A DNA stretch of 64,000 nucleotides from a virus. The notes under the pieces are model-generated. The model was not told the origin of the DNA, made no database searches, and saw only the letters and a program-made list of their open reading frames with translations. The stretch lies in IMG/VR virus record IMGVR_UViG_3300045988_138996, positions 64,001-128,000 of that record. One strand, 5' to 3'. Made by a program: the position numbers and the translations under genes. Of this stretch, positions 1 to 64,000 are shown piece by piece; within the stretch, counting starts at the first letter, position 1; every line of letters begins with the position of its first letter.

Positions 1-180
1 CTTAATAAGTCTGAACAGGAAATTGTCGATCAATTTTGTTCTGACTTAACGTATGATCATTACAAAGCATATGCATTACTAGCTAAACATGGAATTATTT
101 CTAAAGAATTTGCATGTTTAAAACTAGCAAATGTTGTCGGCGAACTTAATAAAGATTTAAATGAATTGATGGGTGAATAG
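1..180 (+). CDS. 3' end of an upstream ORF (partial, hypothetical protein)
   Basis: Frame 1 is open from base 1 to TAG at 178-180 (...GELNKDLNELMGE*). No motif recognised. Overlaps the next gene's possible GTG start. Confidence 0.5.
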   Translation, partial: LNKSEQEIVDQFCSDLTYDHYKAYALLAKHGIISKEFACLKLANVVGELNKDLNELMGE

Positions 181-622
181 TATGAGAAAATTTGAAGTAG
201 TATCACATTGTAAAAATATCGAAGTAAAACTTCCTAAACGTAAGACTAAAAAATCTGCAGGGTATGATTTTTTTGCTATCGAAGACGTCGATTTATACCC
301 TAATAAATTATACGTATTGCCAACTGGTATTAAAGTGCAAATGGAAGAAGACGAAGTATTATATCTTCATATTCGATCTTCAGCTGCATTTAAGCGCGGC
401 GTACGTATGATTAATAGTATCGGTGTCATCGATAGTGACTTCTATAACAACGAATCTAATGAAGGTGAAATTTCTTTAGGTTTATTATCTCATAATGATG
501 ATGTCGTTCATATTAGAAAAGGCGAATGCGTTGCCCAAGGCGTATTTCATAAATTTTTAATTACAGACGATGATGATGCCGACGGTGAAAGAACTGGCGG
601 TATCGGTAGTACAGGTAAATAA
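173..622 (+). CDS. dut: dUTP pyrophosphatase (trimeric dUTPase)
   Basis: Classic dUTPase motifs in order: SAGYDFF, IRSSAAF, GVIDSDFYN, and C-terminal RTGGIGSTG. The real start may be ATG at 182 rather than GTG at 173. Confidence 0.85.
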   Translation: MNSMRKFEVVSHCKNIEVKLPKRKTKKSAGYDFFAIEDVDLYPNKLYVLPTGIKVQMEEDEVLYLHIRSSAAFKRGVRMINSIGVIDSDFYNNESNEGEISLGLLSHNDDVVHIRKGECVAQGVFHKFLITDDDDADGERTGGIGSTGK

Positions 623-633
623 TATATTATGTT

Positions 634-666
634 AAGACAGTATGAATGAATACTGTCTTTTCTGTT
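634..666 (+). terminator. rho-independent terminator candidate after dut
   Basis: Inverted repeat aagacagta (634-642) / tactgtctt (651-659), followed by a T-rich tract. Confidence 0.55.
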
Positions 667-676
667 AAGGTGAATA

Positions 677-1351
677 ATGATTACGAAATTAAAAAAAGTT
701 TGTAAACGATGTGTCGAAGATTATAAAGATCTTAATATGTATAAGTTAAATATTATCTTATATTTTATGGACCGACTTCATCGTTTTAAATTAAGTGAAC
801 CATTTTTCGATGAAGAATTTATTCTTGATAGCGAAATGGGCCCGTATTTAGAATCTGTCAAAGATGCTTATGGTCAATATAATTTATATAATATCCCGAC
901 ATTTGGTGCGAATAATATCTTTGATGACGACGAAGTATTAACGTTAAATGATAGAGATGAAATTGCCAACGATGACGACGACATTAAGGATACACATGAA
1001 GTCGTTATTACTTCTTACTATGAAGAAGATGGCATTCCTCATTGGGACGAAGCCGATATGTCTTTAGATAATCAAACTGAAGAAGATATTTATGAATTCA
1101 TGAAGGCTGCTTTCGAAGCTATCGATACGACTGGCTTGATTTACTTCTATGAAACATCTAAAGATCCTGAACGCAATGTCGATGTGTTTTTATCAGATAA
1201 ATTAGCAGCATATTTAGATGTTAAGGCAAAAGGATTCCCTGAACCAGATAAATCTAAACCGTTGCCACAAGTCGAAGAAGAACATAAAGACGACGAAATC
1301 ACGGAAGAGGAAATTCTTGAACGGCTTAATAGAGCTCGTAAACCTTTGTAA
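677..1351 (+). CDS. Panacea/DUF4065-like domain protein with acidic C-terminal half
   Basis: The N-terminus (MYKLNIILYFMDRLHRFKLSEPFFDEEFILDSEMGPYLESV) fits my recollection of the DUF4065 (Panacea, SocA/GepA-like) pattern kLqKLLYy...g.plf.e.f.a...GPV...vy. The C-terminal half is D/E rich. Assigned from motif memory, not a search. Confidence 0.4.
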   Translation: MITKLKKVCKRCVEDYKDLNMYKLNIILYFMDRLHRFKLSEPFFDEEFILDSEMGPYLESVKDAYGQYNLYNIPTFGANNIFDDDEVLTLNDRDEIANDDDDIKDTHEVVITSYYEEDGIPHWDEADMSLDNQTEEDIYEFMKAAFEAIDTTGLIYFYETSKDPERNVDVFLSDKLAAYLDVKAKGFPEPDKSKPLPQVEEEHKDDEITEEEILERLNRARKPL

Positions 1352-1360
1352 TATATAAGG

Positions 1361-2053
1361 TTGAAGGAGGCTTATATGTCTGAAAAAGAATTATCAAAAA
1401 AAGAAGCCGAACTCACAAAACTGCTAGATCAATATGTCGATCGTTATAATTCTTGGGGTTATACCGAAGAAGGAAAAATGATTTACAATAAAGCCATGCA
1501 TATGTTAGCTACAGATCATGCTATCTATGCACGTATGCCAATTATATGTAAAGGCGAAAATTGTATTTATAAAAACGATCCGTTACATAAAGCAGGTGTT
1601 GTTAAGGTAGGCGAACCGTGTATTTGTGAAACTACGTTAATAGCTTCCAAATTTGCACAGTATCAACAAGAATTTAATCTTGAATCTGCGTCATATACTG
1701 ATAATGTATTAGTTCACGAATTAATTACGCTCGACCTACTTATTTCTAGAGCAATGCAATATATCAACAATCGTGATTACGAACCAGTTATCGATGTCGT
1801 TACTAATGTGACAGAGACAGGTCAAGAAATTACTCAACCTATGGTTTCTAAAGGTATCGAATTATATACGACACTTTCTAAGAAACGTGACGAAGTATTT
1901 AGTTTATTAGCTGCGACACGCAAAGATAAAATTCGTAATAATATCGACGATGTTGATCATGATGCATCGCTCCTTGCGTCGCTTAACGATCCTGACTTCT
2001 TTATTACACAAGACCAGATCGAAGCGGAGAAAGAGTCGAGGTTAAATGAATAA
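1361..2053 (+). CDS. hypothetical protein (Cys-cluster; small-terminase role possible only by position)
   Basis: Intact 230-aa ORF with the CKGENCIY...GEPCICE cysteine cluster. Coding-like composition. No confident family. Confidence 0.5.
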   Translation: MKEAYMSEKELSKKEAELTKLLDQYVDRYNSWGYTEEGKMIYNKAMHMLATDHAIYARMPIICKGENCIYKNDPLHKAGVVKVGEPCICETTLIASKFAQYQQEFNLESASYTDNVLVHELITLDLLISRAMQYINNRDYEPVIDVVTNVTETGQEITQPMVSKGIELYTTLSKKRDEVFSLLAATRKDKIRNNIDDVDHDASLLASLNDPDFFITQDQIEAEKESRLNE

Positions 2054-2562
2054 TGGGTGCAGCTGAAAAAATTATTGAAGCTACTGGAAATGCAGCTAGT
2101 AAAGCATTAAAAGGTGGAGCAGCTAACGAGTTATTACCTAATGGCGCTGTTAAAGGCTCATCTATTTTTAAAACAATTGAAAATTTTATTACTAATCCTC
2201 AAGGATCTATTCAACAAGCAGCTAATCCATTATACACTCTAGGACTAGGTGCTGCTGGTCATCAAAGCGGCATGGGTGTTGGTAATTCATTACGTTTTGC
2301 TGCAATGAATGAAACAAGTCGTAAAGCTTTTGTTGACAAATTCGGAGAAAGAAATTTTGTAGAAGAATTTGCTGATCATGAAAAAGCTGGTGCACTGCAA
2401 AAAGAATTAGATTCATTTTTTGACGAAGCTAAATACGATCATGTTCGTACAGGTATTGCTGCCGTAACATTAGGTTCGACAGCTTATCGTGTAGCATCTG
2501 GTGGCGGATTGTATCGAGATTCTGACGGCAACTTTAATATTATCGGTATTCCAGGTATTTAA
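2053..2562 (+). CDS. hypothetical Gly/Ala-rich protein
   Basis: ORF abuts the previous stop (taATG). Gly/Ala-rich and small. First of three consecutive similar-flavoured genes. Confidence 0.5.
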   Translation: MGAAEKIIEATGNAASKALKGGAANELLPNGAVKGSSIFKTIENFITNPQGSIQQAANPLYTLGLGAAGHQSGMGVGNSLRFAAMNETSRKAFVDKFGERNFVEEFADHEKAGALQKELDSFFDEAKYDHVRTGIAAVTLGSTAYRVASGGGLYRDSDGNFNIIGIPGI

Positions 2563-2565
2563 TAA

Positions 2566-3321
2566 ATGGCTGTTCCAGTATCAAGAATAACTAGAGCTCT
2601 TGGCAAAGCTAAGAAAATGGTAGCAGAAGCCAATAGCCCGACATTAGAATTAAATAGAGTAGCTGAAAATTATAAGACGGCTCTTAAAGAAGCTGATATT
2701 GAAACTTCAGCTGTTACTAATAAAATTAAAGAAAAGCCAAAAAGTACTTTTGCTGAAGAACGTAAAGTTGCTCGAGCTAAAGATGCTACTGAAAAAGCAG
2801 CTAAAGAAGCTAAAGCTGTTAATCCTAGCGAAACAAATGTCGCTAAACAAACAGATAATACTCAGCAAATAGCACAAAATCAAGTTCAAAAAAATCAAGT
2901 AGAAGTAGCCAAAGCTAATGAAGAAGTAACATCTCAAATTGATGAGACTGCTGGTTTTAATAAATATCGTCCATTTAATAGCACGATTGGTGCACTAAAG
3001 GATATGCGTCAGGATTTAATTAGAGTAAAAAATCCTAATGCTTATGAAACATATAATCGTTATGGTTTTACAGTAAAAGGCGGAGCATTAGCCGGTGGTT
3101 TATTTGTAGCTGGTGCTGTAGACAATACGATAACAGCCGGTATCGATCAAACGTCAACAAATCATATGGCGTCGTTAGGTACACTTAATCCAGTAGTAAA
3201 TCCTGTACCATCTTCTAGTATTGGTAATACACCCAATAATGCATTTGATAATATGGGCGCATCTGGCGATATTAATTTTGCTTTGAGAAAAAATAATACA
3301 TTAACTCCGGGGACACTTTAA
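2566..3321 (+). CDS. hypothetical protein (Lys/Glu-rich N-terminal half, Gly/Ala-rich C-terminal half)
   Basis: Tightly packed 251-aa ORF. Charged, coiled-coil-like N-terminal half, then a GGALAGGLFVAGAV hydrophobic segment. Confidence 0.5.
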   Translation: MAVPVSRITRALGKAKKMVAEANSPTLELNRVAENYKTALKEADIETSAVTNKIKEKPKSTFAEERKVARAKDATEKAAKEAKAVNPSETNVAKQTDNTQQIAQNQVQKNQVEVAKANEEVTSQIDETAGFNKYRPFNSTIGALKDMRQDLIRVKNPNAYETYNRYGFTVKGGALAGGLFVAGAVDNTITAGIDQTSTNHMASLGTLNPVVNPVPSSSIGNTPNNAFDNMGASGDINFALRKNNTLTPGTL

Positions 3322-3324
3322 TAG

Positions 3325-3780
3325 ATGATTAATCCAATTAAGTATGCAGGATCAATGATTAAAGGTAAAGGATCGACTGCAAGTAAAATGCTTTGGGAAA
3401 ATAAAGGTAATGCTGTAGCTACTGGTATTTTTTCAACGATGACATATAATAGTGCTCTTGACGAAGGAAAATCTAAAGGCGAAGCTTTTGGTGAAGCAGC
3501 GTTTGATGCTGCATTAAATTTAGGCTTTGGTTTTGTTCCTGGTATGTTATTACAGGGAGCTTATTATGGTGGTCCTGCGTTAGTAGGACTTGCTAATGAT
3601 TTAGCTGCTCAAGGTCGTCAAGAAGCACAACAGTCATATCGACCATTTGCTTGGACTAATCCAGTAAATTCCCAACAGTATGCAACAATGAGACAGGCAG
3701 GAATGGCCATCGCTCAGCAATCTCAATATAGTTTACAAACAACTATGATGGGTAATGAAGGTAAAGCATTCCATAAATAA
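3325..3780 (+). CDS. hypothetical small protein with hydrophobic Gly-rich core
   Basis: 151-aa ORF. The GFGFVPGMLLQGAYYGGPALVGLA segment suggests membrane or virion-internal behaviour. Confidence 0.5.
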   Translation: MINPIKYAGSMIKGKGSTASKMLWENKGNAVATGIFSTMTYNSALDEGKSKGEAFGEAAFDAALNLGFGFVPGMLLQGAYYGGPALVGLANDLAAQGRQEAQQSYRPFAWTNPVNSQQYATMRQAGMAIAQQSQYSLQTTMMGNEGKAFHK

Positions 3781-3782
3781 TT

Positions 3783-5303
3783 ATGAAATTAGAACAAGAT
3801 TATTCTGTAAAAGAACTAATGGAAATGCCGTTAGATGACCTAGTTAAATTAGATTATCCTAAGTTATCTAAAGAAGGCAAGTTAGTCGTTATTAAACGAG
3901 ATCCAGTCATGTGGGCAAAGTCGTTTGTTCAGATTTATAATATCGATTTAGACAAATATGCTCCATGGACACCACGGTGGTATCAAGCCGAGATGCTTCG
4001 TGACAGAAGTCTTCGTAAAGTATTCCGATGTGGTCGTCGTTGTGTGACTGGTAATCTCGAAATTCAAATGCCATCGACTGGTAAAATTAAAACAGTACAA
4101 GAATTATATAATTCCCAAGAAGAATTTGAAGTTCTTGCACTCGACGATAATTACCAAGTCGAAATAGCACAACATGCTAAAGTCTATGATAATGGTATTA
4201 AACCAGTATATAGGCTTATGACATCGTCTGGTCGAACTATTGACGCCACTGATAATCACCCGTTCTTAACAGAGTTAGGATGGGCAGAACTTTCTAAATT
4301 ATCTGTCGGTGAAAATATAGCTATACCAGTTAAATTAAATTATTTTGGTGATAATAGTATAGAAGAAACTGAATTAAAAATTCTAGCACGTAAACTTAAT
4401 AAAGATAAATCTACTATTAAGGAAATACCAGAAGAAGTATTTACGTTAAATCGTGAAGCCTTATCTGTGTTTGTATCAGAATTAATTCAAGATTCTTTTA
4501 ATGAAAAAGAAAAGCGCCCTGTTAATATGCTTTATATTTCTAAAAGTAAAAAGCTTGTTAAACAGTTAGCACATTTATTGTTAAGATATGGTATCGTAAC
4601 AACATTCCGACAAGAAAACGACAAGTATTCTTTAGGATTCGTTAATAGTAAAACGCATCGACGTCTAAAGAAAAAATCTCATACTTCAATGTTCGCACTA
4701 TATCATTCTTATAAATATCAACCGGTAAATGATAAACTTAATAAAGTTTTCTTATCATATTTACCAGTTAAAGAATTATCGCCATCAGATTTTAAAAAAG
4801 TAAAATTCGATAAATTATCTGTCGAAGAATACTTAAAATCTAAAACTCTAAATAAAAACGAAGCTCGTGAATTTGCCGAGCTTTTAGGATTCGAAACAAT
4901 TTCCGATATATTATATGGTGATATATATTGGGATAAAATCGTATCGATTGAATATTTAGGTGAGCAACAAACATATGATGTTTCGGTACCACACTATCGT
5001 AACTTTATTGCTAACGATATTATTTCACATAATACTGGCAAAACAGAAACGATGGTGGTCGAAGCACTCTTTAATGTGTTTACACGTAAGAATTTTATTC
5101 ATATGTTCGTAACACCATATCAATCACAAATTCGAATGATATTCGATAATATCCGTCAAAAAATTGATAGCTCTGCACTTATTAAACGAGAAGTAACACG
5201 ATCGACTACTAATCCTCATTTATTAGAATTCTCTAATGGTTCTAAGATCGTTGGATTTACTTCTGGTGCCGGATCTGGTATGAGTGCCGCATCAATTCGG
5301 GGT
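3783..5303 (+). CDS. terL: terminase large subunit, exon 1 (includes an in-frame intein at 4041..5033)
   Basis: Removing residues CVTGNLE...IISHN joins FRCGRR to TGKTETM, a Walker A loop (GRRTGKT). The exon ends ...GMSAASIRG at ggt|aac. The ORF-track tail NIASPICSVMSIC* is read-through into the intron. Confidence 0.8.
4041..5033 (+). mobile_element. intein (331 aa) in the TerL P-loop, with a degenerate DOD/LAGLIDADG-type endonuclease region
   Basis: Starts with Cys (CVTGNLEIQM, block A). Has TDNHPF (block B TxxH). Ends TYDVSVPHYRNFIANDIISHN followed by Thr+1. The middle has LAGLIDADG-like remnants (VFVSELIQDSF; SKKLVKQLAHLLLRYGI). In frame, 993 nt. Confidence 0.85.
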
Positions 5304-5709
5304 AACATTGCCAGCCCCATATGTTCAGTAATGAGCATATGCTAAACAGGAGTTAAACCGGGGAAGAACTTTAAGAGCTCGTTAAACTACAACGTAATTA
5401 GAAATGATAAGCGTGAATGTTGCGAAAGCTGAAAAAATTAACGAGATGATAATATGGTTAAATCCTAAGTTATCGTAAACAAGAGTTTGTTCCGGTAGGA
5501 ATGTCCGTATAGGACAACCTCTAACGACTATCCGATTGCGTCGGAGTACCTTTTATAATAAAGGGAAAAATACCTGGTCCCACTATGTGGGATTAACATA
5601 TAGTCTGTTCACGTTCTGTAATGGAAGTGCTATGAATTAACATAGGTTATTTAAATGATAAACATTATTAAAAAAATGCTGGCGGGCTGATTCTGGTTGG
5701 AGTGTATAT

Positions 5710-5738
5710 TTGACATTTTAAATGTAATATAGTATTAT
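5710..5738 (+). promoter_or_regulatory. sigma70-like promoter for the intron 1 endonuclease gene
   Basis: TTGACA (5710-5715), 17-nt spacer, TATTAT (5733-5738). About 40 nt upstream of ATG 5776. Confidence 0.55.
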
Positions 5739-5775
5739 AATAATATAAATATTTTATAATACGAGGTACTTTAAA

Positions 5776-6726
5776 ATGGAAGAAAAACTTCAACGAATAT
5801 TAAATCTTTTATCTGAAGGAAAAAATTCAGAACAAATTTCATTAATTGTTTTTAAGACAAAAAATTGTGTTCAATTTAATCGATTTTGTTCTGAAAATAA
5901 TATTGATTTAAAACAATATAAAGCATTCAAATATATGGATAAAGAATGGCTTTCAGAACAATTAAAAAAATATAATAACAGTCCTACTATTTTGGCTAGA
6001 GAACTTAACTTATCATTAACTTCTGTAAATCGATATGCAATAGAATTTGGATTAAGAAAACCTAAAAAATCTATTGCATCAGTAAATCCTATAAATGAAA
6101 AATATTTTGATGAAGTGGATAATTTTAAAAAAGCCTATTGGCTTGGTTTTATTATGGCTGATGGTTATACTTATAAAACTCCTAATCGTGAAAAATATGA
6201 ATTAGCGATTAAAATTAAGTCTACAGATATTGATCATTTAAAAGAATTTGCTAAGGATGTTGAATTTCCAGAAGAAAAAATTGCTATAGGCTCTGGCAAA
6301 AGAAATGGCAATATTAATTATTATTGCCAATTAAGAACATATAATACACATTTAGTGACAACTGTTATGCATAAGCATAAAATTGTTCAAAATAAAACTT
6401 ATGTGCAATGTTTACCAGACAGTATTCCAAAAGAATATATCTCTGATTTTATTAGAGGATATTGGGATGGTAATGGCACTCTTAAAAAAGCCGGTTGGTC
6501 TGCATGTACAATGTCTTATCAATTAATAGAATCTTTTGTTAAATATTTTGATGAAAATAATATTGAATATACTTTAAGAAAAGAATTATGTAAAAGTGGG
6601 AACTATTTACATCTAATAAGAATAAGAAGTAAATCACATGATACTTTTGTTAAATTAATTTATCCTCCAGAAAAATATGCTTTAAAAAGAAAATATGATT
6701 TAATATATACGAGTCCACAGAATTAA
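5776..6726 (+). CDS. LAGLIDADG homing endonuclease with N-terminal tandem HTH modules (intron-encoded)
   Basis: Two LAGLIDADG motifs (YWLGFIMADGY; DFIRGYWDGNGT). Two N-terminal HTH-like repeats (NSEQISLIVFKTKNCV...; SPTILARELNLSLTSVNRYAIEFGL). Visibly more AT-rich than the flanking exons. Confidence 0.85.
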   Translation: MEEKLQRILNLLSEGKNSEQISLIVFKTKNCVQFNRFCSENNIDLKQYKAFKYMDKEWLSEQLKKYNNSPTILARELNLSLTSVNRYAIEFGLRKPKKSIASVNPINEKYFDEVDNFKKAYWLGFIMADGYTYKTPNREKYELAIKIKSTDIDHLKEFAKDVEFPEEKIAIGSGKRNGNINYYCQLRTYNTHLVTTVMHKHKIVQNKTYVQCLPDSIPKEYISDFIRGYWDGNGTLKKAGWSACTMSYQLIESFVKYFDENNIEYTLRKELCKSGNYLHLIRIRSKSHDTFVKLIYPPEKYALKRKYDLIYTSPQN

Positions 6727-7024
6727 TTTCTGTGAATATAACTTAATTGCTGGGAACCCCTTAGAGCTTTTGATACCGAAGTGTAACAATTCAAAAGATT
6801 GGGCAATCAGCAGCGAAATCTTATTTTTTTAAATAAGATACGTTCAACGACTATCCCTTGGCTACCGCGTTAAAAATTAGCAATAGGAGTACGGCCTAAG
6901 TAGGCGGGTGAAATTCCCTTAATTGGAAATGGTTATCTTTAATTTAATTAAAGAAGATATAGTCTGGCCTAGTATGAAAATACTAGAAGGATTTAACGGT
7001 AACGGTTAAATTCATAACAAAGCG

Positions 7025-7184
7025 TGGATCTCTCTCGATGAAATGGATTATCTCGGCGAAGGTGACTTCGATACGATTTATGCGTTGTGTATGGAACGTG
7101 ATACGATCGGTATGACATGTTCTTCTACACCGACTGGTCGTAGATCGAAATTTTTCGATATATGTACCAAGAAGGAACTCGGGT
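7025..7184 (+). CDS. terL: terminase large subunit, exon 2
   Basis: Encodes WISLDEMDYLGEGDFDTIYALCMERDTIGMTCSSTPTGRRSKFFDICTKKELG, i.e. Walker B (LDE) and an SST coupling-motif-like segment. No start codon or RBS of its own. The 3' boundary is uncertain (7179-7190). Confidence 0.7.
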
Positions 7185-7209
7185 TAAAATAAATAAATTA
7201 GGTTTTTTA

Positions 7210-7238
7210 TAGCAATTCCATCCAATATATGGTAATAT
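7210..7238 (+). promoter_or_regulatory. extended -10 promoter candidate for the intron 2 endonuclease gene
   Basis: TAGCAA (7210-7215), then TGgTAATAT (TG at 7230-7231, -10 hexamer at 7233-7238). About 45 nt upstream of ATG 7284. Confidence 0.4.
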
Positions 7239-7283
7239 ATAATTGTAGTTATTTTACATATATTAATAAAAGGAATTGTTACT

Positions 7284-8387
7284 ATGATTAATGAAGATGA
7301 ATTGAGAAGTAAATTAGAAGAAAAATCTGTAGCTCAAATAGCTAAAGATTATAATTGTTCAGAAAATACGATTAGAAGAGCAATGAAGAAGTTTGGATTA
7401 ATAAAAACTTCAAAGAAACCATATCAAAATAAAGAAATATTATTAGATATGTTGCAGACAAAAACAGTTCAAGAAATTGCAGATTATTTTAATGTTGATA
7501 ATCATACTATTTCTAGATGGATCAATAAAAATAATATATCTTTTAATGATAAAAAACTTTATAGAAATAAAGCTTGGCTTGAACAAAAATTAAAAGAATT
7601 TAATGGTTCTTTATCTGCTATATCTAAAGAAACAGGATATAAAAAAGACACAATGCTTGAATGGTGTTATAAGTTTAATTTAAAACACACACCTGATTTT
7701 AATAAAAAATATAATTTAAATATTGATTATTTTAAAAATATTGATTCTGAAATAAAAGCATATTATCTTGGTTTTGGTATGGCTGACTTTGGAATTAGCA
7801 AAGATTGTTATTCTTTTGAATTTAGATTAAAAAAAGATGATAAATATATTATTGAAAAATTAGCAAAAGAATTAAATTATACTGCTGATTTGTATCATTT
7901 TAAAGACAGTATTCGAGAAGGATATTCATTAAGAATTTCTTCAAAAGAAATATGTAAAGATTTAATTTATCATGGAATTGTTCCAAATAAGTCAGGAAAA
8001 GAAGTTTTGCCAAATACTGTTTCAAAAGAATTAATAAAACACTTTATTCGAGGTTTTATTGATGGAGATGGATATATTGGTGGTATAAAAGATAAAACTC
8101 TTGCTATTTGTAGTATGTCTTATAATATATTGTTATCAATTAAATTATTTTTAGAAAAAGAATTAAATATAAAAAAATATAAAATTAAACCAACATTAAA
8201 AGAAAGTGGAAATATTCTATATTATTATAATATATATGGTGATTCTTTTATTAAAGTTCTTGATTATTTATATAAAGATTCAACAATATATTTAATTAGA
8301 AAACATGATAATTATTTAATTCATTTGAATAAAGATATTAATCGTAAAAATAAAAAACTTAACAAGGCTCCATTATTAAGTAATTAA
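7284..8387 (+). CDS. LAGLIDADG homing endonuclease with three N-terminal HTH repeats (intron-encoded)
   Basis: LAGLIDADG motifs YYLGFGMADFG and HFIRGFIDGDGY. Three HTH-like repeats (SVAQIAKDYNCSENTIRRAMKKFGL; TVQEIADYFNVDNHTISRWINKNNI; SLSAISKETGYKKDTMLEWCYKFNL). Confidence 0.85.
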   Translation: MINEDELRSKLEEKSVAQIAKDYNCSENTIRRAMKKFGLIKTSKKPYQNKEILLDMLQTKTVQEIADYFNVDNHTISRWINKNNISFNDKKLYRNKAWLEQKLKEFNGSLSAISKETGYKKDTMLEWCYKFNLKHTPDFNKKYNLNIDYFKNIDSEIKAYYLGFGMADFGISKDCYSFEFRLKKDDKYIIEKLAKELNYTADLYHFKDSIREGYSLRISSKEICKDLIYHGIVPNKSGKEVLPNTVSKELIKHFIRGFIDGDGYIGGIKDKTLAICSMSYNILLSIKLFLEKELNIKKYKIKPTLKESGNILYYYNIYGDSFIKVLDYLYKDSTIYLIRKHDNYLIHLNKDINRKNKKLNKAPLLSN

Positions 8388-8606
8388 TAATTGCAAATCT
8401 TTTGAACTGCTGGAACGTCCGTTAGGAAGATCAGCAGCGAAATCTTTAATTTTTTAAAGAAACGTTCAACGACTATCCTCGTGGTGAGGAGTAGGGTCAA
8501 GCGACTCGAAGCGGAAGATATCCTTTTAATAGGATAAAGATATAGTCTGAGCTATGTAGCAATACATAGAAGGTTGTAAGTAGCGATTACAATCGTAACA
8601 AAACTG

Positions 8607-8928
8607 TCCAAGAGCATTATCACCCGACTCAACATAACCCCATGTGGTCGGATGCGATGGAAGAAGAATTTAGAAATACATACGATAAAAACGCATATGA
8701 TCACGAAGTATTGGCAGAGTTTGGTGTCGAAGAAGCCGGCGTATTCGATAAAGATAAAGTCGAAGAAGCGACACAAATCGACAACTATGCTTATTTCGAT
8801 CGAGATAAATATAAACCTGTTCGTTCTATGATGGATGATAGTAATGTAAAAGAAATACATATACTACCAGAAGGACGAACTACATATTATCCTAATGTAT
8901 TTAGATGTATGGGTGTGGATTGGGATTT
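8607..8928 (+). CDS. terL: terminase large subunit, exon 3
   Basis: Encodes ...FQEHYHPTQHNPMWSDAMEEEFRNTYDKNAYDHEVLAEFGVEEAGVF...RCMGVDWD, the start of the nuclease domain (GVD). The ATG at 8642 is internal. Both boundaries are approximate (start 8581-8607, end 8926-8929). Confidence 0.65.
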
Positions 8929-8958
8929 TAGGATCATTGGAGTTGATCGGAAAGTTTT

Positions 8959-8987
8959 TTGACAGATCTTTATTTTTGTTGTAATAT
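8959..8987 (+). promoter_or_regulatory. sigma70-like promoter for the intron 3 endonuclease gene
   Basis: TTGACA (8959-8964), 17-nt spacer, TAATAT (8982-8987). ATG at 9035. Confidence 0.55.
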
Positions 8988-9034
8988 AATAGTATAATAA
9001 ATTAATATTTTATTTTTAAATAATAGGAATTATT

Positions 9035-10009
9035 ATGCTATATAAAAATGAACAATATTTAAAAGAAGCTGTTAAAACAAAAACCAATAGTCAAATTGCA
9101 AAAGAGAATAATATTAGCGCAGATACAGTAACATATTGGCTGAGAAAATATAATATAAAAAAATATGAAGAAAAAGCTCCTTATATGGACAAAGCATATA
9201 TGGCTGAATTATACAATAAGTATAAAAGTGGAAATAAAATTTCTAAATTATTAAATTGCAATGAAAAAACAATATATGCTTGGTTGGAAAAACACGGAAT
9301 AGATACTTCAGAAACTGGTAGCCAAGGAGCTAGAAAACATTTTTATAATGAAAATTATTTTAAAAAAATAGACACTGAAAGAAAAGCTTATTTTTTAGGT
9401 TTTATACTTGCTGATGGATGTGTTTATTTTGGAACAAATAAAAATTCATATAGATTTCAAATGAATTTACAGGCACAAGATAGATATATATTAGAAGAAC
9501 TTCAAAAAGATATTGAATCTGATTATAAAATTCAAGATAAACAATTTGGATATAGTAAAAATGGTGATCCAATTTTAATTTCTTTATTAAAAATTAATTC
9601 ATCTAAATTATGTGAAGATCTAATGAATCTTGGAGTTGTTCCTAGAAAATCTATGAGACAAGAAATGAAAAAAGATTTAATTCCTGATAAGTTGATTAAA
9701 CATTTTATTCGTGGTTACTTTGATGGAAACGGATCTTGTTCTATAAGAAAAAATTCAATCTCTTTAGATTTTTTAGGTAACAAAACAATATGTTTGCAAA
9801 TTGATGAGTATTTAAAATCAAATAAAATAAATAAAAATGTTCTATATGGGAACAAAAAAAATGAATTATATGGTTTAAGAATAAATAATACAGATAATAA
9901 AATTTTATTATATTATTATTTATATAAAGATGCTACTATTTACTTAAAGCGTAAAAAAGAAAAATTTGACAAATTTCTCCAATGTAAAAAAAGTCCTCTT
10001 ATTAAGTAA
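9035..10009 (+). CDS. LAGLIDADG homing endonuclease with two N-terminal HTH repeats (intron-encoded)
   Basis: LAGLIDADG motifs YFLGFILADGC and HFIRGYFDGNGS. HTH repeats TNSQIAKENNISADTVTYWLRKYNI and GNKISKLLNCNEKTIYAWLEKHGI. Confidence 0.85.
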   Translation: MLYKNEQYLKEAVKTKTNSQIAKENNISADTVTYWLRKYNIKKYEEKAPYMDKAYMAELYNKYKSGNKISKLLNCNEKTIYAWLEKHGIDTSETGSQGARKHFYNENYFKKIDTERKAYFLGFILADGCVYFGTNKNSYRFQMNLQAQDRYILEELQKDIESDYKIQDKQFGYSKNGDPILISLLKINSSKLCEDLMNLGVVPRKSMRQEMKKDLIPDKLIKHFIRGYFDGNGSCSIRKNSISLDFLGNKTICLQIDEYLKSNKINKNVLYGNKKNELYGLRINNTDNKILLYYYLYKDATIYLKRKKEKFDKFLQCKKSPLIK

Positions 10010-10228
10010 TTAATAAGTAATAAACTGGTTGAATTGCTGGAATATCCTAAATGGACAATCAGCAGCCAAGTCTCTAGTAGAGAAAGGTTCAACGACTATC
10101 CTTGTATAAGGAGTAGGATCAAGCGATCCGAAGTGGCCAGCAACCTAGTAATAGGTCGAAGATATAGTCTAATCTATATAGTAATATATAGCAGCTTAAA
10201 AGCGTATTAAGTTTAGCGAACTTAATAG

Positions 10229-10421
10229 AATATACATGAAATCACAAGCCCCAACATCTATACTTATACTTGAATACGATCAAGTATTTAATAAATTTAG
10301 AGTTATTAATAGAACAGAAATCGAATCGTCTGAATTTACATTCGATAAAGCTGTTAAAAAGATAATTGATTTAAATGCTATTTATAACCCTAGCTATATT
10401 TATATAGACAGAGGATCTGGT
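10229..10421 (+). CDS. terL: terminase large subunit, exon 4
   Basis: Encodes ...KSQAPTSILILEYDQVFNKFRVINRTEIESSEFTFDKAVKKIIDLNAIYNPSYIYIDRGSG (RNase H-like nuclease strand pattern). It ends at ggt|aaa. The start is approximate (10203-10229). The track tail KYLPYIL* is intron read-through. Confidence 0.65.
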
Positions 10422-10685
10422 AAATATTTGCCCTATATATTATAAGTGAATTATATAATATATATGCAGTGTGGTATTAAGCGAGAAGCCTAAGTTAATT
10501 AATTAATATGGTAACTCGAACCGAAGACTTAATTAAATTAAGTCAGGGGCAGAGCATAGTAAGTGAAAAGATATAATCTTGCCAAGAGACCGCACCATAC
10601 ATTCACAATACGTATGAAAAAGTATGCCGACCTTATAGGAAACTATAAGAACTAGGAGATAAAAAGCTCCTAGGATAACAACGTG
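10422..10685 (+). ncRNA. ORF-less intron 4 of terL (264 nt, probably a compact group I intron)
   Basis: The contiguous guide atatttgcc (10424-10432) pairs with the exon 5 start gaatat (10686-10691) and the exon 4 end ggt (10419-10421, G-U at the splice site). The intron follows U and ends in G (10685). The junction restores ...IDRGSG|EYQMESL... in frame. It has an S-like aagatataatct but no clear canonical P/Q/R. Confidence 0.65.
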
Positions 10686-11264
10686 GAATATCAGATGGAA
10701 TCTTTAAAGATTTACGGTAAACAACATCCTGAAACCGGACTCGATAAAAAAGTTAAAGGTTGGATGTTCTCCGAAAAAATCGATGTACAAGATCCTGTCA
10801 CTGGTACTTTAGAAAAGAAACATTTAAAACCATTTATGGTGAATCAATTATCGATATTAATTGAACGCGGTAATCTTATATTGAGTCCTTGGGACGCACA
10901 TATATATAAACAATTAATTGATTATCGTGTCGAAAAAATTACGGCGGCAGGTGTTCCTGTTTATAACAGTGATAACGAGCACTTTGTCGATGCTTTGGGT
11001 TTAGCTTATTTAGCGTTCGTTGAACATTTTCCAGAACTTACTAAGTTAGTTAAAAAAGCATCGTATGAAGCCGTCTATTCATTTAATAGTGGTAATTCTC
11101 TACCACTATATGAAAAACGAGATCTTGAAAATCCATGGTCTAATGAAAAGAAACAATATGAATCAGTAGACGAAGCATGGGAAAAAGTTCCGCTTAACGA
11201 TTCGTTTAATAGACGTACGTCTAGAAAACCTTTAGGCGGAATGTTTAAAAGGACATTATTTTAA
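10686..11264 (+). CDS. terL: terminase large subunit, exon 5 (C-terminal nuclease domain)
   Basis: EYQMESLKIYGKQHPETGL...NSDNEHFVDALGLAYLAF has the typical TerL C-terminal acidic D..D..al pattern. The GTG at 10683 in the track is not a real start. Confidence 0.75.
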   Translation, partial: EYQMESLKIYGKQHPETGLDKKVKGWMFSEKIDVQDPVTGTLEKKHLKPFMVNQLSILIERGNLILSPWDAHIYKQLIDYRVEKITAAGVPVYNSDNEHFVDALGLAYLAFVEHFPELTKLVKKASYEAVYSFNSGNSLPLYEKRDLENPWSNEKKQYESVDEAWEKVPLNDSFNRRTSRKPLGGMFKRTLF

Positions 11265-12919
11265 TGGCTGAAGATAAAAAGATATTATATAGACCATCAA
11301 TAGAACCACAACGACACTATGAAAGTGATGGTCAGTTTAAAAAGAAAATAACTTCGGTTCCGGATCCGATACCATATTATCCAAAACCTGAAGAGAAAAA
11401 ATCTGAAACGGACGAATTGTTGGCAGATTTAAAGATGGTCTATGATCTTTTACCATTCATGCCAATACCGATTCGACCTATTATCGAAACTATGATCGTA
11501 ACGATTACAACCGATACGATTATACGAATCGATCCTCCTGATCCTGAGACACCATTACCTCCAGAACCAGAGGATCCTAATAAATTTATTCCGGTGCCAA
11601 CACCAGAATCAGATTTACCTGAACCTAAAGTTAATCCTGAACCACTACCTAAAGACGATTCAGATTTAGATTTTCCTGATGTACCAATTGTCGATGTACC
11701 TCAAGAAAAATCACAAGAACTAGATCGATTAGTATATCGATGGACAAAGCGTAATTTAGTTCGTGTTAAAAAGCATTGGATTGAAAAACTTAAAGATTAT
11801 CTTCAAGACTATCTTTCGAAGATGTTTAATGCCGTACAGTTATGTGGTGCTGAAGACATTACTATTTTATTATTAGCTTTCGATGCGTTAGCCGTTAAGA
11901 CTACGTCTGGTAAAAAATGTAAAGTAGCTCATGATAGTATCGTACGTAACGATTTATTAATAAGAGAAAAAGCAAAGTTAATGGCTAAGTTATATTCAGC
12001 CGACGAACTTATTCGTTTTATGAGAGCTATCGAGGCGGCAGCACAAACTCGTCAAGAATATTATAATCATGATTTTTTATCGTATTGCCCGACTATGTTA
12101 AGTCAATATGAAAACGATATGTTAAGAAGTTATCGTGGTAAATATGACGAAAAATATGTGAACGCCGTTTATCAGTATAATAAATTATTAGTATCTTCTG
12201 CAGAATTATCTAAAGAAGTATTTAATTTAACAGCTGAAAATGCCATGTCTAAAGGTGTATTAATCAATAATGGTATTAATCCATTTGAAAAAACTCCGAC
12301 ACCTGACCCTATATTCTATTTAAATACATTAGCTCCTGAAGCTGGTAAGATTGGCGCTAATGGTTTATCATCGACTGGTAATTATGGTAACCTTAAACCC
12401 GGTGCTGGATCTACTTCTAGTAGCGGTGGAGATGGTACTGTCGATGCTGTTAATCTTAAAGGTAATGACAAGATTCAGAAGATGTGGAACTTCTTTAAAG
12501 ATATGGGCTACGATAATAATGCGATTGCCGGTATTATGGGTAATATTCAACAAGAGTCTCAATTTAGTTTAGGTATTATTGAAGATGGTTCTGGTTCTAT
12601 GACTCCTGGCGTTGGTTATGGTTTAGTTCAATGGACTGATGCAGAACGTCAAGGATTATTGTCACGTATTGCTTCTCAACTTGGTAAACAACCTAGTGAT
12701 CTTGAAGCGCAATTAGCAACGATTAAATATGAGATCATGAATACACATACTGGTGCTAAACCAGAACATATGAATGGTAAGAGTATTGAACAAGCAGTAA
12801 GTTGCTTTACTGGTAACTTCGAATACCAAGATAGTGATGGTCGTGAAAATATTCCGGTAGTAGCTCATAGTACTCGTGTCGGATATGCTCAAAATATTTA
12901 TAATAATTTTGCAAAGTAA
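11264..12919 (+). CDS. virion-associated peptidoglycan hydrolase candidate (Pro-rich N-terminus, C-terminal phage tail-lysozyme-like domain)
   Basis: The C-terminal IAGIMGNIQQESQFS...GVGYGLVQWTDAERQGLL matches my recollection of the phage tail lysozyme family (GN..qES...GiGl.QWT). The N-terminus has PPDPETPLPPEPEDP repeats. Confidence 0.6.
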   Translation: MAEDKKILYRPSIEPQRHYESDGQFKKKITSVPDPIPYYPKPEEKKSETDELLADLKMVYDLLPFMPIPIRPIIETMIVTITTDTIIRIDPPDPETPLPPEPEDPNKFIPVPTPESDLPEPKVNPEPLPKDDSDLDFPDVPIVDVPQEKSQELDRLVYRWTKRNLVRVKKHWIEKLKDYLQDYLSKMFNAVQLCGAEDITILLLAFDALAVKTTSGKKCKVAHDSIVRNDLLIREKAKLMAKLYSADELIRFMRAIEAAAQTRQEYYNHDFLSYCPTMLSQYENDMLRSYRGKYDEKYVNAVYQYNKLLVSSAELSKEVFNLTAENAMSKGVLINNGINPFEKTPTPDPIFYLNTLAPEAGKIGANGLSSTGNYGNLKPGAGSTSSSGGDGTVDAVNLKGNDKIQKMWNFFKDMGYDNNAIAGIMGNIQQESQFSLGIIEDGSGSMTPGVGYGLVQWTDAERQGLLSRIASQLGKQPSDLEAQLATIKYEIMNTHTGAKPEHMNGKSIEQAVSCFTGNFEYQDSDGRENIPVVAHSTRVGYAQNIYNNFAK

Positions 12920-12936
12920 TATTAGTATGGTATAAT
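12909..12936 (+). promoter_or_regulatory. extended -10 promoter candidate upstream of portal
   Basis: TTGCAA (12909-12914), 16-nt spacer, TGgTATAAT (TG at 12928-12929, TATAAT at 12931-12936). Overlaps the stop of the preceding gene. Confidence 0.45.
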
Positions 12937-12972
12937 AAATTCATATTGATATATTTTGTACAAGGAAAATAA

Positions 12973-14721
12973 ATGGGTCTAACTAATTTTTTCGAAAAAG
13001 TAACGACAAAAAAGCTAGATACTAATAAGAAAGTGACCGGAGATTTTCAGTCGGCATTAAAAGCTAAGCCAGTAACACTTGGCGAATATCGAAATGCCAA
13101 CGCGCAAAATCCCGGTGCGCGCTCTTATGATTTAGCTCAAATAAAGAATGCTGTCTTAACAGATTCTTATTTAGCTGTAGCCGTTAGAAAATTTTCTCAA
13201 CTTATTACTAAAGCTGGGTATCAAATTAAATCTAAAAACGAAGATGCAGCTAATTATGTTAATGACAGAATTAAGGTTATTGAATTTAGAACTAAGATTC
13301 CGTTCTATACGTTAATAACTTCTATCGCTAGAGACTTGTATACTTACTCAAATTCGTATATAATAAAAACTAGAGATAATAATACTGAGAAATTTGGTCT
13401 TAAAGCTGAAAAGATTTTCAGTGGTGGAGCAATTTCAGGATTGTTTTTAGCTGATCCTGCATCCGTAACGATTCGTCGTAACGATGCCGGGGCTATCGAT
13501 GCATATGTAATTAATCAGGAAGAGTATTCTCCGAACGATGTAATTCATTTGTATATCGACAAAATGAATAATGCGGACTATGGTACATCCCGAATTTATT
13601 CGGCATTAGAAGATGTAACTATGCTCCGAAAAGCTGAAGGGCTGGTAATGACGATATTATATCGCTTTGCCATCCCTGTTTTGCATATAAAAGTAGGTAA
13701 TACGGCTGAAGGTCAATATGCTACGCAAAAAGAAATTAACGATGCTCGTGATGCATTTCAAGAAATGCCAAACGACGGGTTTATCGTTACGAATGAACGT
13801 ACAGCGATCGAAGCGATTACACCAAATATGCAAGCTAATCAGCTATTAAAATTTTTAGAGTATTTAGAACTTCGAGTATTCTCTGCATTAAATGCATCTA
13901 AATCTTCGATGGGTCGCGGCGGCGGTCAATCCTCTGCTGATAATACTGAAGCATTAATGCATGATGAAGTAAGAGCATTCCAAAACGTAATTACTAATTT
14001 TATCGAAAAATATCTATTTACAGAATTATTATTAGAAGGTGGCTTTAATCCTTTATTGAATAAAGACGATTATGTGTCGTTTGCATTTAACGAAGTATCG
14101 ATCGATACTAAAATTAAGCTCGAATCTAATACAATTCAAAAATATCAAGGGAATGTTATCGACTTGGACGAAGCTCGTCGTGAACTTGGCCTTAGTAATG
14201 AATTATCTGAAGAAGATATGTATGCCTTTAAAATTACTCAAAAAGGTAAACTCGATCTTGTCGATGCTCAAGCTAATGCTGCTATTAAGACGGCAAAAGC
14301 TACGGCTGCATTAAATATGCAACAAGCTCAATCTTCTAATGACGATGGATTAGATAATCGTAAGTTTAACGGTAAACAAGTATCCTCTGGTCCTAACGAT
14401 TACTTCTCTAACGATGCTAATCCGACAAATCAGAATACAGATAAGTATAGTATTAAAGCTAAAGAATCTTTAAATACTCAACAAAATTTAGACGATTATT
14501 CAAAAAACTTTAGTAAAGTTGATAAACTCTACAAAGACCTCAGTAATATACTCACAGATGGCGACGCTATTGAAGATGATAAATTTAGAGAAGCTCTTCA
14601 TGAGTATGCTTTAGATTTTGCTAAACAAGGTGTCGACCATTCTAAAGCGAACAACAAAACTAATAAAGACAAGATCACTCCGAACATCGATGTGATTGAC
14701 GATTATTCGTCAAAAAAATAA
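12973..14721 (+). CDS. portal protein
   Basis: 582 aa. Lies downstream of TerL and upstream of the protease-scaffold and capsid genes. Size and position are typical of a portal. No exact motif recalled. Confidence 0.6.
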   Translation: MGLTNFFEKVTTKKLDTNKKVTGDFQSALKAKPVTLGEYRNANAQNPGARSYDLAQIKNAVLTDSYLAVAVRKFSQLITKAGYQIKSKNEDAANYVNDRIKVIEFRTKIPFYTLITSIARDLYTYSNSYIIKTRDNNTEKFGLKAEKIFSGGAISGLFLADPASVTIRRNDAGAIDAYVINQEEYSPNDVIHLYIDKMNNADYGTSRIYSALEDVTMLRKAEGLVMTILYRFAIPVLHIKVGNTAEGQYATQKEINDARDAFQEMPNDGFIVTNERTAIEAITPNMQANQLLKFLEYLELRVFSALNASKSSMGRGGGQSSADNTEALMHDEVRAFQNVITNFIEKYLFTELLLEGGFNPLLNKDDYVSFAFNEVSIDTKIKLESNTIQKYQGNVIDLDEARRELGLSNELSEEDMYAFKITQKGKLDLVDAQANAAIKTAKATAALNMQQAQSSNDDGLDNRKFNGKQVSSGPNDYFSNDANPTNQNTDKYSIKAKESLNTQQNLDDYSKNFSKVDKLYKDLSNILTDGDAIEDDKFREALHEYALDFAKQGVDHSKANNKTNKDKITPNIDVIDDYSSKK

Positions 14722-14729
14722 GTAAGATA

Positions 14730-15032
14730 ATGCAGGATATTCAATCTGCGGTCAAAAATAATAAAGATAAAATATACATCGATAGCATTCTAAGTAAAAA
14801 TGAATATCGCCTTCGTTTTTTATGTGATTATATCTCTCGTAAAGCATATTGGTACGGATACGTACAACAATGCAAACAAGATGGTATAAAAGCAATCGAT
14901 ATTCAATTTAACGACAGTGAACATCAAAATGGACGCATGACCCATTTTAACATTGATAGAATCTCTATCGAAGATATTCCAGCTTATAGCCCGTACTGTA
15001 CGTGCGGCATAAAACCAATCATGAAAGGATAA
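14730..15032 (+). CDS. small head-morphogenesis-like protein (SPP1 gp7/Mu F-type C-terminal motif)
   Basis: Position immediately after the portal. The C-terminal H...PAYSPYCTCG resembles the hp.CrC ending of Mu F/SPP1 gp7-family minor head proteins. Confidence 0.35.
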   Translation: MQDIQSAVKNNKDKIYIDSILSKNEYRLRFLCDYISRKAYWYGYVQQCKQDGIKAIDIQFNDSEHQNGRMTHFNIDRISIEDIPAYSPYCTCGIKPIMKG

Positions 15033-15035
15033 ATA

Positions 15036-16286
15036 ATGGACTTCCGTGAATATATTGGTTTTTCTCCTACAAGTGAAAACGTCACGATAAAAGAGTCTGT
15101 TATCAGACCTATTGGGCAGTCGAGTTATTCTGATGATTCCGATAATAAATTAATTGTCGAAATCGAAGCTGTTCATGCATATCCTTATGTCACTCGAAAC
15201 AGTACTCGATACGCGTATCAAGGTCTAGAAGATTCCTTATCTGAGTGGACACATCCTTATAATATTCCAATCATTATGCATCATAATGATCAAGACGGCC
15301 AAATTATTGGTCGTGCGATCGATGCAAGACTTGGTGATAGCGAACGACTCGTCGGCTCTAAAGCTTTATTTATTACGGCTGAAATCCTCGACGAAAAAGC
15401 TCAAAAAGATATCAAGTCTGGATTATTATCGACTGTAAGCATTGGTATGACTGGACACGACGTTCGTTGTTCTATTTGTGGACAAGATCTCAACGAGGGT
15501 CCGTGTGAACATGTCAGAGGAGAGAGTTATGACGGACAAACATGTTGTTGGGATTTCTTTTCAATGAGCCCAATTGAATTGTCTTACGTTATAGTTCCTT
15601 CTGATAAATATGCAAAGAATATTAAAGTATATGATGACGGGGAGTACGAACAACAAAGTAGTACTCCTTCTAATTTAAGTATTCCGCAACAAGGAGAAAC
15701 CGGTACGAATATTCGTGCTAACGAATCTATGGATAAAGAAAAATTAAAAGTTCAAGAACCTGAAACTGAAGTTAAAACTGAAGCCGAAGGTAAAGAAACT
15801 GCTACAGAAGTTGAAGTTCCTGAAACTAAAACTCCTGAAGTTGAAAAAACTCCAGAGATTAAAGGTGAAGAAAAAACAGAGATCGAAGAATTAAAAGGTC
15901 AGATCGCTGAACTTATTAAATCTAACGAAGCTCTTACTGCAAAAGTTTCTAATCTTGCCGACGATTTATTAGCTTATAAATCTGAAGCTCGTAAAGAAAC
16001 TGCTTCCTTAATCGAAGGTAAAGAAAAATTAGAAGAAGCTCTTAAATCTGTTCAAGAAGTTAAAGCAGGCTTCGATACATTTAAAACTGAAAGCGAAGAA
16101 AAAGTTAAGTCTGAAATTGCTTCCGTTAAAGAATCTTTCGAAGATAAAATCAAAACATTAGATTTAGCAAACTCTACGGTTACAGATCCTAATGCTAAGA
16201 ATAATAAATCTACTGAAGTTCAAGTAAAAGAAGCTGCTCAACAACTTAAATCTATTACTGACGTATTTAACGCTTTCTATAAATAA
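15036..16286 (+). CDS. prohead protease-scaffold fusion candidate
   Basis: N-terminal globular half (…IIMHHNDQDGQIIGRAID…LLSTVSIGMTGH…) resembles prohead protease/XkdF-like families. The C-terminal half is E/K-rich and coiled-coil-like (scaffold-like). Lies between portal and capsid genes. Confidence 0.5.
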   Translation: MDFREYIGFSPTSENVTIKESVIRPIGQSSYSDDSDNKLIVEIEAVHAYPYVTRNSTRYAYQGLEDSLSEWTHPYNIPIIMHHNDQDGQIIGRAIDARLGDSERLVGSKALFITAEILDEKAQKDIKSGLLSTVSIGMTGHDVRCSICGQDLNEGPCEHVRGESYDGQTCCWDFFSMSPIELSYVIVPSDKYAKNIKVYDDGEYEQQSSTPSNLSIPQQGETGTNIRANESMDKEKLKVQEPETEVKTEAEGKETATEVEVPETKTPEVEKTPEIKGEEKTEIEELKGQIAELIKSNEALTAKVSNLADDLLAYKSEARKETASLIEGKEKLEEALKSVQEVKAGFDTFKTESEEKVKSEIASVKESFEDKIKTLDLANSTVTDPNAKNNKSTEVQVKEAAQQLKSITDVFNAFYK

Positions 16287-16303
16287 TAGGAGATAAATTT
16301 TAA

Positions 16304-17887
16304 ATGGCAAATTACAATCCTGGTAAAGGTGCTAATTATTTCACTGGCGGTGCTGATGGCAAAGTATTCAAAGGCATGGGCTTCAAACAGTTCAACAACG
16401 ATGACCGCCGTGTAACTCGTACACAAGTACGTTTGAATACTACTAATCATGATACTTCCAATATTGCTTACTGGTTGGACTCCCGTCTTCCTGTAGCATT
16501 CCGTTACAACTATGCAGAAATGTATAACCAAGTTGTAATTCCAAAAGGTCGTATCGTAGCTGTTGACCCTGATGTTAAAGCTGCTAAAGAAAACCCAGAA
16601 AAATTCTTGAACGTATTGACACTTGCTAACGGTGGTTGCCCTGTACGTTTGCGTACAGCTACTGACGTTTATGGTGCTGCTGGTATCGTATCTGGTAAAG
16701 CTTCTGGTAAACCTATGATGAATGCTGATGTTGAATGGACTCCAGTCGATGCAGCTGCTTATACTGCCGATCATTATAAACCATTTGCTAATGGCGGTGC
16801 CAAAGCAATCGCTACTGCTGCTGGTCTTGACAAAGACAAAACTTCTGGTCTTTTGACTAAAGGCGGCAAAAAACTTATGGATCATCGTAACGGTAACATT
16901 CCTGTAGGTATTTTGATGCGTAACGAATATACTCGTGACGAAAATGCTTGGAATGGTATGACTCCTGGTGCTATTAAAACTGACGTAATGGTAGAATTGC
17001 CTCATTTCTTGTTCAAAGATGAAGCTGAGCAAAATCCTTGGGGTTCTGCTTATGGTACATTCTTGCCTGGCGATTTTGTAAAATCTGACGAAAATGGTCG
17101 TATTGTAAAATCCCCATTATCTGACGAAGCTGCTTTGGCAACTATGCAAGCTCCTGAAATCGAATTTGAACGTCAACAAATTATCGGTCAAGTACACGAA
17201 GTAAACCCTAATTTGGTTCCTGAAGGCTCTACTAAATGGATGAAATGGGCTATCGAAGATCAAGAACAATTGGCTCAATATGCTGAAGATGGTTATGGCC
17301 GTACATATCGTCGTGGTGAAGATTTAGTTGATGATTCCGCTTACTTCCGTGGTATCGAAAACTATGAATTCAATTCCTTGTATTCTGATCACGACTTGAA
17401 CATGACTGCTTCCAATAATAAATTGGACGTATACGATTCCCGTTTGGGCGCTCGTTATGAATACATTGGTATTCCTGGTTTAACAGATGGTCGCAATGTA
17501 GCTACTACTGCTATTAAAGACGTTAAAGTTGGCGTAATGCATCCAGCTGCTCCTACTCAAGAATATCTTGATTTCAACTATCAAATTCCAGAACGTTTCA
17601 TCGAACAAGGTTCTGTACAAATTTCTATTAATAACTCTGCTTATACTCCAGTAGTAAAAGGTGCTGTTATTGCTAATGCATTTGAAGTAGTATACTTCAA
17701 CGAAGTTAATGGTTTGATCCGCTTGCGTGTTATCGACCGTACACAAGCTGATGCAATTATTAAAGCTGCTCCTAAAGAAGAAGCGGAAGTAAAAGTATCT
17801 TATTCCCGTCAAGGTCTTGCTGGCGTGCCTACATTCATGGATTGGGCAGGCTGTGTAGGTTCTGTTAAAGTATTGTTACAAAAATAA
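16304..17887 (+). CDS. abundant head-region structural protein (second capsid or decoration protein candidate)
   Basis: 527 aa with a strong RBS (taggagataaat). Codon usage is of the same biased type as the capsid, sheath and tube genes (cgt, ggt, gct, tcc, ttc, aac). No family recognised. Confidence 0.5.
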   Translation: MANYNPGKGANYFTGGADGKVFKGMGFKQFNNDDRRVTRTQVRLNTTNHDTSNIAYWLDSRLPVAFRYNYAEMYNQVVIPKGRIVAVDPDVKAAKENPEKFLNVLTLANGGCPVRLRTATDVYGAAGIVSGKASGKPMMNADVEWTPVDAAAYTADHYKPFANGGAKAIATAAGLDKDKTSGLLTKGGKKLMDHRNGNIPVGILMRNEYTRDENAWNGMTPGAIKTDVMVELPHFLFKDEAEQNPWGSAYGTFLPGDFVKSDENGRIVKSPLSDEAALATMQAPEIEFERQQIIGQVHEVNPNLVPEGSTKWMKWAIEDQEQLAQYAEDGYGRTYRRGEDLVDDSAYFRGIENYEFNSLYSDHDLNMTASNNKLDVYDSRLGARYEYIGIPGLTDGRNVATTAIKDVKVGVMHPAAPTQEYLDFNYQIPERFIEQGSVQISINNSAYTPVVKGAVIANAFEVVYFNEVNGLIRLRVIDRTQADAIIKAAPKEEAEVKVSYSRQGLAGVPTFMDWAGCVGSVKVLLQK

Positions 17888-17905
17888 TAGGAGCTTTAAA
17901 ATATA

Positions 17906-19126
17906 ATGAAAATCGAAATGAAAGAATTTGTTAATTCTCTTAAAGAACAACGTGCTGAAGTGACTAAAGCCGGTCAAGAAGCTGGTTGGTCCCCTGAAAA
18001 AATGCAAGAATCTTTGAGAAAATATGATATTCTCGAAGACGTTGTTGCTCGTATGAACAAACAACCTAGCAATAAATCTTTCAGCATTAAAGAAACAATT
18101 ATGACAACTGATGTTGTCGATTTGGTTCCTCGTATCATCGAAACTCGTATGATCGAAGCTGAAGACACTCAATCTGTTATCTCTCCATTCTTCACAAAAA
18201 TTCAATCCGACAAAACTAGTGGTACCGTTGTAGTACCTATTATCGGTGAATTGCAAGCACACGAAGTTTCCGAAGCTGGTGCTTACAACGATGAAGCAGT
18301 AGAAATCAACACTCTTCAATACAACTCCATCGAAATTCGTCCTAAGAAAATCGGTCTTAAAGTTACGTTATCTGAAGAAGTTATCATGGATTCCTACTGG
18401 GATATCATGGAAGCTAACTTGTCCCGTATCGGCGGTGCAATGGCTCGTTACAAAGACGAATGGTGTGCTCGTGAGTTCTCTGAACATGGTCACGTAGTAT
18501 TTGATAACTCTTTAGGTGCTCAAAATCCTGACGCTATGACAAGTGGTCTTGGTGAAGATTCTCTTCCTAACGGTACTCTTTCCGTTGAAGACTTCATGTC
18601 TATGTGCTTGGCATTGATGGCAAATGATAAGACACCAACAGACGTTATCATGCATCCACTTTGCTGGTTAGTATTCGCTCGTAACGCAATGGTAGGTCAA
18701 GGCTTAACTTTCGGTGCTATGGGTGCTATGAATGTTAATCCATTCGGCACAACTCAAGGTACTCCTGGTTTCGCTGGCTTGTCTAACAACATGGGTCCTC
18801 AAAAATTCATCTTGAATGAATCTCAAGCAATGTTTAACTTGCCTATGCCAGTTAACATTATCTTGAGCCCTCGTGTTAAATTTGATAAACAAAACAAAAC
18901 ATTTGATATGTACGCTATCGATCGCAACAACATTGGTGCTATCGTACAACGTGAAGATTTGTCTATTGAAAAATGGACTAACCCAGAAACTGATGTACGT
19001 ATCATCAAAGCAAAAGAACGCTATGGCGTTGGTATCATGGATAATGGTAAAGGTATCGCAGTGGCTAAAAACATTTCCGCTATGCCTTCCTTCCCTCGTC
19101 CAACTGCAATTCGTATTCAAGAATAA
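17906..19126 (+). CDS. major capsid protein (HK97-fold type)
   Basis: 406 aa. N-terminal coiled delta-like segment (KEFVNSLKEQRAEVTKAG...). Right size and position after the protease-scaffold. Biased codon usage. Followed by a strong terminator. Confidence 0.65.
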   Translation: MKIEMKEFVNSLKEQRAEVTKAGQEAGWSPEKMQESLRKYDILEDVVARMNKQPSNKSFSIKETIMTTDVVDLVPRIIETRMIEAEDTQSVISPFFTKIQSDKTSGTVVVPIIGELQAHEVSEAGAYNDEAVEINTLQYNSIEIRPKKIGLKVTLSEEVIMDSYWDIMEANLSRIGGAMARYKDEWCAREFSEHGHVVFDNSLGAQNPDAMTSGLGEDSLPNGTLSVEDFMSMCLALMANDKTPTDVIMHPLCWLVFARNAMVGQGLTFGAMGAMNVNPFGTTQGTPGFAGLSNNMGPQKFILNESQAMFNLPMPVNIILSPRVKFDKQNKTFDMYAIDRNNIGAIVQREDLSIEKWTNPETDVRIIKAKERYGVGIMDNGKGIAVAKNISAMPSFPRPTAIRIQE

Positions 19127-19160
19127 TATTCTTAACGATTTGTTAATTGAATGAGTAATT

Positions 19161-19190
19161 AAGGGGAGCTTTCGGGCTCCCCTTTTTTTA
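19161..19190 (+). terminator. rho-independent terminator after capsid gene
   Basis: Stem ggggagc (19163-19169) / gctcccc (19176-19182), followed by seven T (19183-19189). Confidence 0.8.
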
Positions 19191-19209
19191 ATATACAAGA
19201 GGTATTTTA

Positions 19210-19830
19210 ATGACTAAATTAAAAGAACCGATCGCTATCGTGAAATTAGGTCATGGCGAAATTGGTTATTTTGACAAATTGACTCGTCTACGTTTAACAC
19301 GTAAAGCGCCATATGGTCGAATTTATGACGATATGGATCTTAAAAATATTCGTCGTTCTGTTAAAGTAGGCCGTTTGATTTTAGTTAACGGCATGCTTCC
19401 TGCAGAAAATGCTAACTATTCTAAAGCGACTAAACGTTTTATTCCGTCTTCAAATTATGATATGGTAGCATCTGGTTTAATTCGTCCTGAAGACGTTGCT
19501 GAAAAAACTGCTACTCGTTCTAAAGAATTAGAATTTGATTTAGACGCAGCATTAGCTGAAGCTAAAGAAAACTTAGAAAAAGTTAACAAGGAGAATACAA
19601 ATGGTCTGCAAGAAAAAGGGCAAGAAGGGTTGCAAGTAGCACCTGAAACTAAAACTGAAGAAGTAAAACCTGAAGAAACACCTAAAGCTGAAGTAGTTCC
19701 TGAAGAAACAGAGGCGAAGGACGTTGCAGAAGAAACTGTGGAAGAAGAATCTACAGAAGAAGTGGAAGATGAAGCCACAACTGAAGATAAACCTAAAAAA
19801 ACTCGTGGTCGTAAAAAAACTAGCAAATAA
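19210..19830 (+). CDS. hypothetical protein (globular N-terminus, acidic then basic C-terminal tail)
   Basis: 206-aa ORF with an RBS (aagaggt). C-terminal PETKTEEVKPEETPKAE repeats end in KKTRGRKKTSK. Confidence 0.5.
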   Translation: MTKLKEPIAIVKLGHGEIGYFDKLTRLRLTRKAPYGRIYDDMDLKNIRRSVKVGRLILVNGMLPAENANYSKATKRFIPSSNYDMVASGLIRPEDVAEKTATRSKELEFDLDAALAEAKENLEKVNKENTNGLQEKGQEGLQVAPETKTEEVKPEETPKAEVVPEETEAKDVAEETVEEESTEEVEDEATTEDKPKKTRGRKKTSK

Positions 19831-19841
19831 GAAGGAAGATT

Positions 19842-20969
19842 ATGTTTAAAGAATTTGCTTTGGTCGACATGGCCATAAATCCTATTGAAAAGCAAATTAA
19901 ACTTTTCTTTACTAGTAATGTTGATCCCGATACAGTCGATAGCGATACAATCGCAATGGTTCATGCAGAATCTCAAAAGATTTATCGATTAAAATATCGT
20001 ACGTCTAAGAAGACTGTTGTTATTACAGTATTAGACGATGTAGAACCTAATGAAGAATATCGTCTCGACATTAATAAAACTATTAAAGATATTGTTGGCA
20101 CTCCATTACAATCTAGTTTAATTCGCCACGTATATTTCAATAGTAACATATATTCTAATGTCCGCATTATTAGTCCGGCAAATCATGAGCTTATCGATGG
20201 ATCTTTTATATGTGAGTGGCAAGAAATCTTACGAGATAAAAGACGTAAACCTGTATTAGAATATCGATTGCAAATTTCTGAAAATAAAAATTTTGATCCT
20301 TGTGAAATCGATACTGTAATATTAAATAAACAACGTATCAGTTTCCCTCAATTAAAAGATGCCAAACAATATTATATCCGTATTCGTGTCGAAAAAGATG
20401 GCGAATTTGGAGCATGGTCTGATATAGCTACTTTTACTTACGATGGAAAAAATCGTGTTCTTGATCGTTTAGAAAAATCAGAAAAAGATCCTCATAAAAT
20501 AAATCCAGTATCTATTTGGGCTCCGTATAATTACAAACGGAACATGCACAATAATAAAGTCAATCTGGATACGAATCCAACTTCTCCGGGAACAATGTCG
20601 ACCGAAGAAGTTAATCATGCTACGGGATTAGGATTATCTCCTGAAGTAACGGCTAGTAATAATACAGCTACGTCATTATCTGAAGCAGCCATCGAACGAA
20701 TTATGAAAGATGGCAATGGTAATTCTGCGACAACTATTAAATTAGCTGACGGTACCATTATTACTAGAGCTAATGACAGTGGAACGCCAGGTGTCGTAGT
20801 CGATGAAACTCCAGCCGGTACTAATATTGCTCCTGTTATTATTAGTGCACTCGAAGTAACAAGACGTCCGCAACAAGGGACTAACGATGCTTTCGTATTT
20901 GAATTTAATGCTGAGATTAAAGATGAAGGTATTTTACAGAATATCGAAATCATCAGAAAGGATTTCTAA
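19842..20969 (+). CDS. hypothetical head/neck protein with an FN3/Ig-like segment
   Basis: The segment YRLQISENKNFDPCEIDTVILNKQRISFPQLKDAKQYYIRIRVEKDGEFGAWSDIATFTY looks like a fibronectin type III repeat. Confidence 0.4.
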   Translation: MFKEFALVDMAINPIEKQIKLFFTSNVDPDTVDSDTIAMVHAESQKIYRLKYRTSKKTVVITVLDDVEPNEEYRLDINKTIKDIVGTPLQSSLIRHVYFNSNIYSNVRIISPANHELIDGSFICEWQEILRDKRRKPVLEYRLQISENKNFDPCEIDTVILNKQRISFPQLKDAKQYYIRIRVEKDGEFGAWSDIATFTYDGKNRVLDRLEKSEKDPHKINPVSIWAPYNYKRNMHNNKVNLDTNPTSPGTMSTEEVNHATGLGLSPEVTASNNTATSLSEAAIERIMKDGNGNSATTIKLADGTIITRANDSGTPGVVVDETPAGTNIAPVIISALEVTRRPQQGTNDAFVFEFNAEIKDEGILQNIEIIRKDF

Positions 20970-21664
20970 TGGCAGAACCTTTTGAGTATACGATATTTGG
21001 TAATCGTTTAGAACTAAGACCAGTCGGCGGTGTTAAACCTGATTCTCTATATGAAATCAGAATTAAAAAACTTGAATCTGTCGATGGTAAAAAAGTATTA
21101 AAGTATAAAGTCTATACGGTAGCATCAGAACAAATTAGTAATTTTTATACGCTCGGCGATGTAAATTATCTAATCGATGTATTTGATGCTAGTGATACAG
21201 AAGTATTATACGCATTAAAAGAAGCAAGTCGGTTTGCACAGTTTCTATTGGATCAAATTCCAGGTTATGAAAATAGAGCCGATTTGCCATATCTTTTACA
21301 ACAGTTCTGTAAATTAAGAGCAACGTTAAGTCTTGTAAGTAAGCATGCTGTTACGACTTCTACATCTGGTAAGATATCGGGTCATATCGGTAATATTAGT
21401 TTTGGTTCGACAGAATCTGGTGGATCTAGTTCGTCTAGTTCTAGTGGCAGTGGCGCGCCTTCCTTATCAGATCTTATCAAAATGATTAAAGCTGAAATGG
21501 AAATTTTTGAAAAACTAATTGTCGATCCTACGTATCTTACTATGGGTAGAGCTGAACCAAGAACAGGTAAACGCTCCTATACAGAAAAACAAAAATTACA
21601 TACATATCCTACGACATTGTTTGATGATTTGTCACGTTCATTAAAATCCTTGAGGAAAACTTAA
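20969..21664 (+). CDS. hypothetical protein (head-tail joining candidate by position)
   Basis: Start overlaps the previous stop (taATG). Has a poly-Ser tract GGSSSSSSSGSG. Confidence 0.4.
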   Translation: MAEPFEYTIFGNRLELRPVGGVKPDSLYEIRIKKLESVDGKKVLKYKVYTVASEQISNFYTLGDVNYLIDVFDASDTEVLYALKEASRFAQFLLDQIPGYENRADLPYLLQQFCKLRATLSLVSKHAVTTSTSGKISGHIGNISFGSTESGGSSSSSSSGSGAPSLSDLIKMIKAEMEIFEKLIVDPTYLTMGRAEPRTGKRSYTEKQKLHTYPTTLFDDLSRSLKSLRKT

Positions 21665-22107
21665 TGAAAAATTTAGATGAACGAATTAATGGTTTAATAC
21701 AATTAATGGAAGTTCCAGTATGGCTGGTACAACCATATAAAAATATAGATTGCACTTGTAAAGACGTGACAGCAAAAGAAGGCGATCCTCTTTGTAAGAA
21801 TTGTTTAGGCTTTGGTCAAAAAATTCTAATAAGAGAAGCCCGTGCTCATGTTCAACCAATATATTCTACAGATAGTGCGGATAATAAATTATTTCTAATG
21901 CAAGGGTATGATGTATATCTTCGCAATGAATTTCCGGTTTTTGCTGGAGATATTATAGTCTTTAAAGATAAGATAATTAACGTAGGATATGTATTAGAAT
22001 GGTATTCTAATACAATGGACTGTGTTTATTATCAAGCTAATGGAGTTAATTATAAAAGAAATCCAGAAGCATTTATGAAAAACTTTAAAGCATTGATCGG
22101 AGGTTAA
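21664..22107 (+). CDS. hypothetical protein with CxC...CxxC cluster (head-tail joining candidate by position)
   Basis: IDCTCKDVTAKEGDPLCKNCLGFG cluster. Translationally coupled start. Confidence 0.4.
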   Translation: MKNLDERINGLIQLMEVPVWLVQPYKNIDCTCKDVTAKEGDPLCKNCLGFGQKILIREARAHVQPIYSTDSADNKLFLMQGYDVYLRNEFPVFAGDIIVFKDKIINVGYVLEWYSNTMDCVYYQANGVNYKRNPEAFMKNFKALIGG

Positions 22108-22108
22108 T

Positions 22109-23101
22109 ATGACTGCCGACGATAAACACACGAGTCTATTAATTATTGGTAATTCTGAATCGACAAATAAAACATGTAAAATTGAAAAATTTAATACGTT
22201 ATATAATGTCGAAAAAGAATATGGAAAAGATTCTGATTTGTATTTGGCTTATAAATTAGCTAAAAATTATCATGCTCCAGATGTTTATTTGGTAAATATG
22301 CGTACGTTATCAGATTTTATAAACATAACAAAACAATTAATAGATTGTGACTTTGCATATATATGTCCAACAAAAATAATGTTTTCCGATCGTTTTACAG
22401 ATCGTTATAATAAAGATTTAACTGATTATTATTTAAATGTATTATCTAGTAATTGTTATAAAAATCGTAGTATGATTATCGTTACTGATAAACATAGTTC
22501 TTTATTTGAAGACATCGATGAGTTTAATAATTACTATGATGCTATCGTACAAAAGTTTACTTCTGTGCATAATAAGAATAAATTTTTAGATAATATAATT
22601 TTAGTAGGCAATAATTTAAAATATATTCAGTATAGTAATATAGTTGTAGCGGCAAAATTAGCCGCCACGCCTATCAACGAGTACCCACTTTTATCAAATG
22701 AGGATACCGACTTTATATTAGATTATAAAGATATGCTTCCTAATGTCGTCTATTACAGAAATAGTTCATTAGTCGGTACAACAGTTGAAAATTTAGTTAA
22801 CCTATCTAGCGAAAATCCTAATAAATCTGTTATGGTAATGCGTATTATTTATTACCTAGTCAGAGAAATGGACTTCGATGAATATATAGGAAAAAATTAT
22901 CGGAAGTTTTATCTGTTAAAGATAAGAGACCGATTAGAATCCTTATTAAAACAAAATGTAGGATTTGTTCTATACGACTATCATATCGATAGCGTTGAAG
23001 AACAATTAAGAGAAAATGGATTAGGGGTCGACATTATACTTCGGTATACGTTGTATCCTTTATTCACGACAGAGTCATATACTGCGGAACAGAGGTTATA
23101 A
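22109..23101 (+). CDS. hypothetical protein (neck/tail-completion position)
   Basis: 330-aa ORF, tightly packed upstream of the sheath. Confidence 0.4.
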   Translation: MTADDKHTSLLIIGNSESTNKTCKIEKFNTLYNVEKEYGKDSDLYLAYKLAKNYHAPDVYLVNMRTLSDFINITKQLIDCDFAYICPTKIMFSDRFTDRYNKDLTDYYLNVLSSNCYKNRSMIIVTDKHSSLFEDIDEFNNYYDAIVQKFTSVHNKNKFLDNIILVGNNLKYIQYSNIVVAAKLAATPINEYPLLSNEDTDFILDYKDMLPNVVYYRNSSLVGTTVENLVNLSSENPNKSVMVMRIIYYLVREMDFDEYIGKNYRKFYLLKIRDRLESLLKQNVGFVLYDYHIDSVEEQLRENGLGVDIILRYTLYPLFTTESYTAEQRL

Positions 23102-23814
23102 TGACAGACGAACTTACTCATGATGAACGATTTATAATCGATCAGATAAAAGCAAAAAAAAATAGCCTGTCAGTAGTCAATGCTCCCGGTAGGCTAATGA
23201 ATAATCGACGCAGAGTCGATCGATTAAGGGCTGAACAGTCCATTAGTTTTGATGAATTTATCGAGCTGCTCGTTAAATTAGTCGAAAAAGCGTTATATGA
23301 AGATCAAGTTAAAATGAGCCCAGACGAAGGGGCTACGATTAACGATCGCGACAGACCAATTAATAATCCCTATATTTTCTTTAAAATTATATCTGGCAAA
23401 ACTATTAATAGTATTAAACCGAGATTAATGGAGAATATTATCAGACGTGCTCCAGGTCATCCTGAATATCGTCCAGATAATAAATATCCTGTTAAAGAAA
23501 ATATTGAAGAAGAAGGTGTTGAAGTATATTGTCATGCATTCGAATATGTACTTCAATTTGATATCTTCGCTAGCAGTTATGCAACGGCTAATAAAGTCTT
23601 AAAAGATTTTGAAGAACTTATGTATGACTATACGGGTTATGTTAAAAGTCGTGGTGTAAATGAACTTTTATATGATCAACGCTTAACAGACGAATCTAAC
23701 GTTCAATATCGAGAAAAATATTCAGTTAGAAGTGTTCGCTACATTTTAAGAATAGACAAGATATTTGTTGTTACTCGCAAACTTATCGAACGTCTATTAA
23801 ATCTTGATAAATAA
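23101..23814 (+). CDS. hypothetical protein (tail terminator/completion position)
   Basis: 237-aa ORF immediately upstream of the sheath. Confidence 0.4.
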   Translation: MTDELTHDERFIIDQIKAKKNSLSVVNAPGRLMNNRRRVDRLRAEQSISFDEFIELLVKLVEKALYEDQVKMSPDEGATINDRDRPINNPYIFFKIISGKTINSIKPRLMENIIRRAPGHPEYRPDNKYPVKENIEEEGVEVYCHAFEYVLQFDIFASSYATANKVLKDFEELMYDYTGYVKSRGVNELLYDQRLTDESNVQYREKYSVRSVRYILRIDKIFVVTRKLIERLLNLDK

Positions 23815-23837
23815 TTATTAATCTAAGAGGTTGAATA

Positions 23838-26800
23838 ATGGCGTACTCTTTCAAAGAGGAAATCCTCCGCGATCTTCCTGGTGTGTTTGTCGAAGTCAAT
23901 TCTGTAAAGAAAAAACTTTATGACGACAGCCAATTCGGTACAACTGACGCAGTGCTTTGTATCGGTACTGCATTCGATGGTCCTAACGGTGTTCCTGTGC
24001 CTATTTATGATCCATCTTATGCAACATATACTTATGGCGATACTTATAATCGCGAAACTAAACGTGAAGTAGACTTAACAGCTACATTGGCTGATGCATA
24101 TAATTCCGGTTGCCGTACTTTGTATGGTTTCCGTATCGGTGGTTCTGAAGCTCAAAAAGATTTTAAATTGCGTTCTGACGATACTCTTCGTTTCCGTGTA
24201 AAATCTCGCTTCCCATCTAACAAAGCTAAACAAGTATACTTTACTTTCGATAATACTCCAGGTCAAGAAGTTCTTACTATCTATAAACCTGTATCTAAAG
24301 CGACAACTTACGAACGTTACAATGCTATGATTGATAACGAAGAAGAAATGATTAAAGTTGAAATTCCTTTGGGCCTTATGGGTGCTGGCTTTACTGCCGA
24401 TACTCCTATCTCCGAAGTAATTCGTCATATCAATAACTTTCCTCGTAACAATGTTGTTACTTTGTCTATCGTAAATAAAAAAGGTCAAGATGTTACACTT
24501 CGTAAAGATTCTTACGAATTAGCTCTTGGTTCTATTTTCCCTGGTACATACTTCTTAGGTCGTAAACGCTCCTTAGTACCTTGCCGTACAGAAGTTCGTA
24601 CTCATGTAATCAAATCTAAAAAATCTCCAAAACCTTTCGGTTCCTTTACTGGTAAATATTTCCATACTCTTCGTATTAATACAGACGTTAATGCTGAATA
24701 TCCTATTTACTCTGTAAGTGATAAAGATTTGAACGAAGCCTTCACTACTGTAGGCTTGAAAATGTATACTCATAATGATTATCTTCGTACTCCTGGTGCA
24801 TCTGCATTAGCATTCGAAGAAGATGATAACGATTATGAAGATACTAATATGACTAACTTCCAAAAATACATGAAGTTAGGTTCTGGCTTTGCTATTACAG
24901 CAACAGCTTATCCTCGTACAAATTCTACTGGTCAATATTTGACTCCTCGTGTAAAAGAATCTGACGTTAAAGATAAACAATACGTAGTATCTATTGGTGA
25001 AGGTGCATACTCTGTATTGCAAAACGCTGATATGCCTTATCGTGTATTGGGCGCTCAAATTTGTGCCGATACTGTAATTGGCGGTCGCCTTCCTAAACCA
25101 AAAGATTTCTTAAAAGCATTCCCTATCGATGCTGTTATGGTTAATACTGTAGCAGGTGGTGCTCCTGTAGTCGATACCGAAATGTTTAAAATAACTCCTG
25201 TAGTTAATGTTAAAGATACTAAACATTCTCCACGTTCTTATAAATTTAGCTTTGCTAAAGTAGATAATGCTGCAGAAATTACTGACGAAAACATTTATCA
25301 AAACGAAGTATTTACAGTTATCCCTTCTGTAGCTAATGAAGCTGCTTTGGATTTAGATCATAAAACTTATGAAGCTGGTCAAACATTCTACTTTGAAGAC
25401 ACTAAAGAAGTGAAATCTATTACGTTCGATGGTAAGCTTCAAAATGCTGTTTCTCCACATCAAAAATTCAAACACTTCGTTACGAAAGATAAAATTATCG
25501 AAGCAGAACCAGCAACTGGTAATACTGTAACATTTAAAGAAATCGCATCTCTTGCTGATCTTCAATATGATACAGCTATGAATGGTTTGTTGACAGATGC
25601 TGATGCAACGACTGCTGCATACTATGCAACGACTGCTGCTGCTGCTACTGCAACTGCTGCTAATGCTAAATACGTATTACTTTCTGTTAATGACGTATTA
25701 TGTGTTGGCAAATATGATGCTGGCGCTGTAACTCCTATCGGTGAATATGACATCTTAACAGATAAAGATTCTCGTGACGATAAAGTCGTTACTTATATTG
25801 AAAACTTCGATTGCGTAGACAACCGTGTTATCATTTCCGTAACAGACTTCAACTATCGTACTGTAGCAGAATTTATTTCTGACTTAAAAGATAACGTTAA
25901 CTTCACTGATAACTTTACTGTGGAATTGACTGATAATGGTATCGTTGAAAAAGATGCTCTTATCGAAGAAGTGTTAGAACCTGTATTGGTTGGCGGCAAA
26001 GTTGCGTTAGCTACTTTGGCTAAAGACCGTACTATCGATTACGATTATACTATGCGTATTCCTTATCGTACTCCTGATAACTTCGCTCGTCAATTGGCAC
26101 AACATTGCTTGTATACAGAATTAAAAACTGCTCATACTCATGGTTTGATCGGTGTTGAACGTATCTCTGACTACACATTGTCTGGCGTCGAACAAAAATT
26201 CCAAGATTTGAATAGTTTAAATCTTAACCTAGAATTGAAACGTGGTAACGGTCGTTCTGTAATCGATGACGACGGTGCTCCTGTCGATATCGGCCGTTCT
26301 ATTTCTTGTACATTCTTCCAAAACAATGTACCAGTTTATAATTCTACTTACGCATATGTAGGTAACGGTGCTGCAGCTTATGCTGGTATGGTTTCCGCAT
26401 TGCCTGTAGAACAATCTCCTACGAACCAAAAAATCGGCATTTCTCCATTGTTTGAATTAACAGCTTCTCAATTATCTAACTTAACTTCTAAAGGTATTGT
26501 TACAGTTAAGAATACATTTACTCGTGGTTATGTAATTACAGATGGCTGTACAATGGCAGATCCAACTGATGCATTGTCTCGTCTTAATAGTGTTCGTATC
26601 ATCGACGCTGTTGAACGTGCTATTCGCCGTGTTTGTGAACCATTTATCGGTAAACAAAATACAATCTCCGTTCGTAACTCTATCCAAACAGGTTTGACAT
26701 CTGAGTTGAATAAACTTAAAGGTGTATTGTTATATGACTACTTATTCGAAATTGCTAATGACGTAACTGCTCTTCAATATACTTATATTGATATCAATTA

Positions 26801-26870
26801 CACTATTATGCCATTTAACGAAATTCGTCAAATCAATAACTACATTCAAATTCGTCAACCTGGTACCTAG
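23838..26870 (+). CDS. tail sheath protein (unusually large, 1010 aa)
   Basis: The N-terminal LPGVFVEVNS...TDAVLCIGTAFDGPNG fits the sheath N-terminal pattern (pGVyvee...a.vG.a..Gp). The C-terminal KGIVTVKNTFTRGYVITDGCTMA...LNSVRIIDAVERAIRRVCEPFIGKQN fits the sheath C-terminal domain pattern. Biased codon usage. Confidence 0.75.
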   Translation: MAYSFKEEILRDLPGVFVEVNSVKKKLYDDSQFGTTDAVLCIGTAFDGPNGVPVPIYDPSYATYTYGDTYNRETKREVDLTATLADAYNSGCRTLYGFRIGGSEAQKDFKLRSDDTLRFRVKSRFPSNKAKQVYFTFDNTPGQEVLTIYKPVSKATTYERYNAMIDNEEEMIKVEIPLGLMGAGFTADTPISEVIRHINNFPRNNVVTLSIVNKKGQDVTLRKDSYELALGSIFPGTYFLGRKRSLVPCRTEVRTHVIKSKKSPKPFGSFTGKYFHTLRINTDVNAEYPIYSVSDKDLNEAFTTVGLKMYTHNDYLRTPGASALAFEEDDNDYEDTNMTNFQKYMKLGSGFAITATAYPRTNSTGQYLTPRVKESDVKDKQYVVSIGEGAYSVLQNADMPYRVLGAQICADTVIGGRLPKPKDFLKAFPIDAVMVNTVAGGAPVVDTEMFKITPVVNVKDTKHSPRSYKFSFAKVDNAAEITDENIYQNEVFTVIPSVANEAALDLDHKTYEAGQTFYFEDTKEVKSITFDGKLQNAVSPHQKFKHFVTKDKIIEAEPATGNTVTFKEIASLADLQYDTAMNGLLTDADATTAAYYATTAAAATATAANAKYVLLSVNDVLCVGKYDAGAVTPIGEYDILTDKDSRDDKVVTYIENFDCVDNRVIISVTDFNYRTVAEFISDLKDNVNFTDNFTVELTDNGIVEKDALIEEVLEPVLVGGKVALATLAKDRTIDYDYTMRIPYRTPDNFARQLAQHCLYTELKTAHTHGLIGVERISDYTLSGVEQKFQDLNSLNLNLELKRGNGRSVIDDDGAPVDIGRSISCTFFQNNVPVYNSTYAYVGNGAAAYAGMVSALPVEQSPTNQKIGISPLFELTASQLSNLTSKGIVTVKNTFTRGYVITDGCTMADPTDALSRLNSVRIIDAVERAIRRVCEPFIGKQNTISVRNSIQTGLTSELNKLKGVLLYDYLFEIANDVTALQYTYIDINYTIMPFNEIRQINNYIQIRQPGT

Positions 26871-26892
26871 TAGTTTTTAATTAAAGAAGGAG

Positions 26893-26913
26893 GGGGCGGA
26901 TAACCTCCGCCCC
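26893..26913 (+). terminator. GC-rich hairpin after sheath (terminator or attenuator)
   Basis: ggggcgga (26893-26900) / tccgcccc (26906-26913). The trailing tract attattt is only weakly T-rich. Overlaps an aaggagg sequence. Confidence 0.4.
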
Positions 26914-26925
26914 ATTATTTAACAC

Positions 26926-27126
26926 ATGGCTTACTCTAATAACTCTGGTGTAACTACAGCGTCTGAATACACTCGTAGTTATACTACTTTTTCCGGCTGT
27001 GATATCGTAGCTACATTCGGTTCCGAAGTAGTAGCTGAAATTCAAGGTATTACAGTTTCTATTAATCGTGAAAAGGCTCCAGTGTACACCTTCGGGAGTG
27101 CAGAGCCTCGTTCTATCTCGAGAGGT
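26926..27126 (+). CDS. tail tube protein, exon 1
   Basis: Immediately follows the sheath. Homologous to the N-terminus of the intact paralogue at 30429 (YTRSYTTFSGCDIVA... versus YTRTYTSYSGCDIVA...; REKAPVYTFG versus QEKAPVRTLG). Ends ...SISRG at ggt|aaa. The track tail NSAFASPLQ* is intron read-through. Confidence 0.75.
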
Positions 27127-28063
27127 AAAAATTCCGCGTTTGCTTCTCCTTTGCAGTAATGCAATGTATAATTAAACTCTGTGATATGCTGGAAACCCCT
27201 TAGAGCCTTTAGTACCAAAGTGTGACAATCTAAAGGATTGGGCAATCAGCAGGCAGCGTAAGCGCCTCAACGACTATCCGTAAGGAGTACATCATAACAG
27301 CTGATGGAAGTGCAGAGCTCCCTTTTTCGTGTCATATGTGGCATTGCAAATAATTTTTCTATGTAATATAATAATAGAAAAGGAGATGATCACATATGAA
27401 GTATAAATATAATTTAGATTTTTTTAAAAATGATTCACCTGAAAAATATTATTTCTATGGTTTTTTAGCGTCAGATGGTTATATTTCAGATGATAAAATT
27501 AGCATTGGAATAAATGTTAAAGATAGAGAAATATTAGAAAAATTTCAAAAATTAATTTGTCCAGAAAAACCAATTTATGAAAAGACACAAACAAATTCTT
27601 TAAAATTTGAAATAACAAATAAGGATTTGTCAAAAAAATTAAAAAAATATTTTTCTATGATAACCAATAAAAAATATGAAGAAATCAGGTTTCCAAATGT
27701 TCCAGAAAAATATCTTAAAGATTTTATCCGTGGTGTAATTGATGGAGATGGAAATATCGATACAACAAAAGGATATCAAAAAGACAAAATTTATATTGGA
27801 GCAAGATTAAGAATATTAGGAAATAAGGAATTCTTAATAGAATTAAATGAAAAAACTAAATTATTATATCCACATAATACCAATGCAGTAAATAAAAAAG
27901 GAAAAGAAAATGTTTATGTGATAACATATAATTTTAAAACTGCTAGAGAATTATTAAGAATAATATATTATGATGGATGTTTATCGTTAACAAGAAAATT
28001 TAATCGATCTAGGGATGAAGATATAGTCTCAACAATTACGAAAGTTATTGATAAGAAAAAATG
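27127..28063 (+). mobile_element. group I intron 1 of the tube gene (937 nt), with a LAGLIDADG ORF between R and S
   Basis: The guide cgcgtttgcttctc (27135-27148) pairs with the exon 2 start aaacgcg (28064-28070, 7 bp) and the exon 1 end gagaggt (27120-27126, 7 bp including G-U at the splice site). P atatgctggaaacc 27184-27197, Q caatcagcagg 27243-27253, R cctcaacgactatcc 27265-27279, S aagatatagtct 28018-28029. The last base is G (28063). Confidence 0.85.
27344..27372 (+). promoter_or_regulatory. sigma70-like promoter for the tube-intron endonuclease gene
   Basis: TTGCAA (27344-27349), 17-nt spacer, TATAAT (27367-27372). Then aaaggag and ATG 27396. Confidence 0.55.
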
Positions 28064-28064
28064 A
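27396..28064 (+). CDS. LAGLIDADG homing endonuclease (short form without HTH repeats, intron-encoded)
   Basis: Motifs YYFYGFLASDGY and DFIRGVIDGDGN. The last ~16 codons overlap the ribozyme S element, and the TGA stop (28062-28064) straddles the 3' splice site. Confidence 0.8.
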   Translation: MKYKYNLDFFKNDSPEKYYFYGFLASDGYISDDKISIGINVKDREILEKFQKLICPEKPIYEKTQTNSLKFEITNKDLSKKLKKYFSMITNKKYEEIRFPNVPEKYLKDFIRGVIDGDGNIDTTKGYQKDKIYIGARLRILGNKEFLIELNEKTKLLYPHNTNAVNKKGKENVYVITYNFKTARELLRIIYYDGCLSLTRKFNRSRDEDIVSTITKVIDKKK

Positions 28065-28177
28065 AACGCGGTATTGCTGGTACTATTGTATTCACATTGT
28101 TCGACCGTGATGCCCTTGTAGATGCTCTTGCTGTTCGTGCAGCTAAAGCAGCTTATTTCCAACGTATCGGCGGTGAT
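28064..28177 (+). CDS. tail tube protein, exon 2
   Basis: KRGIAGTIVFTLFDRDALVDALAVRAAKAAYFQRIGGD aligns to the paralogue segment GPRTIAGSMVFAVLDKHVIYEII. The 5' end is fixed by guide pairing. The 3' end is approximate (28174-28185). Confidence 0.7.
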
Positions 28178-28531
28178 TTGGCGGTAGCCTAGTCGGCATA
28201 TAAAGTAATTTGTATGTCTGCAAATATATGATAGTTTGTATTTGCACCGATTGGATCGAATTGCTGGGAAATCCTAAAGCTTAAAATACCTTAATGGTTG
28301 TGAAAACAGAAATAAATTTTAAGATGATATATGGTTAAAACCTAAGTATTATAATAATGGACAATCAGCAGCGAAGTCGCAATATTGCGAAACGTTCAAC
28401 GACTATCTCGTGAAGAGAGTAGGATAAAATGCTTTCCGAAGTGGTCCATCCCATACAGTGGGAAATGATATAGTCTATGCTTATATGAAAGTATAAGAAA
28501 AACAAATTTAGCAAATTTGTGTATAAAATAT

Positions 28532-28560
28532 TTGACAATAATTAATATCACCATTATAAT
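28532..28560 (+). promoter_or_regulatory. consensus sigma70 promoter for tnpB
   Basis: TTGACA (28532-28537), exactly 17 nt, TATAAT (28555-28560). Then gaaagga and ATG 28590. Confidence 0.65.
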
Positions 28561-28589
28561 ATTCTTATAAACAAGAAAGGATATTATAT

Positions 28590-29678
28590 ATGGAAAAAAG
28601 ATTTTTATTACAAATATATCCAACAAAAGAACAAGAAAAATTAATACAAAGAACATTTGGATGCGCAAGATTCGTTTATAATTATTTTTTAGATTATAGA
28701 ATAAAAAAATATAATGAAGAAAATATTTCTTTAACTGCTAATGATTGTAGTAAAATATTAACTTCATTAAAAAAAGAAAAAGAATTTTTGCAAATTCCAG
28801 ATAAATATGCATTACAAAATGTATTAAAAGATTTAGATATGGCTTATAAAAGATTTCAAAAAGGAATTGCGAATTACCCAAAGTTTAAATCTAGAAGTAA
28901 TTATAAGACATATAGAACAAATCGATCTGGTAATAAAATTAGATTTGTTTCTGATAATATAATTATTCTTCCTAAGTTAAGAGAAGTTAAGTTTAGGAAC
29001 AATATTGTTCCAGATGGCGAAATTGTGAATGTTGCAATTATACAAAAACCTTCTGGTAAATATTATGCGTCTGTTCTTTGTAGAAATTGCAAAGTAAAAA
29101 ATATTGAAAAAACTGGCAAAAGTGTTGGTATAGATTTAGGAATAAAAGATTATATTGTTACATCTGATGGACAAAAAATTCCAAATAATCATTTTCTAAA
29201 AAAGACAATATCTAAAATAAAGAAAATGCAAAAAGAATTTGATAGAAAAAAAGATGGTAGCAATAATAAAGAAAAATTAAGAATTAAAATAGCTAAACAA
29301 TATGAAAAACTAACAAATGCAAGAAAAGATTATATTCATAAACTTTCTATGAAATTAATAGAAGAATATGATGATATTTGCATTGAAGATTTAAAGATAA
29401 AAGATATGGTTAAAAATAAACTTTTGTCTTTTGATATAATGGATTGTTCATGGTATGAATTACGAAGACAGCTTGAATATAAAGCAAAATTCTATAATAA
29501 AAGAATTCATATTGTTGATAGATATTTTCCATCGAGTAAAAAATGTTCAGTTTGTGGTTATAAAAAAGAAGATCTTTCGCTTGATGATCGATTTTGGACT
29601 TGTCCAGATTGTAATACCACTCATGATAGAGATATAAATGCAGCTAAAAATATTCTTAAAGAAGGAATGAAAAATTAA
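28590..29678 (+). CDS. tnpB: TnpB (IS200/IS605-family OrfB, RuvC-type RNA-guided nuclease), intron-encoded
   Basis: 362 aa. OrfB N-terminal pattern (LLQIYPTKEQEKLIQRTFGCARFVYNYFL). RuvC I GIDLGIKDY (D at 29133-29135). RuvC II ICIEDLKIKDM (E at 29385-29387). Zinc ribbon CSVCGY...CPDCN. RuvC III HDRDINAAKNI (D at 29631-29633). No tnpA anywhere in the window. Confidence 0.9.
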   Translation: MEKRFLLQIYPTKEQEKLIQRTFGCARFVYNYFLDYRIKKYNEENISLTANDCSKILTSLKKEKEFLQIPDKYALQNVLKDLDMAYKRFQKGIANYPKFKSRSNYKTYRTNRSGNKIRFVSDNIIILPKLREVKFRNNIVPDGEIVNVAIIQKPSGKYYASVLCRNCKVKNIEKTGKSVGIDLGIKDYIVTSDGQKIPNNHFLKKTISKIKKMQKEFDRKKDGSNNKEKLRIKIAKQYEKLTNARKDYIHKLSMKLIEEYDDICIEDLKIKDMVKNKLLSFDIMDCSWYELRRQLEYKAKFYNKRIHIVDRYFPSSKKCSVCGYKKEDLSLDDRFWTCPDCNTTHDRDINAAKNILKEGMKN

Positions 29679-29774
29679 TTATTGTTGAACCGCAGGAATT
29701 GCGGAGATTGTCTTGAGACGTTTATCGTCAATAGAAATTTTATTTTATAAAAAATTCAGATTAACTATCAACCG
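29600..29774 (+). ncRNA. candidate omega-RNA (reRNA) scaffold overlapping the tnpB 3' end and the intron 3' end
   Basis: By analogy with IS200/605 elements, where the guide RNA scaffold spans the tnpB 3' end to the element right end. Local hairpins: ccgca (29690-29694) / tgcgg (29700-29704) and gacg (29717-29720) / cgtc (29726-29729). The extent is a guess. Confidence 0.35.
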
Positions 29775-30131
29775 TACACAATTACTGAATGGGACACAAA
29801 ATTAACTAACATGGTTGTTAATTCCTTGGGCGCTAACAACAGCAATAGCCAAGTAGCTTCCACTAACCCATTCAAAGTTACACAAAATGTAGCTATTCAA
29901 TCTACTCCAAAATATTCTGACGAAATTCCTCCATTCGACATTACATTGTCCTTTGCGAACGAATATGGTCAATCTGCAGTTATGGTTATCTATGGCTGTG
30001 AAATTTTGAACGAAGCTTCTAGCTTCTCTGTAGATTCTACTACTACTGATAAAGCTTGTACTTACATTGCTCGCTCTGTCGATTACTTGCAACCAGTAGA
30101 AAACAAATACTTGCTTGATAACAAGTACTAA
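29775..30131 (+). CDS. tail tube protein, exon 3
   Basis: YTITEWDTKLTNMVVNSLG...IPPFDITLSFANEYGQSAVMVIYGCEILNEASSF aligns to the paralogue LPNFDVTLSFANEYGRQSTISVYNCTIIDEGQIM. The frame is open from 29751. The ATG at 29811 is internal. The start is approximate (29775-29793). Confidence 0.7.
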   Translation, partial: YTITEWDTKLTNMVVNSLGANNSNSQVASTNPFKVTQNVAIQSTPKYSDEIPPFDITLSFANEYGQSAVMVIYGCEILNEASSFSVDSTTTDKACTYIARSVDYLQPVENKYLLDNKY

Positions 30132-30138
30132 TAAATTC

Positions 30139-30177
30139 GGCGAGGAAATTTTTTCCTCGCCTTTTATTTTTTTCTTA
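30139..30177 (+). terminator. rho-independent terminator after the tube gene
   Basis: ggcgaggaaa (30139-30148) / tttcctcgcc (30152-30161), followed by ttttattttttt. Confidence 0.8.
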
Positions 30178-30190
30178 GGAGACAATAGGC

Positions 30191-30439
30191 GTGAAAAAAT
30201 CTCAAGAAAATACTAATCAAATATTTCTGTATCTAAATCGTGGTTTACAAGATTACATTAATAGTTCTTTATTATCTGGTGAACATTCTAGTAATGTTAA
30301 GAAAGATATGGAAGAAATATGCTATAATATTATTAGTGAGCGTAATATTGAACTTAAAACGAACATTATTACGTTGATCAATAATAGAGTTCAACAATAT
30401 ATGAAATTATATAATTTAAAGGTGAAATATGCCAAATGA
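30191..30439 (+). CDS. hypothetical small protein
   Basis: 82-aa ORF with a GTG start after aggagac. Overlaps the next gene by 11 nt. Confidence 0.4.
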   Translation: MKKSQENTNQIFLYLNRGLQDYINSSLLSGEHSSNVKKDMEEICYNIISERNIELKTNIITLINNRVQQYMKLYNLKVKYAK

Positions 30440-31679
30440 TTTGTCTTTAGGTAATAAAGACGTGGTTCAAACCTCAAAGTATACGAGAACGTATACTTCT
30501 TATAGCGGGTGTGATATTGTAGCTTCTATTAATATTACGATTCCAGGTCAAGAAACAATTTCGAAAGTATTTGGGAGCCTACAAACATTCTCCTATAGTA
30601 TACATCAAGAAAAAGCTCCGGTAAGGACATTGGGCGATGTTAATGCTATCACGTATGTCGATGGCCCAAGAACAATTGCCGGCTCTATGGTATTTGCCGT
30701 ATTAGATAAACATGTTATCTATGAGATTATAGACGATGTATATAAAAAAGGCAATTATCAAAATAAACATTTTTTAATGGATGAATTACCTAACTTTGAC
30801 GTTACATTATCGTTCGCTAATGAATATGGACGTCAGTCTACTATTAGTGTGTATAATTGTACGATAATCGATGAAGGTCAGATTATGTCGATTAACGATA
30901 TCTTAACAGAAAATACATATCATTATTATGCGACCGATATCGATTATATGACAGAGTCTCAGAACTATTATACTCTTAATGAAAAAAGTATAATTGATTC
31001 TAATCCATGGTTAACAACTAATAATGCTAAGATTAAAACGCAAAATATTAAAGTACAATATGGCATCCCTGTATTAACATTATCTAAAGAAGGATATTAT
31101 TCTTTTAAGACATATATGGATGCTCTTAATAGAAAATATAAAAAGTTAGCCGATCAGTTTATGGGCGAAAAAGAATCTGAAAAGATGGCTCAGCTTAAAA
31201 AAGATTATTATAATCTTAGAACTGAAGCCGAACAATATTATCCTTCTCAAGCATTATTATCTAAGACACAAAAGAAAGTTCGTTTCTTAGAACGTAAACG
31301 TTTAAAAGTTAATAAAGAATACGATAATTTTAGAACATCATTATACACATCAAGACGTGACGTTCCTGATTATTCTAAGTTTAGAGTTAATGGTAAAGTT
31401 AAAAACGAATCTGAAATTCCGGACTATTCTAAATATAGATTAGATCCTAAAAAAGATAATTCTAACCTTCCTTCATATGATGACTTTAGAAAGAAAGAAA
31501 ATGATCGTCATGAGAAAAAAGATGATATTCCTGATTACTCTAACTTTAGAAAAAATCGTAATAAAACTGTTAAGGAAGAAGAAGCAACTCATTATAAATT
31601 AGATGAAAATGGTAACGTGGTTATTATAGATACACATATAGACAATAAAGGAGGCGACGATAATATTGAACACATCTAG
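30429..31679 (+). CDS. tube-like paralogue with a C-terminal repeat extension
   Basis: The N-terminal ~190 aa are colinear with the spliced tube gene (shared SGCDIVA, EKAPV, R.IAG..VF, FD(I/V)TLSFANEYG). The C-terminus carries four copies of [IVL]P(D/S)Y(S/D)(K/N/D)(F/Y)R at 31362-31550. Confidence 0.65.
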   Translation: MPNDLSLGNKDVVQTSKYTRTYTSYSGCDIVASINITIPGQETISKVFGSLQTFSYSIHQEKAPVRTLGDVNAITYVDGPRTIAGSMVFAVLDKHVIYEIIDDVYKKGNYQNKHFLMDELPNFDVTLSFANEYGRQSTISVYNCTIIDEGQIMSINDILTENTYHYYATDIDYMTESQNYYTLNEKSIIDSNPWLTTNNAKIKTQNIKVQYGIPVLTLSKEGYYSFKTYMDALNRKYKKLADQFMGEKESEKMAQLKKDYYNLRTEAEQYYPSQALLSKTQKKVRFLERKRLKVNKEYDNFRTSLYTSRRDVPDYSKFRVNGKVKNESEIPDYSKYRLDPKKDNSNLPSYDDFRKKENDRHEKKDDIPDYSNFRKNRNKTVKEEEATHYKLDENGNVVIIDTHIDNKGGDDNIEHI

Positions 31680-33384
31680 TATTACATTTTTGTGGCAATT
31701 TGAAGATTTCGTCTCTTTGTATTGTAACGATTATTTTAATGGTCATACTACGTTACATGTTGATGACGGATCTAAAGTAAGAGATTTTGCATTAGACGAT
31801 GCTAATATTATTATCGATGATTTAGAAAATAATATGTATCGTTTATGGACATCTGGTCCTGATGGAAAATCTGAAGAAAAATACATCGAGATTTTTTCAG
31901 AAACGATGACCGATCAAATTGAATATCTTAACGATATATCTATTCAAGTTAAAGACATTCAAACAATTGTTGATTATGCCGAAAACATTTCGAATGAAAG
32001 AGGTTTAAATTTAGTCGAATCTTTGTACTATGCCTATTTAGCTACAAATGATAAGAAGCAAAAATTGAATTTCTTTTATTTGTTAATGGGCGCTATTAAA
32101 TTAAATAATAATAATAATTTTAATAACAATATCGATAATAATAGTAGCTTATATATTTATGATTCACAGCGAGCATTAATGAATCCTGAATTGGCTAATG
32201 CATTTTTATCAGGATCTATTAAGTTATATAAATTTACCGGCAAGTTTTATGAATATCAAGATACCGTATTCTTTGATAAAGAAGACGTCGATTTATCTTT
32301 CTTAGATCGAGATTATTTATATCGATTAGATATCATTGTCGACAATCAATTAATTAATAGTTATTATACATTAAATCCTACAATTGATACGACTAAGCAA
32401 GTATGGGATAGATTGTATAAAATAGTAGAGTCTATTAATAGTCGATTAAATGGACTTAGATATTTACCATTGGCTTATCATAAATTCGACGAGGAAACAC
32501 AACTTGCTATTAGTTTACTAATGGATAAGAATGTCGATGCTCATTATTTACAACAACCAAGAATTGGTGTCGACGAAGAATATATCACGGCACATATCGA
32601 AGGCGCTAATAAATATTCTGATTTAGACGGTGTATATTTCTGTATCACTGATGTCGAAGGCTTAGCATCTGATCAAATTTTATTTAAGAAGAAAGTCGAT
32701 AATTTAATTGTCGATTTACCAATACAAGGTAATTCTATCTATGACGGCTGTTATTATTCTTTTTTAACAGACTCTAATAAAAGAATTATCTCGCCAGTAA
32801 CATTGTTTAATATTAATGAAGATATTGAACATGATTATATAGAGGCAACGTTAAAAATATCTCAAAAACAATTATTAAATTTCTTATACGAAGAATTTGA
32901 AGAAGAAGACGTTAATAAATATTATTATTTATTTACTGATTGTATTGGCAATAATGAAGTAACATTGTCTAATTATCTTGATAGAGTTATCGATCGATTC
33001 GTACAATCTAACTTTAACGAAGACTTCTTCGATTTAATTCATTATATTAATGTATATAGATTTAGTAATCAAACATATTCTAATCAAAATTTATTAGCTT
33101 ATAATGATGAACCTGCTCATAGAATTATAATGCCTAACGATGCTAACAAAGAATATATTATGCAAGCCGTTAAGTTTAAACGTGGCGAAAATTATAAGTA
33201 TGATTATAAATTAGTTAATGATAATGCTGATTATATAACATATGACGATGCAGATTATACAGTAATTTCTATATTCGAAAAAGATACGGCAATGCATTGT
33301 GGATTAATTACGATTAATCGAATTGGTTTTGATTATCGTATTAATACATGGAATATATCTGTATCTAATAAATTAGACATTTAA
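31666..33384 (+). CDS. hypothetical protein (Asn-rich low-complexity tract)
   Basis: 572-aa ORF with KLNNNNNFNNNIDNNSS around 32100-32150. No family recognised. Confidence 0.45.
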   Translation: MNTSSITFLWQFEDFVSLYCNDYFNGHTTLHVDDGSKVRDFALDDANIIIDDLENNMYRLWTSGPDGKSEEKYIEIFSETMTDQIEYLNDISIQVKDIQTIVDYAENISNERGLNLVESLYYAYLATNDKKQKLNFFYLLMGAIKLNNNNNFNNNIDNNSSLYIYDSQRALMNPELANAFLSGSIKLYKFTGKFYEYQDTVFFDKEDVDLSFLDRDYLYRLDIIVDNQLINSYYTLNPTIDTTKQVWDRLYKIVESINSRLNGLRYLPLAYHKFDEETQLAISLLMDKNVDAHYLQQPRIGVDEEYITAHIEGANKYSDLDGVYFCITDVEGLASDQILFKKKVDNLIVDLPIQGNSIYDGCYYSFLTDSNKRIISPVTLFNINEDIEHDYIEATLKISQKQLLNFLYEEFEEEDVNKYYYLFTDCIGNNEVTLSNYLDRVIDRFVQSNFNEDFFDLIHYINVYRFSNQTYSNQNLLAYNDEPAHRIIMPNDANKEYIMQAVKFKRGENYKYDYKLVNDNADYITYDDADYTVISIFEKDTAMHCGLITINRIGFDYRINTWNISVSNKLDI

Positions 33385-33405
33385 TGAAAGGTTTGTTATA
33401 ATAAT

Positions 33406-34044
33406 ATGAGACGTAAACGATATGATAATCACCTTTCTAGTCAATTATCTTATACGAATAAAGTTGTCGAACAAGATATAACAAGAACGTCGTCTGGATA
33501 TATTAAAAAGAATCCAGTATATAAACGTTATTTTTCTCAGATCGATGCAAACGTTTGGTTCGGTGATAAACTTGTAACCGATATACAAAATATATCGTAT
33601 GGATTACAGCAACACGATATGCCTTTATTCGGATATAATTCTTACATTTACGATGAATTAGCAATAGGTAATCGACTAGTACAAGGAACGTTTACTATTA
33701 ATTTTACGGCTCCGTTATATATTGAAACTATTATAGATAGTTATCAGAATATGACAACTAATGTTACTGATAAGACAACTGAAGACGATTATAATAAAGT
33801 CATAGCTCCGCATTATGCAGGAAATGTCGTTACGACGAATCCAGAGCATAATGCTATTTGGCGTAAAGGATTTGAAATCGATATTCTATATGGACAGGAC
33901 GATGATATCATTGGTCAACCTCTTCATGTTATCTTATTAGATTGTCATATTATGTCAGTACAAACAATACATGATTCATCTGGTCATCCTATACTAGAAC
34001 AATATACATTTATATCGAGAGACCGAAAAGTAATTAATAAATAG
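33406..34044 (+). CDS. second tube-like paralogue (distant)
   Basis: The pattern ...NVWFGDKLVTDIQNISYGLQQHDMPLFGYNSYIYDELAIGNRLVQGTFTINF mirrors ...AEIQGITVSINREKAPVYTFGSAEPRSISRGKRGIAGTIVFTLF in the tube gene. The similarity is weak. Confidence 0.35.
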   Translation: MRRKRYDNHLSSQLSYTNKVVEQDITRTSSGYIKKNPVYKRYFSQIDANVWFGDKLVTDIQNISYGLQQHDMPLFGYNSYIYDELAIGNRLVQGTFTINFTAPLYIETIIDSYQNMTTNVTDKTTEDDYNKVIAPHYAGNVVTTNPEHNAIWRKGFEIDILYGQDDDIIGQPLHVILLDCHIMSVQTIHDSSGHPILEQYTFISRDRKVINK

Positions 34045-34053
34045 GCGGTTAAT

Positions 34054-34632
34054 ATGCAAAATAAAAAGAAACATAAATTCCAACAACAACGTGAAAAAAT
34101 TCAAATGCATGAAACAATCACGACACAAGATACTCCAGAAGTAACTGTTAAAGAAACGACTGAAGCCGATATAAAAGAAACGGTAAAAAAAAACGAAATT
34201 TCGGAAGAATCTACAAATTCTGTGAGTCAAGATTCTAATCTTGAATATGAATACGATCCAGCTGATGTTGAATATTTAACAATCGATAAAGCTAACGAAA
34301 TTCGTGAAGCATATCCTGGTCAATGTCGTCGATTTGCTTTTGATGGTGAACAAATGATTATCATTCGTAAAGTACAACGTGAAGAAGTACCATTGATGAT
34401 GAACTTAACACCGGATCAACAAGCATATATTAATTCTTTAGAAGATGAATATGAACAACGACGTGCTATCGAAGATGCTCGTAATTATAATTTAGTTAAA
34501 TATTTTATTCCGTTCCCATCTGCTGATCGTATTAATTATTTAATCGATAATTATGTTGGTTTTGTACCATTAGTATCTGATAGAATTTTACAAATTTCTG
34601 GTTTTACTGCATCTCCGATGGTGGAATTATAA
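34054..34632 (+). CDS. hypothetical protein (tail assembly chaperone position)
   Basis: 192-aa acidic protein upstream of the giant ORFs. Assigned by position only. Confidence 0.35.
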   Translation: MQNKKKHKFQQQREKIQMHETITTQDTPEVTVKETTEADIKETVKKNEISEESTNSVSQDSNLEYEYDPADVEYLTIDKANEIREAYPGQCRRFAFDGEQMIIIRKVQREEVPLMMNLTPDQQAYINSLEDEYEQRRAIEDARNYNLVKYFIPFPSADRINYLIDNYVGFVPLVSDRILQISGFTASPMVEL

Positions 34633-35435
34633 TGGAAGAACGTTTTGATGTTATATATGATCAGTTAAAAAATTACTATAAACATATCTTTACTTATTCT
34701 TCTTATGAGTTTCCTATTATTTATATTCCGTTAACTAGGGCTCAATATTATGATTTGTTCGAGGATCCTAATATGATGGATATGGAACGTGAAGATATTA
34801 TATGTAAAACTTGTATCGTATATCCTGAAAATATTAATATAGAAAAAATGCCAGCAGGTGTTGTTTCTGATATTGCTGATAAGATTTTGGAAGCTTCTTT
34901 TATGAGCGAAAAAGGACGCAAGATGTTATTTGCAGCAGCTGCTAAAAAAATGCAAAACGTCGATCGTCAAATTTCTTGTATTATTCACGAAGCATTTCCA
35001 GAATATGATATCGAAGATATCGATAATTGGAATATGTTACGCACAACAGACTTCCTTATTAGAAGTGAATGGATTCTTCGTACGATTCAAGGTAAGCCAC
35101 CGCTCGATATCGAAAAGATATTAACACAAGGCAGTGATATTACTTTAAAACCAGAAGATCCTCGATTCTATAACGAAGAAAAAGCAGAGTTTGATCGTTT
35201 ACGAGAAATCAATACTCCGGCTGAAAATAATAAACCTGTTCCTAAAAAGAAAACGACATTAAAACGTCCTCAACGTCGACGCAATCAAGTATCTGAAGAA
35301 CAACTTGCAAGTATGTTCCCAGAAGCATTTGAAAATGCTGGCGATGAAAAATCTTTTAAAGATATGGCTATGGGTTCTAAAAATCCTAACGATATGACGT
35401 TAGCAGAACTTGCAGAATTAAGAAATAATAATTAA
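34632..35435 (+). CDS. hypothetical protein (tail assembly chaperone position)
   Basis: 267-aa ORF whose ATG overlaps the previous stop (taATGg). Assigned by position only. Confidence 0.35.
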   Translation: MEERFDVIYDQLKNYYKHIFTYSSYEFPIIYIPLTRAQYYDLFEDPNMMDMEREDIICKTCIVYPENINIEKMPAGVVSDIADKILEASFMSEKGRKMLFAAAAKKMQNVDRQISCIIHEAFPEYDIEDIDNWNMLRTTDFLIRSEWILRTIQGKPPLDIEKILTQGSDITLKPEDPRFYNEEKAEFDRLREINTPAENNKPVPKKKTTLKRPQRRRNQVSEEQLASMFPEAFENAGDEKSFKDMAMGSKNPNDMTLAELAELRNNN

Positions 35436-35446
35436 AAGGACAACAT

Positions 35447-38400
35447 ATGGTAGATTACTTAAAAAATGGCAGTGATAATGATTCTGCCTTCGAAGGTATA
35501 TCTAATCTAGTTGATGCAGCAGCGGTCGCCGGCACTATTGTCGGCACCGCTTTTTTGCTATCTAGAACAAAACAAGGTGCAAAATTTTTATCGGAAGTCG
35601 ATCCGATTATCGGTAAGATGTCTGATCGTATTGCTAGTATTAGCGCAGACGGTAGTAATCGTTTATCGATTAGCGAATCTATTCGTGGCATATCTCATAT
35701 CGATCAGTTTAGAAAAATAGACGAAGCATTTGCTATTAATAATACGAGCAACGTAGGTTTATTTCGTAATCTTGCCGATGCAGCTTACGATGCTGCCGAT
35801 TGGGAAGAGCGTGAACTAGGTCGACAATATCAAGCTAAAATATTTGGAGATATTGGCGACGCATTAAAAACACAAGGTATTCAAGACGGACAAGTGCAAT
35901 CTCTTATGGAGTTTGTTAGTAGTCGTTCTACATCGACAGTCATCGATAAAAATTCTGGTAAATTACAAGAAAGTTTTATTGCCGACGTTGAAAATCATTG
36001 GCATGATTTCTTAGAAGAAAAAGATGCTAAATTTAATGAGACAGTCGATCAGTCTATTCAAGCCTTACAAAATATTTCTAATCAGACATTCGACACGTTT
36101 AGTGATTTTAAATCATTAGATGAAAATATTATAAGAGCTCGTGAAGCACGTCAAGATTTTATTCAAGAAATTAATAGAAGTGCTCAAGAGGCATTAAAAA
36201 AACAAAAGAATGATATTACGTATCATACGATTGGTGACGTATTAGATAAAGATGAACTAAATCCAGAATTCGATTTTATTGTTCATGAAAAAGGTCAGAT
36301 GGCTCCTCTTGACGGGAGGACTGTATCCGATCGTTTATATGCACAAAATGACGATATCGTTACGCAAACTCTTGATACGATTAGACAATTAAGCGCTACA
36401 AAAGATGGTTATTATGTTGAAGGTCAAAAATTAAATACGCCTAATATTAATAAAATAATAGGTGGAGCTAAAGATTTATGGCACGAGACATTACCATACG
36501 CATTATCACATGCTGCAGATTTTAAAAATGTCGACAACTTAAAAGTCGAATATTTAAATAAATATGACTTTAAAGGCGTATTGGGCGACATCGTCGGCAA
36601 AGATAGTATCGTTCAAAGAATTGGCAATCGATTGTTTGAATTAAAATCTGACGGTACTCGTAATGAATTAGATACGAGTGATATGCGTTTTGTTCATGAA
36701 GATTCGTATGTCATTAAAACATCTAAAGACTTTTCTAATTATGGAAAAGTTAATTTTGATAATGGCAAGCAAAGAATCTTTGGAGAGACAAGTCGTAAAC
36801 GTACGTCTGATGTTTGGGGTAATAACTATCATACATATCTAAATAAAGATATAAACGAAATTGCAAATCATCCTGAAGAAAAAGCGATGATGGGTATTCG
36901 TAATCATAGTTTTAAACGTAGTATCGATTCATTAGATATTAAAGTAAAGCTAGACGATAAACTTCGATCTGAATTACTAAAGGCATCTGAAGATAATCCT
37001 GAATTAAGATATAAAATAGAAAGTATGCTCGATGTTATCGACGCTAAAACAGAGTCAGAAAAACGTAGAGTATTAAGGGATATCTCGACAGAAGGTACTA
37101 AATCATCTGAATTTCAACGGTTACAATCAGCAGCTATTCGTGGCCGTTCTATTAAACCTAAACTAATCGATGATTCTACATCTATTACACAAAAAACATT
37201 ATATGCTAAATTAAATAAATCACAGTCTATTGATGAAGCAGCTATTAATGAAATAATGGCATCACTTCCTGCTGATAGAGATAAAGCATTAGCATTTATT
37301 AATAAATTAAATGTACCAGAAACTGTTAAGTTAAATTTAAGAGATCGATATAATGTCGAACAGTTAAAAATTAGAACTAACTTAAATGAAATTACTGGCG
37401 AAAATCATGTCGATGCAACTGGTAAAGATTTAAGTATTGAAGACGCCAAGAGGATTCAGAATGAAATCGTAAGCAATCCTGAATTACAAAGAACATTAAA
37501 TCGTTATTTAGGATCAGGTAAAGATTATAAAGCTCGTTATGAATCTAAAAAAAGTTCATCTCGCTTAATAGCAATTAATAAAGGATTTGACTTAAAAGGT
37601 ATTATGTCAGACCTAAATAAGATGAACTATAATGGCATTAATAATCGTATAGGTCAAGGTCTTCGAGGTATGTTTTCCAATACAAACCTCGATCATTTTG
37701 CGTTTAGTTCTATCTTTGATAATAATGTAAACTTGCCGACAGCAAAACATCATGGACGTGATTTATCGATTGGTGGCAGCTTATTATATAAGATGCCAGA
37801 ACGTCTTAATGAAGGCTTAAATAATGGCTTCATAGACCAAGCTCTTGGTTTTGTTCATCCAATATTTGGCGAACGATTATCAGCTTATTTTAAAACCGGA
37901 TTAAGTCTTGGTTTTCATGAAGGCGATACGAGAAGTTTTGCGCAATTAAGTTATAACTTATTATTTAAACGTGTATTACCAGCATCAATTGCGTTAACTC
38001 AATTAGATTGGGCTAACGATACATTCGGAATTAATAAAAACTTCCAAATTGGCTTAGCTAATATGGATTTAGGTTTTAGAAAATTCACGGATGCTACCGG
38101 CTTAACAGATGTATTTAAGTTAGCTAAAATGGCTAACCCTGCCGCTCAATATATTAGTGGTGATTATCGTCCTTATCAGTCTTATGAAGAACGTTTAGAT
38201 TATTATCAAAACGGTAAGGATCCTATTAGATCTGGACGTTATTGGGTATGGGGTTCTTCAAATGAATTTCGTGGTTCTAGTATTTCATATTGGGAAGATA
38301 ATAGTTTAAAATTAGCACAATCTGATTATTATAATAAATCAGTATATGGTGGCTATTGGTCTAAATGGGCACATAGTCCTATTCCGACATTAACAAATCC

Positions 38401-41400
38401 TTTCTCTCCATTAGTATATGCTTTTAACCCATACTGGTTAGAAGAAAAACATATGGAGGATCGCCCATATCCATTATCAGCTCCTTTATTTGAACAAGGT
38501 ACATTACAAAGTTTAGTATTAAATCCAACGCTTGGCGAAATTATTAAACCACAACGTCGTTATCATGAAGATCGTATGTGGTTTGGTAAAGACGTTAAAG
38601 CTATTATGTACCAAATGAATCAGAAAATTCAACAAACTGCCGATGAAGATAGTCGTTATATTATTTTCCAAAATGGTCGTTTGGGCGTATATGATTTTAG
38701 AGCATTTGGTCATCCGACAGATACAGAATATGTACAAGGTCAAGAACAAGAATATACTGGACAAGCTCCGGCGTTTGCATCGGCTAGAGATTATTCTAAT
38801 TATATTAATAGTGATGGTACGATAGATGCATCGGCATATGCTAGTTTGCAACCAATTTCTCCTGGTGCAGGTGCTGCCGTATCAGCAATGAATAGTGCTA
38901 TTCAATCAGGTAGTTCTCCTTATACGAATGCTTCGGGTATGTATATTCAACAACGTATACGTCGTACACGAAGCAATAAAGGCACTGTTCAAGAGATGCT
39001 CGATAATGCCGACATGTATAATAACTTGATGAATTCGAGTGGTGGTCGTAGTTATCTCGATGAATTAATGACGACATCTCGTTTGTTAACTGGTATTTAT
39101 GGTTATGCAGCATCATCAGTATTTGGTCGAGATGAATCTAAGTTTATTGCCGATGCTGGCGATATTAATTCGTTTACTCGGAGATTCTGGGATTCTGGTA
39201 TCGGCGGTGTCGGCGGTGAACAAATGGAAATTATTCGTCGTTTCTTGCCAGAATATTCAAGACGACGTCGTATTAATCCATTAATGAATAAAATGGCTGA
39301 AGACCATCCATGGCTTCCAGAAAAATTCTATACAGGTGATCCTTTTAGTTCCTTACCTATGGGTGAAGCTCGTTTACCTGGTGAAGGTTATGAAGCTATT
39401 AATCAATTACATCCAGATCAGTTTGCTTCCGATGGATATGGTGCTATCGATCGTTATAAAATATTAGCCGATATTGCTCCGAATAGTGCTGAGTATAAAT
39501 ACTGGAAACAAATCGTCAAGATGATGAATAATGACGAGGCGAAGAAAGTATTAAAAGATACCGAAGAAATGGTTAAACATCAAGGAAAGAAACATGATTT
39601 CTTTGATTATAAATTCTTAGGCAAAACTACGACAGCTCTCGATGGACATATCGAACAAATATTATCGAACGGTAAATTTAAGTTAGCAGGCGACGATAAT
39701 TTATATCAAATTGCCGGCATTAAATTTAAAGATAATGGTTATATGTCTAAGAATCAGTTAAAACAAGTATTAACTGAAGGTTCTCATGTAACGTTACGTA
39801 TTGACGATGAAGAGCATAATCCAGATATTAATGCACCGCAAGCTCCTAGAAAAGCTGCCGTATTTTTAGATGGTGAAAATATTTCAGATACATTACGGCA
39901 AGTTGGTTTAGCTGATTATGATATGGAAGATACTTCAGCAGCAGGTGCTTATGCGAACTATGGATTAGTCGGAAGATTATTTGGTACGGCTGCCGAAATC
40001 ATAGCGCATGCTCCAATTCCGATTATTCACTCACAATTGATGCGTGTTAATAGCCCATTAGAAGAATATCGCTCCGATCAATTATATGGTACAGGATTTC
40101 AATCTTGGGATAGTATGTTAGCTTCATTTATATATCCGACATTCGAACAAGCTAAAACAGATTTTATGCGAGATGTAATATCTGATTCATTGTGGCGATT
40201 CTATAAAGGATATGAATCTGGCGCTTTAACAGAAAATATTAGTAAGCGTTCGACAACGATATTAAAAACTATTGCGACGTATAGTAATGGCACTGCCTTA
40301 GCAGGGGAAATTGCTGGACGTTTTACATTTACTGGCGCTAATTCATCGACTCGTCGTGATCAACTTGCTAATGCAGGTCGACATATCGGTAATATCTATT
40401 CGATGGTAACTTCACTTCAAGATCCTATGTATGCTGCTTATGCATGGGGACGAATGGGCTGGGATTCTTCTAAAGTATATGATTTATGGAAAGATGTCGG
40501 AAATGTAAATTTCGATTCTGTTCTCGATTATGCTGAGCATATGAATATACTTAAACCAGCAAAACTATTAAGTGAAGAATCAGGTGTAGCAGTCGATGTA
40601 ATTCAAGCTGCTCGTAAATTTAAATTAGGACGTATTTCTCAGGCAATAGCATTTGCTGCTGCCGGTACGGCTTTAGCTGTCGGTGAAGATAATCCGCTTA
40701 CTCGATTATTCGGTAAAGAATCTCATGTATATACTCCTGACACAGTAAAAGAACGTTGGGATACTGAAGATTATTTCGATAGATTACGTTATATTAAATA
40801 TATGGCATTATACGAAGCAGCTAAAGAAAAAGCCAAATCAGAAGAAGGCGTCGATGTCGATAAATTATATAAACATCAAGAAACTCTTCGTGCCGAGATG
40901 AATGGTGATGTAAGCATAACCGATATGATGTCGGCAATTCTTACATCTGGTAAACCTGCCGATGATCCGATAGCTCAATGGGTTCAAAAAACATTCGGTC
41001 GTTTAAGCGACGATATGACGACATTAGTAGCTGGCAAATATACTGAACAAGCGATTATGTTCCATCAAGTTGCAGAGTCAACTGTATATGCTTTAAATAA
41101 AGATAGCGAATATTCTGATATTATTCGTGCTTTACCAAATACGGAAAAAGAATATTTCGTAGAATTTGCTAAAGTTACAGACGAACGTCGTCGTAGAGAA
41201 ATTCTTAGAAACGTATCGCCATCATTAGCAAAAGCTTTAAAGCTTGTTTGGTATCAAGAAGATACAGATACAGAATCGAACGAATCATTCTTTGAACGTC
41301 ATAATTTGCCAGATCCATTATGGGCTGGTTGGGATGCGTCTACTAATTTAGATAATATTAAAGCAAAAGTTATTTATAACGAAGGTATGCAATATGCCGA

Positions 41401-41650
41401 CTACGGTATTTATTCTTCTTCATACGAAGATCCTGAAGTTATAAATGCTCCGAATATAGATAATATTCATGACGGTAGTAATCCGTTATCAGTTCGTGTA
41501 AATTTAAATACTGTATTAAGTGGTATTGGTTTAACAGATAAACGTATTCAAGTTAATCCAACACAAGATGAAGGTGTCATCGATGTTGTATCTAATGTCA
41601 CTGCAGTATTAGGATATAAAATAGAAAAAGCACTTTCAATTTTTAGTTAA
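35447..41650 (+). CDS. giant tail-module protein 1 (2067 aa; tape-measure candidate by position)
   Basis: An uninterrupted 6.2-kb ORF directly after the chaperone-position genes. N-terminal hydrophobic segment AAAVAGTIVGTAFLL and a later AIAFAAAGTALAVG. No enzymatic motif recognised. Confidence 0.45.
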   Translation: MVDYLKNGSDNDSAFEGISNLVDAAAVAGTIVGTAFLLSRTKQGAKFLSEVDPIIGKMSDRIASISADGSNRLSISESIRGISHIDQFRKIDEAFAINNTSNVGLFRNLADAAYDAADWEERELGRQYQAKIFGDIGDALKTQGIQDGQVQSLMEFVSSRSTSTVIDKNSGKLQESFIADVENHWHDFLEEKDAKFNETVDQSIQALQNISNQTFDTFSDFKSLDENIIRAREARQDFIQEINRSAQEALKKQKNDITYHTIGDVLDKDELNPEFDFIVHEKGQMAPLDGRTVSDRLYAQNDDIVTQTLDTIRQLSATKDGYYVEGQKLNTPNINKIIGGAKDLWHETLPYALSHAADFKNVDNLKVEYLNKYDFKGVLGDIVGKDSIVQRIGNRLFELKSDGTRNELDTSDMRFVHEDSYVIKTSKDFSNYGKVNFDNGKQRIFGETSRKRTSDVWGNNYHTYLNKDINEIANHPEEKAMMGIRNHSFKRSIDSLDIKVKLDDKLRSELLKASEDNPELRYKIESMLDVIDAKTESEKRRVLRDISTEGTKSSEFQRLQSAAIRGRSIKPKLIDDSTSITQKTLYAKLNKSQSIDEAAINEIMASLPADRDKALAFINKLNVPETVKLNLRDRYNVEQLKIRTNLNEITGENHVDATGKDLSIEDAKRIQNEIVSNPELQRTLNRYLGSGKDYKARYESKKSSSRLIAINKGFDLKGIMSDLNKMNYNGINNRIGQGLRGMFSNTNLDHFAFSSIFDNNVNLPTAKHHGRDLSIGGSLLYKMPERLNEGLNNGFIDQALGFVHPIFGERLSAYFKTGLSLGFHEGDTRSFAQLSYNLLFKRVLPASIALTQLDWANDTFGINKNFQIGLANMDLGFRKFTDATGLTDVFKLAKMANPAAQYISGDYRPYQSYEERLDYYQNGKDPIRSGRYWVWGSSNEFRGSSISYWEDNSLKLAQSDYYNKSVYGGYWSKWAHSPIPTLTNPFSPLVYAFNPYWLEEKHMEDRPYPLSAPLFEQGTLQSLVLNPTLGEIIKPQRRYHEDRMWFGKDVKAIMYQMNQKIQQTADEDSRYIIFQNGRLGVYDFRAFGHPTDTEYVQGQEQEYTGQAPAFASARDYSNYINSDGTIDASAYASLQPISPGAGAAVSAMNSAIQSGSSPYTNASGMYIQQRIRRTRSNKGTVQEMLDNADMYNNLMNSSGGRSYLDELMTTSRLLTGIYGYAASSVFGRDESKFIADAGDINSFTRRFWDSGIGGVGGEQMEIIRRFLPEYSRRRRINPLMNKMAEDHPWLPEKFYTGDPFSSLPMGEARLPGEGYEAINQLHPDQFASDGYGAIDRYKILADIAPNSAEYKYWKQIVKMMNNDEAKKVLKDTEEMVKHQGKKHDFFDYKFLGKTTTALDGHIEQILSNGKFKLAGDDNLYQIAGIKFKDNGYMSKNQLKQVLTEGSHVTLRIDDEEHNPDINAPQAPRKAAVFLDGENISDTLRQVGLADYDMEDTSAAGAYANYGLVGRLFGTAAEIIAHAPIPIIHSQLMRVNSPLEEYRSDQLYGTGFQSWDSMLASFIYPTFEQAKTDFMRDVISDSLWRFYKGYESGALTENISKRSTTILKTIATYSNGTALAGEIAGRFTFTGANSSTRRDQLANAGRHIGNIYSMVTSLQDPMYAAYAWGRMGWDSSKVYDLWKDVGNVNFDSVLDYAEHMNILKPAKLLSEESGVAVDVIQAARKFKLGRISQAIAFAAAGTALAVGEDNPLTRLFGKESHVYTPDTVKERWDTEDYFDRLRYIKYMALYEAAKEKAKSEEGVDVDKLYKHQETLRAEMNGDVSITDMMSAILTSGKPADDPIAQWVQKTFGRLSDDMTTLVAGKYTEQAIMFHQVAESTVYALNKDSEYSDIIRALPNTEKEYFVEFAKVTDERRRREILRNVSPSLAKALKLVWYQEDTDTESNESFFERHNLPDPLWAGWDASTNLDNIKAKVIYNEGMQYADYGIYSSSYEDPEVINAPNIDNIHDGSNPLSVRVNLNTVLSGIGLTDKRIQVNPTQDEGVIDVVSNVTAVLGYKIEKALSIFS

Positions 41651-41667
41651 TAAGTTAAGAGGTAACA

Positions 41668-44600
41668 ATGGCTTACGATAGTTTTATTATAAATTCGGCA
41701 TATAAACAAAGATCGTTTACGATGGCTGGATTTGATACGCTTTCTTCGTTAAATACGATGTTAAGCAACGTTCGTCTCGAAAGACGAAAGCATACCGAAT
41801 TACTTTTAAACACTACGACAACTATGCCAGTTGCCCTTAACGGTATGGCTAATAAAGAATATGTATTAGACGACAAAGCATATATTTTTGATATCGAAAC
41901 ATTGCCATCTATTAAAGTAGGCAATGAACAAATACCTGATATTATGTGGCAGTATACGGCTCGCCGTGAAGGTGAAACATATAATATGTTCTCTGGTATC
42001 GATGAAAAAGCAGAAACGGCTTATCGTAATTTATTTTTAAAACCAGATTTTAAATATGAAGAATTAAGCCGAAGTGAAAAGGTAGTTGCCGATACGTTAG
42101 CTCGTATCGGTAAAAACTACCGTGAAGGTTCCGGTAGTATTCCTGAAGCATTATCTCCATTAGGATATAAAGATTATGCCGACATGAAAAAATATCAAGA
42201 GCTAATCGAAAACGGTATTAATGCATTATCTAAAGAAGGCGATGCTACTCATTTAATAGCTAAAGAAATTGTCGATCATATTCATAAAGATACGACTCTC
42301 GTTACTTACAACGGTAAAGCATTTGACGTTAATATGACATCGCAACAAATAGCTCGTGATACCGGCATCGATAAAAAAGTTCGTGGTCTTGCTATTAATA
42401 AACTAAGTAAGGCTAATCATTATGATCCGTATCGAGAAATTCGTACGGCATATCAATTAAATCCACAATCAATGAAAGAAGCATATCGAGAACATATTCT
42501 TGGTAGCGATATTGCTAAAGAACGATTAATCGGCGAATTTACTGGTTGGTCTAACAAACAAACAAGCTTTGGTTTGGCAGTTGGTCTTGATGTTAATGCT
42601 GCGCATAGTGCTATCGAGGATACTGGCGTATTCGAAAATTTAATGAAAAATGCTGGCTTTAGAGCATTTATGGCTAAAGCTATCGAGATTAATAATTCAC
42701 CAAAGAATAAAGTTCAGTATAAAGTAAGTGCTGGTGCCACAATATTCAATACATCTTCATTGTGGAATCGTGATCGCGGCATTTTAATGTTTCAACAATC
42801 AGAAGATGGCGGTTATGAATTTCCACAATTTTCTGCTCGTGCTAATGATAACGGTGTTTTTACTGCTTATAATAATGCTCCGATTGTAACTAATTCTGCA
42901 TATAATGTAAAATTTGTCGGTCAACTTGATCGTAATGATTCTTCTCTCGGAGCTTTTGCTTATGAGCATGCAAATGAACTAGGCTTAAAAGGTAATGATG
43001 ATATTCATTATATTGCATTAGAAGAAGCAAGCGGACGTGGTCCTGTTCGTTATATTATGGGTTCTAAAAAAGTATTAGAAGATACGTTAACCGACAGCTT
43101 TAGAGTATTAAGCAACACCTCAGCAAATGGTGAAACGACATATAACTTTGAGCAAATTGTATCGGCTGCCAATTCTTTAGGCATCCCGATGGGACGACCT
43201 GACAATACGATGGATAAAGTTATAGCTGCATCAGCTAAACGTCAATCGTCTGCTAATGCTTGGGACAAAATTGAATCTGGAGCTTTTAATCGTGAAGCAT
43301 ATGTAACTGGCCCGTTAATTAAAAACTTTGCAGAAAATGAACGAGGCATGGCCCTTAATATTTTAGGCGATGCATTAGAACTTGGTACCGACGTAGCGAC
43401 TGCAGCTTCAGCTCGTAAAGCTGGAGATACTGGCGGTATTATTACCGACGACTTTATGAAACGTACCGAACAATTGTTCGGTATTGCTAAACAACATTAT
43501 GGTATCGATTCTAATGATCCTAAGAGTAAGATGTTCTCTGTTGCCGGCGTTCAAAAAATTATTGAAAATATTAATAATGAAGATGTATTATCTATGGTTA
43601 ATATGGTACAGACAGAAGCAGCTGCTCTTCCTGGCGTAAAAGATTATCACAAAACTGTAGCTATGAATTTATTAGCCAAAGAATATCATAAAGTATATGA
43701 TGAATTGCATCCAGAATATGGATACCGTGCATCGATATCTGATAAGATGTTAGATGGTATATCTAAAGATATGCATTTATCTGGTGGCGCTTTTTCATTT
43801 GATGTTCGACAAGAAAATGCTGAGAAGTCTATCGGTTCTATTAAGAATACGATGAAAAGATTACTCACACGACCTGGTCGTGAATCTGTTTCTCGCTCTG
43901 ATTATGTTAAAGGTTATTCTGTATTAGTTAAAAATATTTTCGGAGCGAAGAGTAGACAAGCTCAAGGCTTCGAAAATTTAGTCGAACGTCAAGGTTCTGA
44001 TATGACAGATTTTGCAGAATACATTTTTAGAAATGTACAGCAATTGCGAATCGATACATATCGAGACGGCAAGAAACATCATGAGATGTTTAGAACAAGT
44101 TCGACACCAAGCAAAGATGTTTCTTTGTTTAAAGATGACGACGAATTAGTTAATCGTTTACGTGCCAGCGTTATAAAGAATCTAAAAGCACTGTCTTCGA
44201 CGCCAGAAGATTCTGTTAATAGTATATATAACTATTTAATGGGTAATATTACTCGTAAAGATTTCGATATCTTTTCTAATCGTAATAATTATGCTGGTGC
44301 ATTATATGATCAAGTTTCTGATCATATGAAATCATTTGCTAATCAATTAGAATTCTTGGCTCATCAAAATCAACAAGATATTTTAATTAAAGATGGCAGA
44401 CTTATGATGGGCAAGGGGAATACATTCCGTGATATCACAGGAAATATTCCTTTACTAAAAAGATTAGATAGTGTTCCAGTTCTTGCCTTTGGCAATACTA
44501 ATATTGCTATTAATCCGATATTAAATGTTGTTGAGGGCGCTAAACCAAATGAAAAATTTGTGCAAATTGGTATCAAAGGCTTATCTACATATGATCATTT

Positions 44601-47600
44601 AGAAAATAGTGTTAAGTATACACTAGAAAATAATAAAAATCTTGGACAAATGTCACCTGTCGAAGCACTATTCGAAACATTAAGTCGATTAAAAAAAGAT
44701 TTAAATATTACATACTCTAAAGAACCAATCGAAGGAAAAACTCCGGCATTATTGCAAGGGTATGGCGGCGTATTAGATTCTTCATTCCAATTAGACACGT
44801 CTGGTATAAAAGAAGATTTTAAATTTTTATATCAATCTGGTTATTTAACAGATGAACATATAAAAGCTTCTGGCATTGCTAGTGATTGGAATCATATTAA
44901 TTTCCAAGATAACGAATCTCTTCAAAATGAATTTATTAAAAAATACATTTATAAAGATTATAGCGGAAAAGGTTCTGTATTTAATGTCGAAAAAGGCGAA
45001 GCATATCGTGGTATCGAATCACGAAGAGCTTTAGAAAGTTTAATCTTTGCTAAAGACTCTAGTGGTATGACACCAATTGAAAATGCATTACAAAATGTTA
45101 ATAGTGCTGGTAAATTTCATGAATTACAACGTATCGGTAAAGACGAATACAAATTAAGACGTATTGATCGTAGCGGTACAGAATTTGCACAAAGTATTGA
45201 ATTAATTCCAGAAGTGGCAACACAAAAAAATGCTGTTCATAATACAATGCCAATAGCTGGTATAAAAGATAATGCATCGGGACCAAATATAAATTTTAGA
45301 GCTCGTAACGATACAGCTCGTTCTTATAATAAGTCTATGGCTAATGCTACGATGCTTACACCTGAAGATGTTAAAGATGTATTACGACAAGCAGATTTGC
45401 CAGATAATTATGAAGAAAATCATAATATATTGAATTATAAATATAATGAAACTGGCGGCAAATATGTTTTTAATGGTACTAATGTTGTAATTAATGGACG
45501 TCTCGAAGAAGGTCAAACTGTTGCTGGTGAAAAAGAAAAAATCTTCAATATAATGAAGAAGAAAATTGAAAAGACGTATAATCGTAAAATGACGCAAGAA
45601 GAAATTGATCATTTAAAATCAATGATTGATTTGAATACATTCGATTCTTTAAACGAAGGTTCTGCTCTTATTAGAACAGGCGTAATGGATGCTCTTGCTA
45701 CAAGTAATACATCACCTGGAGGTACATCATTTAATTTAACAGAACAATCTTTAAATAAAGAATTCCTCGAAGAAAATATGCCAATATATCGAGATGTTGA
45801 TGGAACGTTACGATATAAAGATTCGCAAAAGATGACAAGTATTGGTCGGAATAAAAAGTTTAATGTATTTGCTGAATCAAATGCATATGGTGATTTACCT
45901 AAAATATCTCGAACAGAAATGTTTGGTAAAATAAACTTTTATTCTGATCATGGTACTCGTAAATTAACTAAAGAAGAAGTACAAGATATTCTCGATAAAA
46001 TTGGCACAGTCGATGCTAGTTATGATTATGAAACGTTAGTTAGAACGTTAAAAACTAATGGTGTCACTGTCATGATGGATTATAAACCTGTCGGCAGTCA
46101 AGCAACTAAGTTATTTGCCGAAAGTGATAAATTAACAGCTGCTAGTCTTAATACTAGAGTTGGTCAATATGATAAAAAACTAGCTTCGATATTTAAAAAA
46201 GCTGGCTTTGGAAAAGCCATGGAAAAACAATTAAATTGGGAATTTTTATCTAATATGATTTTATGGCATGATAAGTTAGCCGACGTATTTGAAACAAAAG
46301 ATAATAAACCTGATATCGTAAAACTTCGTGGAGAATTATCAAGACATTATGGCTCATTAGAAGCTGGTGTAAAAGCTATTCGCAAAGAGCGTGATCTTAT
46401 GGATAAGGCATTAGGCGAATATCTTGGTGTTGAACATTGGTCGACAGCTACTGGTGCTACTGAAGCAGCTAAACGTAAAGACGTATTCCGACTAACTAAT
46501 CGTGTATTAAATGACTTAATAGAAGGTCTCGATGAATCTAATCGAGGCGAAGTATTATCGAGAGTTGCTAAGACATTAAAAGAAAAAGGTACGTTTAAAT
46601 TTATCGACGATAGTAATCTTGAATATAATTTAAAAAATGGTAAAGTTGAATTTTCCGACTATTTAAAAGATATTGGCACATATGAAAATGAAACTGGCAA
46701 AATTGTAAGTAAAAACTGGGATCATGTTATTAATGATATTAAGTCTGCATTAAAAGAAGACGAAATTAAAAAAATCGATAAAGATTATCTTAACGAAAAA
46801 AATAAGTACGAAGAAAGAATAAGTTATTTACAATTTAGTAAAAACTATGTTCACCAAGCACAAGTTGCGACATTAGATTCTGTAAGTGCTGAGCAGTTAA
46901 AACGTCTTATGTTAAATAGTAAAAGTGTAGAAGACGCTGCTTTGCTATTTGATAAGAATAGTAAATATTATACTCATATTGCTGAGCGTGGCGGCATGAT
47001 TACTGTCGGTGACGATATTTTAGATGCATTTACTCATACGCGATATTCTCGACTAAAACGAAAAGAAGAACAAAAATTAGCTCATAGTAATTCGTTCGAA
47101 CCAGGATCTCTCGAAGACATTATTAATAAAGAATATGCTAGTAAGAATATTATAGCTTCTGAAGACCATATAAAAGAAGTTGCTTCTTATGAACAACAAT
47201 TAGCATTAGCTAAACGAAATGGTGTAAGTAATTCTGGCAGTCAAGCAACAGCTATGGATGAATTTGATCGAATATTAAAATCTAAAGATGGTAACGTCCA
47301 AAAAGCTGCTCTTAATGAATTAAATAACAAGATTAATATTGCCGACATTAAATTCGATGATAAAGGTAACATTATTAATGTCGGACATTTGCGTGGCAAT
47401 ATTTCTGTCGAAGATGGCAAATATCATTTTAATTATGATCTCCATTTAGGTAGAACATATGGCAACCAACAATTGAGTGATGCGCAAACAGCTTATGTAA
47501 ATCAAACAGAAGAAATGCTTCATTATATTAATGCTGGCGATTATGAAAAAGCTAGATTGGCTCAGAATAAATTAGCTGATGCTAAACAACGAGTTAACGA

Positions 47601-49377
47601 TGCAACTTCCGACGCATTAAAACTTAATAGTGATTTGACTAAATCTGTAAAAGCAATAACAGCTGGTTATCGTATTAGTTCTGAATCGATGCGTGTCGAC
47701 GATGCTTCTGATTTTATTCAGTCAAGAAAATATATTAATGGCATGACCGTAGCAGATTTACAAAAAAGAGATTATACACCTGCTGTTGCTATTGTCGGAC
47801 AAGAACGATTAGAACAATTAGGCTTATTAGATAGTTCGTTATCTGAAGCAGAAAAGGCCACACGGTTAAAACAAATTCGTGAAGAAGGCGTTACAATTAT
47901 GTTAGACCGTCAACCACATAATTATGCTAAATCTATGGCGTTTGCTAAAGTATATTATGATCCTTCAATTGCTGACAATGCTATACGAACTAATACGGCA
48001 TTTAATATGTTAGCGAAAGCTGACCATGATGGTGATAAAGTATATTTAACAAAAGTTCTCGAAAACAAAATGAGTAATGGTACACCTATTACAGCTAACG
48101 ATATGTTAGCAGCCGATATGCAATATCGTCGAGACGTCTTAGATGTTACGCCTAAAAATATAGCTAATGAAGCTGCTGATCGTTTAAAAACATATATGCC
48201 TAAAGACGTTGAATTTGAACAAGGTACAATTGCTGATAATATTGTTCGTAACAGATTAACAACTGCTGCCGGTGAACCTTATAATGCTATTAAAGGTTTA
48301 GAACGAATGGTCGGTGATTTAAAAATCAACGAAGAAGTAACATTAAGTGGTGGTAAAGGTATATCTAAAACTACAAATGCTAAACAATTAGTTGCCGAAG
48401 TTGCATCTGGTATGCATGAAACATTCTTGTCTCCTAAGAACTTTAGTCAAGAATTCGTATCGAAAATTACATCGCTTCCATCTGCTATTCAAGATGCGTT
48501 GCAATATCAAAAAGGGGACACTGCCGGATCTATTATTCGTCGAGTATCTGATACATTAACTAGCGACGATGAAATCTGGAACGAATCTTTTGGATCTATG
48601 AAGAAGAACACGACATTGTATAAGAACATGGTTTCTGATATAATAGAGAATGAGGGTTTAACAAGCGACGCAGCTGAAGCTAAAGCCGCTGGAATAGTTC
48701 GTGAACAGTTCCAAAAAACAATGGAAAACGTGGCACAAGCTGCCGACGAAAAAGGTTGGACATCTGGGCAAGCTGTTCGCGAGCTTAGAATGTTCGACGC
48801 TAGAGCATTAAGAAGTGATAGTGATGTTCAAATTAAACAAGTACAAGAACAGCAAAAAGCTATGGAAGCTGCACAAGAAGCAACTAAAAATGCTCCGATG
48901 AACCAAGTCGAACAAAAAGTTACCGATATGCAAACGAATGAAGCTGTTATGAATAAAGGTTTAGAAGAACGTGTTTCTAAATTAAGAAATAGTGCGTTTA
49001 AAAAACTCGATAAAGTTAAATCAAATCGTTCTAAAGCCGTTCTCGGTGCTCTTGCCGTTGCCGCAGGTTCTGTATTAGTTGCAGGTTATGGTTCACAATC
49101 TCCGGTACCAGATGTTGATAATACAGCATCTCAAAATATGGGACAAGCTAATACATCAGCTCGATTAGTAATACCACAAAAAGGACAAGCTAACGGCGGT
49201 TATATAATTAATGTAGCAACTTCTACAAATCAAGATCCTCAAGCTGCTATTGCAGCTTTAAATAATGCTCCTGCTTTTGCTGGCGGTGGCAGTGCTACCG
49301 TTACGACAAGAGTAACGAGTCAATATGAAGATATGAATGCTAACGATATTGCTAATTATCTTGATAGCGTATTTTAA
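41668..49377 (+). CDS. giant protein 2 (2569 aa): N-terminal DEDDh exonuclease-like domain plus C-terminal beta-prime-like DPBB with DxDGD (single-chain RNA polymerase candidate)
   Basis: Exo I FDIET (D at 41890-41892). Exo II YNGKAFDVNM (D at 42325-42327). Exo III HSAIED (42604-42621). The segment IMLDRQPHNYAKSMAFAKVYYDP...FNMLAKADHDGDKVYL (DHDGD at 48022-48036) parallels the beta-prime NRxPsLH..s...//NADFDGD. Hydrophobic AVLGALAVAAGSVLVAGYG near the C-terminus. Confidence 0.6.
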   Translation: MAYDSFIINSAYKQRSFTMAGFDTLSSLNTMLSNVRLERRKHTELLLNTTTTMPVALNGMANKEYVLDDKAYIFDIETLPSIKVGNEQIPDIMWQYTARREGETYNMFSGIDEKAETAYRNLFLKPDFKYEELSRSEKVVADTLARIGKNYREGSGSIPEALSPLGYKDYADMKKYQELIENGINALSKEGDATHLIAKEIVDHIHKDTTLVTYNGKAFDVNMTSQQIARDTGIDKKVRGLAINKLSKANHYDPYREIRTAYQLNPQSMKEAYREHILGSDIAKERLIGEFTGWSNKQTSFGLAVGLDVNAAHSAIEDTGVFENLMKNAGFRAFMAKAIEINNSPKNKVQYKVSAGATIFNTSSLWNRDRGILMFQQSEDGGYEFPQFSARANDNGVFTAYNNAPIVTNSAYNVKFVGQLDRNDSSLGAFAYEHANELGLKGNDDIHYIALEEASGRGPVRYIMGSKKVLEDTLTDSFRVLSNTSANGETTYNFEQIVSAANSLGIPMGRPDNTMDKVIAASAKRQSSANAWDKIESGAFNREAYVTGPLIKNFAENERGMALNILGDALELGTDVATAASARKAGDTGGIITDDFMKRTEQLFGIAKQHYGIDSNDPKSKMFSVAGVQKIIENINNEDVLSMVNMVQTEAAALPGVKDYHKTVAMNLLAKEYHKVYDELHPEYGYRASISDKMLDGISKDMHLSGGAFSFDVRQENAEKSIGSIKNTMKRLLTRPGRESVSRSDYVKGYSVLVKNIFGAKSRQAQGFENLVERQGSDMTDFAEYIFRNVQQLRIDTYRDGKKHHEMFRTSSTPSKDVSLFKDDDELVNRLRASVIKNLKALSSTPEDSVNSIYNYLMGNITRKDFDIFSNRNNYAGALYDQVSDHMKSFANQLEFLAHQNQQDILIKDGRLMMGKGNTFRDITGNIPLLKRLDSVPVLAFGNTNIAINPILNVVEGAKPNEKFVQIGIKGLSTYDHLENSVKYTLENNKNLGQMSPVEALFETLSRLKKDLNITYSKEPIEGKTPALLQGYGGVLDSSFQLDTSGIKEDFKFLYQSGYLTDEHIKASGIASDWNHINFQDNESLQNEFIKKYIYKDYSGKGSVFNVEKGEAYRGIESRRALESLIFAKDSSGMTPIENALQNVNSAGKFHELQRIGKDEYKLRRIDRSGTEFAQSIELIPEVATQKNAVHNTMPIAGIKDNASGPNINFRARNDTARSYNKSMANATMLTPEDVKDVLRQADLPDNYEENHNILNYKYNETGGKYVFNGTNVVINGRLEEGQTVAGEKEKIFNIMKKKIEKTYNRKMTQEEIDHLKSMIDLNTFDSLNEGSALIRTGVMDALATSNTSPGGTSFNLTEQSLNKEFLEENMPIYRDVDGTLRYKDSQKMTSIGRNKKFNVFAESNAYGDLPKISRTEMFGKINFYSDHGTRKLTKEEVQDILDKIGTVDASYDYETLVRTLKTNGVTVMMDYKPVGSQATKLFAESDKLTAASLNTRVGQYDKKLASIFKKAGFGKAMEKQLNWEFLSNMILWHDKLADVFETKDNKPDIVKLRGELSRHYGSLEAGVKAIRKERDLMDKALGEYLGVEHWSTATGATEAAKRKDVFRLTNRVLNDLIEGLDESNRGEVLSRVAKTLKEKGTFKFIDDSNLEYNLKNGKVEFSDYLKDIGTYENETGKIVSKNWDHVINDIKSALKEDEIKKIDKDYLNEKNKYEERISYLQFSKNYVHQAQVATLDSVSAEQLKRLMLNSKSVEDAALLFDKNSKYYTHIAERGGMITVGDDILDAFTHTRYSRLKRKEEQKLAHSNSFEPGSLEDIINKEYASKNIIASEDHIKEVASYEQQLALAKRNGVSNSGSQATAMDEFDRILKSKDGNVQKAALNELNNKINIADIKFDDKGNIINVGHLRGNISVEDGKYHFNYDLHLGRTYGNQQLSDAQTAYVNQTEEMLHYINAGDYEKARLAQNKLADAKQRVNDATSDALKLNSDLTKSVKAITAGYRISSESMRVDDASDFIQSRKYINGMTVADLQKRDYTPAVAIVGQERLEQLGLLDSSLSEAEKATRLKQIREEGVTIMLDRQPHNYAKSMAFAKVYYDPSIADNAIRTNTAFNMLAKADHDGDKVYLTKVLENKMSNGTPITANDMLAADMQYRRDVLDVTPKNIANEAADRLKTYMPKDVEFEQGTIADNIVRNRLTTAAGEPYNAIKGLERMVGDLKINEEVTLSGGKGISKTTNAKQLVAEVASGMHETFLSPKNFSQEFVSKITSLPSAIQDALQYQKGDTAGSIIRRVSDTLTSDDEIWNESFGSMKKNTTLYKNMVSDIIENEGLTSDAAEAKAAGIVREQFQKTMENVAQAADEKGWTSGQAVRELRMFDARALRSDSDVQIKQVQEQQKAMEAAQEATKNAPMNQVEQKVTDMQTNEAVMNKGLEERVSKLRNSAFKKLDKVKSNRSKAVLGALAVAAGSVLVAGYGSQSPVPDVDNTASQNMGQANTSARLVIPQKGQANGGYIINVATSTNQDPQAAIAALNNAPAFAGGGSATVTTRVTSQYEDMNANDIANYLDSVF

Positions 49378-49402
49378 TTATATTTAATAAAGGAATTATC
49401 TA

Positions 49403-52400
49403 ATGGCGGAAGAACAAAAAAAGACTGAAGAACAAAAACCAGCTTCAACAAAAGAAGTCATGGATGATGCTAAGAAACCTAAAGAACCTAAAAAAGGTTC
49501 GATCGAACATTTGAACGATATCATTAAAGATACTCAAATGAGTCTTCCAGAAATTTCTGATTTTGAAGCAGGTGCTATCGATACACGCATATATGAAGAA
49601 CTTGCTAAACAAATGGGAAGTGATTTAGATGCGGCAGTTTTCTATCGTGAAGATCCGCCGTTAGAACATGTTGGTGTCGATAAAGTGAGAGGGCTGGCTA
49701 TGGTCAGCCTTCCTCCTTCTGCTTTCAGAATTAAGGAAGAGGATTTGCATGCTGGCTTTGTCGATGGCGATACATTATATGCTGATCTGCGAAAAGCCAA
49801 TGTAAAAGATCCAGAATTATTAGCCTTTTTAACTAAAGGTCAACAAAATATGAGAGCTTGGCTCGCTCAAGAAAAAACTAATTCTGAAGATGTATATGAT
49901 ATTAATAATGTAAAAGATGAAAACTATAGTCTCGATTATGACATGGGTTTTCGTTTTTTATTTTATGACGCACCTGAAGTATATCACTGGTCTGTTATTT
50001 ATGCGACCGATGTTATTAAAACTACATATGGCGAAGCTGTTAATAAATATAATGCATTCGTTACGAAGGCACATGATGTTAGTACAGTTGGCTTTGGTAA
50101 CAAATGGGCTCGGAATTTAGATTCTGACGAATGTACAATTGCTCAAGTAGCAGAATTTGATAATCGTTGGATTGAAGTAAATGAAAAACTAACGACAAAA
50201 CGATTCGGCGGATTATATCCATACGATAATTCTAAGAAGATAAATGGACGTGTTCCTGTATTTGGTTTATCAGCTGATGGTACAGAATATTCTTTATTAG
50301 AAACAGCATATGCTGCAGCTAATGAAGTTGTACATATGATTAAAACAGCTAAAGAAGTTCGTGCTGTTATCGATATTAATGGCTCATCTAAACAAGATCA
50401 GACTACGTCTTATCCTAAAAACTTTATGAGTTTTCCTGGTGATTCTTTATTAGCTAACTATGTTAATACTATTAATCAACGATTATTGAGTTTCCAAGAT
50501 CCGACAATTTTTAAAGAGACTGGTATTAATATGTATGGTCTCGAACATTATCGTCGTAATCTTGCTGTTATTTATGTTAAACAAGGCGAAAGTTGGATTA
50601 ACTTAAATAAATATATTATTTCCAAGAATCATCATGTTTCAATTTTAAAATATTCTGATTTTACAAATCCTAATTTGAAACCATGGTCTTATGAGTTCGA
50701 TAGAAAAGTATGGGCCGATGCTGTATGGAATATAACAAATCAATTAGATAAACGTCATGAAATACAAAATAAAGCATTCGGTACACAAAACATTACATCG
50801 GGATTAACATCGATTGCTGATTGGACATGTACATTAGGTGACGTAACATTATTTGTACCACCTATTTCGATTAGTACAGTTACACAAGCGAACTCTCAAA
50901 ATATTCCGTTAATGCGTGCTAAAGGTTCAGCTAATATAGAAAATGCTAAGCCAGATCGATTACTTCAATTAGAATTGTATTTTAATGAAGATCGTGGTAT
51001 CAATGGACAACCTGTTACGGTTGACACAAATTCTTCGGACAAAAAGAAACAGATAACATATTATATGAATGGTTTTAGATCGTTGTTGTCTGAATTTCAT
51101 TTCGTTCCGTATATGCCTATTGAAAATAAGTATATTAATGAAACGTTAGATATCGATGCTGTATGTTTTGAAGCTATATCGGTAGCAACAGTACCAAATT
51201 ATCCTAAGCTATTAAAAGTAACGTTACTATTAAGAGAATTTGATTATCAAGCTTTTATGCCTCAAGTTCCTAAACACAGAGAAATTGAAGGCGGCGAAGT
51301 CGTAAAATATCGTAATTATTTTTCTAAGACAATTAATTATGATTTATTGCGCTGGTATTATCAACGCCCATTATTATTGGGCAATGAATTGCATGATAAA
51401 CAGTATCCAATATTCTCGAAGGATTTTATGAAGCGGACATTGTTCGCTAATCGATCTGCATTGATGCCAGTCGATACATTAAATCCGAGAATTGATTTTT
51501 ATGTGCCAGACGAAGCTAAGTTAATTAAATTAGAAAAGATTCGTCAAACATATACTAAGACTAATAAAAAAACACCAAATGCTTATCGCCCATCTCCTGC
51601 CGATAAAGCATTGTTTAGTGAAGCTAATAGAGTATTTACAACATTAAAAGGTAAATACTTTGCAAATGAAATTAAAAATTTCTCTTCTAATAAAACTTCG
51701 CAATACGAATTCTTATCAGACGCTGGCAATAAGCTTACTAAATATTTAAATCAATTTAATATTCAGGCGTATTATGATATCGTAGAACCAAATATCGATG
51801 TTATAAATAAACTAAAAGATGCTGGTAGTTTTATATTAACAGGTGGCGATGCAAAACCAACTGTCGATTTTAATAATCCTAAGAGTACTCGTTTAATTCT
51901 TCATATTAAACCAACGACACAATATAATTCATTAGAAGATTCATTATTATTACGTCAACAATTTGCTTCGACGTTAACAAATGCTGGTTCTTCTAATATG
52001 GCAGAAAATGCTCAGAATTTAGATAATGGGCATCCTGTCGATACAGATGTATATAATAGTATTTTTAAAAACGAAGAATTTTCATTAAGTCTTATTGTTA
52101 AAGAAAATGACGGAAAATTATCTTTAGATTATTATCCATATGATACGGATTCTAAATTCTTAGAATATTGTGCATCTCAATTTAGTCGACTCGGTACTAA
52201 TGATGATACATATAATGCATTGTCTGGTAATGAACAGCAGTATGAAGAATATGAAGATTCTGAATTCGAACGATTAACGTCTATCGATTATCGATTATAT
52301 TTAAAAGATGTATTAGTGCAAGGCTTAACAGCTAACTTCTCTAATACATATGCTAATATGTCTGTCGACACTCATCGAGGGCAAGCACCTCAATATATGG

Positions 52401-55400
52401 GCGGTCAAGATGCAACATTAACATTCTCTGTTATGACATATGACCAAGCTACTGTCGATGCATTCGATAAGATTCCTAAGATTATTGCATATTTTAAAAA
52501 GAAATATCCAAATGCATTACCTTCGTACCCATTCAGAATTGAATCTGAATTTACTAAATTAATTGGTGTGTACGAAGTTATTGTCGATCAAGTAGCTATT
52601 TCAACTGTTCCTAATTATCCTGGATTGTTCCAAATTAAAGTATCGTTACGCCAAACAGATAGAACGTTGCGCAATCGATTTGCTGTATATAAACAATTCT
52701 CTGTCGAAAATTATGCATCTAATTTAGCAACAGCACAAAAAGCTGCACAAGCTGCTCTTGGATATTTCGATATCGATGCTAATTTATCTAAAGCTGAATT
52801 ATATCCAGATTTACAATTACCAACAATTAAAGAACTCGGTGAAATGGGTTTTGAATTTATTCGCTATAAAAACCCAGGTAATCAAGTATTTGTCGATCCT
52901 GATTTTTATTTCTGCTATCATGAAACACTATTCTCTGAACTATTAAGAGATATAGTTCTTATGGATAGTAAAATGTTACAGTTGTATAAAGAAGCAGATG
53001 AAAAAGGTAAGCCTTTAGATAAAACTGTCGAAATGACAGCTTTCGATGATACTGGACGTGGTGTCGAGTATTCTCGATCAGGTGGTATGAATATAGCATC
53101 TAATGGCGGATTAGCATTAGCGCTTGACAAAAAAGAATGGGATTTAACAACTCAAAAAATTAACGATCTTAAAAAAGAAGAAAATGATATGCGATTAAGA
53201 CTCGTTAAACATGGCGTCAATACTGGTCAATGGAAAATCGGTAAAAATGCTTCAGTATCATTCATGGAACCATATTATTCCTGGATGTATTATCATTTAA
53301 AAGATGATGTCGATTGGAATAACACAGGTAAAAAAGAAGCTGAAAAATCTGTTAAAGATGCAAAAAGAATTGATCAGACAAAAAAAGATTTAGAAGCTGT
53401 TGGTGGTTTTGCTCCGACATCTGGCATGGACGATAAACAAAAGAAAGATTATCAGGATCGAAAAGATAAAGGAACAGAAAATGCATTAAAATCTGTTCTT
53501 GTTGATTCTGTCGATACGTTTATGAACATTGCTGACGATGCTTTAAAATTCTTAAGCACGATTGCTATCGAAGAAGAAAATCAAGATAAAGTATTACTTC
53601 AACATTTTTACAACTTAATTGTCGAAACTAAGTCAGTTCAACAAAGTACATTCTCTGATTGGCAAGATAAAATTAATAGTACATTAAATAAATTCGTAGC
53701 CGCTGCAGTTTTGTCTGGTGTCGATAGTGATTTAAGTACTGAAAAACAACAAGAACTTGGCAAACAGTTTATAGCATTTACAGCCACAAAAAAATCTGCT
53801 AACGATTCAGTATTAGATCAAGCTGCTAAAAATCAACAAGCTTATAGTATGATGTTGGCTGGAGTAGATCCTAACGGGAGCCCTTCTAATAATGATGCTT
53901 TGTCTAAAAATAAATTTAATTTACGTTCGACAAAATATTTATATGAACAAGCTAAATTAAGTTATGACTTTGACAAAGATAAAGATTTCTGGCGTTACGG
54001 CTCTATTGTTGAGATGGGCGTCTTTGGTATTCCATGTTTTACTGAAGAAGAATTTAAATCTAATCCATTATTAAATTTAATGAATGTAGACTTTGCGGCT
54101 CGTAAGAAAAAATTTACCGATAAAAAATATACATTCTTAGATTCTGATCATTATTACTTTATCGATCCATATTATCAAACTTCTGATTATAGCGAAACAA
54201 TGGCATATATGAAAGGTTGTATGACCGATTATTATTATGCTAAAAATGCATTCCTTCGTAATATGTTATTCTGGATGTGTACATTAATTAAGAATAATAT
54301 TATGCCAAATTACATGACAGATATTTTATTTAATAATGCTGATGGCGAAGTGTCTGCATATGAATATATGAAGGATATGGATTTATCTAAAGACATTCAA
54401 GAAAAGAATGTTAATACGATGAAAAACTTCGTTAAAGATAATCAAGAAAAGTTTGTAAATGGTAAATTATTTGTATGCTATTCTTTAACAGCTCTTGCTA
54501 AAGATAATGATTTCATCAAGAAAATTACGACTCGCAATTATAATTCTTTAAATGCTACGACACATAAAGTATTAACACCAGCATTAAGTGTAACAGCGCC
54601 ATTAGAAGATAGTGATATGATTCTTCGTCGCTTATTATTTGCATTAGTGCCTGCCGGTATTATTGAGAAAGTCGAAGAGCTTGGTGTCGATATTAGTAAT
54701 AATAACCCGATTAGTCAAATTGAACGTGATTATTCTCAAAAATTAGAGCTTGAAGCAAACTCTAAAGCAAACTTGCCAAGACGTGTTCGTGATTCATTCC
54801 TCGATATGATTCAAACAGATGTTCGAGGCAGAATGCTTAGAGGCTTCCCAACATTCCAAGTTATGTTTATCGACGAAGGATTAACATCTGGATTCTGGAA
54901 AATGCACGATAGTTTTTATAGTACGAATGCTATTAGTTCTATACAAGTTGTTAAATCTAAAAATATTGCGGCTGATACAGCCACAATTCAGATTAATAAC
55001 GCATTCCAAAATATTCTTGCCGAATACGATTCAGATGGCGATAATGATAACTACGTACAACAATTACAAAATGGCTTAGCAGCATTAAATAACTGGTATG
55101 ATAGTATATTTAACCCTAGAACATTTGTTCGTAACGCACAACAAAAACAAGATATGATTCCAGAACGAGCATCTATTAAATTAGTAGCCGGTGCTAGAAT
55201 TCATATTCGTATGGGTTATTCAGCTGATGCGGCAAAGTTACCTCCGATGTTTAACGGTATGATTACCGAGATTATTGGTGGCGATGTTGTTAATATAACA
55301 GCGCAAAGTGATGGTATTGAATTATCAAATCCTATCCGTGAAGATAACTATGGCGATCGTATTAAAAACAGAGGCGTACATTATTTCCAAGATAGTCCAT

Positions 55401-58400
55401 ATGGTAAATCATTTGGCGGCGTTTCTCCTCGAGTATTAATTAGCTCATTCTTAACTTCTCAAGATCAAAATTCATTTAGTAAGGTATTTAGAGAAAATAA
55501 TTGGAATGTTCTATCTAGAGTATTCTCTAAAAATCCATTTGGTATTTATCATTTTGGCGATGCATATTATCGAGATATATTTGCAAATGGTGAACCAGTT
55601 CAAAACATTTATGAGGTAACTAATGATGGTTCCGCTCATTATTATAATAGTCGTATTAATAATGGTATCTTAGATAGCTTGAATCCTTTATCAGATGGTA
55701 ATCGTATCATTACTGAACAAGGACAAGAACGACAAGAAGATACATGGACTATTAATCAATTAGCCAATACGTTTGGATTAGGTACACAATCTGGTCATCA
55801 ATATATCGATATTAAAACACAAGGTCGTACTGTTTGGGATATTCTTCAGTTCTCAGCAAGTGCAGAACCTACTTATATTGGTGCCGTTACTAATTTTGGT
55901 TTTAGAAGTACAGCATTCTTAGGCAAGCCAGATTGGTATTATGCTTATAAATATGTTAAACAAGGCAAGGATCATAATATAACAGAAAAACGTAAGCCAT
56001 ATTCTCAATTCCATATGTATTGGTCTGATCATGATATTATGTCTAATCAAATTCAGACTAATATTAATAAAGTAGCAATAGTTGCTAAAGGCTTATATAA
56101 TTTTGAAGACGTTAAAAAATCAACACCTGATGTATATCTAGATCGTGATATTTATCCTGAATACCAACGCTCTATCGTTGTCGATACATGGTTACATGCT
56201 CGTACTCAAATTAATACATCGTCTGATAATACATTTACGATTGATAGTGAAATTGGTTCGCTCGATAATTATGCTACAACTACTGGTTTAGTTATGAGTA
56301 TTCCAGGTGCAGCCTTGGGTTCTGAAGGTGGTTTCCTTGGTATGGCTGCTGGCGGTGCTGCTGGGTTTGGTATCGGTACGCTTATTGAAAAAGGCATTAA
56401 ATCTTTAGCCTCTTGGGCCGTTACAAATTGGTTCCCTCCAGAATTCGGTGGCAGTGAACATAATCATGAAAAAACAGCTCGTAATATGACAATTAGCCGA
56501 TTAAAGCGTTCGGTCGAACAAATTTATTCTGGTAATTTAGTCGTATATGGTGATCCATCTGTTAAACCACATGATAGAATTGCTATCATCGATGAACCAA
56601 ATAGCATGACTGGTCAAGCTAAGGTTCGTGATGTTGTTCATATGATGTCGGTAACGACTGGTTTCGTTACGACAATTACACCCGATGCGATTGTCGATCC
56701 TTTAAATGATATGACAACAAAAGAAGTTAATATGTCATTTATGTCGACAGCTACTCGTTATACAACATATGCAATGGGCTTATATAATTTATCGCGTTCT
56801 TTATTAGTTCAGGCTTTATACGATGACTTTGTCGGAGCAGTCGTTCGATCTGAAGGTTGGTTTGCTGAACGTTATGCTAGTAAAGTGCAAGGATTAATGG
56901 AACATAATAAAAATCCATTCTATAAACTTGAATCCTATAAAGTTCGCAAACAATTGGCTCTCGATAAAATCGACGAACAAATTTTAAGTCTTCAAAATAA
57001 AAAAGTTGCTGGCACATTAACTCATGCAGAAAATGAAAAAATCACGATGCAGCTACGTAATTTATTAGCTCGTCGAGAAAAGATATCTTCTATTTCTACT
57101 GCAGGTAAAGTACAATCAGCATTAGGAAATGCTCATAAAACATCTCGTGAGTATATTTTGCAACATCTTAATGATTGGATTAAAACTAATACTGAGTTTG
57201 AATTAGCTAAAAAACAAACGGCTGAAAAATTTGCATCGTTAATGAGCGAAGATATAAAAAAAGCTAAAGATGATTACTACAAAGCAGCATCTCAAAAAGG
57301 ACGTGAAAAATATGTTCGTGACCAAACAAATACATTATTTGAATCCTTAAACAAAGGCGATGCTAAAAAAGCAAAAAGCATAGAAGTAGATGCCCCTGTA
57401 TTTGATGAAAATGGCAATGCTGTTTTAGATGAAAACGGCAAGCAAAAAACTGCGAAGAAAACTATTAAGCTTAACAAAGGTAAGAAAAATGCCAGCAAAG
57501 AATTACAGAAGCTTTATGAAAAGCAATTCAATAAAGAGTATGATATAATTCTTCGCAATAAAGAAATGGCGTTAAGAAAATCTGTTCAAAAAGTCGAAGC
57601 AGTTACGAATCGAATTTCTTTAGTTAATAATACTGAAAAAGGTACTAAGGTCTTAGATGAAATAAAAGAAGTGTTATCTACATCTAAAACAATTACGCCT
57701 GATAAGATTACAGAAATTACTAACGATGTTCTCAAGACTGGTGGTCTTGGTTCTAAGGTCGAAGCATTTGCTTCTAGTTTCTTAGGTAAGAAAATCGTAG
57801 GCTTTGTTAGTAAAGGTTTGCGTATGGCAGGTAATCCTCTCGTTATTTTAGGCTCCTTTGTATTAGGACGTTGGGGCGACATGATTAAAAACTTTATAGA
57901 AAACTATAAAGTATTATGTGTAACGCCACTATTAAAACGCGGTATGCCATTTATTCCAGCTTGGGGCGGTAATTCTGGTACGATATTTATGAGTCCGACA
58001 TGGGGCCAACGTGGACCAATGTTAGATCTTATGGATAATTTATTTAATTATCGCATTACTAAAACAAATAATGGCGCAGCCGATACATGGGAATATGCTA
58101 AAATGAGTGGCAGTTGGTTATTAAATGCATTACTTGGCGGCGGCCCTGGTGAAGCTATGGAAAAATATGCTTTACAAACTGATAATATGATGAAAGCTAA
58201 TGATCAAGGTGGTCAGGTTACTTATACGATGACTGATAACTATGTATCGTCATTATTCCAATATGGTGATATTCGTACGATGTCTCAAATCGTAAATGTA
58301 AACGATAAAACTATTAAAGCCGAGAAAGAATTATCACGCGCCAATGCTAAGATGTTTATGCATCCTTTCGATATGACAATCTTTAATGATACGACATTGT

Positions 58401-64000: not shown

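Follow-up and report, generated by a model that had tools for sequence, protein, structure and literature searches.

A giant protein in the tape-measure position of a contractile-tailed jumbo phage with predicted RNA-polymerase-type and exonuclease domains

A known tail core with a distinct middle protein

The window analysed here, that is, the whole 64,000-nucleotide stretch from positions 64,001 to 128,000 of IMG/VR virus record IMGVR_UViG_3300045988_138996, holds three consecutive giant open reading frames, the middle one of which (ORF2) appears to bear an apparently undescribed RNA-polymerase-type catalytic domain together with an exonuclease domain. The trio as such is already known, and judged by homology it is the gp145/gp146/gp147 set that is conserved in the lineage of Bacillus phage 0305phi8-36 and was reported in 2007 (Thomas et al. 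2007; Hardies et al. 2007, PMC2147016). Given that the polymerase-type and exonuclease domains of ORF2 lie in the tape-measure position, the tail may inject enzymes before the DNA. The account that we favour, and regard as reasonably probable, is that the trio forms the tail core of a jumbo phage of ~230 kb, contractile-tailed and belonging to the 0305phi8-36 lineage, which is present in human-microbiome metagenomes and whose ORF2 has acquired enzyme modules. Homology, synteny, the content of domains and motifs and the conservation of catalytic residues are the evidence on which this account draws.

All three frames lie on the + strand and start with ATG, namely ORF1 at 35447-41650 (2067 aa), ORF2 at 41668-49377 (2569 aa) and ORF3 at 49403-58933 (3176 aa), 7812 aa in total, with spacers of 17 nt (41651-41667) and 25 nt (49378-49402). 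The list of open reading frames reproduces the sizes, coordinates and gaps of the original prediction, and the observation that a one-gene tape-measure slot is filled with far more coding sequence than normal is borne out. Each frame has its own Shine-Dalgarno-like AAGAGG or AAAGGA 6-9 nt 5' of the start, and at a stop frequency of ~0.075 per codon (~33% G+C) open frames of these lengths would arise by chance with p 1e-70 to 1e-107. The same proteins, or nearly identical ones, are predicted on many contigs of ~230 kb, and among the metagenome variants ORF1 retains 94-98% identity vs 87-93% for ORF2. The four Gly/Ala-rich hydrophobic segments quoted earlier for the three proteins were all located (ORF1 aa 24, ORF2 aa 2457, ORF3 aa 2310 and 2811), those of ORF1 and ORF2 being the only ones to pass the Kyte-Doolittle membrane-helix threshold.

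The genes around the trio, all on the + strand, are those of a tail. A tail sheath of 1010 aa (23838-26870; PHROG tail sheath families, best E 6.6e-54) matches gp139, the 0305phi8-36 sheath, by BLASTP at E 2e-20 over its C-terminal ~260 aa only, and the presence of a sheath gene implies a contractile tail, as had been proposed. It is followed by a tail tube homologue (30429-31679; gp141, a tube paralogue, E 2e-31, and gp140, the tube, E 4e-13), a homologue of the tube-related virion protein gp142 (33406-34044; gp142 E 1.4e-8, gp140 E 4e-6) and a tail chaperonin homologue (34632-35435; gp144 E 7e-12, gp143 E 1e-9), the role of gp144/gp143-type proteins being the assignment of PMC2147016. ORF3 lies directly 5' of gpV-like and gpJ-like baseplate genes, and the P2 gpJ-like protein (61967-62758; BLASTP to gp151, E 5e-7) ends the collinear block. 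Every flanking gene tested has a 0305phi8-36 counterpart in matching order, so that the collinearity runs through sheath, tube, gp142-like protein, chaperonin, ORF1 (gp145), the slot protein, ORF3 (gp147) and gpJ-like protein. The trio does follow a tail chaperonin homologue, as a tape-measure slot should, but its third member is the baseplate hub itself rather than an occupant of that slot.

The same trio is present in the Bacillus phages WH1 (vB_BceM_WH1), Edson and KLEB27-3 (vB_BauM_KLEB27-3), in Acinetobacter phage vB_AbaM_ME3 (1263/1603/2329 aa) and in Moorella phage MTATph1. Its 0305phi8-36 members (1930/2537/1903 aa) are similar in length to those of the window, and across the lineage the gp146 slot measures 1603 aa in ME3 and 2434-2569 aa in the others, the gp145 slot 1263-2067 aa. 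In database records, gp145 and gp146 of 0305phi8-36 are marked as virion-detected by mass spectrometry, and KLEB27-3 gp031, gp033 and gp034 and WH1 gp094-096 are labelled structural.

Enzyme-like domains of the slot protein

ORF2 is predicted to carry a beta'-type double-psi beta-barrel of RNA polymerase (RNAP) at aa ~2000-2130 (47665-48057), ~450 aa before its C-terminus, with an intact Mg-binding DxDxD loop that would be catalytic. The assignment comes from profile matches to PDB sequences and from fold search, with E values that are individually modest (best 0.0014 by sequence and 3e-4 by fold). The loop motif itself, DHDGD (aa 2119-2123; 48022-48036), stands out by motif and conservation, and upstream of it DRQPHNYAKSM (aa 2080-2090) may be compared with NRxPxLHxxS of beta'. 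With profile A1, the largest subunit of RNAP accounted for 17 of the 19 PDB matches, the alignment falling on the catalytic loop (NADFDGD), and a wider profile (A6) gave the same outcome. AlphaFold2 (AF2) placed six strands in the barrel region at pLDDT 62-85, although both ORF2 models are poor overall (mean pLDDT 44.6 and 49.5). Without exception the top 42 Foldseek matches in the PDB (best E 3.2e-4, probability 0.95) were RNAP beta' or largest subunits, and the BFVD search returned LEF-9 and the RNAP subunits of giant viruses and ASFV. The DxDxD barrel motif recurs in KLEB27-3 gp034, WH1 gp095 and ME3_36.

Towards the other end of the chain, seven motif residues suggest a DEDDh (DnaQ-like) 3'-5' exonuclease domain with predicted activity, at aa ~60-330 (41845-42657). 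Pfam RNase_H_2 scores 26.6 bits there vs a cut-off of 22 bits, and the motifs follow in order as ExoI (D75, E77), ExoII (N215, F219, D220) and ExoIII (H313, D318). Against the PDB, the exonuclease profile found only E. coli exonuclease I, a weak match (E 1.7) at motifs II and III. The exonuclease motifs are also in WH1 gp095 and KLEB27-3 gp034, while ME3_36 has the barrel only.

Would such domains still be working enzymes? A two-barrel RNAP requires a second, beta-type barrel with two conserved basic residues, and neither a window-wide motif scan nor hhalign found one, aa 350-1900 having no confident model; a candidate at aa ~1410-1530, picked by eye, gave a profile with spurious matches only. 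This is a point in favour of ORF2 being a structural tape measure and nothing more, its exonuclease and polymerase-like motifs serving as structure or persisting as inactive captured relics. It is also evident that 0305phi8-36 gp146 and Moorella CDS0027 manage without these motifs, and the hub and tape-measure proteins of this lineage have swapped domains freely (PMC2147016). Similarity beyond the DxDxD region is, on the other side, usually invisible to sequence comparison (Chaban et al., PMC10770324). The conservation of the residues themselves makes a purely structural role improbable in our estimate. Among 10 sequences of ~20% pairwise identity, the three aspartates (D189, D191, D193) and the Arg-x-Pro pair (R151, P153) are invariant, 5 sequences of 19-68% identity keep all seven DEDDh residues unchanged, and the DHDGD-type motif is kept in 52/52 close homologues of ORF2, where relics would be expected to drift.

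The pairing of a DEDDh exonuclease with a DxDxD barrel in a single chain also brings to mind a DNA polymerase-like or repair enzyme with a double-psi core and a proofreading exonuclease, which might, for example, fill or trim genome ends at entry. DEDDh domains typically do the proofreading for DNA polymerases, and archaeal PolD pairs a two-barrel core with an exonuclease. Such an enzyme is nonetheless very improbable here, given that the best matches by sequence and by fold are RNAP beta' subunits, that the PolD DP2 chain was absent from the best 50 Foldseek matches and from the profile matches, and that ~1700 residues separate the two domains of ORF2.

The tape-measure position

Flanked by the homologues of gp145 and gp147 just as gp146 is, ORF2 is by position the counterpart of gp146 and the presumed tape measure, with what looks from its sequence to be a gp146-like C-terminal module. 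Its gene lies between those of the chaperonin and the hub, ORF1 intervening after the chaperonin as gp145 does in 0305phi8-36, where gp146 was named the tape measure on tail length (PMC2147016). The ORF2 family has few members, with 12 representatives among 1.84 billion. If the whole chain acted as a ruler, 2569 aa at ~0.15 nm per residue would predict a tail of ~385 nm. The AF2 model of aa 1400-2569, of low confidence, is 58% helix and 8% strand, and a Chou-Fasman profile of ORF2 was uninformative.

The membrane-type helix near the ORF2 C-terminus (aa 2457-2475; 49036-49092) is the strongest of the trio (Kyte-Doolittle 2.18), and an equivalent helix lies ~110-130 aa before the C-terminus in ME3_36, P0199, P0203, P0207, WH1 gp095 and 0305phi8-36 gp146. 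Beyond it, inspection of the C-terminal sequences delimited a module at aa 2476-2569 ('GGYIINV...'; 49093-49374) whose profile scored best against the gp146 C-terminus, a weak match (E 0.036) bridged by that between the C-termini of WH1 gp095 and gp146 (E 0.004). The bodies of ORF2 and gp146 gave no match by BLASTP or HMM, the similarity being weak and limited to the C-terminal ~100 aa. The helix and the tail of ~90 aa probably form an anchor to the hub.

ORF1 is, on homology, a conserved virion protein of the gp145 type, with a hydrophobic helix near the N-terminus. Its match to 0305phi8-36 gp145 (tblastn/BLASTP, E 6e-47) is accompanied by matches to Moorella CDS0026, Bacillus WH1 gp096, KLEB27-3 gp031 and gp033, and ME3_35; searches of Pfam, NCBIfam, PHROG and PDB sequences gave none, nor did ORF1 show a polymerase or nuclease motif. 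The helix (aa 24-38; 35516-35560; Kyte-Doolittle peak 1.81) has a like-placed counterpart at aa 33 in gp145 and Moorella CDS0026. The region from aa 803 to 2047 (37853-41587) aligns in three collinear BLASTP blocks at 25-31% identity (alignment A5).

A gene for the chaperonin directly 5' usually marks the tape measure in most phages, and the stop of the chaperonin homologue lies 11 nt 5' of the ORF1 start, so that it is ORF1 and not ORF2 that adjoins it, a point that stands against our preferred account. It could hence be that ORF1 is the true tape measure and sets the length, ORF2 being a separate pilot enzyme ejected from tail or head that measures nothing; the globular enzyme domains do sit in ORF2, and cysteine is absent from ORF1 and ORF2 alike (zero in each). 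We consider this arrangement unlikely. Tape measures are usually the fastest to diverge (PMC2147016), but ORF1 is the best conserved of the trio and can be aligned with proteins of Bacillus, Moorella and Acinetobacter phages. Its conserved part, with many invariant Trp, Tyr, Pro and Gly motifs, looks like a folded domain, and the C-terminal membrane helix with a conserved tail, common in tape measures, belongs to ORF2.

A probable enlarged baseplate hub

ORF3 is, from its homology to gp147, a greatly enlarged baseplate hub, probably of the T4 gp27 / P2 gpD family, and would be a structural protein rather than cargo. It matches PHROG 20474 at E 8e-146, Moorella CDS0032 at E 8e-74 and the 'baseplate hub protein' gp147 of 0305phi8-36 at E 3e-56 (tblastn/BLASTP for the latter two), with further homologues in KLEB27-3 gp035, WH1 gp094 and the ME3_37 hub. 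HMM comparison had placed gp147 in the T4 gp27 / P2 gpD family at E 6.5e-8 (PMC2147016). The hub core, aa ~1798-2445 (54794-56737), has 28-31% BLASTP identity over ~650 aa and corresponds to gp147 aa 839-1410, with 64 invariant columns in alignment A10. The only PDB entry that the profile of that alignment found was 9euf_E (E 0.0015), from the tail of a staphylococcal myophage ('ORF56 / Peptidase C51 domain'), and the Pfam hub models gave no direct match to ORF3. Within the core, the Gly/Ala-rich hydrophobic loop at aa 2310-2328 (56330-56386) falls under the membrane-helix threshold, and homologues have Gly/Ala-rich insertions at the same site; the second hydrophobic segment, NPLVILGSFVLGRWG (aa 2811-2825; 57833-57877), located by motif, is also under it.

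A staphylococcal-nuclease-like domain may occupy the N-terminal part of ORF3 (49745-50602), split by an insertion of ~190 aa. The Ca-binding and catalytic motifs sought were DGDT, R..(x4)D.PE and Y.R.LA.IY, and those read in the sequence are, in order, VDGDT (120-124), FRFLFYDAPE (183-192) and YRRNLAVIYV (383-392). Profile A4 had 17 PDB matches, 15 of them to staphylococcal nuclease or thermonuclease but weak (E 0.1-0.6), and these together with the three short motifs are the basis of the assignment; Pfam SNase (PF00565) matched neither ORF3 nor 13 homologues. Source databases name the homologues P0057, P0067 and P0068 'SNase domain protein' or 'thermonuclease', and a hub with a staphylococcal nuclease domain is known from a prophage relative (PMC2147016). 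In comparison with gp147, ORF3 is ~1300 aa longer and has the nuclease-like domain instead of the lysozyme, NlpC and M23 domains reported there. T4 gp27 is ~390 aa long; relative to the hub family of T4 gp27, P2 gpD and Mu gp44, ORF3 has extra domains including the nuclease-like one and is ~8x the length of T4 gp27.

Precedents and a possible mechanism

The original prediction likened the three giants to the cargo that N4-like and crAss-like podoviruses eject, more than to a length ruler; on that reading they would not be parts of the tail. There is some substance to it, for nucleic-acid enzyme motifs do occur in at least two of them (the DEDDh exonuclease and RNAP-type DxDxD barrel of ORF2 and the staphylococcal-nuclease motifs of ORF3), hydrophobic segments occur in 3/3, and the virion RNAPs of crAss-like and N4-like phages are also fused to large proteins (Chaban et al., PMC10770324). 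Both crAss-like phi14:2 gp66 and N4 gp50 are very large virion proteins that take a polymerase into the cell, as ORF2 may. These podoviruses, however, keep the proteins in or close to the head, whereas ORF2 occupies the tape-measure slot, and the sheath and tube genes of the window point to a myovirus. The N4 enzyme is T7-like, with a palm fold, and crAss gp66 falls in the YonO/QDE-1 clade (PMC10770324; PMC7824862), while the ORF2 barrel resembles multisubunit beta'. No N4 or crAss-like virion RNAP appeared among the matches to PHROGs, Pfam, phage records (tblastn) or PDB sequences (profiles), crAss-like entries being weak fold matches only, from BFVD rank 10 downwards (E >= 0.013), and the proposed kinship finds no support in these searches. 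With the trio recognised as a conserved gp145/gp146/gp147 set, and with ~650 aa of homology between ORF3 and a protein assigned to the gp27/gpD hub family, which largely refutes the idea for ORF3, we hold it highly unlikely that all three are cargo.

Other phage RNAPs come closer in sequence. The split multisubunit enzymes of the phiKZ and AR9 type (PDB 7ogp, 7s00) are the best profile matches of the ORF2 barrel (E 0.0014-0.0024) and share NRxPT...S...DxDGD with it. Their beta' homologues are small polypeptides around the barrel, with separate and recognisable beta-type subunits, encoded outside the tail module, in contrast to the single slot chain of 2569 aa.

The closest functional precedent, by analogy and ahead of the podovirus cargo proteins, is the Thermus siphophage P23-45, in which an active virion RNAP is fused to the tape measure gp96 (Chaban et al. 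2024, PMC10770324). Like ORF2 as predicted here, gp96 is a giant protein in the tape-measure position that has, besides a membrane segment, a polymerase barrel of the DxDGD type, and the logic proposed for it, an enzyme expelled through the tail that meets the entering DNA, matches that suggested for ORF2. The differences are equally clear. The tail of P23-45 is non-contractile, while the phage of the window has a sheath; gp96 has its RNAP in the N-terminal part (DFDGD at 779-783 of 5002 aa), while the ORF2 barrel lies towards the C-terminus (2119-2123 of 2569 aa), beside the membrane helix. The R-x-P...S motif seen in ORF2 belongs to the multisubunit beta' type, and gp96 lacks an exonuclease domain. 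In gp96 both barrels and the activity are proven, whereas ORF2 has one predicted barrel and a predicted activity. As hhalign aligned a mere 24 residues of the catalytic loop, at 1% probability, the two are not close relatives.

In the account preferred here, ORF2, unlike gp146, would have gained two modules, a DEDDh exonuclease near its N-terminus and a beta'-type barrel towards its C-terminus. We infer that ORF2 is a virion protein, that it is ejected and enzymatically active, and that it is the length-setting protein. It would lie in the lumen of the tail tube and, on contraction of the sheath, be expelled before the DNA, with the C-terminal helix entering the membrane and its polymerase-like and exonuclease modules acting on the entering genome or on host nucleic acid, as for P23-45, while the nuclease of the ORF3 hub would work at the tail tip. 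Since the nuclease and polymerase motifs are truly there, it is reasonable to think for ORF2 of enzymes delivered through the tail, and the earlier idea of a nuclease and polymerase toolkit travelling with the DNA survives to that extent.

A bolder proposal, which we entertain as possible and advance tentatively, is that the slot protein of a whole clade of contractile jumbo phages is an active virion polymerase in the tail tube, injected before the genome and belonging to a new double-psi-barrel family coupled to DEDDh. Were this so, the clade would include the phage of the window, Bacillus phages WH1, Edson and KLEB27-3 and Acinetobacter phage ME3, and the polymerase family would be uncatalogued, its barrel nearer to multisubunit RNAP beta' than to the YonO/QDE-1/P23-45 clade. 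In the boldest version, each chain would contribute one barrel and the active site would be formed by oligomerised copies of the tape measure. The distribution of polymerases within the lineage speaks for the preferred account of ORF2 given above. 0305phi8-36 has a separate YonO-like RNAP (gp99) and a gp146 without DxDxD barrel or exonuclease motifs, whereas ORF2 has both; in a complementary pattern, WH1, KLEB27-3 and ME3, in which tblastn found no gp99 homologue, have the DxDxD barrel in the slot protein.

Three giant genes in the tail module

The window represents the structural arm of a large myovirus, with both head and tail gene content, and three giant genes follow one another on its + strand: ORF1 (35447-41650, 2067 aa in the ORF list), ORF2 (41668-49377, 2569 aa) and ORF3 (49403-58933, 3176 aa). 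The gaps between them are 17 and 25 nt. An AAGAGG or AAAGGA box lies 6-9 nt 5' of the ATG in each, and they are therefore three genes with their own initiation and not one frameshifted gene. At a G+C content of ~33%, one stop is expected per ~13 codons in this window, and the chance probability of open frames of such length is below 1e-69, which rules out a chance origin. Inteins or introns as the source of such large genes can also be dismissed, since the frames are without interruption and conserved end-to-end. The three proteins are, moreover, also predicted from numerous metagenome contigs 210-236 kb in length. The coordinates, lengths and gaps in the original prediction are thus all confirmed, as are its four hydrophobic peptides, located at aa 24 of ORF1, aa 2457 of ORF2 and aa 2310 and 2811 of ORF3; only the ORF1 and ORF2 segments reach the hydropathy threshold of a membrane helix. 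Cysteine is absent from the 4636 residues of ORF1 and ORF2 (35447-49377) and occurs 11 times in ORF3. Its absence from the first two fits an unfolded transit through a narrow channel, and proves nothing.

Searches of the whole proteins against Pfam, PHROGs, NCBIfam and PDB sequences gave matches limited to RNase_H_2 in ORF2 and PHROG 20474 in ORF3, and tiles of 600 aa added no further families. A nucleotide search of phage records matched nothing, and helix-propensity profiles could not tell which of the giants resembles a ruler.

A signature of the 0305phi8-36 lineage

The head module includes the large terminase (3783), the portal (12973) and the major capsid protein (17906). Each tail gene tested has a counterpart in Bacillus phage 0305phi8-36, in identical order: the sheath (23838, 1010 aa) corresponds to gp139, the tube protein (30429) to the tube genes gp140/gp141, the gene at 33406 to gp142, the tail chaperonin counterpart (34632) to gp144/gp143 (E 7e-12), and, in collinear blocks, ORF1 to gp145 (E 6e-47) and ORF3 to gp147 (E 3e-56). 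Baseplate genes follow after 59 kb, and a P2 gpJ-like gene (61967) corresponds to gp151. In 0305phi8-36 itself, the chaperonins gp143/144 are followed by gp145 (1930 aa, a virion protein by mass spectrometry), gp146 (2537 aa, labelled 'hypothetical tape measure protein' and also detected by mass spectrometry) and gp147 (1903 aa, labelled 'baseplate hub protein'), and the chaperonins were noted to stand one gene away from gp146, which owes its tape-measure assignment to the length of the tail (Hardies et al., 2007; PMC2147016). An equivalent block of three genes is found in Acinetobacter phage ME3 (1263/1603/2329 aa), Bacillus phage KLEB27-3 (gp031+gp033/gp034/gp035), Bacillus phage WH1 (gp096/gp095/gp094, all three labelled as virion structural proteins) and Moorella phage MTATph1, where the middle gene is broken by a transposase. 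The middle protein measures 2515 aa in WH1 and 2434 aa in KLEB27-3, and the gp145-type protein of WH1 has about 2000 aa. The trio is a signature of this lineage: the arrangement is real yet previously described, given the same block in 0305phi8-36 and its relatives (Hardies et al., 2007).

A polymerase-type barrel and an exonuclease in the tape-measure slot

ORF2, which occupies the tape-measure position, belongs to a rare family, with 52 relatives, most of them close, in a set of 5.8 billion proteins and 12 family representatives among 1.84 billion; tblastn with ORF2 against phage records found no match. Alignment of the distant members revealed three conserved modules. The N-terminal module carries the DEDDh exonuclease motifs YIFDIETLP (D75, E77), LVTYNGKAFD (N215, F219, D220) and AAHSAIEDTG (H313, D318), whose residues are invariant (7/7) in five sequences of 19-68% identity. 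The Pfam RNase_H_2 match scores 26.6 bits against a cut-off of 22 bits, and a profile of the module searched against the PDB found only E. coli exonuclease I, weakly (E 1.7), at motifs II and III.

Near the other end of the protein, aa 2080-2123 (DRQPHNYAKSMAFAKVYYD...NMLAKADHDGD) correspond to the NRxPxLHxxS...NADFDGD of the RNA-polymerase (RNAP) beta' barrel. When a profile of four barrel sequences was searched against the PDB, 17 of the 19 matches were RNAP largest subunits (best E 0.0014), aligned at the catalytic loop and including the phage RNAPs of AR9 and phiKZ, plant Pol V, Pol I, archaeal Rpo1N and the ASFV enzyme; a wider profile of ten sequences gave a similar, weaker result. The Arg, the Pro and the three Asp are invariant in these ten sequences, at ~20% identity, and the motif is kept in all 52 close homologues. 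As for the fold, a first AF2 model (aa 1400-2569, four sequences) had a mean pLDDT of 44.6, and its Foldseek matches, helical bundles alone, were discarded as meaningless. A second model, built from eight sequences with the distant members included (aa 1895-2425), was poor overall (pLDDT 49.5) and usable only at aa ~2006-2116, where pLDDT was 62-85 and six strands are predicted. Its best 42 Foldseek matches in the PDB were all RNAP beta' or largest subunits (E 3.2e-4, probability 0.95), from cyanobacterial, E. coli, archaeal, Pol I, Pol II and chloroplast enzymes, and rank 43 was the double-psi barrel of p97. Among viral models, two unannotated proteins came first, one of them ME3_36, followed by nudivirus LEF-9, a Klebsiella jumbo-phage protein and the RNAP subunits of Marseillevirus, mimivirus, ASFV and pandoravirus. 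Since sequence and predicted fold concur, we take the beta'-type barrel in ORF2 as established with high, though not complete, confidence.

Relatives of this barrel occur at 16 IMG/VR loci (L009-L024), on viral contigs of up to 236 kb, several of which bear 7000000xxx sample numbers and presumably belong to the Human Microbiome Project assembly series. None was found in 185,579 species-representative bacterial genomes, which gives no indication of prophage forms. One homologue, P0207 (836 aa), contains nothing but the barrel region, a linker of ~330 aa, the hydrophobic helix and the tail at the C-terminus, and may represent a minimal version of the module or an incomplete gene call.

A functional two-barrel enzyme requires a beta-type barrel as well, and a second barrel is not claimed for ORF2. 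A regular-expression scan for beta-subunit motifs in all six frames of the window found nothing inside real ORFs, and hhalign against an approximate E. coli beta sequence gave no beta-type barrel. Beta-like motifs were picked out by eye at aa ~1410-1530 (EMFGK, VTVMMDYKPVGSQ, TKLFAESDK and GFGKAME). This candidate was rejected, as a profile of seven sequences matched only coronavirus spike heptad repeats and lipin, which are spurious. The missing match is a real gap, though weak evidence against a second barrel, since outside the DxDxD region the similarity among such enzymes is mostly invisible to sequence methods (Chaban et al.; PMC10770324). When P23-45 gp96 was compared with the ORF2 barrel profile by hhalign, the 24-residue catalytic loop alone aligned (probability 1%), and thus the two are not close kin.

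Phages of the 0305phi8-36 lineage are missing from the published survey of viral two-barrel RNAPs (Chaban et al.; PMC10770324), while elsewhere 0305phi8-36 is credited with a separate YonO-like RNAP only and most other jumbo phages are said to encode no RNAP (Iyer et al., 2021). In a literature search, which was not exhaustive, the P23-45 study alone linked a two-barrel polymerase to a tape measure. The polymerase-type barrel and the exonuclease that the tape-measure-slot protein carries in these jumbo phages with contractile tails appear to be undescribed.

Evolution of the slot protein

The body of ORF2 has no similarity to gp146 of 0305phi8-36. What the two share is a C-terminal module, in ORF2 a strong hydrophobic helix at aa 2457-2475 and, after it, a conserved tail of ~90 aa ('GGYIINV...'); the module is also present in KLEB27-3 gp034, WH1 gp095, ME3_36 and the Moorella protein CDS0031, encoded 3' of the transposase insertion. 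The gp146 version of the tail reads 'AGYEVNV...SWLEKQFGDYI'. With a profile built from the tails of the ORF2 family, the highest score fell on the C-terminus of gp146 (E 0.036), and the C-terminus of WH1 gp095, which has both enzyme motifs and is homologous to KLEB27-3 gp034 over its full length, matches that of gp146 at E 0.004. Despite the dissimilar bodies, this shared module leads us to see in the slot protein a single gene whose body varies as it evolves while the C-terminal anchor is conserved. In MTATph1 (23672-31028) the slot gene is seemingly split into CDS0027 (1309 aa), followed by the transposase CDS0028 and CDS0029, and CDS0031 (313 aa), which holds the helix and tail.

The barrel is present in the slot proteins of the window phage, WH1, KLEB27-3 and ME3 and absent from those of 0305phi8-36 and the Moorella phage. 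0305phi8-36 has (39027-42683) a stand-alone YonO-like RNAP, gp99, and a gp146 that lacks DxDxD; tblastn detected no gp99 homologue in WH1, KLEB27-3 or ME3. Such a complementary distribution of stand-alone RNAP and slot-protein barrel is only suggestive, given the small sample of genomes.

ORF3, a probable baseplate hub with a nuclease-like domain

The core of ORF3 (aa ~1798-2445) is the portion common to gp147 (aa 839-1410) and is conserved across 14 diverse homologues. Its profile matched one solved protein, 9euf_E ('ORF56 / Peptidase C51 domain-containing protein'; E 0.0015, at a GDPxxKPxDR block), which we take to be the tail-associated lysin of K-type staphylococcal myophages. None of the hub models in Pfam recognises ORF3, and its identification as the baseplate hub thus rests on homology to gp147, which was assigned to the T4 gp27/P2 gpD hub family on the basis of HMM comparison and described as 'hyperplastic' (Hardies et al., 2007; PMC2147016).

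The hallmark motifs of staphylococcal nuclease, VDGDT (120-124), FRFLFYDAPE (183-192) and YRRNLAVIYV (383-392), are all three found in the N-terminal region (aa ~115-400), in the correct order and split by an insertion of ~190 aa. The Pfam SNase model does not match this N-terminus; of the 17 matches to a profile of eight homologues, 15 were staphylococcal nucleases or thermonucleases, at weak E values of no better than 0.1-0.6. Homologues are named 'SNase domain protein' or 'thermonuclease' in the source databases, two homologues carry a different nuclease domain, Endonuclea_NS_2, and a staphylococcal-nuclease domain has been reported on the hub of a prophage relative (Hardies et al., 2007; PMC2147016). 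A nuclease domain on the ORF3 N-terminus is likely, not proven, and the third giant gene is best re-read as a baseplate hub that here includes a nuclease-like domain.

ORF1

ORF1 is the most conserved of the trio among metagenome variants (94-98% identity). It shares aa 803-2047 and an N-terminal hydrophobic helix with the gp145 homologues, and matched nothing in the family and structure libraries; six of its homologues yielded no match either, whether combined in a profile and searched against PDB sequences or scanned one by one with Pfam. Candidate roles for ORF1 are those of an inner tail protein, an ejection protein or the true ruler. KLEB27-3 (9827-16980) has its gp145-type gene divided between gp031 (1340 aa) and gp033 (677 aa). 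Both are labelled as structural proteins, and a 636-nt ORF, gp032, lies between them, which could reflect an intron or the insertion of a mobile element.

Possible mechanism and implications

The original prediction saw the three giants as ejected cargo proteins akin to those of N4-like and crAss-like phages, a view that is wrong for ORF3 and finds no support for ORF1. Its other proposal, of a polymerase and nucleases concealed in the slot, holds for ORF2, with its barrel and exonuclease motifs, and probably for the nuclease motifs of ORF3. By analogy with tape measures generally and with P23-45 gp96, ORF2 would occupy the lumen of the tube, its C-terminus located at the hub; contraction of the sheath would expel it and drive the C-terminal helix into the membrane, and the barrel, ~330 aa upstream of that helix, would thereby be positioned at the point of DNA entry. 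For the ORF2 exonuclease and the hub nuclease, conceivable tasks are the processing of DNA ends or an attack on the nucleic acid of the host.

The thermophilic siphovirus P23-45 has the sole characterised tape measure with a fused virion RNA polymerase. Should ORF2 and its relatives be active, tail-delivered transcription would extend to contractile-tailed phages and to phages of Bacillus, Acinetobacter and the human microbiome, the two-barrel polymerases would gain a new family, and a host-independent start of early transcription would be explained for some jumbo phages without an annotated RNAP. Direct testing is feasible, since WH1, KLEB27-3 and ME3 are cultured. Annotators should also bear in mind that enzymes can go unnoticed in giant tail genes that are labelled 'tape measure' or 'virion structural protein'.

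Other features of the window

Four ORFs match the endonuclease family PHROG 4645 (5776-6726, 7284-8387, 9035-10009 and 27396-28064; E 1e-31 to 9e-51), the last of which also matches LAGLIDADG_3. The other three lie in a stretch of 26-27% G+C immediately 3' of the large-terminase-like ORF (3783-5345, 520 aa), which matches terminase profiles in parts only; with such neighbours, the terminase gene may be interrupted by mobile endonuclease genes or introns. Within the tail module, the homing endonuclease at 27396 and a transposase ORF (28590-29678, 362 aa; PHROG 506, E 2e-116), which looks TnpB/IS200-IS605-like, part the sheath and tube genes. Only the last ~260 aa of the sheath (23838-26870, 1010 aa) match sheath families or gp139, and the N-terminal ~750 aa constitute unassigned extra domains. 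Finally, the ORF adjoining the portal gene upstream (11264-12919, 551 aa) ends in a domain (aa ~380-550) with matches to PHROGs labelled tape measure, tail protein and endolysin; this domain is probably a cell-wall hydrolase, unexpected in a head module.

Follow-up and report, generated by a model that had tools for sequence, protein, structure and literature searches.

Giant 2, a 2569-residue protein of an uncultured contractile-tailed phage of ~230 kb, is best read as a multidomain enzyme associated with the virion of a 0305phi8-36-like jumbo myovirus and ejected from it, i.e., a virion RNA polymerase (RNAP) fused to an exonuclease, with a probability of roughly 0.55. It probably enters the cell with the phage DNA to start transcription.

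The gene lies in the window, i.e., the whole 64,000-nucleotide stretch analyzed here, and is an uninterrupted plus-strand open reading frame, as described in the initial annotation, whose motif positions and C-terminal hydrophobic helix were all re-found in the translation (Table 1). The protein is identical to the nr entry DAV32825.1 ('MAG TPA: hypothetical protein [Caudoviricetes sp.]'). Megablast and tblastn searches against 50,697 deposited phage genomes gave no match, phmmer against the PDB returned nothing, a 57-aa motif query produced only noise, and no PHROG family was assigned, while the sole Pfam match to giant 2 itself is its exonuclease domain.

Table 1. Features of giant 2 and of the surrounding tail locus; positions are nucleotides of the window
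Feature	Position	Strand	Residues or size	Basis or remark
Upstream tail genes	23838..35435	+		synteny with 0305phi8-36 ORF139-144
Sheath	23838-26870			followed by HNH and transposase insertions
Tube	30429-31679			
Tube paralog	31666-33384			
ORF	33406-34044			no assigned 0305phi8-36 counterpart
Two ORFs	34054-34632 and 34632-35435			position of 0305phi8-36 chaperonin genes ORF143/144
Giant 1	35447..41650	+	2067 aa	homolog of 0305phi8-36 gp145 virion protein, blastp 3e-47
Giant 2	41668..49377	+	2569 aa	ORF check and translation
DEDDh (DnaQ-like) 3'-5' exonuclease	41845..42672	+	~60-335	Pfam, invariant motifs, PDB profile
Exo I, FDIET	41887-41901	+	74-78	D75/E77
Exo II, YNGKAFDV	42307-42330	+	214-221	N215/D220
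Exo III, HSAIED	42604-42621	+	313-318	H313/D318
Region without recognizable domain	42673..45567	+	~336-1300	kept within the family
Candidate second-barrel region	45640..46167	+	~1325-1500	family invariants; putative
FGKINFYSDHGTRK	45925-45966	+	1420-1433	beta-like candidate of the initial annotation
Invariant lysines	46108-46110 and 46129-46131		K1481 and K1488	
Connector	46168..47754	+	~1501-2029	mostly helical; invariant R1575, R1850, G1917
Putative beta-prime-type barrel (DPBB-A)	47755..48057	+	~2030-2130	profile, HMM-HMM, and fold searches
VTIMLDRQPHNY...KADHDGDKVYL		+	2075-2127	giant 2 translation
Predicted metal-binding triad D2119/D2121/D2123	48022-48036	+		family-invariant
AAGExYNxxK and HETFLSPKN	48268..48441	+	2200-2209 and 2250-2258	conserved post-catalytic blocks
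Predicted transmembrane helix AVLGALAVAAGSVLVAGYG	49036..49092	+	2457-2475	present in all family members
C-terminal module (SQSPVPD...GGYIINV...NDIANYLDSVF)	49093..49374	+		most conserved part of giant 2
Giant 3, baseplate hub/cell-wall lysin	49403..58933	+	3176 aa	gp147 homolog; phrog_20474 8e-146

Giant 2 belongs to a small set of giant proteins of 1781-3287 aa, with identities down to about 15-20%, all of which come from phage contigs of 116-236 kb. An exhaustive HMMER search of 1.84 billion representatives yielded only four informative distant relatives; a profile search of word-indexed proteins recovered 52 proteins, none beyond those already found, and a narrower metagenome scan added two further lineages. 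The lineage of giant 2 itself is not rare in public assemblies, where it forms clusters of up to 423 member sequences and is found on dozens of ~230-kb contigs.

Eight full-length family members, diverged to about 15-25% identity, agree throughout at only 33 positions upstream of the C-terminal module. DEDDh residues account for six of them (D75, E77, T78, N215, F219, and D220), with H313 and D318 likewise invariant in a better N-terminal alignment, and ten fall in the catalytic block (G2074, R2081, P2083, Y2086, S2089, Y2096, D2119, D2121, G2122, and D2123). Every family member carries exactly one DxD[GE]D motif, at about 80% of the protein length. When the giant 2 sequence was shuffled 5000 times, [RK]xP-x(20-100)-DxDxD was matched by 14% of the shuffles, its DxDGD version by 1.2%, and the ordered DEDDh set by 0.5%, so that the motifs of one sequence are only suggestive; the decisive evidence for them, at the level of the alignments, is their conservation across the family. 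That the putative catalytic residues appear to be under purifying selection at less than 20% overall identity argues for an enzymatically active protein.

By its sequence, the N-terminal domain is a DEDDh 3'-5' exonuclease, in agreement with the DnaQ-like assignment initially proposed. PF13482 (RNase_H_2) matches giant 2 with E=3.2e-6 and 27.6 bits, above the gathering score of 22, and all three motifs are invariant across the eight divergent family members. The best PDB matches of the family profile are 190-aa DEDDh-type exonucleases with the three motifs in order (E=0.033), and PolB exonuclease domains are also among the matches. The domain shares with DnaQ-like enzymes of the RNase H-like clan, to which the PolB-exonuclease-related PF13482 belongs, the order Exo I DxE, Exo II Nx3FD, and Exo III Hx4D; unlike them, it has an unusually long insert of ~135 aa between Exo I and Exo II and is fused to a giant protein of the virion module. 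One family member (L020) has no exonuclease, so the exonuclease and polymerase activities need not be coupled.

The catalytic block of the putative polymerase points to a double-psi beta-barrel (DPBB) of the beta-prime type with a DxDGD metal site, as had been suggested from the motif. The first half of the barrel is taken to be YTPAVAIVGQERLEQLGL, followed by a short helical insert and by a second half reading DR(2081)QP(2083)HNY..S(2089)...KAD(2119)HD(2121)GD(2123)K, in which R2081xP2083-x35-D2119xD2121GD2123 is invariant in the family. An alternative first half, SESMRVDD, was dropped in favor of YTPAVAIVGQERLEQLGL when hhalign was run against gp96 of phage P23-45 and E. coli beta-prime was compared by eye. 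The block passes the [RK]xP-x(20-100)-DxDxD filter of PMC10770324.

Profile, HMM-HMM, and fold searches all lead to RNAP largest subunits, in register. Of two PDB profile searches, one gives the phiKZ gp55 RNAP as the best match of the barrel (E=0.058), and in the other 13 of 18 matches are RNAP largest subunits, the best ones (phiKZ, AR9, Pol II, and ASFV/poxvirus) being aligned on the Asp triad. The family consensus has PF00623 as one of its two top Pfam matches (E=0.093). With hhalign, the comparison to a beta-prime alignment improved from P=0.015 to 0.0059 as more family members were included, and corresponds to E. coli residues 420-470. An AlphaFold model of residues 1300-2340 built from four sequences was poor (mean pLDDT 45.8); a second model was also poor overall, with a mean pLDDT of 50.5, and reached 62-77 in the barrel. 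Foldseek on an AlphaFold model of the polymerase region, a check suggested with the initial annotation, returned RNAP largest subunits as all 41 of the 41 best PDB matches, with E down to 6e-3 and probability up to 0.91 at low TM-scores, and its alignment to beta-prime spans ~288 columns. The p97 N-domain, a canonical DPBB, was matched at a probability of 0.99, and weak BFVD fold matches include LEF-9, ASFV RPB1, and a segment of a crAss-like protein. Each of these lines is sub-threshold, with no RNAP sequence or fold match at E<1e-3 and best E values of 0.006-0.06. Together, these independent and individually weak lines support a beta-prime-type barrel, about 2000 residues past the exonuclease, in which D2119, D2121, and D2123 would form the Mg2+ site of two-barrel RNA polymerases.

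The proposal of a single-chain two-barrel RNAP fared unevenly: the beta-prime-type barrel is supported, and no search detected a second barrel of the beta type. The family profile did not match RNAP beta in the PDB with HMMER, and hhalign found nothing significant against a 45-sequence proteobacterial beta alignment, either at full length or trimmed to a minimal barrel without the flap, nor for a beta-type barrel against YonO and P23-45 gp96. The likeness to RNAP beta is at the motif level only, with NEGSA resembling FEDSI and DxDG..GD.IF resembling LDESGIV..GDILVGK. The beta-like motif first singled out, FGKINFYSDHGTRK, is not conserved: the 64%-identical P0051 has Q in place of K1421, and most members lack the HG. 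The surrounding region contains the family-invariant E1330, G1379, K1481, and K1488, and AlphaFold predicts beta-strands at 1418-1426 and 1466-1474, with pLDDT 57-84 over most of ~1410-1470. On the basis of family conservation, K1481 and K1488 are better candidates than FGKINFYSDHGTRK for the basic residues of a second barrel, and we infer that giant 2 may be a complete single-chain two-barrel polymerase.

The remaining parts of the chain are less readily assigned. Residues ~336-1300 have no Pfam, PHROG, or PDB-profile match, and a clamp-like role for the connector between the two candidate barrels is a guess. The two conserved blocks that follow the catalytic motif may, speculatively, correspond to the bridge helix and trigger loop; they gave no alignment with known bridge helices, and the AlphaFold pLDDT is below 50 past residue ~2127.

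The tail-module location initially described is borne out by the gene order, with sheath, tube, and chaperones upstream of giant 2 and a hub/lysin giant downstream. The locus is colinear with ORF139-147 of the cultured Bacillus phage 0305phi8-36, and the cassette of three giant genes is kept in distant relatives. The chaperone-like genes adjoin giant 1 rather than giant 2, and giant 3 matches gp147 of 0305phi8-36 at 1e-50 to 1e-72 (tblastn/blastp). Giant 2 itself lies between the gp145 and gp147 homologs, in the slot of gp146, a 'hypothetical tape measure protein' that is a virion protein by mass spectrometry. The two proteins are similar in length (2537 aa for gp146 vs 2569 aa) and share a transmembrane helix and a GYxINV module, the helix of giant 2 being the C-terminal hydrophobic segment already flagged in the initial annotation. 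The C-terminal module matches the C-terminus of gp146 with an hhalign P of 0.0027. Homology of giant 2 to gp146 was rejected for everything except this module, the rest being without similarity; gp146 has neither DxDxD nor DEDD motifs. Giant 2 occupies a hypothetical tape measure slot with C-terminal homology only and with globular, apparently enzymatic domains. Since the module is common in outline to the otherwise unrelated gp146, it likely serves virion incorporation or anchoring, and by analogy with gp146 giant 2 would be packaged in virions. 0305phi8-36 itself reportedly has a distinct YonO-like RNAP gene at another place in its genome (PMC7824862).

The closest precedent is gp96 of Thermus phage P23-45, a tail-module-encoded virion RNAP fused to the tape measure protein (Chaban et al. 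2024, PMC10770324). Both are giant products of the tail module in which an RxP element precedes a catalytic DxDGD, both contain one or more membrane segments in the same polypeptide, and both have the same proposed role, i.e., to be ejected through the tail and to transcribe the first genes. The first barrel halves are colinear by eye (GRPIVPIVIGKEMAAKLGL...FRNP...DFDGD in gp96 vs YTPAVAIVGQERLEQLGL...DRQP...DHDGD in giant 2), but no homology is statistically detectable (hhalign P>=0.3), and the relationship, judged from these alignments, is one of analogous architecture and not of family membership. The RNAP of gp96 is N-terminal (~327-1124 of 5002 residues), whereas the putative RNAP of giant 2 occupies ~1300-2300 of 2569; gp96 represents a different RNAP family and has a metallopeptidase but no exonuclease; and P23-45 is a siphovirus of 84 kb, in contrast to the jumbo myovirus that encodes giant 2.

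Multisubunit beta-prime proteins, including phiKZ gp55 and AR9 beta-prime's N-terminal part, provide the best profile and fold matches, and their NRxPxxxxxS...[NK]ADxDGD barrel is in register with giant 2, although the match is limited to ~50-100 residues in sequence or ~290 columns in fold. Unlike these proteins, giant 2 has no zinc ribbon, bacterial-type helical insert, or detectable beta partner, and its barrel is embedded in a 2569-aa protein of the structural module. The crAss-like phi14:2 gp66 and SPbeta YonO share with giant 2 the concept of a phage-encoded or virion-delivered single-polypeptide RNAP within a large protein; the alignment with YonO is confined to an 18-residue DxDGD stretch. 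The N4 vRNAP, which is T7-like and of unrelated fold, is a functional analogue only. None of gp66, YonO, and N4 vRNAP has an exonuclease, and the crAss-like and N4-like phages are podoviruses. The novelty originally claimed for giant 2 has to be corrected: a tail-module RNAP is already known in P23-45 gp96 (PMC10770324), whereas the exonuclease fusion, the contractile-tail jumbo-phage context, and the giant 2 family were described neither in the literature searched for such fusions or tail-module RNAPs nor in the supplementary tables of that study.

In the proposed mechanism, giant 2 would be produced late and incorporated, via its C-terminal module, in the tail or the ejection apparatus. Contraction of the sheath would expel it, and its helix would engage the cytoplasmic membrane. 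Residues ~1300-2300 would then act as a complete single-chain two-barrel RNA polymerase, with K1481 and K1488 as the basic residues of the second barrel, and would, without recourse to host RNAP, transcribe the first genes on the phage DNA as it enters, in the manner of the P23-45 tape-measure-fused vRNAP and of the crAss-like and N4-like virion RNAPs. The exonuclease would act on the same substrate as the polymerase and may either (i) trim 3' ends, in proofreading or the rescue of backtracked transcripts, or (ii) resect the entering DNA end and thereby expose a single-stranded template.

Other readings accommodate part of these data. Giant 2 could be the beta-prime-like half only, with some other phage protein supplying the beta-like barrel in trans, which is the arrangement of the split multisubunit RNAPs of phiKZ and AR9; giant 2 would in that case be no single-chain polymerase. 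Its barrel is indeed nearer to multisubunit beta-prime (phiKZ gp55, AR9, and Rpb1) than to the single-chain YonO and gp96, and a beta-type barrel went undetected in cis; yet the 64-kb window holds no other [RK]xP..DxDxD or RNAP-like ORF, giants 1 and 3 are devoid of RNAP features in Pfam and PHROG, and the invariant K1481/K1488, E1330, and R1575 in the confidently predicted alpha/beta region farther upstream resemble what would be expected of a second barrel in cis, making a trans partner unlikely. Quite improbable, in turn, is a two-barrel DNA polymerase or primase-polymerase with PolD-like chemistry and a covalently linked proofreading exonuclease, delivered or used for DNA end repair or replication and not for transcription. 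Every sequence and fold match is to an RNA polymerase, PolD being absent from them, the exonuclease and the polymerase are over 1000 residues apart, the former is missing in L020, and the known phage two-barrel enzymes are all RNAPs. On the other side, a DEDDh exonuclease N-terminal to the polymerase is the hallmark order of proofreading DNA polymerases, the PolB exonuclease domains found among the PDB matches are relatives of PF13482, two-barrel DNA polymerases exist in the form of PolD (PMC10770324), and sequence cannot tell RNA from DNA synthesis.

Two further alternatives concern the packaging of giant 2 and the nature of its barrel. An unpackaged, late-expressed intracellular polymerase/nuclease, tethered to the membrane by its C-terminal helix, would agree with a homology to the virion protein gp146 that is limited to the C-terminus. 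We hold this to be quite improbable as well, as the very module concerned is common to giant 2 and gp146, the position within the three-giant cassette is strictly kept in all relatives between homologs of verified virion proteins, and the ORFs of at least 100 aa in the structural block, homing and mobile-element ORFs aside, either belong to a structural PHROG, have a structural counterpart in 0305phi8-36, or have no match. The least probable reading takes the barrel for a cell-wall-acting DPBB of the RlpA, MltA-3D, or expansin type in a tape-measure-like ejection protein, with DxDGD as a mimic. Peptidoglycan hydrolases are common in tail tape-measure and hub proteins, and the weak BFVD fold matches include one phage RlpA along with several tape measure proteins. 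However, Pfam DPBB_1 and 3D go unmatched even at E<=10, the profile matches, 56-68 residues long and with the RxP element inside them, are to RNAP largest subunits, the ~288 Foldseek columns to beta-prime extend far beyond a bare barrel, and giant 3 already supplies the lysin function.

Virion-delivered RNA polymerases allow phage transcription to start without the host enzyme and are known from N4-like and crAss-like podoviruses, from phiKZ-like jumbo phages, where they are multisubunit, and from one siphovirus as a tape-measure fusion. If the preferred reading is true, the fusion of a polymerase to an ejection or tail protein would extend to the 0305phi8-36 lineage of contractile-tailed jumbo phages, and giant 2 would represent a new, very divergent RNAP family, apparently nearer to beta-prime than to YonO/QDE-1-type enzymes, as well as a previously unseen fusion of a polymerase with a proofreading-type exonuclease. 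The residues D2119/D2121/D2123, D75/E77, and K1481/K1488 offer direct handles for biochemistry. A bolder proposal, on which we would not bet, is that in giant 2 a polymerase of the cellular-type two-barrel superfamily is for the first time seen in covalent linkage with a DEDDh proofreading-type exonuclease, whether as an editing or template-resecting RNAP or as a DNA polymerase, and that its delivery through a contractile tail relies on a C-terminal 'cargo-carrier' module loaded with different enzymes in different jumbo phages. The finding also points to the middle gene of the three-giant cassette as a swappable cargo slot marked by the shared C-terminal module, a testable idea of how enzymes come to be loaded into phage tails.

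Giant 2 is a real reading frame, and its 2569-aa product matches nr entry DAV32825.1 ("MAG TPA: hypothetical protein [Caudoviricetes sp.]") at every residue; it is carried on contigs of ~230 kb. Conserved in this protein are (i) a DEDDh nuclease site, (ii) a beta-prime-type Mg2+ site, and (iii) a C-terminal membrane helix with its adjoining module. All motif strings quoted in the initial annotation are present at the residues it assigned to them. Shuffles of giant 2 place chance occurrence of the motifs within one sequence at 0.5-14%; it is their conservation across the family that makes them meaningful. Residues 336-1300 contain no domain recognisable in Pfam and PDB profile searches.

Giant 2 is absent from 50,697 deposited phage genomes and has no PHROG family. 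A word-indexed protein search returns 52 clusters, 50 of them at 87-100% identity and the others being P0051 (64%) and P0052 (28%). Running HMMER exhaustively over 1.84 billion representatives adds the members P0053 (3203 aa) and P0057 (2709 aa) as well as two fragments, while IMG/VR and metagenome scans supply further lineages of 1781-3287 aa on contigs that, where long enough to judge, measure 116-236 kb. The three-giant cassette is kept wherever flanks are readable. A single DxD[GE]D occurs in every member, some four-fifths of the way through the sequence and within the block G-x6-R-x-P-x2-Y-x2-S ... [KN][AL]-D-x-D-G-D; inside the 64-kb window, giant 2 is the only ORF with RxP..DxDxD. Among eight full-length members (~15-25% identity), only 33 positions preceding the C-terminal module are invariant, and these cluster in the DEDDh motifs and the DxDGD block. 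The C-terminal module is the best-conserved part of the protein.

The N-terminus matches Pfam RNase_H_2 (PF13482), a family of DEDD exonucleases akin to that of PolB, at 27.6 bits (cut-off 22). Every member with the domain preserves Exo I (DxET), Exo II ([YH]NxxxFD), and Exo III (Hx4D) without exception. In the PDB, the family profile best matches ~190-aa DEDDh-type exonucleases, aligning with all three motifs in their proper order (E=0.033); PolB exonuclease domains come next. The DnaQ-like DEDDh assignment made initially is secure at the sequence level, and giant 2 very probably carries an exonuclease domain. One member (L020; 6257-11602 of IMGVR_UViG_3300045974_000102, 116 kb) is 1781 aa long and has a hydrophobic N-terminal segment in place of the DEDDh domain, so that the exonuclease is a modular addition. 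It keeps RYP..NADHDGD and the C-terminal module and is flanked by giants of 2053 and 2741 aa.

The beta-prime-type barrel is addressed by independent tests that converge, each below conventional significance on its own. The top match of the family-core profile among all PDB sequences is phiKZ gp55 (E=0.058), the beta-prime-like subunit of the phiKZ non-virion RNAP. A broader profile gives 18 matches at E<10. Of these, 13 are RNAP largest subunits (phiKZ, AR9, Pol II Rpb1, ASFV/poxvirus RPB1), whose alignments all cover one stretch of 56-68 residues and bring the Asp triads into register. The family consensus matches PF00623 (RNA_pol_Rpb1_2) over 97 residues at E=0.093, DUF5917 alone being marginally better (E=0.084). 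By hhalign against a 45-sequence proteobacterial beta-prime alignment, the best local alignment falls at E. coli 420-470 (LLNRAPTLH...NADFDGDQM), with P=0.015 for 11 family members and P=0.0059 for 13; a signal that grows as the family is broadened is what true homology should produce.

The AlphaFold model (7 sequences) has a mean pLDDT of only 50.5, rising to 62-77 over ~2020-2120 and, across many segments of 1290-1700, to 70-90. Its best 41 Foldseek matches in the PDB are all RNAP largest subunits, ranging over bacterial beta-prime, archaeal A', a plastid RNAP chain, and Pol I (E down to 6e-3, probability up to 0.91, ~288 columns aligned). Next comes the p97 N-domain, a canonical double-psi barrel (probability 0.99). 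Fold matches in BFVD include baculovirus/nudivirus LEF-9, ASFV RPB1, a mimivirus RNAP subunit, and a crAss-like protein segment. A DPBB of the cell-wall-hydrolase type is highly improbable, having no Pfam support and conflicting with both the extent and the nature of the RNAP matches. Giant 2 very probably carries the beta-prime-type barrel with DxDGD proposed at the outset. By eye, the first half of the barrel is YTPAVAIVGQERLEQLGL, likened to a beta-prime stretch and to GRPIVPIVIGKEMAAKLGL of gp96, the tape-measure-fused virion RNAP of Thermus phage P23-45; a short helical insert separates the two halves. The block passes the "[RK]xP-x(20-100)-DxDxD" filter for two-barrel RNAPs (Chaban et al., PMC10770324).

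A two-barrel polymerase requires a second, beta-type barrel that provides two basic residues (PMC7824862). No such barrel is detected with a profile of residues 1340-1530 against the PDB, nor by hhalign against RNAP beta (full length or with the flap removed), the SPbeta single-chain RNAP YonO, or gp96. The beta-like motif originally put forward, FGKINFYSDHGTRK, is rejected as unconserved in the family: K1421 is Q in a 64%-identical homolog, and HG is gone in most members. Better candidates appear to be K1481 and K1488, along with E1330, G1379, and R1575. They are family-invariant and lie in a region modelled as alpha/beta with good confidence, where motif-level echoes of beta occur (NEGSA versus FEDSI; DxDGxL..GDxIF versus LDESGIV..GDILVGK). 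Such echoes hint at a beta-type barrel but do not establish one. A complete cis two-barrel enzyme is somewhat favored.

The window makes up the structural module of a jumbo myovirus; among phages in culture, Bacillus phage 0305phi8-36, Moorella phage MTATph1, and several Bacillus jumbo phages stand nearest to it. Its gene order is colinear with 0305phi8-36 ORF139-147. The terminase large-subunit region (3783-10009) bears a heavy load of selfish elements, and further insertions separate the sheath and tube genes. The tail-tube gene matches phrog_9206, labelled "major head protein"; the 0305phi8-36 RefSeq record has the same mislabel and its note reads "tail tube", making the label an annotation trap for automated pipelines.

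Features of the structural module (window positions) and of giant 2 (residues)
Feature	Location	Remarks
Terminase (intein-invaded), portal, protease, major capsid protein	first block in gene order	
ORF with an intein (Intein_splicing 5.7e-26, plus LAGLIDADG)	3783-5345	adjoins Terminase_6N fragment
Three free-standing LAGLIDADG/HTH homing-endonuclease-like ORFs	5776-6726, 7284-8387, 9035-10009	
Sheath, 1010 aa	after capsid genes	
HNH endonuclease (phrog_4645, 1e-34) and transposase (phrog_506, 2e-116)	27396-29678	inserted
Tube and tube-paralog genes, then three short ORFs	after sheath; tail-tube gene 30429-31679	two of three short ORFs at 0305phi8-36 chaperonin positions
Giants 1, 2, and 3 (2067, 2569, 3176 aa)	after short ORFs; 35447-41650 (+), 41668-49377 (+), 49403-58933 (+)	
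Five ORFs, 119-352 aa	downstream of giant 3	no significant family match
FDIET	residues 74-78	Exo I
YNGKAFDV	residues 214-221	Exo II
HSAIED	residues 313-318	Exo III
FGKINFYSDHGTRK	residues 1420-1433	earlier beta-like candidate
DRQPHNY...KADHDGDK	residues 2080-2124	catalytic block
Hydrophobic (transmembrane) helix	residues 2457-2475	
C-terminal TM helix and "GGYIINV...YL" module	49036-49374	counterpart AGYEVNV at the C-terminus of gp146 (0305phi8-36 record L103, 14624-22237)

Giant 1 is a homolog of virion protein gp145 (3e-47) and giant 3 of the hub/lysin gp147 (1e-56), so that two verified virion proteins have their homologs on either side of giant 2, whose position is fixed. Giant 3 is far longer than gp147 (1903 aa). 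It has both hub-like and lysin-like regions (phrog_20474, 8e-146), along with ~1800 N-terminal residues in which blastp matches gp147 only over the short segments 478-658 and 969-1175. The middle protein of 0305phi8-36, gp146, carries the annotation "hypothetical tape measure protein", and mass spectrometry places it in virions. Unlike giant 2, it has neither DxDxD nor a DEDD motif, and no similarity between the two is detectable outside the C-terminus. What they share is confined to this end, where a transmembrane helix precedes a module containing GYxINV (hhalign P=0.0027). For 0305phi8-36, a separate YonO-like single-subunit RNAP is reported (PMC7824862).

The initial view that tail modules are not known to encode such an enzyme is outdated, since fusion of an RNAP to a tail or ejection protein is already known from P23-45 gp96 (2022 preprint, 2024 paper; PMC10770324), the closest analogue of giant 2. 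The giant 2 family shows no detectable relation to gp96 or YonO, both characterised phage RNAPs of the single-chain kind. Giant 2 would belong to a different, very divergent RNAP family with a catalytic barrel closer to multisubunit beta-prime; it comes from contractile-tailed jumbo phages, its putative RNAP region is C-terminal rather than N-terminal, and it is joined to a DEDDh exonuclease.

Giant 2 is likely associated with the virion, and its reading as an ejected virion RNA polymerase fused to an exonuclease has a probability of roughly 0.55. The protein would be built into the tail or ejection apparatus via the C-terminal module that gp146 also has, expelled upon contraction, and then engage the membrane. 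Its ~1300-2300 region would transcribe the first genes from incoming DNA independently of host RNAP, a role of the kind proposed for gp96 and for the virion RNAPs of crAss-like and N4-like phages. For the exonuclease, two roles are conceivable: editing or rescue of RNA 3' ends, or resection of the entering DNA end to lay bare a single-stranded template. The most interesting by-product of the analysis concerns the slot itself: that the non-homologous gp146 occupies it with the same C-terminal module suggests that the middle-giant gene is a swappable cargo position, in which the C-terminus may serve as a virion-incorporation module for different cargo.
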